Assembly: GCA_030390025.1 (NCBI GenBank) | Contig: JASTWF010000033.1 | Span: 870,001-934,000, forward strand | Direction of reading: 5' to 3' | Length of the DNA: 64,000 nt | Origin: Squalus acanthias | Lineage: Eukaryota | Shown here: piece by piece, positions 1 through 64,000 of the stretch | How positions within the stretch are numbered: position 1 is the stretch's first letter | How the letters are laid out: every line of letters starts with the position of its first letter | Notes under the pieces: generated by a model | The model's database searches: none | Seen by the model: only the letters and a program-made list of their open reading frames with translations | What the model was told of the DNA's origin: nothing | Translations under genes and position numbers: made by a program

Positions 1-3000
1 AGTGAGATTTACAGAGTGAGGGAATGGGAGTGAGATTTACAGAGTGAGGGAATGGGAGTGAGATTTACAGAGTGAGGGAATGGGAGTGAGATTTACAGAG
101 TGAGGGAATGGGAGTGAGATTTACAGAGTGAGGGAATGGGAGTGAGATTTACAGAGTGAGGGAATGGGAGTGAGATTTACAGAGTGAGGGAATGGGAGTG
201 AGATTTACAGAGTGAGGGAATGGGAGTGAGATTTACAGAGTGAGGGAATGGGAGTGAGATTTACAGAGTGAGGGAATGGGAGTGAGATTTACAGAGTGAG
301 GGAATGGGAGTGAGATTTACAGAGTGAGGGAATGGGAGTGAGATTTACAGAGTGAGGGAATGGGAGTGAGATTTACAGAGTGAGGGAATGGGAGTGAGAT
401 TTACAGAGTGAGGGAATGGGAGTGAGATTTACAGAGTGAGGGAATGGGAGTGAGATTTACAGAGTGAGGGAATGGGAGTGAGATTTACAGAGTGAGGGAA
501 TGGGAGTGAGATTTACAGAGTGAGGGAATGGGAGTGAGATTTACAGAGTGAGGGAATGGGAGTGAGATTTACAGAGTGAGGGAATGGGAGTGAGATTTAC
601 AGAGTGAGGGAATGGGAGTGAGATTTACAGAGTGAGGGAATGGGAGTGAGATTTACAGAGTGAGGGAATGGGAGTGAGATTTACAGAGTGAGGGAATGGG
701 AGTGAGATTTACAGAGTGAGGGAATGGGAGTGAGATTTACAGAGTGAGGGAATGGGAGTGAGATTTACAGAGTGAGGGAATGGGAGTGAGATTTACAGAG
801 TGAGGGAATGGGAGTGAGATTTACAGAGTGAGGGAATGGGAGTGAGATTTACAGAGTGAGGGAATGGGAGTGAGATTTACAGAGTGAGGGAATGGGAGTG
901 AGATTTACAGAGTGAGGGAATGGGAGTGAGATTTACAGAGTGAGGGAATGGGAGTGAGATTTACAGAGTGAGGGAATGGGAGTGAGATTTACAGAGTGAG
1001 GGAATGGGAGTGAGATTTACAGAGTGAGGGAATGGGAGTGAGATTTACAGAGTGAGGGAATGGGAGTGAGATTTACAGAGTGAGGGAATGGGAGTGAGAT
1101 TTACAGAGTGAGGGAATGGGAGTGAGATTTACAGAGTGAGGGAATGGGAGTGAGATTTACAGAGTGAGGGAATGGGAGTGAGATTTACAGAGTGAGGGAA
1201 TGGGAGTGAGATTTACAGAGTGAGGGAATGGGAGTGAGATTTACAGAGTGAGGGAATGGGAGTGAGATTTACAGAGTGAGGGAATGGGAGTGAGATTTAC
1301 AGAGTGAGGGAATGGGAGTGAGATTTACAGAGTGAGGGAATGGGAGTGAGATTTACAGAGTGAGGGAATGGGAGTGAGATTTACAGAGTGAGGGAATGGG
1401 AGTGAGATTTACAGAGTGAGGGAATGGGAGTGAGATTTACAGAGTGAGGGAATGGGAGTGAGATTTACAGAGTGAGGGAATGGGAGTGAGATTTACAGAG
1501 TGAGGGAATGGGAGTGAGATTTACAGAGTGAGGGAATGGGAGTGAGATTTACAGAGTGAGGGAATGGGAGTGAGATTTACAGAGTGAGGGAATGGGAGTG
1601 AGATTTACAGAGTGAGGGAATGGGAGTGAGATTTACAGAGTGAGGGAATGGGAGTGAGATTTACAGAGTGAGGGAATGGGAGTGAGATTTACAGAGTGAG
1701 GGAATGGGAGTGAGATTTACAGAGTGAGGGAATGGGAGTGAGATTTACAGAGTGAGGGAATGGGAGTGAGATTTACAGAGTGAGGGAATGGGAGTGAGAT
1801 TTACAGAGTGAGGGAATGGGAGTGAGATTTACAGAGTGAGGGAATGGGAGTGAGATTTACAGAGTGAGGGAATGGGAGTGAGATTTACAGAGTGAGGGAA
1901 TGGGAGTGAGATTTACAGAGTGAGGGAATGGGAGTGAGATTTACAGAGTGAGGGAATGGGAGTGAGATTTACAGAGTGAGGGAATGGGAGTGAGATTTAC
2001 AGAGTGAGGGAATGGGAGTGAGATTTACAGAGTGAGGGAATGGGAGTGAGATTTACAGAGTGAGGGAATGGGAGTGAGATTTACAGAGTGAGGGAATGGG
2101 AGTGAGATTTACAGAGTGAGGGAATGGGAGTGAGATTTACAGAGTGAGGGAATGGGAGTGAGATTTACAGAGTGAGGGAATGGGAGTGAGATTTACAGAG
2201 TGAGGGAATGGGAGTGAGATTTACAGAGTGAGGGAATGGGAGTGAGATTTACAGAGTGAGGGAATGGGAGTGAGATTTACAGAGTGAGGGAATGGGAGTG
2301 AGATTTACAGAGTGAGGGAATGGGAGTGAGATTTACAGAGTGAGGGAATGGGAGTGAGATTTACAGAGTGAGGGAATGGGAGTGAGATTTACAGAGTGAG
2401 GGAATGGGAGTGAGATTTACAGAGTGAGGGAATGGGAGTGAGATTTACAGAGTGAGGGAATGGGAGTGAGATTTACAGAGTGAGGGAATGGGAGTGAGAT
2501 TTACAGAGTGAGGGAATGGGAGTGAGATTTACAGAGTGAGGGAATGGGAGTGAGATTTACAGAGTGAGGGAATGGGAGTGAGATTTACAGAGTGAGGGAA
2601 TGGGAGTGAGATTTACAGAGTGAGGGAATGGGAGTGAGATTTACAGAGTGAGGGAATGGGAGTGAGATTTACAGAGTGAGGGAATGGGAGTGAGATTTAC
2701 AGAGTGAGGGAATGGGAGTGAGATTTACAGAGTGAGGGAATGGGAGTGAGATTTACAGAGTGAGGGAATGGGAGTGAGATTTACAGAGTGAGGGAATGGG
2801 AGTGAGATTTACAGAGTGAGGGAATGGGAGTGAGATTTACAGAGTGAGGGAATGGGAGTGAGATTTACAGAGTGAGGGAATGGGAGTGAGATTTACAGAG
2901 TGAGGGAATGGGAGTGAGATTTACAGAGTGAGGGAATGGGAGTGAGATTTACAGAGTGAGGGAATGGGAGTGAGATTTACAGAGTGAGGGAATGGGAGTG

Positions 3001-6000
3001 AGATTTACAGAGTGAGGGAATGGGAGTGAGATTTACAGAGTGAGGGAATGGGAGTGAGATTTACAGAGTGAGGGAATGGGAGTGAGATTTACAGAGTGAG
3101 GGAATGGGAGTGAGATTTACAGAGTGAGGGAATGGGAGTGAGATTTACAGAGTGAGGGAATGGGAGTGAGATTTACAGAGTGAGGGAATGGGAGTGAGAT
3201 TTACAGAGTGAGGGAATGGGAGTGAGATTTACAGAGTGAGGGAATGGGAGTGAGATTTACAGAGTGAGGGAATGGGAGTGAGATTTACAGAGTGAGGGAA
3301 TGGGAGTGAGATTTACAGAGTGAGGGAATGGGAGTGAGATTTACAGAGTGAGGGAATGGGAGTGAGATTTACAGAGTGAGGGAATGGGAGTGAGATTTAC
3401 AGAGTGAGGGAATGGGAGTGAGATTTACAGAGTGAGGGAATGGGAGTGAGATTTACAGAGTGAGGGAATGGGAGTGAGATTTACAGAGTGAGGGAATGGG
3501 AGTGAGATTTACAGAGTGAGGGAATGGGAGTGAGATTTACAGAGTGAGGGAATGGGAGTGAGATTTACAGAGTGAGGGAATGGGAGTGAGATTTACAGAG
3601 TGAGGGAATGGGAGTGAGATTTACAGAGTGAGGGAATGGGAGTGAGATTTACAGAGTGAGGGAATGGGAGTGAGATTTACAGAGTGAGGGAATGGGAGTG
3701 AGATTTACAGAGTGAGGGAATGGGAGTGAGATTTACAGAGTGAGGGAATGGGAGTGAGATTTACAGAGTGAGGGAATGGGAGTGAGATTTACAGAGTGAG
3801 GGAATGGGAGTGAGATTTACAGAGTGAGGGAATGGGAGTGAGATTTACAGAGTGAGGGAATGGGAGTGAGATTTACAGAGTGAGGGAATGGGAGTGAGAT
3901 TTACAGAGTGAGGGAATGGGAGTGAGATTTACAGAGTGAGGGAATGGGAGTGAGATTTACAGAGTGAGGGAATGGGAGTGAGATTTACAGAGTGAGGGAA
4001 TGGGAGTGAGATTTACAGAGTGAGGGAATGGGAGTGAGATTTACAGAGTGAGGGAATGGGAGTGAGATTTACAGAGTGAGGGAATGGGAGTGAGATTTAC
4101 AGAGTGAGGGAATGGGAGTGAGATTTACAGAGTGAGGGAATGGGAGTGAGATTTACAGAGTGAGGGAATGGGAGTGAGATTTACAGAGTGAGGGAATGGG
4201 AGTGAGATTTACAGAGTGAGGGAATGGGAGTGAGATTTACAGAGTGAGGGAATGGGAGTGAGATTTACAGAGTGAGGGAATGGGAGTGAGATTTACAGAG
4301 TGAGGGAATGGGAGTGAGATTTACAGAGTGAGGGAATGGGAGTGAGATTTACAGAGTGAGGGAATGGGAGTGAGATTTACAGAGTGAGGGAATGGGAGTG
4401 AGATTTACAGAGTGAGGGAATGGGAGTGAGATTTACAGAGTGAGGGAATGGGAGTGAGATTTACAGAGTGAGGGAATGGGAGTGAGATTTACAGAGTGAG
4501 GGAATGGGAGTGAGATTTACAGAGTGAGGGAATGGGAGTGAGATTTACAGAGTGAGGGAATGGGAGTGAGATTTACAGAGTGAGGGAATGGGAGTGAGAT
4601 TTACAGAGTGAGGGAATGGGAGTGAGATTTACAGAGTGAGGGAATGGGAGTGAGATTTACAGAGTGAGGGAATGGGAGTGAGATTTACAGAGTGAGGGAA
4701 TGGGAGTGAGATTTACAGAGTGAGGGAATGGGAGTGAGATTTACAGAGTGAGGGAATGGGAGTGAGATTTACAGAGTGAGGGAATGGGAGTGAGATTTAC
4801 AGAGTGAGGGAATGGGAGTGAGATTTACAGAGTGAGGGAATGGGAGTGAGATTTACAGAGTGAGGGAATGGGAGTGAGATTTACAGAGTGAGGGAATGGG
4901 AGTGAGATTTACAGAGTGAGGGAATGGGAGTGAGATTTACAGAGTGAGGGAATGGGAGTGAGATTTACAGAGTGAGGGAATGGGAGTGAGATTTACAGAG
5001 TGAGGGAATGGGAGTGAGATTTACAGAGTGAGGGAATGGGAGTGAGATTTACAGAGTGAGGGAATGGGAGTGAGATTTACAGAGTGAGGGAATGGGAGTG
5101 AGATTTACAGAGTGAGGGAATGGGAGTGAGATTTACAGAGTGAGGGAATGGGAGTGAGATTTACAGAGTGAGGGAATGGGAGTGAGATTTACAGAGTGAG
5201 GGAATGGGAGTGAGATTTACAGAGTGAGGGAATGGGAGTGAGATTTACAGAGTGAGGGAATGGGAGTGAGATTTACAGAGTGAGGGAATGGGAGTGAGAT
5301 TTACAGAGTGAGGGAATGGGAGTGAGATTTACAGAGTGAGGGAATGGGAGTGAGATTTACAGAGTGAGGGAATGGGAGTGAGATTTACAGAGTGAGGGAA
5401 TGGGAGTGAGATTTACAGAGTGAGGGAATGGGAGTGAGATTTACAGAGTGAGGGAATGGGAGTGAGATTTACAGAGTGAGGGAATGGGAGTGAGATTTAC
5501 AGAGTGAGGGAATGGGAGTGAGATTTACAGAGTGAGGGAATGGGAGTGAGATTTACAGAGTGAGGGAATGGGAGTGAGATTTACAGAGTGAGGGAATGGG
5601 AGTGAGATTTACAGAGTGAGGGAATGGGAGTGAGATTTACAGAGTGAGGGAATGGGAGTGAGATTTACAGAGTGAGGGAATGGGAGTGAGATTTACAGAG
5701 TGAGGGAATGGGAGTGAGATTTACAGAGTGAGGGAATGGGAGTGAGATTTACAGAGTGAGGGAATGGGAGTGAGATTTACAGAGTGAGGGAATGGGAGTG
5801 AGATTTACAGAGTGAGGGAATGGGAGTGAGATTTACAGAGTGAGGGAATGGGAGTGAGATTTACAGAGTGAGGGAATGGGAGTGAGATTTACAGAGTGAG
5901 GGAATGGGAGTGAGATTTACAGAGTGAGGGAATGGGAGTGAGATTTACAGAGTGAGGGAATGGGAGTGAGATTTACAGAGTGAGGGAATGGGAGTGAGAT

Positions 6001-9000
6001 TTACAGAGTGAGGGAATGGGAGTGAGATTTACAGAGTGAGGGAATGGGAGTGAGATTTACAGAGTGAGGGAATGGGAGTGAGATTTACAGAGTGAGGGAA
6101 TGGGAGTGAGATTTACAGAGTGAGGGAATGGGAGTGAGATTTACAGAGTGAGGGAATGGGAGTGAGATTTACAGAGTGAGGGAATGGGAGTGAGATTTAC
6201 AGAGTGAGGGAATGGGAGTGAGATTTACAGAGTGAGGGAATGGGAGTGAGATTTACAGAGTGAGGGAATGGGAGTGAGATTTACAGAGTGAGGGAATGGG
6301 AGTGAGATTTACAGAGTGAGGGAATGGGAGTGAGATTTACAGAGTGAGGGAATGGGAGTGAGATTTACAGAGTGAGGGAATGGGAGTGAGATTTACAGAG
6401 TGAGGGAATGGGAGTGAGATTTACAGAGTGAGGGAATGGGAGTGAGATTTACAGAGTGAGGGAATGGGAGTGAGATTTACAGAGTGAGGGAATGGGAGTG
6501 AGATTTACAGAGTGAGGGAATGGGAGTGAGATTTACAGAGTGAGGGAATGGGAGTGAGATTTACAGAGTGAGGGAATGGGAGTGAGATTTACAGAGTGAG
6601 GGAATGGGAGTGAGATTTACAGAGTGAGGGAATGGGAGTGAGATTTACAGAGTGAGGGAATGGGAGTGAGATTTACAGAGTGAGGGAATGGGAGTGAGAT
6701 TTACAGAGTGAGGGAATGGGAGTGAGATTTACAGAGTGAGGGAATGGGAGTGAGATTTACAGAGTGAGGGAATGGGAGTGAGATTTACAGAGTGAGGGAA
6801 TGGGAGTGAGATTTACAGAGTGAGGGAATGGGAGTGAGATTTACAGAGTGAGGGAATGGGAGTGAGATTTACAGAGTGAGGGAATGGGAGTGAGATTTAC
6901 AGAGTGAGGGAATGGGAGTGAGATTTACAGAGTGAGGGAATGGGAGTGAGATTTACAGAGTGAGGGAATGGGAGTGAGATTTACAGAGTGAGGGAATGGG
7001 AGTGAGATTTACAGAGTGAGGGAATGGGAGTGAGATTTACAGAGTGAGGGAATGGGAGTGAGATTTACAGAGTGAGGGAATGGGAGTGAGATTTACAGAG
7101 TGAGGGAATGGGAGTGAGATTTACAGAGTGAGGGAATGGGAGTGAGATTTACAGAGTGAGGGAATGGGAGTGAGATTTACAGAGTGAGGGAATGGGAGTG
7201 AGATTTACAGAGTGAGGGAATGGGAGTGAGATTTACAGAGTGAGGGAATGGGAGTGAGATTTACAGAGTGAGGGAATGGGAGTGAGATTTACAGAGTGAG
7301 GGAATGGGAGTGAGATTTACAGAGTGAGGGAATGGGAGTGAGATTTACAGAGTGAGGGAATGGGAGTGAGATTTACAGAGTGAGGGAATGGGAGTGAGAT
7401 TTACAGAGTGAGGGAATGGGAGTGAGATTTACAGAGTGAGGGAATGGGAGTGAGATTTACAGAGTGAGGGAATGGGAGTGAGATTTACAGAGTGAGGGAA
7501 TGGGAGTGAGATTTACAGAGTGAGGGAATGGGAGTGAGATTTACAGAGTGAGGGAATGGGAGTGAGATTTACAGAGTGAGGGAATGGGAGTGAGATTTAC
7601 AGAGTGAGGGAATGGGAGTGAGATTTACAGAGTGAGGGAATGGGAGTGAGATTTACAGAGTGAGGGAATGGGAGTGAGATTTACAGAGTGAGGGAATGGG
7701 AGTGAGATTTACAGAGTGAGGGAATGGGAGTGAGATTTACAGAGTGAGGGAATGGGAGTGAGATTTACAGAGTGAGGGAATGGGAGTGAGATTTACAGAG
7801 TGAGGGAATGGGAGTGAGATTTACAGAGTGAGGGAATGGGAGTGAGATTTACAGAGTGAGGGAATGGGAGTGAGATTTACAGAGTGAGGGAATGGGAGTG
7901 AGATTTACAGAGTGAGGGAATGGGAGTGAGATTTACAGAGTGAGGGAATGGGAGTGAGATTTACAGAGTGAGGGAATGGGAGTGAGATTTACAGAGTGAG
8001 GGAATGGGAGTGAGATTTACAGAGTGAGGGAATGGGAGTGAGATTTACAGAGTGAGGGAATGGGAGTGAGATTTACAGAGTGAGGGAATGGGAGTGAGAT
8101 TTACAGAGTGAGGGAATGGGAGTGAGATTTACAGAGTGAGGGAATGGGAGTGAGATTTACAGAGTGAGGGAATGGGAGTGAGATTTACAGAGTGAGGGAA
8201 TGGGAGTGAGATTTACAGAGTGAGGGAATGGGAGTGAGATTTACAGAGTGAGGGAATGGGAGTGAGATTTACAGAGTGAGGGAATGGGAGTGAGATTTAC
8301 AGAGTGAGGGAATGGGAGTGAGATTTACAGAGTGAGGGAATGGGAGTGAGATTTACAGAGTGAGGGAATGGGAGTGAGATTTACAGAGTGAGGGAATGGG
8401 AGTGAGATTTACAGAGTGAGGGAATGGGAGTGAGATTTACAGAGTGAGGGAATGGGAGTGAGATTTACAGAGTGAGGGAATGGGAGTGAGATTTACAGAG
8501 TGAGGGAATGGGAGTGAGATTTACAGAGTGAGGGAATGGGAGTGAGATTTACAGAGTGAGGGAATGGGAGTGAGATTTACAGAGTGAGGGAATGGGAGTG
8601 AGATTTACAGAGTGAGGGAATGGGAGTGAGATTTACAGAGTGAGGGAATGGGAGTGAGATTTACAGAGTGAGGGAATGGGAGTGAGATTTACAGAGTGAG
8701 GGAATGGGAGTGAGATTTACAGAGTGAGGGAATGGGAGTGAGATTTACAGAGTGAGGGAATGGGAGTGAGATTTACAGAGTGAGGGAATGGGAGTGAGAT
8801 TTACAGAGTGAGGGAATGGGAGTGAGATTTACAGAGTGAGGGAATGGGAGTGAGATTTACAGAGTGAGGGAATGGGAGTGAGATTTACAGAGTGAGGGAA
8901 TGGGAGTGAGATTTACAGAGTGAGGGAATGGGAGTGAGATTTACAGAGTGAGGGAATGGGAGTGAGATTTACAGAGTGAGGGAATGGGAGTGAGATTTAC

Positions 9001-12000
9001 AGAGTGAGGGAATGGGAGTGAGATTTACAGAGTGAGGGAATGGGAGTGAGATTTACAGAGTGAGGGAATGGGAGTGAGATTTACAGAGTGAGGGAATGGG
9101 AGTGAGATTTACAGAGTGAGGGAATGGGAGTGAGATTTACAGAGTGAGGGAATGGGAGTGAGATTTACAGAGTGAGGGAATGGGAGTGAGATTTACAGAG
9201 TGAGGGAATGGGAGTGAGATTTACAGAGTGAGGGAATGGGAGTGAGATTTACAGAGTGAGGGAATGGGAGTGAGATTTACAGAGTGAGGGAATGGGAGTG
9301 AGATTTACAGAGTGAGGGAATGGGAGTGAGATTTACAGAGTGAGGGAATGGGAGTGAGATTTACAGAGTGAGGGAATGGGAGTGAGATTTACAGAGTGAG
9401 GGAATGGGAGTGAGATTTACAGAGTGAGGGAATGGGAGTGAGATTTACAGAGTGAGGGAATGGGAGTGAGATTTACAGAGTGAGGGAATGGGAGTGAGAT
9501 TTACAGAGTGAGGGAATGGGAGTGAGATTTACAGAGTGAGGGAATGGGAGTGAGATTTACAGAGTGAGGGAATGGGAGTGAGATTTACAGAGTGAGGGAA
9601 TGGGAGTGAGATTTACAGAGTGAGGGAATGGGAGTGAGATTTACAGAGTGAGGGAATGGGAGTGAGATTTACAGAGTGAGGGAATGGGAGTGAGATTTAC
9701 AGAGTGAGGGAATGGGAGTGAGATTTACAGAGTGAGGGAATGGGAGTGAGATTTACAGAGTGAGGGAATGGGAGTGAGATTTACAGAGTGAGGGAATGGG
9801 AGTGAGATTTACAGAGTGAGGGAATGGGAGTGAGATTTACAGAGTGAGGGAATGGGAGTGAGATTTACAGAGTGAGGGAATGGGAGTGAGATTTACAGAG
9901 TGAGGGAATGGGAGTGAGATTTACAGAGTGAGGGAATGGGAGTGAGATTTACAGAGTGAGGGAATGGGAGTGAGATTTACAGAGTGAGGGAATGGGAGTG
10001 AGATTTACAGAGTGAGGGAATGGGAGTGAGATTTACAGAGTGAGGGAATGGGAGTGAGATTTACAGAGTGAGGGAATGGGAGTGAGATTTACAGAGTGAG
10101 GGAATGGGAGTGAGATTTACAGAGTGAGGGAATGGGAGTGAGATTTACAGAGTGAGGGAATGGGAGTGAGATTTACAGAGTGAGGGAATGGGAGTGAGAT
10201 TTACAGAGTGAGGGAATGGGAGTGAGATTTACAGAGTGAGGGAATGGGAGTGAGATTTACAGAGTGAGGGAATGGGAGTGAGATTTACAGAGTGAGGGAA
10301 TGGGAGTGAGATTTACAGAGTGAGGGAATGGGAGTGAGATTTACAGAGTGAGGGAATGGGAGTGAGATTTACAGAGTGAGGGATGGGAGTGAGATTTACA
10401 GAGTGAGGGAATGGGAGTGAGATTTACAGAGTGAGGGAATGGGAGTGAGATTTACAGAGTGAGGGAATGGGAGTGAGATTTACAGAGTGAGGGAATGGGA
10501 GTGAGATTTACAGAGTGAGGGAATGGGAGTGAGATTTACAGAGTGAGGGAATGGGAGTGAGATTTACAGAGTGAGGGAATGGGAGTGAGATTTACAGAGT
10601 GAGGGAATGGGAGTGAGATTTACAGAGTGAGGGAATGGGAGTGAGATTTACAGAGTGAGGGAATGGGAGTGAGATTTACAGAGTGAGGGAATGGGAGTGA
10701 GATTTACAGAGTGAGGGAATGGGAGTGAGATTTACAGAGTGAGGGAATGGGAGTGAGATTTACAGAGTGAGGGAATGGGAGTGAGATTTACAGAGTGAGG
10801 GAATGGGAGTGAGATTTACAGAGTGAGGGAATGGGAGTGAGATTTACAGAGTGAGGGAATGGGAGTGAGATTTACAGAGTGAGGGAATGGGAGTGAGATT
10901 TACAGAGTGAGGGAATGGGAGTGAGATTTACAGAGTGAGGGAATGGGAGTGAGATTTACAGAGTGAGGGAATGGGAGTGAGATTTACAGAGTGAGGGAAT
11001 GGGAGTGAGATTTACAGAGTGAGGGAATGGGAGTGAGATTTACAGAGTGAGGGAATGGGAGTGAGATTTACAGAGTGAGGGAATGGGAGTGAGATTTACA
11101 GAGTGAGGGAATGGGAGTGAGATTTACAGAGTGAGGGAATGGGAGTGAGATTTACAGAGTGAGGGAATGGGAGTGAGATTTACAGAGTGAGGGAATGGGA
11201 GTGAGATTTACAGAGTGAGGGAATGGGAGTGAGATTTACAGAGTGAGGGAATGGGAGTGAGATTTACAGAGTGAGGGAATGGGAGTGAGATTTACAGAGT
11301 GAGGGAATGGGAGTGAGATTTACAGAGTGAGGGAATGGGAGTGAGATTTACAGAGTGAGGGAATGGGAGTGAGATTTACAGAGTGAGGGAATGGGAGTGA
11401 GATTTACAGAGTGAGGGAATGGGAGTGAGATTTACAGAGTGAGGGAATGGGAGTGAGATTTACAGAGTGAGGGAATGGGAGTGAGATTTACAGAGTGAGG
11501 GAATGGGAGTGAGATTTACAGAGTGAGGGAATGGGAGTGAGATTTACAGAGTGAGGGAATGGGAGTGAGATTTACAGAGTGAGGGAATGGGAGTGAGATT
11601 TACAGAGTGAGGGAATGGGAGTGAGATTTACAGAGTGAGGGAATGGGAGTGAGATTTACAGAGTGAGGGAATGGGAGTGAGATTTACAGAGTGAGGGAAT
11701 GGGAGTGAGATTTACAGAGTGAGGGAATGGGAGTGAGATTTACAGAGTGAGGGAATGGGAGTGAGATTTACAGAGTGAGGGAATGGGAGTGAGATTTACA
11801 GAGTGAGGGAATGGGAGTGAGATTTACAGAGTGAGGGAATGGGAGTGAGATTTACAGAGTGAGGGAATGGGAGTGAGATTTACAGAGTGAGGGAATGGGA
11901 GTGAGATTTACAGAGTGAGGGAATGGGAGTGAGATTTACAGAGTGAGGGAATGGGAGTGAGATTTACAGAGTGAGGGAATGGGAGTGAGATTTACAGAGT

Positions 12001-15000
12001 GAGGGAATGGGAGTGAGATTTACAGAGTGAGGGAATGGGAGTGAGATTTACAGAGTGAGGGAATGGGAGTGAGATTTACAGAGTGAGGGAATGGGAGTGA
12101 GATTTACAGAGTGAGGGAATGGGAGTGAGATTTACAGAGTGAGGGAATGGGAGTGAGATTTACAGAGTGAGGGAATGGGAGTGAGATTTACAGAGTGAGG
12201 GAATGGGAGTGAGATTTACAGAGTGAGGGAATGGGAGTGAGATTTACAGAGTGAGGGAATGGGAGTGAGATTTACAGAGTGAGGGAATGGGAGTGAGATT
12301 TACAGAGTGAGGGAATGGGAGTGAGATTTACAGAGTGAGGGAATGGGAGTGAGATTTACAGAGTGAGGGAATGGGAGTGAGATTTACAGAGTGAGGGAAT
12401 GGGAGTGAGATTTACAGAGTGAGGGAATGGGAGTGAGATTTACAGAGTGAGGGAATGGGAGTGAGATTTACAGAGTGAGGGAATGGGAGTGAGATTTACA
12501 GAGTGAGGGAATGGGAGTGAGATTTACAGAGTGAGGGAATGGGAGTGAGATTTACAGAGTGAGGGAATGGGAGTGAGATTTACAGAGTGAGGGAATGGGA
12601 GTGAGATTTACAGAGTGAGGGAATGGGAGTGAGATTTACAGAGTGAGGGAATGGGAGTGAGATTTACAGAGTGAGGGAATGGGAGTGAGATTTACAGAGT
12701 GAGGGAATGGGAGTGAGATTTACAGAGTGAGGGAATGGGAGTGAGATTTACAGAGTGAGGGAATGGGAGTGAGATTTACAGAGTGAGGGAATGGGAGTGA
12801 GATTTACAGAGTGAGGGAATGGGAGTGAGATTTACAGAGTGAGGGAATGGGAGTGAGATTTACAGAGTGAGGGAATGGGAGTGAGATTTACAGAGTGAGG
12901 GAATGGGAGTGAGATTTACAGAGTGAGGGAATGGGAGTGAGATTTACAGAGTGAGGGAATGGGAGTGAGATTTACAGAGTGAGGGAATGGGAGTGAGATT
13001 TACAGAGTGAGGGAATGGGAGTGAGATTTACAGAGTGAGGGAATGGGAGTGAGATTTACAGAGTGAGGGAATGGGAGTGAGATTTACAGAGTGAGGGAAT
13101 GGGAGTGAGATTTACAGAGTGAGGGAATGGGAGTGAGATTTACAGAGTGAGGGAATGGGAGTGAGATTTACAGAGTGAGGGAATGGGAGTGAGATTTACA
13201 GAGTGAGGGAATGGGAGTGAGATTTACAGAGTGAGGGAATGGGAGTGAGATTTACAGAGTGAGGGAATGGGAGTGAGATTTACAGAGTGAGGGAATGGGA
13301 GTGAGATTTACAGAGTGAGGGAATGGGAGTGAGATTTACAGAGTGAGGGAATGGGAGTGAGATTTACAGAGTGAGGGAATGGGAGTGAGATTTACAGAGT
13401 GAGGGAATGGGAGTGAGATTTACAGAGTGAGGGAATGGGAGTGAGATTTACAGAGTGAGGGAATGGGAGTGAGATTTACAGAGTGAGGGAATGGGAGTGA
13501 GATTTACAGAGTGAGGGAATGGGAGTGAGATTTACAGAGTGAGGGAATGGGAGTGAGATTTACAGAGTGAGGGAATGGGAGTGAGATTTACAGAGTGAGG
13601 GAATGGGAGTGAGATTTACAGAGTGAGGGAATGGGAGTGAGATTTACAGAGTGAGGGAATGGGAGTGAGATTTACAGAGTGAGGGAATGGGAGTGAGATT
13701 TACAGAGTGAGGGAATGGGAGTGAGATTTACAGAGTGAGGGAATGGGAGTGAGATTTACAGAGTGAGGGAATGGGAGTGAGATTTACAGAGTGAGGGAAT
13801 GGGAGTGAGATTTACAGAGTGAGGGAATGGGAGTGAGATTTACAGAGTGAGGGAATGGGAGTGAGATTTACAGAGTGAGGGAATGGGAGTGAGATTTACA
13901 GAGTGAGGGAATGGGAGTGAGATTTACAGAGTGAGGGAATGGGAGTGAGATTTACAGAGTGAGGGAATGGGAGTGAGATTTACAGAGTGAGGGAATGGGA
14001 GTGAGATTTACAGAGTGAGGGAATGGGAGTGAGATTTACAGAGTGAGGGAATGGGAGTGAGATTTACAGAGTGAGGGAATGGGAGTGAGATTTACAGAGT
14101 GAGGGAATGGGAGTGAGATTTACAGAGTGAGGGAATGGGAGTGAGATTTACAGAGTGAGGGAATGGGAGTGAGATTTACAGAGTGAGGGAATGGGAGTGA
14201 GATTTACAGAGTGAGGGAATGGGAGTGAGATTTACAGAGTGAGGGAATGGGAGTGAGATTTACAGAGTGAGGGAATGGGAGTGAGATTTACAGAGTGAGG
14301 GAATGGGAGTGAGATTTACAGAGTGAGGGAATGGGAGTGAGATTTACAGAGTGAGGGAATGGGAGTGAGATTTACAGAGTGAGGGAATGGGAGTGAGATT
14401 TACAGAGTGAGGGAATGGGAGTGAGATTTACAGAGTGAGGGAATGGGAGTGAGATTTACAGAGTGAGGGAATGGGAGTGAGATTTACAGAGTGAGGGAAT
14501 GGGAGTGAGATTTACAGAGTGAGGGAATGGGAGTGAGATTTACAGAGTGAGGGAATGGGAGTGAGATTTACAGAGTGAGGGAATGGGAGTGAGATTTACA
14601 GAGTGAGGGAATGGGAGTGAGATTTACAGAGTGAGGGAATGGGAGTGAGATTTACAGAGTGAGGGAATGGGAGTGAGATTTACAGAGTGAGGGAATGGGA
14701 GTGAGATTTACAGAGTGAGGGAATGGGAGTGAGATTTACAGAGTGAGGGAATGGGAGTGAGATTTACAGAGTGAGGGAATGGGAGTGAGATTTACAGAGT
14801 GAGGGAATGGGAGTGAGATTTACAGAGTGAGGGAATGGGAGTGAGATTTACAGAGTGAGGGAATGGGAGTGAGATTTACAGAGTGAGGGAATGGGAGTGA
14901 GATTTACAGAGTGAGGGAATGGGAGTGAGATTTACAGAGTGAGGGAATGGGAGTGAGATTTACAGAGTGAGGGAATGGGAGTGAGATTTACAGAGTGAGG

Positions 15001-18000
15001 GAATGGGAGTGAGATTTACAGAGTGAGGGAATGGGAGTGAGATTTACAGAGTGAGGGAATGGGAGTGAGATTTACAGAGTGAGGGAATGGGAGTGAGATT
15101 TACAGAGTGAGGGAATGGGAGTGAGATTTACAGAGTGAGGGAATGGGAGTGAGATTTACAGAGTGAGGGAATGGGAGTGAGATTTACAGAGTGAGGGAAT
15201 GGGAGTGAGATTTACAGAGTGAGGGAATGGGAGTGAGATTTACAGAGTGAGGGAATGGGAGTGAGATTTACAGAGTGAGGGAATGGGAGTGAGATTTACA
15301 GAGTGAGGGAATGGGAGTGAGATTTACAGAGTGAGGGAATGGGAGTGAGATTTACAGAGTGAGGGAATGGGAGTGAGATTTACAGAGTGAGGGAATGGGA
15401 GTGAGATTTACAGAGTGAGGGAATGGGAGTGAGATTTACAGAGTGAGGGAATGGGAGTGAGATTTACAGAGTGAGGGAATGGGAGTGAGATTTACAGAGT
15501 GAGGGAATGGGAGTGAGATTTACAGAGTGAGGGAATGGGAGTGAGATTTACAGAGTGAGGGAATGGGAGTGAGATTTACAGAGTGAGGGAATGGGAGTGA
15601 GATTTACAGAGTGAGGGAATGGGAGTGAGATTTACAGAGTGAGGGAATGGGAGTGAGATTTACAGAGTGAGGGAATGGGAGTGAGATTTACAGAGTGAGG
15701 GAATGGGAGTGAGATTTACAGAGTGAGGGAATGGGAGTGAGATTTACAGAGTGAGGGAATGGGAGTGAGATTTACAGAGTGAGGGAATGGGAGTGAGATT
15801 TACAGAGTGAGGGAATGGGAGTGAGATTTACAGAGTGAGGGAATGGGAGTGAGATTTACAGAGTGAGGGAATGGGAGTGAGATTTACAGAGTGAGGGAAT
15901 GGGAGTGAGATTTACAGAGTGAGGGAATGGGAGTGAGATTTACAGAGTGAGGGAATGGGAGTGAGATTTACAGAGTGAGGGAATGGGAGTGAGATTTACA
16001 GAGTGAGGGAATGGGAGTGAGATTTACAGAGTGAGGGAATGGGAGTGAGATTTACAGAGTGAGGGAATGGGAGTGAGATTTACAGAGTGAGGGAATGGGA
16101 GTGAGATTTACAGAGTGAGGGAATGGGAGTGAGATTTACAGAGTGAGGGAATGGGAGTGAGATTTACAGAGTGAGGGAATGGGAGTGAGATTTACAGAGT
16201 GAGGGAATGGGAGTGAGATTTACAGAGTGAGGGAATGGGAGTGAGATTTACAGAGTGAGGGAATGGGAGTGAGATTTACAGAGTGAGGGAATGGGAGTGA
16301 GATTTACAGAGTGAGGGAATGGGAGTGAGATTTACAGAGTGAGGGAATGGGAGTGAGATTTACAGAGTGAGGGAATGGGAGTGAGATTTACAGAGTGAGG
16401 GAATGGGAGTGAGATTTACAGAGTGAGGGAATGGGAGTGAGATTTACAGAGTGAGGGAATGGGAGTGAGATTTACAGAGTGAGGGAATGGGAGTGAGATT
16501 TACAGAGTGAGGGAATGGGAGTGAGATTTACAGAGTGAGGGAATGGGAGTGAGATTTACAGAGTGAGGGAATGGGAGTGAGATTTACAGAGTGAGGGAAT
16601 GGGAGTGAGATTTACAGAGTGAGGGAATGGGAGTGAGATTTACAGAGTGAGGGAATGGGAGTGAGATTTACAGAGTGAGGGAATGGGAGTGAGATTTACA
16701 GAGTGAGGGAATGGGAGTGAGATTTACAGAGTGAGGGAATGGGAGTGAGATTTACAGAGTGAGGGAATGGGAGTGAGATTTACAGAGTGAGGGAATGGGA
16801 GTGAGATTTACAGAGTGAGGGAATGGGAGTGAGATTTACAGAGTGAGGGAATGGGAGTGAGATTTACAGAGTGAGGGAATGGGAGTGAGATTTACAGAGT
16901 GAGGGAATGGGAGTGAGATTTACAGAGTGAGGGAATGGGAGTGAGATTTACAGAGTGAGGGAATGGGAGTGAGATTTACAGAGTGAGGGAATGGGAGTGA
17001 GATTTACAGAGTGAGGGAATGGGAGTGAGATTTACAGAGTGAGGGAATGGGAGTGAGATTTACAGAGTGAGGGAATGGGAGTGAGATTTACAGAGTGAGG
17101 GAATGGGAGTGAGATTTACAGAGTGAGGGAATGGGAGTGAGATTTACAGAGTGAGGGAATGGGAGTGAGATTTACAGAGTGAGGGAATGGGAGTGAGATT
17201 TACAGAGTGAGGGAATGGGAGTGAGATTTACAGAGTGAGGGAATGGGAGTGAGATTTACAGAGTGAGGGAATGGGAGTGAGATTTACAGAGTGAGGGAAT
17301 GGGAGTGAGATTTACAGAGTGAGGGAATGGGAGTGAGATTTACAGAGTGAGGGAATGGGAGTGAGATTTACAGAGTGAGGGAATGGGAGTGAGATTTACA
17401 GAGTGAGGGAATGGGAGTGAGATTTACAGAGTGAGGGAATGGGAGTGAGATTTACAGAGTGAGGGAATGGGAGTGAGATTTACAGAGTGAGGGAATGGGA
17501 GTGAGATTTACAGAGTGAGGGAATGGGAGTGAGATTTACAGAGTGAGGGAATGGGAGTGAGATTTACAGAGTGAGGGAATGGGAGTGAGATTTACAGAGT
17601 GAGGGAATGGGAGTGAGATTTACAGAGTGAGGGAATGGGAGTGAGATTTACAGAGTGAGGGAATGGGAGTGAGATTTACAGAGTGAGGGAATGGGAGTGA
17701 GATTTACAGAGTGAGGGAATGGGAGTGAGATTTACAGAGTGAGGGAATGGGAGTGAGATTTACAGAGTGAGGGAATGGGAGTGAGATTTACAGAGTGAGG
17801 GAATGGGAGTGAGATTTACAGAGTGAGGGAATGGGAGTGAGATTTACAGAGTGAGGGAATGGGAGTGAGATTTACAGAGTGAGGGAATGGGAGTGAGATT
17901 TACAGAGTGAGGGAATGGGAGTGAGATTTACAGAGTGAGGGAATGGGAGTGAGATTTACAGAGTGAGGGAATGGGAGTGAGATTTACAGAGTGAGGGAAT

Positions 18001-21000
18001 GGGAGTGAGATTTACAGAGTGAGGGAATGGGAGTGAGATTTACAGAGTGAGGGAATGGGAGTGAGATTTACAGAGTGAGGGAATGGGAGTGAGATTTACA
18101 GAGTGAGGGAATGGGAGTGAGATTTACAGAGTGAGGGAATGGGAGTGAGATTTACAGAGTGAGGGAATGGGAGTGAGATTTACAGAGTGAGGGAATGGGA
18201 GTGAGATTTACAGAGTGAGGGAATGGGAGTGAGATTTACAGAGTGAGGGAATGGGAGTGAGATTTACAGAGTGAGGGAATGGGAGTGAGATTTACAGAGT
18301 GAGGGAATGGGAGTGAGATTTACAGAGTGAGGGAATGGGAGTGAGATTTACAGAGTGAGGGAATGGGAGTGAGATTTACAGAGTGAGGGAATGGGAGTGA
18401 GATTTACAGAGTGAGGGAATGGGAGTGAGATTTACAGAGTGAGGGAATGGGAGTGAGATTTACAGAGTGAGGGAATGGGAGTGAGATTTACAGAGTGAGG
18501 GAATGGGAGTGAGATTTACAGAGTGAGGGAATGGGAGTGAGATTACAGAGTGAGGGAATGGGAGTGAGATTTACAGAGTGAGGGAATGGGAGTGAGATTT
18601 ACAGAGTGAGGGAATGGGAGTGAGATTTACAGAGTGAGGGAATGGGAGTGAGATTTACAGAGTGAGGGAATGGGAGTGAGATTTACAGAGTGAGGGAATG
18701 GGAGTGAGATTTACAGAGTGAGGGAATGGGAGTGAGATTTACAGAGTGAGGGAATGGGAGTGAGATTTACAGAGTGAGGGAATGGGAGTGAGATTTACTG
18801 AGTGAGGGAATGGGAGTGAGATTTACAGAGTGAGGGAATGGGAGTGAGATTTACAGAGTGAGGGAATGGGAGTGAGATTTACAGAGTGAGGGAATGGGAG
18901 TGAGATTTACAGAGTGAGGGAATGGGAGTGAGATTTACAGAGTGAGGGAATGGGAGTGAGATTTACAGAGTGAGGGAATGGGAGTGAGTTTTACAGAGTG
19001 AGGGAATGGGAGTGAGATTTAAAGAGTGAGGGAATGGGATGTGAGGTTTACAGAGTGAGGGAATGGGAGTGAGATTTACAGAGTGAGGGAAGTGGGTGTG
19101 AGATTTACAGAGTGAGGGAATGGGAGTGAGTTTTCAGAGTGAGGGAATGGGAGTGAGATTAACAGAGTGAGGAATGGGAGTGAGATTTACAGGTGAGGGA
19201 ATGGGAGTGAGATTTACAGAGTGAGGGAATGGGAGTGAGATTTACAGAGGAGGGATGGGAGTGAGATTTACAGAGTGAGGGAATGGGAGTGAGATTTACA
19301 GATTGAGGGAATGGGAGTGAGATTTACAGAGTGAGGGAATGGGAGTGAGATTTACAGATTGAGGGAATGGGAGTGAGATTTACAGAGTGAGGGATTGGAG
19401 TGAGATTTACAGAGTGAGGGAAGGGAGTGAGATTTACAGAGTGAGTGGAGTGGGAGTGAGATTTACAGAGTGTAGGGAATGGGAGTGACATTTACAGAGT
19501 GAGGGAATGGGAGTGAGGATTACAGAGTGAGGGAATGGGAGTGAGATTTACAGAAGTGAGGGAATGGGAGTGAGATTTAGAGAGTGAGGGAGTGGGAGTG
19601 AGATTTACAGAGTGAGGAATGGGAGTGAGTTTTACAGAGTGAGGGAATGGGAGTGAGATTTACAGAGTGAGGGAATGGGAGTGAGATTTACAGAGTGAGG
19701 GAATCGGAGTGAGATTTACAGAGTGAGGGAATGGGAGTGAGATTTACAGAGTGAGGGAATGGGAGTGAGATTTATAGGAGTGAGGGAATGGGAGTGAGAT
19801 TTACAGAGTGAGGGAATGGGAGTGAGATTACAGAGTGAGGGAATGGGAGTGAGATTTAATAGAGTGAGGGAATGGGAGTGAGATTTACAGAGTGAGGGAA
19901 TGGGAGTGAGATTTACAGAGTGAGGGAATGGGAGTGAGATTTACAGAGTGAGGGAATGGGAGTGAGGTTTACAGAGTGAGGGAATGGGAGTGAGATTTAC
20001 AGAGTGAGGGAATGGGAGTGAGATTTACAGAGTAAGGGAATGGGAGTGAGGTTTACAGAGTGAGGGAATGGGAGTGAGATTTACAGAGTGAGGGAATGGG
20101 AGTGAGATTTACAGAGTGAGGGAATGGGAGTGAGATTTACAGAGTGAGGGAATGGGAGTGAGATTTACAGAGTGAGGGAATGGGAGTGAGATTAACAGAG
20201 TGAGGGAATGGGAGTGAGATTTACAGAGTGAGGGAATGGGAGTGAGATTAACAGAGTGAGGGAATGGGAGTGAGATTTACAGAGTGAGGGAATGGGAGTG
20301 AGATTTACCGAGTGAGGGAATGGGAGTAAGATTTACAGAGTGAGGGAATGGAAGTGAGATTTACAGAGTGAGGGAATGGGAGTGAGATTTACAGAGTGAG
20401 GGAATGGGAGTGAGATTTACAGAGTGAGGGAATGGGAGTGAGGTTTACAGAGTGAGGGAATGGGAGTGAGATTTACAGAGTGAGGGAATGGGAGTGAGAT
20501 TTACAGAGTGAGGGAATGGGAGTGAGATTTACAGAGTGAGGGAATGGGAGTGAGATTTACAGAGTGAGGGAATGGGAGTGAGATTTACAGAGTGAGGGAT
20601 TGGGAGTGAGATTTACAGAGTGAGGGAATGGGAGTGAGATTTACAGAGTGAGGGAATGGGAGTGAGATTACAGAGTGAGGGAATGGGAGTGAGATTTACA
20701 GAGTGAGGGAATGGGAGTGAGATTTACAGAGTGAGGGAATGGGAGTGAGATTTACAGAGTGAGGAATGGGAGTGAGATTTACAGAGTGAGGGAGTGGAGT
20801 GAGATTTACAGAGTGAGGGAATGGGAGTGAGATTACAGATTGAGGGAATGGGAGTGAGATTACCGAGTGAGGGAATGGGAGTGAGATTTACAGAGTGAGG
20901 GAATGGGAGTGAGATTTACAGAGTGAGGGAATGGGAGTGAGATTTACAGAGTGAGGGGAATGGGAGTGAGATTTACAGAGTGAGGGAATGGAGTGAGTTT

Positions 21001-24000
21001 ACAGAGTGAGGGAATGGGAGTGAGATTTACAGAGTGAGGGAATGGGAGTGAGATTTACAGAGTGAGGGAATGGGAGTGAGATTTACAGAGTGAGGGAATG
21101 GGAGTGAGATTTACAGAGTGAGGGAATGGGAGTGAGATTTACAGAGTGAGGGAATGGGAGTGAGATTACAGAGTGAGGGAATGGGAGTGAGATTTACAGA
21201 GTGAGGGAATGGGAGTGAGATTTACAGAGTGAGGGAATGGGAGTGAGATTTACAGAGTGAGGGAATGGGAGTGAGATTTAGCAGATTGAGGGAATGGGAG
21301 TGAGATTTACAGAGTGAGGGAATGGGAGTGAGATTTACAGAGTGAGGGAATGGGAGTGAGATTTACAGAGTGAGGGAATGGGAGTGAGATTTACAGAGTG
21401 AGGGAATGGGAGTGAGATTTACAGAGTGAGGGAATGGGAGTGAGATTTACAGAGTGAGGGAATGGGAGTGAGGATTTACAGAGTGAGGGAATGGGAGTGA
21501 GATTTACAGAGTGAGGGAATGGGAGTGAGATTTACAGAGTGAGGAATGGGAGTGAGATTTACAGAGTGAGGGAATGGGAGTGAGATTAACTGAGTGAGGG
21601 AATGGGAGTGAGATTTACAGAGTGAGGGAATTGGGAGTGAGATTTAGAGAGTGAGGGAGTGGGAGTGAGATTTACAGAGTGAGGGGAATGGGAGTGAGAT
21701 TTACCGAGTGAGGGATTGGGAGTGAGATTTACAGAGTGAGGGATTGGGAGTGAGATTTACCGAGTGAGGGAATGGGAGTGAGATTTACAGAGTGAGGGAA
21801 TGGGAGTGAGATTTACAGAGTGAGGGAATGGGAGTGAGATTTACAGAGTGAGGAATGGGAGTGAGATTTATAGAGTGAGGGAATGGGAGTGAGATTTACA
21901 GAGTGAGGGAATGGGAGTGAGATTTACAGAGTGAGGGAATGGGAGTGATATTTATAGAGTGAGGGATCGGGAGTGAGATTTACAGAGTGAGGGAATGGGA
22001 GTGAGATTTACAGAGTGAGGGAATGGGAGTGAGATTACAGAGTGAGGGAATGGGAGTGAGATTTACAGAGTGAGGGAATGGGAGTGAGATTTACAGAGTG
22101 AGGGAATGGGAGTGAGATTTACAGAGTGAGGGAATGGGAGTGAGATTTACAGAGTGAGGGAATGGGAGTGAGAATTTACAGAGTGAGGGAATGGGGAGTG
22201 AGATTTACAGAGTGAGGGAATGGGAGTGAGATTTAGAGAGTGAGGGAATGGGAGTGAGATTTACAGAGTGAGGGAATGGGAGTGAGATTTACAGAGTGAG
22301 GGAATGGGAGTGAGATTAACAGAGTGAGGGAATGGGAGTGAGATTTACAGAGTGAGGGAGTGGGAGTGAGATTTACAGAGTGAGGGAATGGGAGTGAGAT
22401 TTACAGAGTGAGGGAATGGGAGTGAGATTTACAGAGTGAGGGAATGGGAGTGAGATTTACAGAGTGAGGGAATGGGAGTGAGATTTACAGAGTGAGGGAA
22501 TGGGAGTGAGATTTACAGAGTGAGGGAATGGGAGTGAGATTTATAGAGTGAGGGAATGGGAGTGAGATTTACAGAGTGAGGGAATGGGAGTGAGATTTAC
22601 AGAGTGAGGGAATGGGAGTGAGATTTACAGAGTGAGGGAATGGGAGTGAGATTACAGAGTGAGGGAATGGGAGTGAGATTTACAGAGTGAGGGAATGGGA
22701 GTGAGATTTACAGAGTGAGGGAATGGGAGTGAGATTTACAGAGTGAGGGAATGGGAGTGAGATTTACAGAGTGAGGGAATGGGAGTGAGGTTACAGAGTG
22801 AGGGAATGGGAGTGAGATTTACAGAGTGAGGGAATGGGAGTGAGATTTACAGAGTGAGGGAATGGGAGTGAGATTTACAGAGTGAGGGAATGGGAGTGAG
22901 ATTTACAGAGTGAGGGAATGGGAGTGAGATTTACAGATTGAGGGAATGGGAGTGAGATTTACAGAGTGAGGGAATGGGAGTGAGATTTACAGAGTGAGGG
23001 AATGGGAGTGAGATTTACAGAGTGAGGGAATGGGAGTGAGATTTACAGAGTGAGGGAGTGGGAGTGAGATTTACAGAGTGAGGGAGATGGAGTGAGATTT
23101 ACAGAGTGAGGGAATGGGAGTGAGATTTACAGAGTGAGGGAATGGGAGTGAGATTTACAGAGTGAGGGAATGGGAGTGAGATTTACAGAGTGAGGGAATG
23201 GGAGTGAGATTTACAGAGTGAGGGAATGGGAGTGAGATTTACAGAGTGAGGGAATGGGAGTGAGATTTACAGAGTGAGGGAATGGGAGTGAGATTTACAG
23301 AGTGAGGGAATGGGAGTGAGATTTACAGAGTGAGGGAATGGGAGTGAGATTTACAGAGTGAGGGAATGGGAGTGAGATTTACAGAGTGAGGGAATGGGAG
23401 TGAGATTTACAGAGTGAGGGAATGGGAGTGAGATTTACAGAGTGAGGGAATGGGAGTGAGTTTACAGAGTGAGGGAATGGGAGTGAGATTTACAGAGTGA
23501 GGGAATGGGAGTGAGATTTACAGAGTGAGGGAATGGGAGTGAGATTTACAGAGTGAGGGAATGGGAGTGAGATTTACAGAGTGAGGGAATGGGAGTGAGA
23601 TTTACAGAGTGAGGGAATGGGAGTGAGATTTACAGAGTGAGGGAATGGGAGTGAGAATTCGAGATTGAGGGAATGGGAGTGAGATTTACAGAGTGAGGGA
23701 ATGGGGAGTGAGATTTACAGAGTGAGGGAATGGGAGTGAGATTTACAGAGTGAGGGAATGGGAGTGAGATTTACAGAGTGAGGGAATGGGAGTGAGATTA
23801 CAGAGTGAGGGAATGGGAGTGAGATTTACAGAGTGAGGGAATGGGAGTGAGATTTAAAGAGTGAGGGATGGGAGTGAGATTTACAGAGTGAGGGAGTGGG
23901 AGTGAGATTACAGAGTGAGGGAGTGGGAGTGAGATTTACAGAGTGAGGGAATGGGAGTGAGATTTACAGAGTGAGGGAATGGGAGTGAGATTTACAGAGT

Positions 24001-27000
24001 GAGGGAATGGGAGTGAGATTTACAGAGTGAGGGAATGGGAGTGAGATTTACAGAGTGAGGGAATGGGAGTGAGATTTACAGAGTGAGGGAATGGGAGTGA
24101 GATTTACAGAGTGAGGGAATGGGAGTGAGATTTACAGAGTGAGGGAATGGGAGTGAGATTTACAGAGTGAGGGAATGGGAGTGAGATTTACAGAGTGAGG
24201 GAATGGGAGTGAGATTTACAGAGTGAGGGAATGGGAGTGAGATTTACAGAGTGAGGGAATGGGAGTGAGATTTACAGAGTGAGGGAATGGGAGTGAGATT
24301 TACAGAGTGAGGGAATGGGAGTGAGATTTACAGAGTGAGGGAATGGGAGTGAGATTTACAGAGTGAGGGAATGGAGTGAGATTTACAGAGTGAGGGAATG
24401 GGAGTGAGATTTACAGAGTGAGGGAATGGGAGTGAGATTTAGAGTTGAGGGAATGGGAGTGAGATTTACAGAGTGAGGGAATGGGAGTGAGATTTACAGA
24501 GTGAGGGAATGGGAGTGAGATTTACAGAGTGAGGGAATGGGAGTGAGATTTAGAGAGTGAGGGAATGGGAGTGAGATTTATAGAGTGAGGGAATGGGAGT
24601 GAGATTTACAGAGTGAGGGAATGGGAGTGAGATTTACAGAGTGAGGGAATGGGAGTGAGATTTACAGAGTGAGGGAATGGGAGTGAGATTTACAGAGTGA
24701 GGGATGGGAGTGAGATTTACAGAGTGAGGGATGGGAGTGAGATTTACAGAGTGAGGGAATGGGAGTGAGATTTACAGAGTGAGGGAATGGGAGTGAGATT
24801 TACAGAGTGAGGGAATGGGAGTGAGATTTACAGAGTGAGGGAATGGGAGTGAGATTTACAGAGTGAGGGAATGGGAGTGAGATTTACAGAGTGAGGGAAT
24901 GGGAGTGAGATTTACAGAGTGAGGGAATGGGAGTGAGATTTACAGAGTGAGGGAATGGGAGTGAGATTTACAGAGTGAGGGTGGAGAAGTGAGGAAAGAG
25001 TGAGAATGGGAGTAAGTGAGGGAATGGGAGTGAGATTTACAGAGTGAGGGAATGGGAGTGAGATTTACAGAGTGAGGGAATGGGAGTGAGATTTACAGAG
25101 TGAGGGAATGGGAGTGAGATTACAGAGTGAGGGAATGGGAGTGAGATTTACAGAGTGAGGGAATGGGAGTGAGATTTACAGAGTGAGGGAATGGGAGTGA
25201 GATTTACAGAGTGAGGGAATGGGAGTGAGATTTACAGAGTGAGGGAATGGGAGTGAGATTTACAGAGTGAGGGAATGGGAGTGAGATTTACAGAGTGAGG
25301 GAATGGGAGTGAGATTTACAGAGTGAGGGAATGGGAGTGAGATTTACAGAGTGAGGGAATGGGAGTGAGATTTACAGAGTGAGGGAATGGGAGTGAGATT
25401 TACAGAGTGAGGGAATGGGAGTGAGATTTACAGAGTGAGGGAATGGGAGTGAGATTTACAGAGTGAGGGAATGGGAGTGAGATTTACAGAGTGAGGGAAT
25501 GGGAGTGAGATTTACAGAGTGAGGGAATGGGAGTGAGATTTACAGAGTGAGGGAATGGGAGTGAGATTTACAGAGTGAGGGAATGGGAGTGAGATTTACA
25601 GAGTGAGGGAATGGGAGTGAGATTTACAGAGTGAGGGAATGGGAGTGAGATTTACAGAGTGAGGGAATGGGAGTGAGATTTACAGAGTGAGGGAATGGGA
25701 GTGAGATTTACAGAGTGAGGGAATGGGAGTGAGATTACAGAGTGAGGGAATGGGAGTGAGATTTACAGAGTGAGGGAATGGGAGTGAGATTTACAGAGTG
25801 AGGGAATGGGAGTGAGATTTACAGAGTGAGGGAATGGGAGTGAGATTTACAGAGTGAGGGAATGGGAGTGAGATTTACAGAGTGAGGGAATGGGAGTGAG
25901 ATTTACAGAGTGAGGGAATGGGAGTGAGATTTACAGAGTGAGGGAATGGGAGTGAGATTTACAGAGTGAGGGAATGGGAGTGAGATTTACAGAGTGAGGG
26001 AATGGGAGTGAGATTTACAGAGTGAGGGAATGGGAGTGAGATTTACAGAGTGAGGGAATGGGAGTGAGATTTACAGAGTGAGGGAATGGGAGTGAGATTT
26101 ACAGAGTGAGGGAATGGGAGTGAGATTTACAGAGTGAGGGAATGGGAGTGAGATTTACAGAGTGAGGGAATGGGAGTGAGATTTACAGAGTGAGGGAATG
26201 GGAGTGAGATTTACAGAGTGAGGGAATGGGAGTGAGATTTACAGAGTGAGGGATGGGAGTGAGATTTACAGAGTGAGGGAATGGGAGTGAGTTTTACAGA
26301 GTGAGGGAATGGGAGTGAGATTTACAGAGTGAGGGAATGGGAGTGAGATTTACAGAGTGAGGGAATGGGAGTGAGATTTACAGAGTGAGGGAATGGGAGT
26401 GAGATTTACAGAGTGAGGGAATGGGAGTGAGATTTACAGAGTGAGGGAATGGGAGTGAGTTTACAGAGTGAGGGAATGGGAGTGAGATTTACAGAGTGAG
26501 GGAGTGGGAGTGAGATTTACAGAGTGAGGGAATGGGAGTGAGATTTACAGAGTGAGGGAATGGGAGTGAGATTTACAGAGTGAGGGAATGGGAGTGAGAT
26601 TTACAGAGTGAGGGAATGGGAGTGAGATTTACAGAGTGAGGGAATGGGAGTGAGATTTACAGAGTGAGGGAATGGGAGTGAGATTACAGAGTGAGGGAAT
26701 GGGAGTGAGATTTACAGAGTGAGGGAATGGGAGTGAGATTTACAGAGTGAGGGAATGGGAGTGAGATTTACAGAGTGAGGGAATGGGAGTGAGATTTACA
26801 GAGTGAGGGAATGGGAGTGAGATTTACAGAGTGAGGGAATGGGAGTGAGATTTACAGAGTGAGGGAATGGGAGTGAGATTTACAGAGTGAGGGAATGGGA
26901 GTGAGATTTACAGAGTGAGGGAATGGGAGTGAGATTTACAGAGTGAGGGAATGGGAGTGAGATTTACAGAGTGAGGGAATGGGAGTGAGATTTACAGAGT

Positions 27001-30000
27001 GAGGGAATGGGAGTGAGATTTACAGAGTGAGGGAATGGGAGTGAGATTTACAGAGTGAGGGAATGGGAGTGAGATTTACAGAGTGAGGGAATGGGAGTGA
27101 GATTTACAGAGTGAGGGAATGGGAGTGAGATTTACAGAGTGAGGGAATGGGAGTGAGATTTACAGAGTGAGGGAATGGGAGTGAGATTTACAGAGTTAGG
27201 GAATGGGAGTGAGATTTACAGAGTGAGGGAATGGGAGTGAGGTTAACAGAGTGAGGGAATGGGAGTGAGATTTACAGAGTGAGGGAATGGGAGTGAGATT
27301 TACAGAGTGAGGGAATGGGAGTGAGATTTACAGAGTGAGGAATGGGAGTGAGATTTACAGAGTGAGGGAATGGGAGTGAGATTTACAGAGTGAGGGAATG
27401 GGAGTGAGATTTACAGAGTGAGGGAATGGGAGTGAGATTTACAGAGTGAGGGAATGGGAGTGAGATTTACAGAGTGAGGGAATGGGAGTGAGATTTACAG
27501 AGTGAGGGAATGGGAGTGAGATTTACAGAGTGAGGGAATGGGAGTGAGATTTACAGAGTGAGGGAATGGGAGTGAGATTTACAGAGTGAGGGAATGGGAG
27601 TGAGATTTACAGAGTGAGGGAATGGGAGTGAGATTTACAGAGTGAGGGAATGGGAGTGAGATTTACAGAGTGAGGGAATGGAGTGAGATTTACAGAGTGA
27701 GGGAATGGGAGTGAGATTTACAGAGTGAGGGAATGGGAGTGAGATTTACAGAGTGAGGGAATGGGAGTGAGATTTACAGAGTGAGGGAATGGGAGTGAGA
27801 TTTACAGAGTGAGGGAATGGGAGTGAGATTTACAGAGTGAGGGAATGGGAGTGAGATTTACAGAGTGAGGGAATGGGAGTGAGATTTACAGAGTGAGGGA
27901 ATGGGAGTGAGATTTACAGAGTGAGGGAATGGGAGTGAGATTACAGATTGAGGGAATGGGAGTGAGATTTACAGAGTGAGGGAATGGAGTGAGATTTACA
28001 GAGTGAGGGAATGGGAGTGAGATTTACAGAGTGAGGGAATGGGAGTGAGATTTACAGAGTGAGGGAATGGGAGTGAGATTTACAGAGTGAGGGAATGGGA
28101 GTGAGATTTACAGAGTGAGGGAATGGGAGTGAGATTTACAGAGTGAGGGAATGGGAGTGAGATTTACAGAGTGAGGGAATGGGAGTGAGATTACAGAGTG
28201 AGGGAATGGGAGTGAGATTTACAGAGTGAGGGAATGGGAGTGAGATTTACAGAGTGAGGGAATGGGAGTGAGATTTACAGAGTGAGGGAATGGGAGTGAG
28301 ATTTACAGAGTGAGGGAATGGGAGTGAGATTTACAGAGTGAGGGAATGGGAGTGAGATTTACAGAGTGAGGGAATGGGAGTGAGATTTACAGAGTGAGGG
28401 AATGGGAGTGAGATTTACAGAGTGAGGGAATGGGAGTGAGATTTACAGAGTGAGGGAATGGGAGTGAGATTTACAGAGTGAGGGAATGGGAGTGAGATTT
28501 ACAGAGTGAGGGAATGGGAGTGAGATTTACAGAGTGAGGGAATGGGAGTGAGATTTACAGAGTGAGGGAATGGGAGTGAGATTTACAGAGTGAGGGAATG
28601 GGAGTGAGATTTACAGAGTGAGGGAATGGGAGTGAGATTTACAGAGTGAGGGAATGGGAGTGAGATTTACAGAGTGAGGGAATGGGAGTGAGATTTACAG
28701 AGTGAGGGAATGGGAGTGAGATTTACAGAGTGAGGGAATGGGAGTGAGATTTACAGAGTGAGGGAATGGGAGTGAGATTACAGAGTGAGGGAATGGGAGT
28801 GAGATTTACAGAGTGAGGGAATGGGAGTGAGATTTACAGAGTGAGGGAATGGGAGTGAGATTTACAGAGTGAGGGAATGGGAGTGAGATTTACAGAGTGA
28901 GGGAATGGGAGTGAGATTTACAGAGTGAGGGAATGGGAGTGAGATTTACAGAGTGAGGGAATGGGAGTGAGATTTACAGAGTGAGGGAATGGGAGTGAGA
29001 TTTACAGAGTGAGGGAATGGGAGTGAGATTTACAGAGTGAGGGAATGGGAGTGAGATTTACAGAGTGAGGGAATGGGAGTGAGATTTACAGAGTGAGGGA
29101 ATGGGAGTGAGATTTACAGAGTGAGGGAATGGGAGTGAGATTTACAGAGTGAGGGAATGGGAGTGAGATTTACAGAGTGAGGGAATGGGAGTGAGATTTA
29201 CAGAGTGAGGGAATGGGAGTGAGATTTACAGAGTGAGGGAATGGGAGTGAGATTTACAGAGTGAGGGAATGGGAGTGAGATTTACAGAGTGAGGGAATGG
29301 GAGTGAGATTTACAGAGTGAGGGAATGGGAGTGAGATTTACAGAGTGAGGGAATGGGAGTGAGATTTACAGAGTGAGGGAATGGGAGTGAGATTTACAGA
29401 GTGAGGGAATGGGAGTGAGATTTACAGAGTGAGGGAATGGGAGTGAGATTTACAGAGTGAGGGAATGGGAGTGAGATTTACAGAGTGAGGGAATGGGAGT
29501 GAGATTTACAGAGTGAGGGAATGGGAGTGAGATTTACAGAGTGAGGGAATGGGAGTGAGATTTACAGAGTGAGGGAATGGGAGTGAGATTTACAGAGTGA
29601 GGGAATGGGAGTGAGATTTACAGAGTGAGGGAATGGGAGTGAGATTTACAGAGTGAGGGAATGGGAGTGAGATTTACAGAGTGAGGGAATGGGAGTGAGA
29701 TTTACAGAGTGAGGGAATGGGAGTGAGATTTACAGAGTGAGGGAATGGGAGTGAGATTTACAGAGTGAGGGAATGGGAGTGAGATTTACAGAGTGAGGGA
29801 ATGGGAGTGAGATTTACAGAGTGAGGGAATGGGAGTGAGATTTACAGAGTGAGGGAATGGGAGTGAGATTTACAGAGTGAGGGAATGGGAGTGAGATTTA
29901 CAGAGTGAGGGAATGGGAGTGAGATTTACAGAGTGAGGGAATGGGAGTGAGATTTACAGAGTGAGGGAATGGGAGTGAGATTTACAGAGTGAGGGAATGG

Positions 30001-33000
30001 GAGTGAGATTTACAGAGTGAGGGAATGGGAGTGAGATTTACAGAGTGAGGGAATGGGAGTGAGATTTACAGAGTGAGGGAATGGGAGTGAGATTTACAGA
30101 GTGAGGGAATGGGAGTGAGATTTACAGAGTGAGGGAATGGGAGTGAGATTTACAGAGTGAGGGAATGGGAGTGAGATTTACAGAGTGAGGGAATGGGAGT
30201 GAGATTTACAGAGTGAGGGAATGGGAGTGAGATTTACAGAGTGAGGGAATGGGAGTGAGATTTACAGAGTGAGGGAATGGGAGTGAGATTTACAGAGTGA
30301 GGGAATGGGAGTGAGATTTACAGATTGAGGGAATGGGAGTGAGATTTACAGAGTGAGGGAATGGGAGTGAGATTTACAGAGTGAGGGAATGGGAGTGAGA
30401 TTTACAGAGTGAGGGAATGGGAGTGAGATTTACAGAGTGAGGGAATGGGAGTGAGATTTACAGAGTGAGGGAATGGGAGTGAGATTTACAGAGTGAGGGA
30501 ATGGGAGTGAGATTTACAGAGTGAGGGAATGGGAGTGAGATTTACAGAGTGAGGGAATGGGAGTGAGATTTACAGAGTGAGGGAGTGGGAGTGAGATTTA
30601 CAGAGTGAGGGAATGGGAGTGAGATTTACAGAGTGAGGGAATGGGAGTGAGATTTACAGAGTGAGGGAATGGGAGTGAGATTTACAGAGTGAGGGAATGG
30701 GAGTGAGATTTACAGAGTGAGGGAATGGGAGTGAGATTTACAGAGTGAGGGAATGGGAGTGAGATTTACAGAGTGAGGGAATGGGAGTGAGATTTACAGA
30801 GTGAGGGAATGGGAGTGAGATTTACAGAGTGAGGGAATGGGAGTGAGATTTACAGAGTGAGGGAATGGGAGTGAGATTTACAGAGTGAGGGAATGGGAGT
30901 GAGATTTACAGAGTGAGGGAATGGGAGTGAGATTTACAGAGTGAGGGAATGGGAGTGAGATTTACAGAGTGAGGGAATGGGAGTGAGATTTACAGAGTGA
31001 GGGAATGGGAGTGAGATTTACAGAGTGAGGGAATGGGAGTGAGATTTACAGAGTGAGGGAATGGGAGTGAGATTTACAGAGTGAGGGAATGGGAGTGAGA
31101 TTTACAGAGTGAGGGAATGGGAGTGAGATTTACAGAGTGAGGGAATGGGAGTGAGATTTACAGAGTGAGGGAATGGGAGTGAGATTTACAGAGTGAGGGA
31201 ATGGGAGTGAGATTTACAGAGTGAGGGAATGGGAGTGAGATTTACAGAGTGAGGGAATGGGAGTGAGATTTACAGAGTGAGGGAATGGGAGTGAGATTTA
31301 CAGAGTGAGGGAATGGGAGTGAGATTTACAGAGTGAGGGAATGGGAGTGAGATTTACAGAGTGAGGGAATGGGAGTGAGATTTACAGAGTGAGGGAATGG
31401 GAGTGAGATTTACAGAGTGAGGGAATGGGAGTGAGATTTACAGAGTGAGGGAATGGGAGTGAGATTTACAGAGTGAGGGAATGGGAGTGAGATTTACAGA
31501 GTGAGGGAATGGGAGTGAGATTTACAGAGTGAGGGAATGGGAGTGAGATTTACAGAGTGAGGGAATGGGAGTGAGATTACAGAGTGAGGGAATGGGAGTG
31601 AGATTTACAGAGTGAGGGAATGGGAGTGAGATTTACAGAGTGAGGGAATGGGAGTGAGATTTACAGAGTGAGGGAATGGGAGTGAGATTTACAGAGTGAG
31701 GGAATGGGAGTGAGATTTACAGAGTGAGGGAATGGGAGTGAGATTTACAGAGTGAGGGAATGGGAGTGAGATTTACAGAGTGAGGGAATGGGAGTGAGAT
31801 TTACAGAGTGAGGGAATGGGAGTGAGATTTACAGAGTGAGGGAATGGGAGTGAGATTTACAGAGTGAGGGAATGGGAGTGAGATTTACAGAGTGAGGGAA
31901 TGGGAGTGAGATTTACAGAGTGAGGGAATGGGAGTGAGATTTACAGAGTGAGGGAATGGGAGTGAGATTTACAGAGTGAGGGAATGGGAGTGAGATTTAC
32001 AGAGTGAGGGAATGGGAGTGAGATTTACAGAGTGAGGGAATGGGAGTGAGATTTACAGAGTGAGGGAATGGGAGTGAGATTTACAGAGTGAGGGAATGGG
32101 AGTGAGATTTACAGAGTGAGGGAATGGGAGTGAGATTTACAGAGTGAGGGAATGGGAGTGAGATTTACAGAGTGAGGGAATGGGAGTGAGATTTACAGAG
32201 TGAGGGAATGGGAGTGAGATTTACAGAGTGAGGGAATGGGAGTGAGATTTACAGAGTGAGGGAATGGGAGTGAGATTTACAGAGTGAGGGAATGGGAGTG
32301 AGATTTACAGAGTGAGGGAATGGGAGTGAGATTTACAGAGTGAGGGAATGGGAGTGAGATTTACAGAGTGAGGGAATGGGAGTGAGATTTACAGAGTGAG
32401 GGAATGGGAGTGAGATTTACAGAGTGAGGGAATGGGAGTGAGATTTACAGAGTGAGGGAATGGGAGTGAGATTTACAGAGTGAGGGAATGGGAGTGAGAT
32501 TTACAGAGTGAGGGAATGGGAGTGAGATTTACAGAGTGAGGGAATGGGAGTGAGATTTACAGAGTGAGGGAATGGGAGTGAGATTTACAGAGTGAGGGAA
32601 TGGGAGTGAGATTTACAGAGTGAGGGAATGGGAGTGAGATTTACAGAGTGAGGGAATGGGAGTGAGATTTACAGAGTGAGGGAATGGGAGTGAGATTTAC
32701 AGAGTGAGGGAATGGGAGTGAGATTTACAGAGTGAGGGAATGGGAGTGAGATTTACAGAGTGAGGGAATGGGAGTGAGATTTACAGAGTGAGGGAATGGG
32801 AGTGAGATTTACAGAGTGAGGGAATGGGAGTGAGATTTACAGAGTGAGGGAATGGGAGTGAGATTTACAGAGTGAGGGAATGGGAGTGAGATTTACAGAG
32901 TGAGGGAATGGGAGTGAGATTTACAGAGTGAGGGAATGGGAGTGAGATTTACAGAGTGAGGGAATGGGAGTGAGATTTACAGAGTGAGGGAATGGGAGTG

Positions 33001-36000
33001 AGATTTACAGAGTGAGGGAATGGGAGTGAGATTTACAGAGTGAGGGAATGGGAGTGAGATTTACAGAGTGAGGGAATGGGAGTGAGATTTACAGAGTGAG
33101 GGAATGGGAGTGAGATTTACAGAGTGAGGGAATGGGAGTGAGATTTACAGAGTGAGGGAATGGGAGTGAGATTTACAGAGTGAGGGAATGGGAGTGAGAT
33201 TTACAGAGTGAGGGAATGGGAGTGAGATTTACAGAGTGAGGGAATGGGAGTGAGATTTACAGAGTGAGGGAATGGGAGTGAGATTTACAGAGTGAGGGAA
33301 TGGGAGTGAGATTTACAGAGTGAGGGAATGGGAGTGAGATTTACAGAGTGAGGGAATGGGAGTGAGATTTACAGAGTGAGGAGAATGGGAGTGAGATTTA
33401 CAGAGTGAGGGAATGGGAGTGAGATTTACAGAGTGAGGGAATGGGAGTGAGATTTACAGAGTGAGGGAATGGGAGTGAGATTTACAGAGTGAGGGAATGG
33501 GAGTGAGATTTAAGAGTGAGGGAATGGGAGTGAGATTTACAGAGTGAGGGAATGGGAGTGAGGTTTACAGAGTGAGGGAATGGGAGTGAGATTTACAGAG
33601 TGAGGGAATGGGAGTGAGATTTACAGAGTGAGGGAATGGGAGTGAGATTTACAGAGTGAGGGAATGGGAGTGAGATTTACAGAGTGAGGGAATGGGAGTG
33701 AGATTTACAGAGTGAGGGAATGGGAGTGAGAATTACAGAGTGAGGGAATGGGAGTGAGATTTACAGAGTGAGGGAATGGGAGTGAGATTTACAGAGTGAG
33801 GGAATGGGAGTGAGATTTACAGAGTGAGGGAATGGGAGTGAGATTTACAGAGTGAGGGAATGGGAGTGAGATTTACAGAGTGAGGGAATGGGAGTGAGAT
33901 TTACAGAGTGAGGGAATGGGAGTGAGATTTACAGAGTGAGGGAATGGGAGTGAGATTTACAGAGTGAGGGAATGGGAGTGAGATTTACAGAGTGAGGGAA
34001 TGGGAGTGAGATTTACAGAGTGAGGGAATGGGAGTGAGATTTACAGAGTGAGGGAATGGGAGTGAGATTTACAGAGTGAGGGAATGGGAGTGAGATTTAC
34101 AGAGTGAGGGAATGGGAGTGAGATTTACAGAGTGAGGGAATGGGAGTGAGATTTACAGAGTGAGGGAATGGGAGTGAGATTTACAGAGTGAGGGAATGGA
34201 GTGAGATTTACAGAGTGAGGGAATGGGAGTGAGATTTACAGAGTGAGGGAATGGGAGTGAGATTTACAGAGTGAGGGAATGGGAGTGAGATTTACAGAGT
34301 GAGGGAATGGGAGTGAGATTTACAGAGTGAGGGAATGGGAGTGAGATTTACAGAGTGAGGGAATGGGAGTGAGATTTACAGAGTGAGGGAATGGGAGTGA
34401 GATTTACAGAGTGAGGGAATGGGAGTGAGATTTACAGAGTGAGGGAATGGGAGTGAGATTTACAGAGTGAGGGAATGGGAGTGAGATTTACAGAGTGAGG
34501 GAATGGGAGTGAGATTTACAGAGTGAGGGAATGGGAGTGAGATTTACAGAGTGAGGGAATGGGAGTGAGATTTACAGAGTGAGGGAATGGGAGTGAGATT
34601 TACAGAGTGAGGGAATGGGAGTGAGATTTACAGAGTGAGGGAATGGGAGTGAGATTTACAGAGTGAGGGAATGGGAGTGAGATTTACAGAGTGAGGGAAT
34701 GGGAGTGAGATTTACAGAGTGAGGGAATGGGAGTGAGATTTACAGAGTGAGGGAATGGGAGTGAGATTTACAGAGTGAGGGAATGGGAGTGAGATTTACA
34801 GAGTGAGGGAATGGGAGTGAGATTTACAGAGTGAGGGAATGGGAGTGAGATTTACAGAGTGAGGGAATGGGAGTGAGATTTACAGAGTGAGGGAATGGGA
34901 GTGAGATTTACAGAGTGAGGGAATGGGAGTGAGATTTACAGAGTGAGGGAATGGGAGTGAGATTTACAGAGTGAGGGAATGGGAGTGAGATTTACAGAGT
35001 GAGGGAATGGGAGTGAGATTTACAGAGTGAGGGAATGGGAGTGAGATTTACAGAGTGAGGGAATGGGAGTGAGATTTACAGAGTGAGGGAATGGGAGTGA
35101 GATTTACAGAGTGAGGGAATGGGAGTGAGATTACAGAGTGAGGGAATGGGAGTGAGATTTACAGAGTGAGGGAATGGGAGTGAGATTTACAGAGTGAGGG
35201 AATGGGAGTGAGATTTACAGAGTGAGGGAATGGGAGTGAGATTTACAGAGTGAGGGAATGGGAGTGAGATTTACAGAGTGAGGGAGTGGGAGTGAGATTT
35301 ACAGAGTGAGGGAATGGGAGTGAGATTTACAGAGTGAGGGAATGGGAGTGAGATTTACAGAGTGAGGGAATGGGAGTGAGATTTACAGAGTGAGGGAATG
35401 GGAGTGAGATTTACAGAGTGAGGGAATGGGAGTGAGATTTACAGAGTGAGGGAATGGGAGTGAGATTTACAGAGTGAGGGAATGGGAGTGAGATTTACAG
35501 AGTGAGGGAATGGGAGTGAGATTTACAGAGTGAGGGAATGGGAGTGAGATTTACAGAGTGAGGGAATGGGAGTGAGATTTACAGAGTGAGGGAATGGGAG
35601 TGAGATTTACAGAGTGAGGGAATGGGAGTGAGTTTACAGAGTGAGGGAATGGGAGTGAGATTTACAGAGTGAGGGAATGGAGTGAGATTTACAGAGTGAG
35701 GGAATGGGAGTGAGATTTACAGAGTGAGGGAATGGGAGTGAGATTTACAGAGTGAGGGAATGGGAGTGAGATTTACAGAGTGAGGGAATGGGAGTGAGAT
35801 TTACAGAGTGAGGGAATGGGAGTGAGATTTACAGAGTGAGGGAATGGGAGTGAGATTTACAGAGTGAGGGAATGGGAGTGAGATTTACAGAGTGAGGGAA
35901 TGGGAGTGAGATTTACAGAGTGAGGGAATGGGAGTGAGATTTACAGAGTGAGGGAATGGGAGTGAGATTTACAGAGTGAGGGAATGGAGTGAGATTTACA

Positions 36001-39000
36001 GAGTGAGGGAATGGGAGTGAGATTTACAGAGTGAGGGAATGGGAGTGAGATTTACAGAGTGAGGGAATGGGAGTGAGATTTACAGAGTGAGGGAATGGGA
36101 GTGAGATTTACAGAGTGAGGGAATGGGAGTGAGATTTACAGAGTGAGGGAATGGAGTGAGATTTACAGAGTGAGGGAATGGGAGTGAGATTTACAGAGTG
36201 AGGGAATGGGAGTGAGATTTACAGAGTGAGGGAATGGGAGTGAGATTTACAGAGTGAGGGAATGGGAGTGAGATTTACAGAGTGAGGGAATGGGAGTGAG
36301 ATTTACAGAGTGAGGGAATGGGAGTGAGATTTACAGAGTGAGGGAATGGGAGTGAGATTAACAGAGTGAGGGAATGGGAGTGAGATTTACAGAGTGAGGG
36401 AATGGGAGTGAGATTTACAGATTGAGGGAATGGGAGTGAGATTTACAGAGTGAGGGAATGGGAGTGAGATTTACAGAGTGAGGGATGGGAGTGAGATTTA
36501 CAGAGTGAGGGAATGGGAGTGAGATTTACAGAGTGAGGGAATGGGAGTGAGATTTACAGAGTGAGGGAATGGGAGTGAGATTTACAGAGTGAGGGAATGG
36601 GAGTGAGATTTACAGAGTGAGGGAATGGGAGTGAGATTTACAGAGTGAGGGAATGGGAGTGAGATTTACAGAGTGAGGGAATGGGAGTGAGATTTACAGA
36701 GTGAGGGAATGGGAGTGAGATTTACAGAGTGAGGGAATGGGAGTGAGATTTACAGAGTGAGGGAATGGGAGTGAGATTTACAGAGTGAGGGAATGGGAGT
36801 GAGATTTACAGAGTGAGGGAATGGGAGTGAGATTTACAGAGTGAGGGAATGGGAGTGAGATTTACAGAGTGAGGGAATGGGAGTGAGATTTACAGAGTGA
36901 GGGAATGGGAGTGAGATTTACAGAGTGAGGGAATGGGAGTGAGATTTACAGAGTGAGGGAATGGGAGTGAGATTTACAGAGTGAGGGAATGGGAGTGAGA
37001 TTTACAGAGTGAGGGAATGGGAGTGAGATTTACAGAGTGAGGGAATGGGAGTGAGATTACAGAGTGAGGGAATGGGAGTGAGATTTACAGAGTGAGGGAA
37101 TGGGAGTGAGATTTACAGAGTGAGGGAATGGGAGTGAGATTTACAGAGTGAGGGAATGGGAGTGAGATTTACAGAGTGAGGGAATGGGAGTGAGATTTAC
37201 AGAGTGAGGGAATGGGAGTGAGATTTACAGAGTGAGGGAATGGGAGTGAGATTTACAGAGTGAGGGAATGGGAGTGAGATTTACAGAGTGAGGGAATGGG
37301 AGTGAGATTTACAGAGTGAGGGAATGGGAGTGAGATTTACAGAGTGAGGGAATGGGAGTGAGATTTACAGAGTGAGGGAATGGGAGTGAGATTTACAGAG
37401 TGAGGGAATGGGAGTGAGATTTACAGAGTGAGGGAATGGGAGTGAGATTTACAGAGTGAGGGAATGGGAGTGAGATTTACAGAGTGAGGGAATGGGAGTG
37501 AGATTTACAGAGTGAGGGAATGGGAGTGAGATTTACAGAGTGAGGGAATGGGAGTGAGATTTAGAGAGTGAGGGAATGGGAGTGAGATTTACAGAGTGAG
37601 GGAATGGAGTGAGATTTACAGAGTGAGGAGTGGGAGTGAGATTTACAGAGTGAGGGAATGGGAGTGAGATTTACAGAGTGAGGGAATGGGTGTGAGATTT
37701 ACAGAGTGAGGGAGTGGGAGTGAGATTTACAGAGTGAGGGAATGGGAGTGAGAATTACAGAGTGAGGGAATGGGAGTGAGATTTACAGAGTGAGGGAGTG
37801 GGAGTGAGATTTACAGAGTGAGGGAATGGGAGTGAGATTTACAGAGTGAGGGAATGGGAGTGAGATTTACAGAGTGAGGGAATGGGAGTGAGATTTACAG
37901 AGTGAGGGAATGGGAGTGAGATTTACAGAGTGAGGGAATGGGAGTGAGATTTACAGAGTGAGGGAATGGGAGTGAGATTTACAGAGTGAGGGAGTGGGAG
38001 TGAGATTTCAGAGTGAGGGAATGGGAGTGAGATTTACAGAGTGAGGGAATGGGAGTGAGATTACAGAGTGAGGGAATGGGAGTGAGATTTACAGAGTGAG
38101 GGATGGAAGTGAGATTTACAGAGTGAGGGAATGGGAGTGAGATTTACAGAGTGAGGGAATTTGAGTGAGATTTACAGATTGAAGGAATGTGAGTGAGATT
38201 TACAGAGTAATGGAGTGGGAGTGAGATTTACCGAGTGAGGGAGTGGGAGTGAGATTTACAGAGTAAGGGAATGGGAGTGAGTTTTACAGAGTGAGGGAAT
38301 GGGAGTGAGATTTACAGAGTAAGGGAATGGGAGTGAGATTTACAGAGTAAGGGAATGGGAGTGAGTTTTACAGAGTGAGGGAATGGGAGTGAGATTTACA
38401 GAGTAAGGGAATGGGAGTGAGATTTACAGAGTAAGGGAGTGGAGAGAGATTTACAGAATGAGGGAATGGATGTTAGATTTACAGAGTGAGGGAATGGGAG
38501 AGAGATTTACAAAGTGAGGGAATGGGAGTGAGGTTTACAGATTGAGGGCATGGAAGTGAGAATTAGAGATTGAGTGAATGGGAGTGAGGTTTACAGAGTG
38601 AGGGAATGGGAGTGAGATTTACAGAGTGAGGGAATGGGAGTGAGATTTACAGAGTGAGGGAATGGGAGTGAGATTTACAGAGTGAGGGAATGGAGTGAGA
38701 TTTACAGAGTGAGGGAATGGGAGTGAGATTTACAGAGTGAGGGAATGGGAGTGAGATTTACAGAGTGAGGGAATGGGAGTGAGAATTACAGAGTGAGGGA
38801 ATGGGAGTGAGATTTACAGAGTGAGGGAATGGGAAGTGAGATTTACAGAGTGAGGGAATGGGAGTGAGATTTACAGAGTGAGGGAATGTGAGTGAGATTT
38901 ACAGAGTGAGGGAATGGGAGTGAGATTTACAGAGTGAGGGAATGGGAGTGAGATTTACAGAGTGAGGGAATGGGAGTGAGATTTACAGAGTGAGGGAATG

Positions 39001-42000
39001 GAGTGAGATTTACAGAGTGAGGGAATGGGAGTGAGATTTACAGAGTGAGGGAATGGGAGTGAGATTTACAGAGTGAGGGAATGGGAGTGAGATTACAGAG
39101 TGAGGGAATGGGAGTGAGATTTACAGAGTGAGGGAATGGGAGTGAGATTTACAGAGTGAGGGAATGGGAGTGAGATTTACAGAGTGAGGGAATGGGAGTG
39201 AGATTTACAGAGTGAGGGAATGGGAGTGAGATTTACAGAGTGAGGGAATGGGAGTGAGAATTACAGAGTGAGGGAATGGGAGTGAGATTTACAGAGTGAG
39301 GGAATGGGAGTGAGATTTACAGAGTGAGGGAATGGGAGTGAGAATTACAGAGTGAGGGAATGGGAGTGAGATTTACAGAGTGAGGGAATGGGAGTGAGAT
39401 TTACAGAGTGAGGGAATGGGAGTGAGATTTACAGAGTGAGGGAATGGAAGTGAGATTTACAGAGTGAGGGAATGGGAGTGAGAATTACAGAGTGAGGGAG
39501 TGGGAGTGAGATTTACAGAGTGAGGGAATGGGAGTGAGAATTACTGAGTGAGGGAGTGGGAGTGAGAATTACAGAGTGAGGGAGTGGGAGTGAGATTAAC
39601 AGAGTGAGGGAGTGGGTGTGAGAATTAGAGATTGAGGGAATGGGAGTGAGATTTACAGAGTGAGGGAATGGAAGTGAGATTTACAGAGTGAGGGAATGGG
39701 AGTGAGATTTACAGAGTGAGGGGATGTGAGTGAGATTTACAGATTGAAGGAATGTGAGTGAGATTTACCGAGTGCGGGAGAGGGAGTGAGGTTTGCAGAG
39801 TGATGGAATGGGAGTGAGATTAACAGAGTGAGGGAGTGGGTATGAGAATTAGAGATTGAGGGAATGGGAGTGAGATTTACAGAGTGAGGGAATGGAAGTG
39901 AGATTTACAGAGTGAGGGAATGGGAGTGAGATTTACAGAGTGAGGGAATTTGAGTGAGATTTACAGATTGAAGGAATGTGAGTGAGATTTACAGAGTAAT
40001 GGAGTGGGAGTGAGATTTACCGAGTGAGGGAGTGGGAGTGAGATTTACAGTGTAAGGGAATGGGAGTGAGTTTTACAGAGTGAGGGAATGGGAGTGGGAT
40101 TTACAGAGTAAGGGAATGGGAGTGAGATTTACAGAGTAAGGGAATGGGAGTGAGTTTTACAGAGTGAGGGAATGGGAGTGAGATTTACAGAGTAAGGGAA
40201 TGGGAGTGAGATTTACAGAGTAAGGGAGTGGAAGAGAGATTTACAGAATGAGGGAATGGGTGTTAGATTTACAGAGTGAGGGAATGGGAGAGAGATTTAC
40301 AAAGTGAGGGAATGGGAGTGAGGTTTACAGATTGAGGGCATGGAAGTGAGAATTAGAGATTGAGTGAAAGGGAGTGAGGTTTACATATTGATGGAATGTG
40401 AGTGAGATTTACAGATTGAGGGAATGGGAGTGAGATTTACAGAGTGAGGGAATGGAAGTGAGATTTACAGAGTGAGGGAGTGGGAGTGAGATTTACAGAG
40501 TGAGGGAATGGGAGTGAGATTTACAGAGTGAGGGAATGGGAGTGAGATTTACAGAGTGAGGGATTGGGAGTGAGATTTACAGATTGAGGGAATGTGAGTG
40601 AGATTTACAGAGTGAGGGAATGGGAGTGAGATTTACAGAGTGAGGGAATGGGAGTGAGATTTACAGAGTGAGGGAATGGGAGTGAGATTTACAGATTGAG
40701 GGAATGGGAGTGAGATTTACAGAGTGAGGGAATGGGAGTGAGATTTACAGAGTGAGGGAGTGGGAGTGAGATTTACAGAGTAAGGGAATGGGAGTGAGAT
40801 TTACAGAGTGAGGGAATGGGAGTGAGTTTACAGATTGAGGGAATGGGAGTGAGATTTACAGAGTGAGGGAATGGGAGTGAGATTTACAGAGTGAGGGAAT
40901 GGGAGTGAGATTTACAGAGTGAGGGAGTGGGAGTGAGGTTTACAGAGTGAGGGAATGGGAGTGAGATTTACAGAGTGAGGGAATGGGAGTGAGATTTACA
41001 GAGTGAGGGAGTGGGAGTGAGATTTACAGAGTGAGGGAATGGGAGTGAGATTTACAGAGTGAGGGAATGGGAGTGAGATTTACAGAGTGAGGGAATGGGA
41101 GTGAGATTTACAGATTGAGGGAATGGGAGTGAGATTTACAGAGTGAGGGAATGGGAGTGAGATTTACAGAGTGAGGGAATGGGAGTGAGATTTACAGAGT
41201 GAGGGAATGGGAGTGAGATTTACAGAGTGAGGGAATGGGAGTGAGATTTACAGAGTGAGGGAATGGGAGTGAGATTTACAGAGTGAGGGAATGGGAGTGA
41301 GATTTACAGAGTGAGGGAATGGGAGTGAGATTTACAGAGTGAGGGAATGGGAGTGAGATTTACAGAGTGAGGGAATGGGAGTGAGATTTACAGAGTGAGG
41401 GAATGGGAGTGAGATTTACAGAGTGAGGGAATGGGAGTGAGATTTACAGAGTGAGGGAATGGGAGTGAGATTTACAGAGTGAGGGAATGGGAGTGAGATT
41501 TACAGAGTGAGGGAATGGGAGTGAGATTTACAGAGTGAGGGAATGGGAGTGAGATTTACAGAGTGAGGGAATGGGAGTGAGATTTACAGAGTGAGGGAAT
41601 GGGAGTGAGATTTACAGAGTGAGGGAATGGAGTGAGATTTACAGAGTGAGGGAATGGGAGTGAGATTTACAGAGTGAGGGAATGGGAGTGAGATTTACAG
41701 AGTGAGGGAATGGGAGTGAGATTTACAGAGTGAGGGAATGGGAGTGAGATTTACAGAGTGAGGGAATGGGAGTGAGATTTACAGAGTGAGGGAATGGGAG
41801 TGAGATTTACAGAGTGAGGGAATGGGAGTGAGATTTACAGAGTGAGGGAATGGGAGTGAGATTTACAGAGTGAGGGAATGGGAGTGAGATTTACAGAGTG
41901 AGGGAATGGGAGTGAGATTTACAGAGTGAGGGAATGGGAGTGAGATTTACAGAGTGAGGGAATGGGAGTGAGATTTACAGAGTGAGGGAATGGGAGTGAG

Positions 42001-45000
42001 ATTTACAGAGTGAGGGAATGGGAGTGAGATTTACAGAGTGAGGGAATGGGAGTGAGATTTACAGAGTGAGGGAATGGGAGTGAGATTTACAGAGTGAGGG
42101 AATGGGAGTGAGATTTACAGAGTGAGGGAATGGAGTGAGATTTACAGAGTGAGGGGATGGGAGTGAGATTTACAGAGTGAGGGAATGGGAGTGAGATTTA
42201 CAGAGTGAGGGAAGGGAGTGAGGTTTACAGAGTGAGGGAATGGGAGTGAGATTTACAGAGTGAGGGAGTGGGAGTGAGAATTAGAGATTGAGGGAATGGG
42301 AGTGAGATTTACAGAGTGAGGGAATGGGAGTGAGATTTACAGAGTGAGGGAATGGGAGTGAGATTTACAGAGTGAGGGAATGGGAGTGAGATTTACAGAG
42401 TGAAGGAATGGTGAGTGAGATTTACAGAGTAAGGGAATGGGAGTGAGATTTACAGAGTGAGGGAGTGGGAGTGAGATTTACAGAGTGAGGGAATGGGAGT
42501 GAGATTTACAGAGTGAGGGAATGGGAGTGAGATTTACAGAGTGAGGGAATGGGAGTGAGATTTACAGAGTGAGGGAATGGGAGTGAGATTTACAGAGTGA
42601 GGGAATGGGAGTGAGGTTTACAGAGTGAGGGAATGGGAGTGAGATTTACAGAGTGAGGGAAGTGGAGTGAGATTTACAGAGTGAGGGAATGGGAGTGAGA
42701 TTTACAGAGTGAGGGAATGGGAGTGAGATTTACTGAGTGAGGGAATGGGAGTGAGATTTACAGATTGAGGGCATGGAGTGAGAATTAGAGATTGAGTGAA
42801 AGGGAGTGAGGTTTACATATTGATGGAATGTGAGTGAGATTTACAGATTGAGGGAATGGGAGTGAGAATTAGAGATTGAGAGAATGGGAGTCAGTGTTGC
42901 AGAGTGAGGGAAATGGAGTGAGATTTACATATTGATGGAATGTGAGTGAGATTTACAGTTTGAGGGAATGGGAGTGAGTTTTACAGAGTAAGGGCATGGG
43001 AGTGAGAATTACGGATTGAGGGTATGGGAGTGAGAATTACAGAGTGATGGAATGGGAGTGAGATTTACAGAGTGAGGGAATGGGAGTGAGATTTACAGAG
43101 TGAGGGAATGGGAGTGAGATTTACAGATTGAGGGAATGGGAGTGAGATTTACAGAGTGAGGGAATGGGAGTGAGATTTACAGAGTGAGGGAATGGGAGTG
43201 AGATTTACAGAGTGAGGGAATGGGAGTGAGATTTACAGAGTGAGGGAATGGGAGTGAGATTTACAGAGTGAGGGAATGGGAGTGAGATTTACAGAGTGAG
43301 GGAATGGGAGTGAGATTTACAGAGTGAGGGAATGGGAGTGAGATTTACAGAGTGAGGGAATGGGAGTGAGATTTACAGAGTGAGGGAATGGGAGTGAGAT
43401 TTACAGAGTGAGGGAATGGGAGTGAGATTTACAGAGTGAGGGAATGGGAGTGAGATTTACAGAGTGAGGGAATGGGAGTGAGATTTACAGAGTGAGGGAA
43501 TGGGAGTGAGATTTACAGAGTGAGGGAATGGGAGTGAGATTTACAGAGTGAGGGAATGGGAGTGAGAATTACAGAGTGAGGGAATGGGAGTGAGATTTAC
43601 AGAGTGAGGGAATGGGAGTGAGAATTACAGAGTGAGGGAATGGGAGTGAGATTTACAGAGTGAGGGAATGGGAGTGAGAATTACAGAGTGAGGGAATGGG
43701 AGTGAGATTTACAGAGTGAGGGAATGGGAGTGAGATTTACAGAGTGAGGGAATGGGAGTGAGATTTACAGAGTGAGGGAATGGGAGTGAGATTTACAGAG
43801 TGAGGGAATGGGAGTGAGATTTACAGAGTGAGGGAATGGGAGTGAGATTTACAGAGTGAGGGAATGGGAGTGAGATTTACAGAGTGAGGGAATGGGAGTG
43901 AGATTTACAGAGTGAGGGATGGGAGTGAGATTACAGAGTGAGGGAATGGAGTGAGATTTACAGAGTGAGGGAATGGGAGTGAGATTACAGAGTGAGGGAA
44001 TGGGAGTGAGATTTACAGAGTGAGGGAATGGAGTGAGATTTACAGAGTGAGGGAATGGGAGTGAGATTTAGAGATTGAGGGAATGGGAGTGAGATTTACA
44101 GAGTGAGGGAATGGAGTGAGATTTACAGAGTGAGGGAATGGGAGTGAGATTTACAGAGTGAGGGAATGGGAGTGAGATTTACAGAGTGAGGGAATGGGAG
44201 TGAGATTTACAGAGTGAGGGAGTGGGAGTGAGATTTACAGAGTGAGGGAGTGGAGTGAGATTTACAGAGTAAGGGAATGGGAGTGAGATTTACAGAGTGA
44301 GGGAATGGGAGTGAGATTTACAGAGTGAGGGAATGGGAGTGAGATTTACAGAGTGAGGGAATGGGAGTGAGATTTACAGAGTGAGGGAATGGGAGTGAGA
44401 TTTACAGAGTAAGGGAATGGGAGTGAGATTTACAGAGTGAGGGAGTGGAAGAGAGATTTACAGAGTGAGGGAATGGGTGTGAGATTTACAGAGTGACGGA
44501 ATGGGAGAGAGATTTACAGAGTGAGGGAATGGGAGTGAGATTTACAGATTGAGGGAATGGAAGTGAGAATTAGAGATTGAGGGAAAGGGAGTGAGATTAC
44601 AGATTGAGGGAATGGGAATGAGGTTTACAGAGTGAGGGAATGGGAGTGAGATTTTCAGAGTGAGGGAATTGGTGTGAGAATTACAGAGTGAGGGAGTGGG
44701 AGTGAGATTTACAGAGTGAGGGAATGGGAGTGAGAATTACTGAGTGAGGGAATGGGAGTGAGATTTACAGATTGAGGGAATGGGAATGAGTTTTACAGAG
44801 TAAGGGCATGGGAGTGAGAATTACGGATTGAGGGTATGGGAGTGAGAATTACAGAGTGATGGAATGGGAGTGAGATTTACAGAGTGAGGGAATGGGAGTG
44901 AGATTTACAGAGTGAGGGAATGTGAGTGAGATTTACAGATTGAAGGAATGGGAGTGAAGTTTACAGATTGAGGGAATGGGAGTGAGATTTACCGAGTGAG

Positions 45001-48000
45001 GGAATGGGAGTGAGATTTACAGAGTGAGGGAATGGAAGTGAGATTTACAGAGTGAGGGAGTGGGAGTGAGGTTTACAGAGTGAGGGAATGGGAGTGAGAT
45101 TTACCGAGTGAGGGAATGGGAGTGAGATTTACAGAGTGAGGGAATGGAAGTGAGATTTACAGAGTGAGGGAGTGGGAGTGAGGTTTACAGAGTGAGGGAA
45201 TGGGAGTGAGATTTTCAGAGTGAGGGAATTGGTGTGAGAATTACAGAGTGAGGGAGTGGGAGTGAGATTTACAGAGTGAGGGAATGGGAGTGAGAATTAC
45301 TGAGTGAGGGAATGGGAGTGAGATTTACAGATTGAGGGCATGGAAGTGAGAATTAGAGATTGAGTGAAAGGGAGTGAGGTTTACATATTGATGGAATGTG
45401 AGTGAGATTTACAGATTGAGGGAATGGGAGTGAGAATTAGAGATTGAGAGAATGGGAGTCAGTGTTGCAGAGTGAGAGAAAGGGAGTGAGATTTACATAT
45501 TGATGGAATGTGAGTGAGATTTACAGTTTGAGGGAATGGGAGTGAGTTTTACAGAGTAAGGGCATGGGAGTGAGAATTACGGATTGAGGGTATGGGAGTG
45601 AGAATTACAGAGTGATGGAATGGGAGTGAGATTTACAGAGTGAGGGAATGGGAGTGAGATTTACAGAGTGAGGGAATGTGAGTGAGATTTACAGATTGAA
45701 GGAATGTGAGTGAGATTTACAGAGTAATGGAGTGGGAGTGAGATTTACCGAGTGAGGGAGTGGGAGTGAGATTTACAGAGTAAGGGAATGTTTGTGAGAT
45801 TTACAGAGTGAGGGAATGGGAGTGAAGTTTACAGATTGAGGGAATGGGAGTGAGATTTACAGAGTGAGGGAATGGGAGTGAGATTTACAGAGTGAGGGAA
45901 TGGGAGTGAGATTTACAGAGTGAGGGAATGGGAGTGAGATTTACAGAGTGAGGGAATGGGAGTGAGATTTACAGAGTGAGGGAATGGAAGTGAGATTTAC
46001 AGAGTGAGGGAGTGGGAGTGAGGTTTACAGAGTGAGGGAATGGGAGTGAGATTTACAGAGTGAGGGAATGGGAGTGAGAATTACAGAGTGAGGGAGTGGG
46101 AGTGAGATTTACAGAGTGAGGGAATGGGAGTGAGATTTACAGAGTGAGGGAATGGAGTGAGATTTACAGAGTGAGGGAATGGGAGTGAGATTTACAGAGT
46201 GAGGGAATGGGAGTGAGATTTACAGAGTGAGGGAATGGGAGTGAGATTTACAGAGTGAGGGAGTGGGAGTGAGATTTACAGAGTGAGGGAATGGGAGTGA
46301 GATTACAGAGTGAGGGAATGGGAGTGAGAATTACAGAGTGAGGGAGTGGGAGTGAGATTACAGAGTGAGGGAGTGGGAGTGAGAATTACAGAGTGAGGGA
46401 ATGGGAGTGAGATTTACAGAGTGAGGGAATGGAAGTGAGATTTACAGAGTGAGGGAGTGGGAGTGAGATTTACAGAGTGAGGGAATGGGAGTGAGATTTA
46501 CAGAGTGAGGGAATGGGAGTGAGATTTACAGAGTGAGGGAGTGGGAGTGAGATTTACAGAGTGAGGGAATGGGAGTGAGATTTACAGAGTGAGGGAATGG
46601 GAGTGAGATTTACAGAGTGAGGAATGGGAGTGAGATTTACAGAGTGAGGGAATGGGAGTGAGAATTACAGATTGAGGGAATGGGAGTGAGATTTACAGAG
46701 TGAGGGAATGGGAGTGAGATTTACAGAGTGAGGGAGTGGGAGTGAGATTTACAGAGTGAGGGAATGGGAGTGAGATTTACAGAGTGAGGGAATGGGAGTG
46801 AGATTTACAGAGTGAGGGAATGGGAGTGAGATTTACAGAGTGAGGGAATGGGAGTGAGATTTACAGAGTGAGGGAATGGGAGTGAGATTTACAGAGTGAG
46901 GGAATGGAGTGAGATTTACAGAGTGAGGGAATGGGAGTGAGATTTACAGAGTGAGGGAATGGGAGTGAGATTTACAGAGTGAGGGAATGGGAGTGAGATT
47001 TACAGAGTGAGGGAATGGGAGTGAGATTTACAGAGTGAGGGAATGGGAGTGAGATTTACAGAGTGAGGGAATGGGAGTGAGATTTACAGAGTGAGGGAAT
47101 GGGAGTGAGATTTACAGAGTGAGGGAATGGGAGTGAGATTTACAGAGTGAGGGAATGGGAGTGAGATTTACAGAGTGAGGGAATGGGAGTGAGATTTACA
47201 GAGTGAGGGAATGGGAGTGAGATTTACAGAGTGAGGGAATGGGAGTGAGATTTACAGAGTGAGGGAATGGGAGTGAGATTACAGAGTGAGGGAGTGGGAG
47301 TGAGATTTACAGAGTGAGGGATTGGGAGTGAGATTTACAGAGTGAGGGAATGGGAGTGAGATTTACAGAGTGAGGGAATGGGAGTGAGATTTACAGAGTG
47401 AGGGAATGGGAGTGAGAATTAGAGATTGAGGGAATGGGAGTGAGATTTACAGAGTGAGGGAATGGAGTGAGATTTACAGAGTGAGGGAATGGGAGTGAGA
47501 TTTACAGAGTGAGGGAATGGGAGTGAGATTTACAGATTGAGGGAATGGGAGTGAGATTTACAGAGTGAGGGAATGGGAGTGAGATTTACAGAGTGAGGGG
47601 AAGTGGGAGTGAGATTTACAGATTGAGGGAATGGGAGTGAGATTTACAGAGTGAGGGAATGGGAGTGAGATTTACAGAGTGAGGGAATGGGAGTGAGATT
47701 TACAGAGTGAGGAATGGGAGTGAGATTTACAGAGTGAGGGAATGGGAGTGAGATTTACAGAGTAAGGGAATGGGAGTGAGATTTACAGAGTGAGGGAATG
47801 GGAGTGAGATTTACAGAGTGAGGGAATGGGAGTGAGATTTACAGAGTGAGGGAATGGGAGTGAGATTACAGAGTGAGGGAATGGGAGTGAGATTTACAGA
47901 GTGAGGGAATGGGAGTGAGATTTACAGAGTGAGGGAATGGGAGTGAGATTTACAGAGTGAGGGAATGGAGTGAGATTTACAGAGTGAGGGAATGGGAGTG

Positions 48001-51000
48001 AGATTTACAGAGTGAGGGAATGGGAGTGAGATTTACAGAGTGAGGAATGGGAGTGAGATTTACAGAGTGAGGGAGTGGGTTTGAGATTAGCATATTGATG
48101 GAATGTGAGTGGAGATTTGACAGATGAGGGAATGGGAGTGAGATTTACCGAGTGAGGGAATGGAGTGAGATTTACAGAGTGAGGGAATGGAAGTGAGATT
48201 TACAGAGTGAGGGAGTGGGAGTGAGGTTTACAGAGTGAGGGAATGGAGTGAGATTTCAGAGTGAGGGAATTGGTGTGAGAATTACAGAGTGAGGGAGTGG
48301 GAGTGAGATTTACAGAGTGAGGGAATGGGAGTGAGAATTACTGAGTGAGGGAATGGGAGTGAGATTTACAGATTGAGGGAATGGGAGTGAAGTTTACAGA
48401 CTGAGGGAATGGGTGTGAGAATTAGAGATTGAGGGAATGGGAGTGAGATTTACAGAGTGAGGGAATGGAAGTGAGATTTACAGAGTGAGGGAGTGGGAGT
48501 GAGGTTTACAGAGTGAGGGAATGGGAGTGAGATTTACAGAGTGAGGGAATGGGTGTGAGATTTACAGAGTGAGGGAGTGGGAGTGAGATTTACAGAGTGA
48601 GGGAATGGGAGTGAGAATTACTGAGTGAGGGAGTGGGAGTGAGAATTACAGAGTGAGGGAGTGGGAGTGAGATTAACAGAGTGAAGGAGTGGGTATGAGA
48701 ATTAGAGATTGAGGGAATGGGAGTGAGATTTACAGAGTGAGGGAATGGAAGTGAGATTTACAGAGTGAGGGAGTTGGAGTGAGGTTTACAGAGTGAGGGA
48801 ATGGGAGTGAGATTTACAGAGTGAGGGAATGGGTGTGAGAATTACAGAGTGAGGGAGTGGGAGTGAGATTTACAGAGTGAGGGAATGGGAGTGAGAATTA
48901 CTGAGTGAGGGAATGGGAGTGAGATTTACAGATTGAGGGAATGGGAGTGAAGTTTACAGATTGAGGGAATGGGTGTGAGAATTAGAGATTGAGGGAATGG
49001 GAGTGAGATTTACAGAGTGAGGGAATGGAAGTGAGATTTACAGAGTGAGGGAGTGGGAGTGAGGTTTACAGAGTGAGGGAATGGGAGTGAGATTTACAGT
49101 GTGAGGGAATGGGAGTGAGAATTACAGAGTGAGGGAGTGGGAGTGAGATTTACAGAGTGAGGGAATGGGAGTGAGAATTACTGAGTGAGGGAGTGGGAGT
49201 GAAAATTACAGAGTGAGGGAGTGGGAGTGAGATTAACAGAGTGAGGGAGTGGGTATGAGAATTAGAGATTGAGTGAATGGGAGTGAGATTTACAGAGTGA
49301 GGGAATGGAAGTCAGATTTACAGAGTGAGGGAATGGGAGTGAGATTTACAGAGTGAGGGAATGTGAGTGAGATTTACAGATTGAAGGAATGTGTGTGAGA
49401 TTTACCGAGTGCGGGAGAGGGAGTGAGGTTTGCAGAGTGATGGAATGGGAGTGAGATTAACAGAGTGAGGGAGTGGGTGTGAGAATTAGAGATTGAGGGA
49501 ATGGGAGTGAGATTTACAGAGTGAGGGAATGGAAGTGAGATTTACAGAGTGAGGGAATGGGAGTGAGAATTAGATATTGAGGGAATGTGAGTGAGATTTA
49601 CAGAGTGAGGGAGTGGGAGTGAGAATTAGAGATTGAGGGAATGGGAGTGAGATTAACAGAGTGAGGGAATGGGAGTGAGAATTAGATATTGAGGGAATGT
49701 GAGTGAGATTTACAGAGTGAGGGAGTGGGAGTGAGAATTAGAGATTGAGGGAATGGGAGTGAGATTTACAGAGTAAGGGAATGGGAGTGAGATTTACAGA
49801 GTGAGGGAATGGGAGTGAGATTTACAGAGTGAGGGAATGGAAGTGAGATTTAAAGTGTGAGGGAATGGAAGTGAGATTTACAGAGTGAGGGAATGGGAGT
49901 GGGATTTACAGAGTGAGGGAGAGGGAGTGAGGTTCGCAGAGTGATGGAATGGGAGTGAGATTAACAGAGTGAGGGAGTGGGTGTAAGATTTACCGAGTGC
50001 GGGAGAGGGAGTGAGGTTTGCAGAGTGATGGAATGGGAGTGAGATTAACAGAGTGAGGGAGTGGGTGTGAGAATTAGAGATTGAGGAATGGGAGTGAGAT
50101 TTACAGAGTGAGGGAATGGAAGTGAGATTTACAGAGTGAGGGAATGGGAGTGAGATTTACAGAGTGAGGGAATGTGAGTGAGATTTACAGATTGAAGGAA
50201 TGTGAGTGAGATTTACAGAGTAATGGAGTGGGAGTGAGATTTACCGAGTGAGGGAGTGGAAGTGAGATTTACAGAGTAAGGGAATGGGAGTGAGTTTTAC
50301 AGAGTGAGGGAATGGGAGTGAGATTTACAGAGTAAGGGAATGGGAGTGAGATTTACAGAGTAAGGGAATGGGAGTGAGTTTTACAGAGTGAGGGAATGGG
50401 AGTGAGATTTACAGAGTAAGGGAATGGGAGTGAGATTTACAGAGTAAGGGAGTGGAAGAGAGATTTACAGAATGAGGGAATGGGTGTTAGATTTACAGAG
50501 TGACGGAATGGGAGAGAGATTTACAAAGTGAGGGAATGGGAGTGAGGTTTACAGATTGAGGGCATGGAAGTGAGAATTAGAGATTGAGGGAAAGGGAGTG
50601 AGGTTTACATATTGATGGAATGTGAGTGAGATTTACAGATTGAGGGAATGGGAGTGAGAATTAGAGATTGAGAGAATGGGAGTCAGTGTTGCAGAGTGAG
50701 GGAAAGGGAGTGAGATTTACATATTGATGGAATGTGAGTGAGATTTACAGATTGAGGGAATGGGAGTGAGTTTTACAGAGTAAGGGCATGGGAGTGAGAA
50801 TTACGGATTGAGGGTATGGGAGTGAGAATTACAGAGTGATGAAATGGGAGTGAGATTAACAGAGTGAGGGAGTGGGTGTGAGAATTAGATATTGAGGGAA
50901 TGGGCGTGAGATTTACAGAGTGAGGGAATGGAAGTGAGATTTACAGAGTGAGGGAATGGGAGTGAGATTTACAGAGTGAGGGAATGTGAGTGAGATTTAC

Positions 51001-51450
51001 AGATTGAAGGAATGTGAGTGAGATTTACAGAGTAATGGAGTGGGAGTGAGATTTACCGAGTGAGGGAGTGGGAGTGAGATTTACAGAGTCAGGGAATGGG
51101 TGTGAGATTTACAGAGTGAGGGAATGGGAGTGAATTTTACTGATTGATGAATGGGAGTGAGATTTACAGAGTAAGGGAATGGGAGTGAGATTTACAGAGT
51201 GAGGGAATGGGAGTGAGATTTACAGATTGAGGAATAGGAGTTGGATTTACAGCGTGAGGGAATGGGAGTGAGGGTAACAGAGTGAGGGAATGGGAGTGAT
51301 ATTTGCTGAGTGATAGAACGGGAGTGAGATTTTGAGAGTGAGAGAATGCGATTGCGAGTGAGACTCACCGAGTCAGAGACTATGTCTGGCATCGATAGAG
51401 TGACCGAATGGGAGTAGGAATGAGATTTACAGAGTGGGAGAAGGGAATTA
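1..51450. repeat. 28-bp tandem satellite/minisatellite array (AGTGAGATTTACAGAGTGAGGGAATGGG)n, about 1,800 copies, open at the left window edge
   Basis: Directly visible. The line pattern recurs every 420 bp (15 units). The unit is two 14-bp halves that both begin AGTGAG. Composition per unit is 12 G, 9 A, 6 T, 1 C, with no CpG. The array degenerates over ~51,230-51,450. Confidence 0.99.
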
Positions 51451-51854
51451 CATTTGAAGATGAGGGGGCTTGAAGGGTAATCTTTGTGCAAGAAGGGATA
51501 GAGAGGCAAACTAGATAACGATGGATCAGTCCATCCATGTTCTCATTGACCGAATTTCAATGCTTTAGTTAAAAATTATAATTTCATGCGACGCTGTACA
51601 CTGGGTGATATCAAATTAGACACGCATTATCCACTATGCTGGATTCTCCTTTCTGAGGAAGTCATTGGTGGGGAGATTCGGGCGGCGTGAATAATGAACG
51701 GCCAGTTCTCCATCGCCGGTGTTATGTCATTACCCAAACTTAAAGTGAAACCTGTTTGATTTTTCTGACAATCAACATCTCATGTATATTCAGCAGGCAT
51801 TTGCTTTCTCTCTTTAATTTAGCTACATGCTCCATCCCAGTATCATTTTCTGTG

Positions 51855-52005
51855 GCACTTTAGCTTCTGGCGATAATATGAAATGTGCAATATCGAATTG
51901 GCCTTCCATTGTTTTCAATGGGAAGGAAAATCGGGCGTGGTATAAAATAGGGGACATATTGGATATGTCCCATTTTACACCGTCGCCCAAAGTTAATATC
52001 CCCCC
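51855..52005. mobile_element. Short palindromic MITE-like element with internal hairpins
   Basis: Hairpin 51902-51926 (CCTTCCATTG...CAATGGGAAGG). Hairpin 51933-51988 (GGGCGTGGTATAAAATAGGGGACATAT / ATATGTCCCATTTTACACCGTCGCCC). Degenerate outer inverted arms. Related motifs at 56214-56318. Confidence 0.5.
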
Positions 52006-52085
52006 TCTGTGTCACTTTCACGCACACACAACCCACAACTTTGCTGTTTGGACTGAGATACTGAGTGACCCTCTGCTGTTGACAG

Positions 52086-52197
52086 GCCTGGAGGGCATTG
52101 CCAGCCGGCTGGGACTCGGCCTCTTGGCTCCAAGAAAAAAGATCACGGTGATGTTGATGGGGAACAATTCGGCCGGCAAGAGCTCGTTCATCAACTG
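52086..52197 (+). CDS. Internal coding exon A of EHD-like dynamin-superfamily P-loop NTPase (G1/Walker A): (G)LEGIASRLGLGLLAPRKKITVMLMGNNSAGKSSFIN(W)
   Basis: Acceptor CTCTGCTGTTGACAG|GC, donor TG|GTGAGA. 112 nt, phase 1 to 2. GxxxxGKS follows a hydrophobic beta-strand. The split TG|G Trp codon joins in frame to the exon at 57201. Confidence 0.9.
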
Positions 52198-52336
52198 GTG
52201 AGAACGTCATTTGTACTTTTACTCTCGCGATCTTGGTGACGCTGGCAAGGACGCATTTATTCCCAACTCCAGTTGTCTTGAAGGTATTAAGAGCCAACCA
52301 AGTGGTGTGGCATTGGAGTTACTTGTTAATGCTGCG

Positions 52337-53040
52337 GATGTAACATAAATGAATTTTCACAAGGCATTTGATAAAACGCTTCAAAGGAAGCTTGCTACAA
52401 AACTCAGGAAAATGCTATGAGAAACTACAGCAGGATAGCTGTAAATCTGTTGACAGAGAGAAAATGAGCAGGGACTCTAACCAGCGAGAATAGTGCAGGG
52501 GAAAGGTTAGAATTTTAAAATTTAGCTCCAAGCTCCAGCGCAATGCGTCCCGGCTGCCTTCGTTGTCATGAAGGTGAATCACGCCATCGACGGGACTCCC
52601 GCTAAAGGCAGGCGGGGCCTACTTAACATTCAATAGTTGTGCCCCAATCACCTCATCAGGCGTGCCAATTGCCTTGGATCTGGCACGCACCGTTCGCGGC
52701 AGCCCTTTTAAAATCGGGGCCTAATGGGGATGCTTGTATTGGAGACGGGTTGGAAGTGGTATAGTCCGGGGTCAGAACTGCGTCCATTTTAGATCTTGAT
52801 GTATATCAACGATTTGCAATTGAGCATAGGGAGCTTAATCTCAAAATTTGCGCATGAGCCAAATAGCAGCGGATTAAAAAACCAAGAGGACATCGAGTAC
52901 AGGAATTAGAAAGTAAATTTGGACCGGCCTCAGACAGAAAATGTTTGCACTTTTAGGCACCCAATATAGAACCTCATTCAGCCGCAGACAGCATGCAGCA
53001 TAGATTCAGCAAGATGATGCCTTCATGGTGAAGTACTTAA
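52337..53040 (+). mobile_element. Ancient, fragmented CR1-type LINE reverse transcriptase remnant
   Basis: Manual translation gives MNFHKAFDK at ~52349 (CR1 DFxKAFDK motif) and MYINDLQLSIGSLISKFAHE at 52799 (YINDL...ISKFADD motif). Interrupted by a GC-rich segment at ~52500-52720. Confidence 0.65.
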
Positions 53041-53044
53041 GTTA

Positions 53045-53485
53045 AAACTAATCATAGTATCATAGAAAGATAGCAGCGGAGAAATATAAAATCACGGGAC
53101 TGTAGAATGGTGGAGTTACAGAACCAGAGAGTCAAATAAACAGATAATCATTGAATCAGTGAATCATAGAATCATAGAATCTTCGGTCTTTGGAAACACT
53201 GATTCAGAGAATAATGTAACCATAGATATAGAAAATCAGAGGCACACAGTTCAGAGAACTGAGAACTGCAGCATCTTAGAAGCAGAAATCAACGTGAAAG
53301 AAAGGCAGGTAATTTGCATAATTGTCGGGCAATCTGAAATGCCAGTTTGATGTCCAGGCAGCACGCTGAAAATCTACTCCATAGAATCAGAGAACTGAAG
53401 TACGGTAGAATCAGTGCATTATCCAGCTGCAGCACCAACGATTCATAGAATTATACAGCTGTAGAACAGTACAATTATAGAATAA
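53045..53485. repeat. Degenerate short-period tandem repeat (ATAGAATC-like), resembling expanded or decayed CR1 tail microsatellite
   Basis: GAATCATAGAATCATAGAATC at 53161 and many degenerate AGAA(T/C) units either side. Confidence 0.5.
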
Positions 53486-53496
53486 GTGACTAAAAG

Positions 53497-53725
53497 AAAC
53501 ATAGGATTAAATACAGGAGTTGGTAACGCAGCCCCTGTAACCTGTTCTGTCATTCAATTGTATCATGGCTGATAACTTAATTCCCTTGACACATTTACCA
53601 AAAACAATCTCAATATTGAAGTTTCACTTTTCTCAACATTTACAATTTTTGAGAGACAGATATCTAGATTGTTCTGGATTTCCATACAACAGCATATGGA
53701 TTTCCTGTATCTACCCTGTCAAATC
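53497..53725 (-). mobile_element. Older CR1-type LINE 3' end, apparently continuing at ~55008-55045 beyond a younger insertion
   Basis: AAACATAGGATTAAATACAGGAGTTGG...CCTGTTCTGTCATTCAATTGTATCATGGCTGAT parallels the young element's 3' end at 53770-53840. Confidence 0.6.
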
Positions 53726-53734
53726 TGCATCTGA

Positions 53735-55005
53735 CATAGAAACATAGAAACATAAACATAGAAACATAGAAGATAGGAGCAGGAGCAGGCTATTCAACCC
53801 TTCGAACCTGCTCTGCCATTCAATGAGATCATGGCTGATCATCCAAATTCAGTAACCTGTCCCTGCCTTCTCCCCATATCCCTTGATCCCTTTAGCTTTA
53901 ATAAATATATCTAACTCCTTCTTGAATATATTTAATGAATTGGCCTCAACTGCCTTCTGTGATAGAGAATTCCACAGGTTCACCACTTTCTGGGTGAAGA
54001 AATTCCTCCTCATCTCAGTCCTAAATGGCTTACCCCTTCTCCTTAGACTGTGACCCCTGATTCTGGACTCCCCCGCCATCGGGAACATCCTTCCTGCATC
54101 TAGTCTGTCTAGTCCTGTTAGAATTTTATAAGTTTCAATTAGATCCCCTCTCATTCTTCTAAACTCCATCGTGTATAAGCCCAATCGACCCAATCTCTCC
54201 TCATACGTCATTCCTGCCATCCCAGGTATCAGCCTGGTGAATTTTCGCTGCACTCCCTCCATGGCAAGAACATCCTTCCTCAGATAAGGCGACCAAAACT
54301 GCACACAATACTCAAGATGTGGTCTCACCAAGGCCCTGTACAACTGCAGCAAGACATCCTTGTTCCTTTACTCGAACCCTTTCGCTACGAAGGGCAACAT
54401 AGCATTTGCCTTCTTAACCGCCTGCTGCATCTGCATGCATACCTTCAGCGACTGGTGCACAAGGACATCCAGGTCTCGTTGCACTTCCCCTTTTCCCAAT
54501 CTATTGCCATTCAGATAATAATCCGCCTTCCTGTTTTTGACACCAAAGTGGATAACCTCTTATTTATCCACATTATATTGCATCTGCCATGCTTCTGCCC
54601 AATCACACATACTGTACAAATCATATTGGAGATTCTCGGCATTCTCCTCACGGCACACACTCCCACCCAGCTTTGTGCCGTCTGCAAACTTAGATATATT
54701 ACATCCAATTCCCTCGTCTCGATCATTACTATATATTGTGAATAGCTGGGGTCCAAGCACCGATCCCTGCGGTACCCCACTAATCACTGCCTTCACTCGG
54801 AAAAAGTCTAATTTATTCCAACTCTTTGCTTCCTGTCTGCCAACCAGTTCTCTATCCAAGGCTGTACCTTACCTCCAATCCCATGTGCTTTAACTTTGAA
54901 CGCTAATCTCGTATGCGGGACCGTATGGAAAGCCTTCTGAAAGTCCAATTACACCACATCCACTGGTCCCCCCTTATCTATTCTACCAGTTACATCCTCA
55001 AAAAA
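53735..55005 (-). mobile_element. 5'-truncated CR1-clade LINE (shark HER1-like): RT C-terminal part, 3'UTR and (TTCTATGT-type) microsatellite tail; frameshifted
   Basis: ORF 54560..54859 has SGVPQGSVLGPQLF and ISKFADGTK (FADD degenerated). ORF 53849..54352 has LYRALVRPHLEYCVQFWSPYLRKD and RRMRGDLIETYKIL. Tail ACATAGAAACATAGAAAC lies at 53735-53770. Confidence 0.93.
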
Positions 55006-55134
55006 TGCCTTAAGCATTTAAAAAAAACTCGATTAATTCACTCATTATAATTGCAAACCCGCCTGTCCTCATTATTTTACACTTCAGTGGTGGTGGAAAT
55101 GGTTGGGGGGTGGGGGGTGGTGGGAGTGGCGGGA

Positions 55135-56110
55135 CTTCCAGGTTCCCATTATTCTTCGTGGGAAGATGTGCTTCCCGATTTTGCTCGTGAATGACCTAGC
55201 TTTATTTTTAAAGTTATGCTCCCTTCTTTTGGAGGACATAGTTTCTTAGCATTCATCCTACCGAATATTTTTTTTATTTTGAACGCTTCTATCAGATCTC
55301 CTTCAATGTTCTATACTCAGGGGAACAAACATTTCTGCTGGTGAATATGTTCTGTACCCCTCAAACGCCAACAAATGCTTGCTGAGGTGCAATGTCTAGA
55401 ACTGAACCAATTCTCTAGATGGGGGCCTCACCAAGGCTCTCCACAACTTGAGGATAACTTTCTCCGCTTTGACTTCCAGCCCCCTTGACATAGGGGCCAA
55501 CATTCCATCAATCATTTGATTACGTTTGTTACCTGTCTATTATCTTTCAGTGTTTTGTCTGCACGGATACCGAATATATCTTTGCTTCTACATAGTTCGT
55601 AGTTTCTCACGATACAGAGCATCCTCCGAATTAGTTTTCTGGATCCGGAGTGATGGCCTCACGCTTTCCCGTATTGAGATCATTTTGCCACAGTTTTTCC
55701 TTTTCAATTCAACGGTTGTATGTCTTTTTGTAAATTCCTGCTCCCATTCACACATACTAATATGTCTGCCAACTAAGTGCAGCCTTGTAATATACAACTC
55801 TCTATTCCTTCATCCAAACCATTGACAAATATGGTGAAAGGATGAGGACACAGAATAGATCCATGGGCAACAGAACTTGTCACATCAAGACAATCAGATT
55901 ATTTGCAATTTATCCAAACTCTCTGTCTGCTACCTCCCAACCAAATTACAACCCATTTCACAAGGTTGCTGCCAATTCCACACGCTTTCATTTTTGCTAA
56001 TATCTCTTGTTCAAAACCTGATCAACTACCTTCTGGAAGTCCATGCAGAGAACATCCAGGGGCACTCCTTTCTCTAGCATGTTAGTGACCTCCTGAAAAA
56101 ATCAACTAGT
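55135..56110 (-). mobile_element. Third, strongly diverged CR1-type LINE fragment
   Basis: Colinear similarity to the young copy, e.g. GAACTGAACCAATTCTCTAGATGGGGGCCTCACCAAGGCTCT versus AAACTGCACACAATACTCAAGATGTGGTCTCACCAAGGCCCT. CCTTCTGGAAGTCCAT near 56030 is the reverse complement of the DFQKA motif. No intact ORF. Confidence 0.65.
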
Positions 56111-56213
56111 TTACTCTTGCCTCCATGGCTCTTAATATCCCATACAGACGAATTCAATTTTCCTGCTCGCAAGCCGTACCTATTAATAGTATATATTCCA
56201 TGAAGTTAATATA

Positions 56214-56318
56214 TGTCCATTGACGTTAATGGAGAAGAAAATCGATTGCGGTGTAAAAGTGTCGCCCGGTTCGCTGTAACCCAGCTTCGTGAAACTGGCT
56301 GAGACCAATTTCACCCCG
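56214..56318. mobile_element. Degenerate copy of the palindromic MITE-like family
   Basis: TCCATTGACGTTAATGGA hairpin followed by GAAAATCG...GGTGTAAAA, the same layout as 51902-51950. Confidence 0.4.
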
Positions 56319-57200
56319 TTGAGTCTGGAGCTGACAAAAGCAGGGATCAATGTTAAAAAGTAAATCGTGCATTTATTGTTATCACACACTATTCCGCCTG
56401 TGCCTTAGTTTATGTGATACATCTGAGAGGAATACTGTTCTCTGTTCACTTCTCTGTAAAGGTAAAGTGCCGTGTATGCACCGTTACTGTAAGAAAACAT
56501 TGGAGGAAGAACTGAGTTCAACTGACCTGTAAATGTGCAAAGTTCTGGCAGAAATACTGAACTCATTATTGAAGTCTTCCTGAAGAGAAATGTTTGAAAT
56601 AAGTTTCGGATATTATTGGCACAGCGATTGTCGAAGACAAGTGTGGTCTTCAGGTGAAGCGTCTTTAGAGGCTGGAGAATAATCGGAGCAGGGCGCACAC
56701 ATGTTCTTCACTTCTCATTTTACAATTCTGCCCTCATTTTTATATAATGCCTTAATTATTTGGAATAAAACTGCAAAGCCAACGGTAATTTGGGAAGCAG
56801 AGTTTAGTGTAATATATGGGGTTCCTCTAGAGTACAGGCAGATCATCTAGGAAAGCGCGACTACTGTTACATTGCAGCAGGAAAATTGAATTTGAAATTA
56901 TGACTAAATGCGACAACAAGAATTACGGTTTTCCATATATTACAGATAGAGATAAAGAAAGATAATGGGGGCTTAAAACTGTGTTGTGGGATTATAGGTA
57001 CAAATGCTTTCAGCCTTCCTCTGTATTTCACCTCCTTAATATTTTAGCTGAAGATTGTTCTACCCCTTTACATTGCTGTCCGTCTCTTCAACCGTCTGCT
57101 CAGATGCCTGGTTGTTCGCCGGCTTTCTGTTGAAAGATTCTGAGAGCACCGAGTTAGAGAAAACCTCAATATTTGTACCTCTAATCATTGTGTCTTGTAG

Positions 57201-57294
57201 GTATGTTGGAGAACATATAGAGAAAACGGGAGTTGCAACAGAAACACAAGGATTTACCTTCGTCACCAGTGGCAGGAAAAGGGAATGCCTCACA
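57201..57294 (+). CDS. Coding exon B of the EHD-like NTPase (switch I / G2 Thr region): (W)YVGEHIEKTGVATETQGFTFVTSGRKRECLT
   Basis: Acceptor TGTGTCTTGTAG|G, donor ACA|GTGAGT. 94 nt, phase 2 to 0, compatible with both neighbouring exons. Confidence 0.92.
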
Positions 57295-57775
57295 GTGAGT
57301 AATCTCATGAATCATCACCGAGCCCTGGCTCATTCTGTGTCTCTGATTGACTGTCTGGGAAGGAACTTCAATAAACACGAAACACTAAACTAGAGGATAT
57401 CGTCTTCTGAGCCGAAGTGTGAGGGATCTGATCTCCCCCTACCCGAACCGAAGCCCTGGAAATCCCATTAATAGGGTGTGTAAACCCGGTTATTGTGCCC
57501 CATCCTCCGCCCCACGCATGGATTTAACATAGCTGCATGGATAGGAAAGGCTGTTTCTACCTTTCTAGCCCAAACGGTTGTGGTTATTGTACTGTGATCA
57601 CCGATTGAGATACGGAAACGCAGCACGGAGCAATGAGCGAGATGGGGGAGTTAATTGTATGTCTTCGGAAATACAGGAAAATATTCAACTTAAAGCTGCT
57701 CCAAAAAGGAACATTTTAAACAAGTTACGAGGAGTGAGCATTTATTTCCTCTAATGTTTGTTTTTAGTTTCACAG

Positions 57776-57830
57776 GGCAAAGCTACACTCCACCTATACC
57801 CGCAATTCCAAGCTCTGGAACAGATCGAAG
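57776..57830 (+). CDS. Coding exon C of the EHD-like NTPase: GKATLHLYPQFQALEQIE(G)
   Basis: Acceptor TTTTTAGTTTCACAG|GG, consensus donor AAG|GTAAGT. 55 nt, phase 0 to 1. Positionally equivalent to the EHD GNAL...PFRKL segment. Confidence 0.88.
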
Positions 57831-58175
57831 GTAAGTTCACAGCGACTGTCAGTATTGCAGACAACAGGAGGGTGAACGCTCACTTTCTCTCTCCCATCAA
57901 TCCAGTGAAGCTTCCACTGTTGAACTGTGAGCCTTTCACAGGCAGGATGTCCGACAGATTAATCGACGGTGGCTAAATATTGAAATTAGGACTCGCAGAT
58001 TTAAGCAATGTAGCCTTGGACAGTGGGCACGTGCTCTATTGGAGGTGAAACATCGACTGCAAGCTGGGAAGACGATAGACATTTTGTGTGAGTGACTCGT
58101 GCTTGAAGTTGTAGGTTGATGGACAGGTGATTGAACTGTGCTTCCCGGAGAAAGTTTGGTCTTTTGCGAGCCAAA

Positions 58176-58290
58176 AAGAGACAAGAGAGGAAACAACAGA
58201 GATAGAGAGAGAGAAAGAGAGGATGAGAGAGAGCCACAGAGAGAAGAGAGAGAGAGAAAGACGGAGATAGATAGAGAGATATGGATGGAT
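58176..58290. repeat. Imperfect (AG)n/(GATA)n microsatellite
   Basis: GAGATAGAGAGAGAGAAAGAGAGG...GAGATAGATAGAGAGATATGGATGG. Confidence 0.85.
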
Positions 58291-58339
58291 TGAGATAAGT
58301 TTCTCTCCATTAGAACAAAGACAGTTAGCAGTTGAGAAT

Positions 58340-58668
58340 TCTGCGGGATTGTTGCAAGGAGAATGGAGAAAAACTATTCCCACAGGTGGGCGAATCTATA
58401 ACTTATAAGCTTTCGATTATAACCAAAAGACGGGAGAGGTTAGGAGATGTTTTAAGCAGGTGGTTGTTAGGATATGGAGTGATCTATCAGAAATAGTTGG
58501 GTACATAGATTCAGCATAGATTTTAAAAGGGAAGGGAATGCTTTTTTCGCAATGTAAAACATGGAAATGGGGAAAGGGTGGGGAAATGGGACTAAGGGGT
58601 TTGCTCTTTCAGAGAGCAAGCGCAGCCACAATGAGCCGAATGGCCTCTTCCTGCACTGTAAAAATTCC
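58340..58668 (+). mobile_element. Old CR1-type LINE 3' end
   Basis: Ends in GCTCTTTCAGAGAGC...GAGCCGAATGGCCTCTTCCTGCACTGTAAAAATTC, a CR1 3'UTR-like terminus. Preceded by degenerate RT C-terminal sequence. Confidence 0.6.
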
Positions 58669-58834
58669 GCGATGCGGTTTGCTTATTGTCCTGATGTATC
58701 TATTTCCAATCTACATGGGATGATTCAACCTTTATTACAGTAGGTTTTATGTGGCAAGTAATACAAAGGCCGGGTATGCGGTGAGCGCGCATCAAAGATT
58801 TGGGTTTGGATTAAAGGGCTTATGGTGTCAGCAG

Positions 58835-58946
58835 GAGCTCCGTGGCAGCATCATCACCTCTGAGTTAGAAGACAGTGGGTTAAAGGACTCCAGCTCTCGA
58901 GCACATAGGTTGACTGATATTTCAGTGCATAATGATGGAGTGCTGT
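58835..58946 (+). mobile_element. Degenerate SINE 5' part (tRNA-like head; resembles shark Deu-domain SINEs)
   Basis: GTGGCAGCATCATCACCTCTGAGTTAGAAGACAGTGGGTTAAAG...CAGTGCATAATGATGGAGTGCTG. Recognised from memory of the family, not by search. Confidence 0.45.
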
Positions 58947-58954
58947 ATGGGAGA

Positions 58955-59383
58955 TGAACAGAGGTTATAGACACTAAATGGGGAACAAACAGTGTTTTAG
59001 AAACTAAGTGGTGAATGAACAGGGGGGGATATAATCTTAATGGGAAATAAACTGTCGAATAGGAACGAAATGGAGAATAATCAGGGTAATAGAAACTAAA
59101 TGGGAAATAAAATGTACAATAGGAACTAAATGGAGAATAATCAGGGTAATAGAAACTAAATGGGAAATAACAAGGGAATAGAAACTAAATTGAAATAAAC
59201 AGGAGAATAGACACTAAATTGAAAAATGCACGTGGAATACTCACGGAGAATGTAAAATCAGTGGGTCATATACAGCGGGATAGAAATAAAATGTGACATA
59301 AACGGCAGAATGCAGACTAACTGGGAAAGAACAGGTGTAATAGAATCTAAATGGGAAATATAGAGGAAAATAGGGGACTAAAC
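58955..59383. repeat. A-rich degenerate ~30-bp minisatellite (consensus approx. TGGGAAATAAACAGGGTAATAGAAACTAAA); resumes at ~60036-60100
   Basis: Lines 59041-59100 and 59101-59160 are near-identical 60-bp dimers. The unit reappears as GAACTAAATGGGAATAAACAAG after 60036. Confidence 0.8.
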
Positions 59384-59429
59384 AGGAGCGTGTTCAGGCA
59401 CATTTTGATGCCTAGATAACATTTCGGAT

Positions 59430-59523
59430 TAACAACATAAAACGCTGGAAAAACTCAGCAGGTGAGGCAGCATCCGTGGACAGATAAACAGAGTTAACGT
59501 TTCAGGTCGACGACCTTTCTTCA
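59430..59523 (-). mobile_element. Short Penelope-like-element terminal fragment with truncated hammerhead ribozyme core, flanked by a 14-bp target-site duplication
   Basis: Direct repeat ATAACATTTCGGAT at 59416-59429 and 59523-59536. Minus strand reads TGAAGA-A-AGGTC-GTC-GACCT-GAAAC-GTT. Confidence 0.7.
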
Positions 59524-59545
59524 TAACATTTCGGATATTCGGACA

Positions 59546-59640
59546 GATAGAACATAGAACATAGAACAGTACAGCACAGTACAGGCCCTTCGGCCCTCGA
59601 TGTTGTGCCGAGCATTGTCCGAGACCAAGATCAAGCTATC
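59546..59640 (-). mobile_element. Short 3'-terminal fragment of a CR1-type LINE/SINE
   Basis: Tail ATAGAACATAGAACATAGAACAGTACAGCACAG followed by ACAGGCCCTTCGGCCC. It interrupts the L2 fragment. Confidence 0.7.
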
Positions 59641-60589
59641 ACATGACCAAAAGCTTTATCAAAGAGATAGGTTTTAAGGAGCGATTAAAGGAGGAGATAG
59701 AGGTAGAGAGGCGGAGAGGTTTACAAAAGGAATTGCAGAGATTCGGTCCCAGGCAGCTGAGGCACGGCCGCCAATATTGGAGCATTGAAAAGCGGAGATG
59801 TGCAACAGGCTAGAATTGATGGAGCTCAGAGATCTCGCAGGGCTGTAGGGCTGGAGTAGGTTACAGAGATAATGAGGGTCGAGGCCGTGTGGGATTTATT
59901 GAACACATGAATGTTAATTTTAAAATCGAGGCATTTGCAGACAGGGTGGCAAAGTCGGTCAGTAAGAACAGGGTTGATGGGTGAACGGGACTTGGTGCGA
60001 TTTAAGCTACGAGGAGCAGAGTTTTAGTGAGGGCGAATATGAACTAAATGGGGAATAAACAAGTGAAATACCAACGCATAGAATGAAACATAGAACAATT
60101 TGCGAAGCAGAGAAGTAGAGGTCTGTGAAGTATACGTTCTTCTATGCATAAAGGCTGATGAGCTGAAAGATAAAAAACTGAGGTACCACAGCACCGCCAC
60201 TGACAGGAGGGTGGAATTACAGCATAATGTTCCCATTCAGTTGCTATTATAAAATGGACACAGACATTTATAATTTGGAAAATGTTGATGGAAATGTGTG
60301 ACAAAAACATGACTTTGGAAAAGTTGCAGACAGGAATTGTACACAGACATAAGACATTTTTTTGATATATTTATGATATAGCCATCTCATCAATTCCATT
60401 GCGGGATATTATCATTAAATCTATTTTGGAATTTTAATTAATTGACTATCAAGGGTGGTTGATGTATAAAGAAAGCCTTTCGCGAATTACAAACACACCA
60501 ACATGAAATGGAAAGTCCTATCCCACAGCTGAACCTGGAATTCTGGAACAACTTCTGCTCCTGCTCACTGCTCGTTCTGTGCCCCACAG

Positions 60590-60730
60590 GAGTGGCAGAC
60601 TACCTGGCCACCGAGACCAGCACCTCCAAACAGAAGCAGTTTAACCTGGTGACCTTTATCGATACCCCAGGGCTTGTGGATGGAGACATGACCTATGAGT
60701 TTGATGTTGATAAAGCACTTATCTGGCTGG
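60590..60730 (+). CDS. Coding exon D of the EHD-like NTPase (G3 motif): (G)VADYLATETSTSKQKQFNLVTFIDTPGLVDGDMTYEFDVDKALIWL(G)
   Basis: Acceptor CTGTGCCCCACAG|GA, donor TGG|GTAAGA. 141 nt, phase 1 to 1. Contains FIDTPG. Confidence 0.93.
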
Positions 60731-60839
60731 GTAAGAGATCAACCCGCACCGTGAGATACACACCAGTGCTCGATCATTTGGAAATTGCTGTCAACACATT
60801 TCAATATTAAAATCTGGCAGATTTCTATAATGTGGTTTG

Positions 60840-61260
60840 ATATTCATTCTCGGGATGTCAGCGTCACTGGCAATCATGGCATTGATCGCCCATGCTTAGT
60901 TCTCCTGAAAATGTGGTGGGGGAATTTCTTCTCAAATTGGTGGTATATTTTCTGTGATGTAACTAAGCCGCTCCAAGTTTAATTCAGAGGCGAGTTGTCA
61001 AACCAACTGCTGAGGGACTGGAGTCACGTGTATGCCAGATCGGGTAAGGATGACAGTTTGACTTCCCTAAATGGCTTTAATAAACCAACTGGTTGTTTAT
61101 GACAATCCGCCAGCCTTATACTCACGTTTACTAATGTCAGCGTTTTCTTTCCAGATTGTTTAAAAAAAGGAATCAAATTCTTATTTTCTGTGGTAGGATT
61201 TGAATGCATGTTTTGCTCGATTTCTAGTCCAGCAACTTAAACACTACACTGCCGTACCTA
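60840..61260 (-). mobile_element. SINE-like interspersed repeat (tRNA-like head at the right end)
   Basis: Shares GACTGGAGTCAC(G/A)TGTA..CCAGA.CGG and TTTCTAGTC..G.A.C....CACT.CAC with a second copy at 62385-62585. Confidence 0.55.
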
Positions 61261-61768
61261 ACCCAATGTATGCGGGAAATCGGGTGACAAAGGAAACATG
61301 GAGAGCCCCGAGGGATACCTGGGAGCCTGAACACCAATGAGCAACTTGTTCTAAGTTATTTCGTTGTATCTGTGTTCGGAAATAAACCTACGTTCAGCCT
61401 TCCCTGTAAAGAGCTAATATTTAAAGGGAAACAGGAAGAACGTTGTTTAGGAACAGCATTAACCTGAATGACAGAAGGTTCCATTTGTACAGCGGCTTTA
61501 GACAGAAAATGTCGAATGGTGCTTCGTCGAGGTTAGAGAAAAATAAATCAAGTGATAAAGGAAAAGACAAGAATGGATAACAGTTATAGGGTTCAGAAAC
61601 CGAATAAAGACTTGTATTTAAATATTAGATTAAATAAGCTGTTTAAAGTTGGATCGCCAAGTGAGAAGTTTAATGGGAGAGTTTGAGTGAGTGATAAGGA
61701 ATTTGATACTAGGAGTGGGGTAAAAGCTGCAGAGCAAACTGGGCGAGGATGAGGATTTTAGATTCTTT

Positions 61769-61928
61769 GGCCTAGAAATTCGGCTCGGGCGGTGGCGAAA
61801 AACGAGCGGTATCGGTTTGGCCGCCCATTGTTCTATTGCAGTCAACTGAATATCAGGCGCTACGTAAAACGGGCGGCCGATCCGATAGCGCTCGCTTTGC
61901 GCCACCGCCCGAGACGAATTCCTAGCCC
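61769..61928. mobile_element. 160-bp palindromic MITE-like element (58-bp inverted arms, 44-nt spacer)
   Basis: Arm 61769-61826 versus the reverse complement of 61871-61928: 50/58 identities by manual ungapped alignment. CpG-rich against an AT-rich background. Confidence 0.8.
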
Positions 61929-62384
61929 GCTGACTCTGGAGAATAAGGAAACAGGGTAGGTCAGTGAAGATGGGAGTGATGGGAGACCAAAACTCACTGC
62001 GACAGGAAGTGGGAGGCGAGGCGACATTTTAAATGAGCTTGTTAAGCGTCTGTTGACAATATTACATTTCATGATTTCTGGATTTGAAAATCCACTCAGG
62101 TAGTGTTTCTGTTTGCCTGGTTTGCAATCCGACTCACTCCCCATAGTCCACATCCACTCAGGAATCCACACCGGGTAGGGTAGATCCAACACCGATCGCC
62201 GGAAAACGGTCTGCTGATTGCTCAGCCGGTGGTGAGCCTGCCTTGTTCTGCAGGGCCTGTGAACCTAAGTCGGAAGCACATCGCCGACCAGCGACAGGCT
62301 ATCCCTCATCTCCCAATAAAGAATGCGATAGCTGGTCATTCAGAGTGTCCTGCAGTGTAGCGGAACCTGTCTCACCAAATAGTG

Positions 62385-62585
62385 TGAGACTGGAGTCACA
62401 TGTAGTCCAGACCGGATATGCATCTCCGAAGTAATGTTAGTGAGTGTTTGTTATAATAATCCAGCAGCCTCCATGGTCATTTTTTTGGTACCAAATTATT
62501 TCATTCTGTTTCACAACTCACCATGGTGAGATTTCCATTCACCACCTCTGGGTTTCTAGTCAAGTACCACGACCACTTCACAGCC
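62385..62585 (-). mobile_element. Second, shorter copy of the SINE-like repeat at 60840-61260
   Basis: Colinear similarity to 61016-61260. Confidence 0.5.
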
Positions 62586-63043
62586 CCCAACTTCATGAAC
62601 GGAGCCTTCTTTGTTGCCCTTTTTTGCTGCATTCTCCATTCTGGAGAATAACTCTTGCCGGGTTCTGTTCCACGGGCGTGGGTGCCCTCCATATTTGTGC
62701 CAAGACATTGTGCGTGGTCTGGCCTTCCTTTGCTGCAGTCTGATACAATGGAGCCCATTCGCTCCTCTCACCTTACCTGCACGCGCAAGGAGTCAATAGC
62801 CAGGAATGTACCATGGGAGTCAGTCGCTGATTGTCCCTCCCTGACCCAGGGCCCACTCAGTAAAGTTGCAGCGTCCAGTGCACCCCGGCTGAGAGTAGGT
62901 GATGCACGTTTGTACCGTCATAGGCTTCAGCCCCACACCTTTCAGAGCACTCACCCATCCATTGTGGTCATTTATTGGGCATTATTGAGACACTCCTAAC
63001 ACCGTGTAAGTTTCCGAATTGTTCACTCGTTTTCTGTCTGCAG

Positions 63044-63204
63044 GTGAACAGGCCGATCTGATCTTTGTCTACTTTGACCCGATGGGACAGGCCCTGTGTA
63101 AACGGACCCTGAACGTGGTGGAAATGTTGAACGAAAAACACGGCGATAAACTGAAGTTCTACCTGAGCAAAGCCGATGAAGCTGGTCATGAGAGTGACAG
63201 ACAC
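63044..63204 (+). CDS. Coding exon E of the EHD-like NTPase (G4-like motif): (G)EQADLIFVYFDPMGQALCKRTLNVVEMLNEKHGDKLKFYLSKADEAGHESDRH
   Basis: Acceptor TTTTCTGTCTGCAG|GT, phase 1 start. YLSKAD aligns with EHD VLNKAD. The 3' boundary is inferred at a weak donor CAC|GTACAG and is less certain. Confidence 0.85.
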
Positions 63205-63551
63205 GTACAGAGAGAGTTCACTTTATTGCAACTGAGAGTCCCCTTCGTGGCTGGATTTGCAAATTCCGTGATTTGATCACGGTGCTCAGTGAAAAGTGCG
63301 GCCAATTAATACAAGGCAGATGCGATGTGGAATCGATGCGTACAATGAGATTCTTTATAAACATCGCCCCGAATCTTTCCTCCTACACACACATTAAGGT
63401 GTTCCTTTTGAATGAGTGAAGAGTACTATTAAAAAGTCCCACCCAACTTATTAAATGAATAAGGGTTCCGCAATTGAAAGTCATACATTTTGTCCTTATT
63501 GTAATATAATTCCTTGAGTTGATATTGTTATTTATAATTAAATAGTAAAGC

Positions 63552-63800
63552 TTACTGCAATTTGGAAAGTTGATTTTGTTGACGCTTCTTGCACATTTTC
63601 TGCCGGAGATACTCCGGAGCGGGGAGACATAAACGTGAGACGCTACAGCGCCACCACAGGCGGGGCATAGTTACAGATGGTTCTGCAGTTTCCAGTATAA
63701 ACTTGGACCAAGGAATTTTTAAATGGAGAATGTGACAACAGGAAGTTAGGTTTTGTAGACAGGAAGTACACGCAGGCATAAGGTTTTGAAAAGGTCGTAG
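63552..63800 (-). mobile_element. Possible ancient L1/Tx1-clade LINE ORF2 remnant
   Basis: Frameshifted minus-strand peptides PNFLLSHSPFKNSLVQVY and LWW...EYLRQKMCKKRQQNQLSKLQ loosely resemble the endonuclease-RT linker of Tx1/L1 elements. Weak evidence. Confidence 0.25.
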
Positions 63801-64000
63801 ATAAGAAAAGGATTAACACTTGCAATAGTTGTCTGTTGCAATATCTGACAACGTGATTTGAATCCAGCGTTGGAATGCTTTGCATGATAACAGAGCAAAT
63901 TTCCAGATCCTAATATTCTAGGTATAAGGTTTTGAGAGGCTTTTCAAACCTTATCAATAACTGTACACCATCCTGACTGTACACCTGGACAGGATTGACA

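Follow-up and report, generated by a model that had tools for sequence, protein, structure and literature searches.

A tandem array of a 28-bp unit, occupying positions 1-51348 of the window (the whole 64,000-nucleotide stretch of Squalus acanthias DNA analyzed here), likely lies within the first intron of a gene copy at a multi-copy locus; homology of the exons to its right would place exon 1 beyond the left edge (Table 1). The account that we favor, with moderate confidence, is that a minisatellite of intron 1 was duplicated along with the surrounding gene and then lengthened in a single paralog, which may be decaying.

Table 1. Positions of the array and of the predicted gene features within the window
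Feature	Position	Strand	Remark
28-bp array, homogeneous part	1..18540	.	runs off left window edge
28-bp array, middle part	18541..37500	.	
28-bp array, variant-rich part	37501..51348	.	well-anchored 14 kb
Decayed array end grading into unique flank	51349..51450	.	in diverged locus copies too
Presumed intron 1, 3′ end with acceptor	51451..52085	+	directly before exon A
Exon A	52086..52197	+	coding exon 2 by homology (residues 39-76); begins in phase 1
Exon B	57201..57294	+	residues 77-107
Exon C	57776..57830	+	residues 108-126
Exon D	60590..60730	+	DTPG motif
Exon E	63044..63204	+	SKAD motif; donor with C at −1 and A at +5

The array is returned as a single TRF call of 1836.9 copies (~1,837) with 96% matches, and decay of the unit continues beyond 51348 to ~51450, a gradual transition to the flank as expected of an edge formed in place. 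The window contains no N, and the extent of more than 51 kb given in the initial annotation stands as assembled; only ~14 kb, however, are well anchored, because the leftmost 18,799 bases are marker-free after homopolymer compression and the region from 18.5 to 27.4 kb looks error-like. The homogeneous part has a single 1-base deletion in ~660 units; its true length is not readable from the assembly, and 51 kb is an assembly figure. The 18.5-27.4-kb region carries 16 events per kb (1.6%), 47% of them indels and mostly in homopolymers (37 of 53 deletions). Of its variant 40-mers 47% are singletons, its multi-variant 36-mers have no partner elsewhere, and the sequence at 24982-25014 is jumbled; the region looks like low-quality consensus. 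Between 27.4 and 37.5 kb there are 2.4 events per kb. Some of the variation in the middle of the array may be real, given that the 12 substitution types most frequent in the anchored part account for 45 of the 85 substitutions at 18.5-37.5 kb (spectrum rho 0.38).

The variant-rich part contains 46 events per kb, 92% of them substitutions, and its variant blocks of 75-670 bp are copied elsewhere in the array (ungapped blocks are 98-100% identical). Perfect runs reach 370 and 290 units; a base-level scan of the array found dispersed copied blocks only and no regular higher-order period. Ten units are predicted to form weak RNA structure (z = −1.88, empty centroid). A sigma-70 promoter scan stayed at shuffle level (the model is bacterial and not applicable to a eukaryote), and the 28-mer has no exact match in JGI metagenome contigs, a result uninformative for a shark repeat. 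A KKG-like stretch near 51490 raised the suspicion that the unit derives from a neighboring CR1 fragment, but this is not supported: a profile made from 43 CR1 segments that surround the RT start scored at best 0.2 bits at the junction (shuffle 95th percentile, 0.4), a tblastn comparison covering other LINE regions and L2 with four CR1 proteins only gave a best E of 0.018, and the six residues by which the minus-strand unit resembles the start of the CR1 RT score no higher than shuffles.

To the right of the array, five exons (52086-63204) splice into an open frame of 187 codons, and all nine splice ends visible in the window are AG or GT. Exon A follows a pyrimidine-rich AG acceptor and begins with two bases before the first full codon at 52088, which agrees with the clear acceptor and phase 1 start noted in the initial annotation; its distance of ~640 bp between array and exon is likewise correct when measured from the decayed end at ~51450 to 52086. 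The introns between exons A-E measure 5003, 481, 2759, and 2313 bp, and the earlier statement that the array is at least ten times as long as any of them holds. The exons after E and the C-terminal half lie outside the right window edge.

The 187-residue product is 83-89% identical to shark and ray EHD-related P-loop proteins and groups with the cartilaginous-fish members of the family (clade support 100/99). The closest family is si:dkey-98f17.5/si:ch211-11k18.4-like (automatic database names; one listed paper, PMC3530609, has the gene names), and its P-loop, DTPG, and SKAD motifs are present. The P-loop falls at residue 64-65 in 52 of 66 motif-bearing matches (120 matches in total); that of exon A carries an H-to-N change, and further codons private to this copy encode G and E in exon B. 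The nearest solved structures are EHD2 and EHD4. Two family members that were scanned gave Dynamin_N and MMR_HSR1 matches and no EH domain, so the family is better described as EHD-related than as EHD proteins. A search of the mainly openly accessible literature found no publication that treats the array or, in sharks, this gene family.

A profile of the first 38 residues, built from 61 homologs that themselves score 56.7 bits or more, has no match in the six frames of the whole window (best 2.6 bits); as positive controls, profiles of exons A, B, and C recover their exons at 78.7, 71.0, and 43.9 bits. This search rejects a concealed exon 1, on either strand, within the array or the 640 bp that separate it from exon A, and none of 15 ATG-to-phase-1-GT candidates in that gap matches a homolog. 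Because exon 1 is absent from the window and present in all 61 canonical homologs, the array takes the position of intron 1 by homology, and an upstream exon would lie outside the window as originally proposed. The accompanying claim that no credible ATG-bearing exon lies at 51450-52085 is borne out insofar as nothing there matches a homolog, but it overlooked an open stretch of 90 codons that leads in frame into exon A (51818-52087; ATGs at 51827, 51878, and 51965). A 43-bp imperfect palindrome is located at 51939-51981, between array and exon A.

The locus is multi-copy. Versions of the flank were taken from short-read-type DNA contigs of runs X1 and X5, in which contig depth is not copy number; the organism of these runs holds only 47% of the window's sampled words and may thus be a relative rather than the species of the window. 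Run X1 contains three versions of the exon-A flank, ~9% apart: records 2, 3, and 4 show 23, 27, and 0 differences from the window over the same flank, so that both their number and their divergence exceed what two alleles would produce. In record 1 of X1 (spanning 51381-51618) the decayed array end continues into the flank, with 27 differences over 239 bases, and position 51380 is covered by eight contigs in X1 and four in X5; the array-flank junction is present in independent DNA contigs. Heptranchias has 17 family proteins, assigned to six gene models from their accession groups and X1 labels, and all 17 start with a full N-terminus, which indicates that duplication in this gene family can carry exon 1 along. 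Two of seven presumed-RNA runs (X20 and X22) have no cover in the bins with exons A-C and no exon joint among 15 of the 108 joints, neither of which is evidence on expression.

Signs of decay in this gene copy are modest. There are five changes at columns with a conservation of 90% or more; of 68 homolog sequences (a set that includes isoforms from the same genes), 66 have four such changes or fewer. The five changes, and an exon 1 missing from the window, set this copy apart from the si:dkey-98f17.5-like members of sharks and rays. The exon-E donor lacks both −1G and +5G; according to the text available from PMC8283771, −1G is almost invariant where +5G is missing. The codon that contains this −1 position encodes H here versus Q in 68 of 68 homologs, and read-through beyond the exon meets a stop after 23 codons. 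The end branch of this copy is 0.092, versus 0.051-0.062 in three sharks and 0.16 in a ray. A rough model of neutral decay gives a probability of no disablement of 0.018 at 5% divergence and 0.45 at 1%. In a multi-copy gene, such hints open the possibilities that this copy is a truncated duplicate or a relaxed paralog.

In the account that we favor, the array would already have adjoined exon 2 before the duplications, and array and gene would have been passed on together as one cassette. The variant blocks copied close to the old edge and the long perfect tracts farther away suggest that unequal exchange or gene conversion between units lengthened the array; expansion by way of perfect tracts is also proposed for the CACNA1C repeat in the available text of PMC13131567. 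Such growth may have been tolerated because other gene copies make this one redundant, and the copy next to the array may be decaying. If the locus is transcribed, polymerase would pass the array and the intron would be removed through ordinary exon definition, without a need to assume special machinery; the + strand of the array contains no acceptor-like site and no AATAAA or ATTAAA, which is consistent with such passage and splicing. The available text of a study of shark genomes describes similar repeat loads in introns and intergenic DNA, and tandem gene duplication as common (10.1101/2025.06.08.657570).

An open frame is, against this account, compatible with a recent 5′ truncation (the 0.45 of the decay model at 1% divergence). 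In that somewhat unlikely case a break in or at the array would have copied exons 2 onward without exon 1 and promoter, leaving the array intergenic and the exons a young pseudogene. Tandem arrays are common breakpoints of recombination, and the multi-copy locus, the five conserved-column changes, and the state of exon E (its donor, the Q-to-H change, and the stop 23 codons into the read-through) all fit a truncated duplicate; however, a copy ~11% diverged has the same array-flank junction, which must therefore be old, and the exons are still open, as would be unexpected after long neutral decay. Exon 1 is moreover kept in all Heptranchias paralogs found. It is unlikely that the gene is intact and expressed, with a first intron of more than 51 kb that is almost pure 28-mer and with paralogs that share the array edge and differ in array length.

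Two further readings concern the array itself and the start of the gene. The right end of the array could be real (~14 kb or more) and its length inflated, or the marker-free part could be a mis-join to another array of the same unit. A typical HiFi read is comparable to or shorter than the 18,799 marker-free bases at the left, several paralogous loci share the array edge and so invite mis-joins, and the homopolymer deletions, singleton 40-mers, and jumbled patch of the 18.5-27.4-kb region resemble errors. We nevertheless consider an assembly artefact improbable, since substitutions of the middle part match in part the types of the anchored part, the right junction is backed by independent contigs, and perfect tracts occur in real arrays, although those described for CACNA1C are far shorter. 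A start between array and exon A, at an in-frame ATG of the open stretch, would make exon A part of the first exon and put the array upstream of the gene. Under a first-order Markov model, an open stretch of 90 codons has P = 0.011 (the stretches before the other four exons measure 50, 7, 43, and 12), or ~0.05 after correction for the five exons examined, and other copies have a 6-base, frame-keeping deletion in the stretch. In X5 all 166 depth units, and in X1 68 of 176, carry this deletion, which lies at 51829 and overlaps the first ATG; the diverged copy in X1 record 2 has nine gap letters across the stretch, and the acceptor is intact with its phase conserved; none of 29 candidate proteins covers the extension, whereas all 11 matches run through the exon-A part, which together make a first-exon position highly improbable.

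By analogy, the array would seem to resemble the intronic repeat of human CACNA1C more than the megabase introns of Drosophila. The CACNA1C repeat, TRACT, is described in the available text as a 30-bp VNTR in intron 3 that measures 3-30+ kb (PMC13131567; also treated in PMC11118589). The two are alike in a unit of ~30 bp repeated head-to-tail over kilobases to tens of kilobases, with perfect tracts and 1-base variants. TRACT is intronic, while the shark array is intronic by homology only; TRACT lies in a single-copy, expressed gene and its length is cohort-measured, whereas the shark array adjoins a multi-copy gene and has an assembled length. The longest perfect tracts named for TRACT in that text have 26 units, against 370 and 290 here.

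The initial annotation compared the locus with Drosophila Y fertility genes, a likeness that was overstated: the satellite-filled, gigantic introns of kl-3, kl-5, and ks-1/ORY extend over hundreds of kilobases to megabases in the sources as available (PMC6508621; PMC11207136), whereas the presumed intron here would measure at least 52 kb as assembled, a bound set by the window and near the 3-30+ kb of TRACT. Those Y-loop introns consist of 5-bp satellites, are Y-linked and spermatocyte-specific, and need Blanks and Heph (PMC6508621; PMC11207136); genes with 50-100-kb introns are described without the response of gigantic genes to splicing defects (PMC11207136). In both systems a tandem repeat would fill nearly one whole intron and be transcribed from one strand; the Y-loop genes as described are essential and sex-linked with 5-bp satellites, whereas the shark unit is 28 bp and its locus multi-copy. 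In the beta-satellite/KRAB zinc-finger cassettes of human 19p12, satellite and gene were copied by segmental duplication. The shark locus would be similar in that array and adjoining gene segment were inherited together through duplication, but in the human cassettes the array lies upstream of the promoter, as opposed to the intron 1 position in the shark gene.

As it stands, the locus adds another example of a shark genome rich in repeats, where long introns filled with repeats and tandem duplication of genes have been documented. If confirmed, the array would exceed in size the intronic minisatellite of CACNA1C, the best-studied human case (3-30+ kb in the available text), in a gene family of which several copies share the array edge. 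Copies with different array lengths could then be compared in one nucleus, to ask whether a growing array reduces expression or instead comes after the gene has lost its function. Should the gene prove intact and expressed, its copies would form a natural series for the tolerance of RNA polymerase II and the spliceosome to intronic satellites, and would show whether a paralog falls silent and begins to decay once its array expands.

The array and the exons that follow it are real, and the initial annotation had their geometry right; its proposal that the array lies within an intron is likely, as judged by homology, and the length it gave is an assembly figure. Spliced together, exons A–E, five exons of an EHD-related P-loop protein, give 187 stop-free codons. 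Nearly all candidates for exon E (824 of 828) are relatives, and the best 120 of these are named si:dkey-98f17.5, si:ch211-11k18.4-like or uncharacterized, the top identities among them (92–94%) all being with sharks. Over the 187 columns the window protein is 83–89% identical to cartilaginous-fish members, with which it clusters in a tree of 19 rows (support 100/99). Pfam scans of two family members gave hits to Dynamin_N and MMR_HSR1 but none to an EH domain; among solved structures, EHD2 and EHD4 come closest (E 3e-9), and the literature searched does not describe the function of the family.

Features of the window, in window coordinates
Feature	Position	Strand	Details
28-bp array	1-51348		1836.9 copies, 96% matches (TRF)
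Array zone	1-18.5 kb		one 1-base deletion only
Array zone	18.5-27.4 kb		77 substitutions, 16 insertions, 53 deletions (37 in homopolymers)
Jumbled array patch	24982-25014		~16 bases deleted, within error-like zone; may be a single poor read
Array zone	27.4-37.5 kb		24 events
Array zone	37.5-51.35 kb		589 substitutions, 48 indels
Open stretch	51818-52087	+	90 stop-free codons in exon A frame, three ATGs
Imperfect palindrome	51939-51981		43 bp, ~100 bp upstream of exon A acceptor; possibly remnant of a small inverted-repeat element
Exon A	52086-52197	+	AG/GT ends
CR1-type LINE fragment	53740-55050	-	5'-truncated, intron after exon A; very high copy in organism A, ~80% match to cartilaginous-fish CR1 ORF2
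CR1-type LINE fragment	55250-56150	-	5'-truncated, intron after exon A
Exon B	57201-57294	+	AG/GT ends
Exon C	57776-57830	+	AG/GT ends
(AG)n run	58198-58279		intron after exon C
Purine-rich 30/60-bp tandem repeat	58967-59224		short, 8.6 copies, intron after exon C
Exon D	60590-60730	+	AG/GT ends
Exon E	63044-63204	+	AG/GT ends
Exon E donor	63202-63210	+	CAC|GTACAG

Exon A aligns with residues 39–76 of shark homologs, and the P-loop lies at residue 64–65 in 52 of the 66 listed homologs having the motif. A profile of residues 1–38 (61 canonical homologs) never exceeded 2.6 bits in a six-frame search of the whole window; it scores at least 56.7 bits on its own members, and profiles of exons A, B and C each find their own exon. 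Some 115 bases of coding sequence, which end in phase 1, are therefore outside the window or lost, and the preceding coding exon is, as first claimed, not in the window. One database model (P0025) diverges from other homologs precisely at the exon 1/exon A boundary, a departure that hints at an intron position common to the homologs.

The purine-rich, head-to-tail 28-bp unit consists of two related 14-mers (7 of 14 bases identical), keeps a GC skew of about 0.85 along the whole array, and fades into unique DNA by about 51450; the left edge of the window falls within the array. An origin of the unit from a neighboring CR1 was tested and not supported. Variant density divides the array into three zones. 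Variant blocks of 75–670 bp from the rightmost interval recur elsewhere in the array, gap-free copies being 98–100% identical versus 73–88% expected, and the right 14 kb is probably a well-anchored old edge whose form reflects unequal exchange or conversion. Between 18 and 26 kb none of 104 multi-variant 36-mers has a partner, and homopolymer compression leaves the first 18,799 bases without a marker; outside the right 14 kb, the assembly alone appears to give no trustworthy length.

The EHD-related gene is amplified, by sequence comparison, in several sharks (Heptranchias perlo, Pristiophorus japonicus and organism A, the source of the best-matching run, which may be a close relative and not necessarily the species of the window); the literature searches found no paper on the gene. 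The copies compared were P0007, P0008, P0122–P0136 and P0137–P0143, with sequencing runs X1 and X5. RefSeq lists six gene models for H. perlo, with 17 proteins in six accession groups; five of the models share a 53.5-Mb sequence, the sixth is on a sequence of 3.1 Mb, and one of the six carries a G-to-R change in the P-loop; P. japonicus has at least two versions. Parts of 51350–57860 are present in 20 runs, the best (organism A) holding 47% of 677 sampled words; alignment at 88% likeness covered four of 22 listed runs, the pieces listed being 32 of about 103,800. Three X1 contigs, aligned over 229–286 bases, match the exon A flank with 0, 23 and 27 differences; three versions about 9% apart, versus two for a diploid single-copy locus, mean that paralogs exist, and organism A has at least three versions of this flank. 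One contig with 27 differences (51381–51618) links the decayed end of the array to the flank, and position 51380 is covered by eight X1 and four X5 contigs, a depth that does not equate to copy number. The junction is therefore real and predates at least one duplication.

Several features hint that the window copy, one of several, is decaying. It has five changes (H27N in the P-loop, E40G, Q44E, F143Y and Q187H, numbered from exon A) at columns where 90% or more of 68 full-length homolog sequences agree. This comparison set counts some genes more than once, as isoforms, and all but two of its 68 sequences show no more than four such changes. Q187H is the final codon of exon E, whose donor lacks both −1G and +5G; the other four donors have +5G, and −1G is reported to be almost invariant in donors without +5G (PMC8283771). 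Loss of the exon-end G in this donor without +5G is a candidate splice-disabling change, and unspliced read-through would meet a stop after 23 codons. Strong decay is disfavored by the open frame, by an end branch that is only somewhat long (0.092 versus 0.051–0.062 in three sharks and 0.16 in a ray), and by a rough neutral model, resting on an assumed frameshift rate, in which the probability of no disablement is 0.45, 0.14 and 0.018 at 1, 2.5 and 5% divergence.

Our preferred account, which we hold to be somewhat more probable than its negation, is that a minisatellite resident in intron 1 before the gene family expanded was duplicated along with the gene, and that the array enlarged here through perfect tracts, gene redundancy taking away the cost of growth; perfect-tract growth is the model put forward for the CACNA1C repeat (PMC13131567). 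The window copy might instead be a 5'-truncated duplicate beside an intergenic array; the full N-terminus is present in 17 of 17 Heptranchias proteins, and we consider this reading rather unlikely. An inflated or mis-joined array is a still more doubtful explanation; pure artefact is disfavored, as the 12 substitution types seen most often in the anchored zone account for 45 of 85 substitutions in the middle zones. Least probable by far is a start in the 640-bp gap before exon A via the 90-codon open stretch, for which no homolog was found and within which other copies have a 6-base deletion (at 51829).

If transcribed, the array would hold nothing forcing termination or mis-splicing: its plus strand has no AATAAA/ATTAAA, no acceptor-like sites and no pyrimidine run longer than 5, and its approximately 3,500 GTGAG donor-like words are weak (4/9 matches to the U1 consensus). 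RNA polymerase II elongates at 2–4 kb per minute, at which rate crossing the array would add 13–25 minutes to transcription; the nascent RNA, being G-rich, might form quadruplexes or R-loops. The likeness to Drosophila Y genes drawn at first is overstated, since those introns are reported to span hundreds of kb to Mb (PMC11207136; PMC6508621); one of these accounts calls genes of 10–80 kb far smaller than gigantic-intron genes and describes introns of 50–100 kb as free of the splicing sensitivity of gigantic ones (PMC11207136). A nearer match is the human CACNA1C intronic repeat, with a 30-bp unit and a length of 3–30+ kb (PMC13131567). In sharks, introns are described as long and repeat-rich (10.1101/443036), with a repeat load equal to that of intergenic DNA, and tandem gene duplication as frequent (10.1101/2025.06.08.657570); first introns are reportedly longer in vertebrates generally (PMC9438311), and vertebrate satellites mostly species-restricted (PMC13320880). 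The locus would be of greater note if long reads and transcripts showed an intact, expressed copy spanning an array of more than 51 kb.
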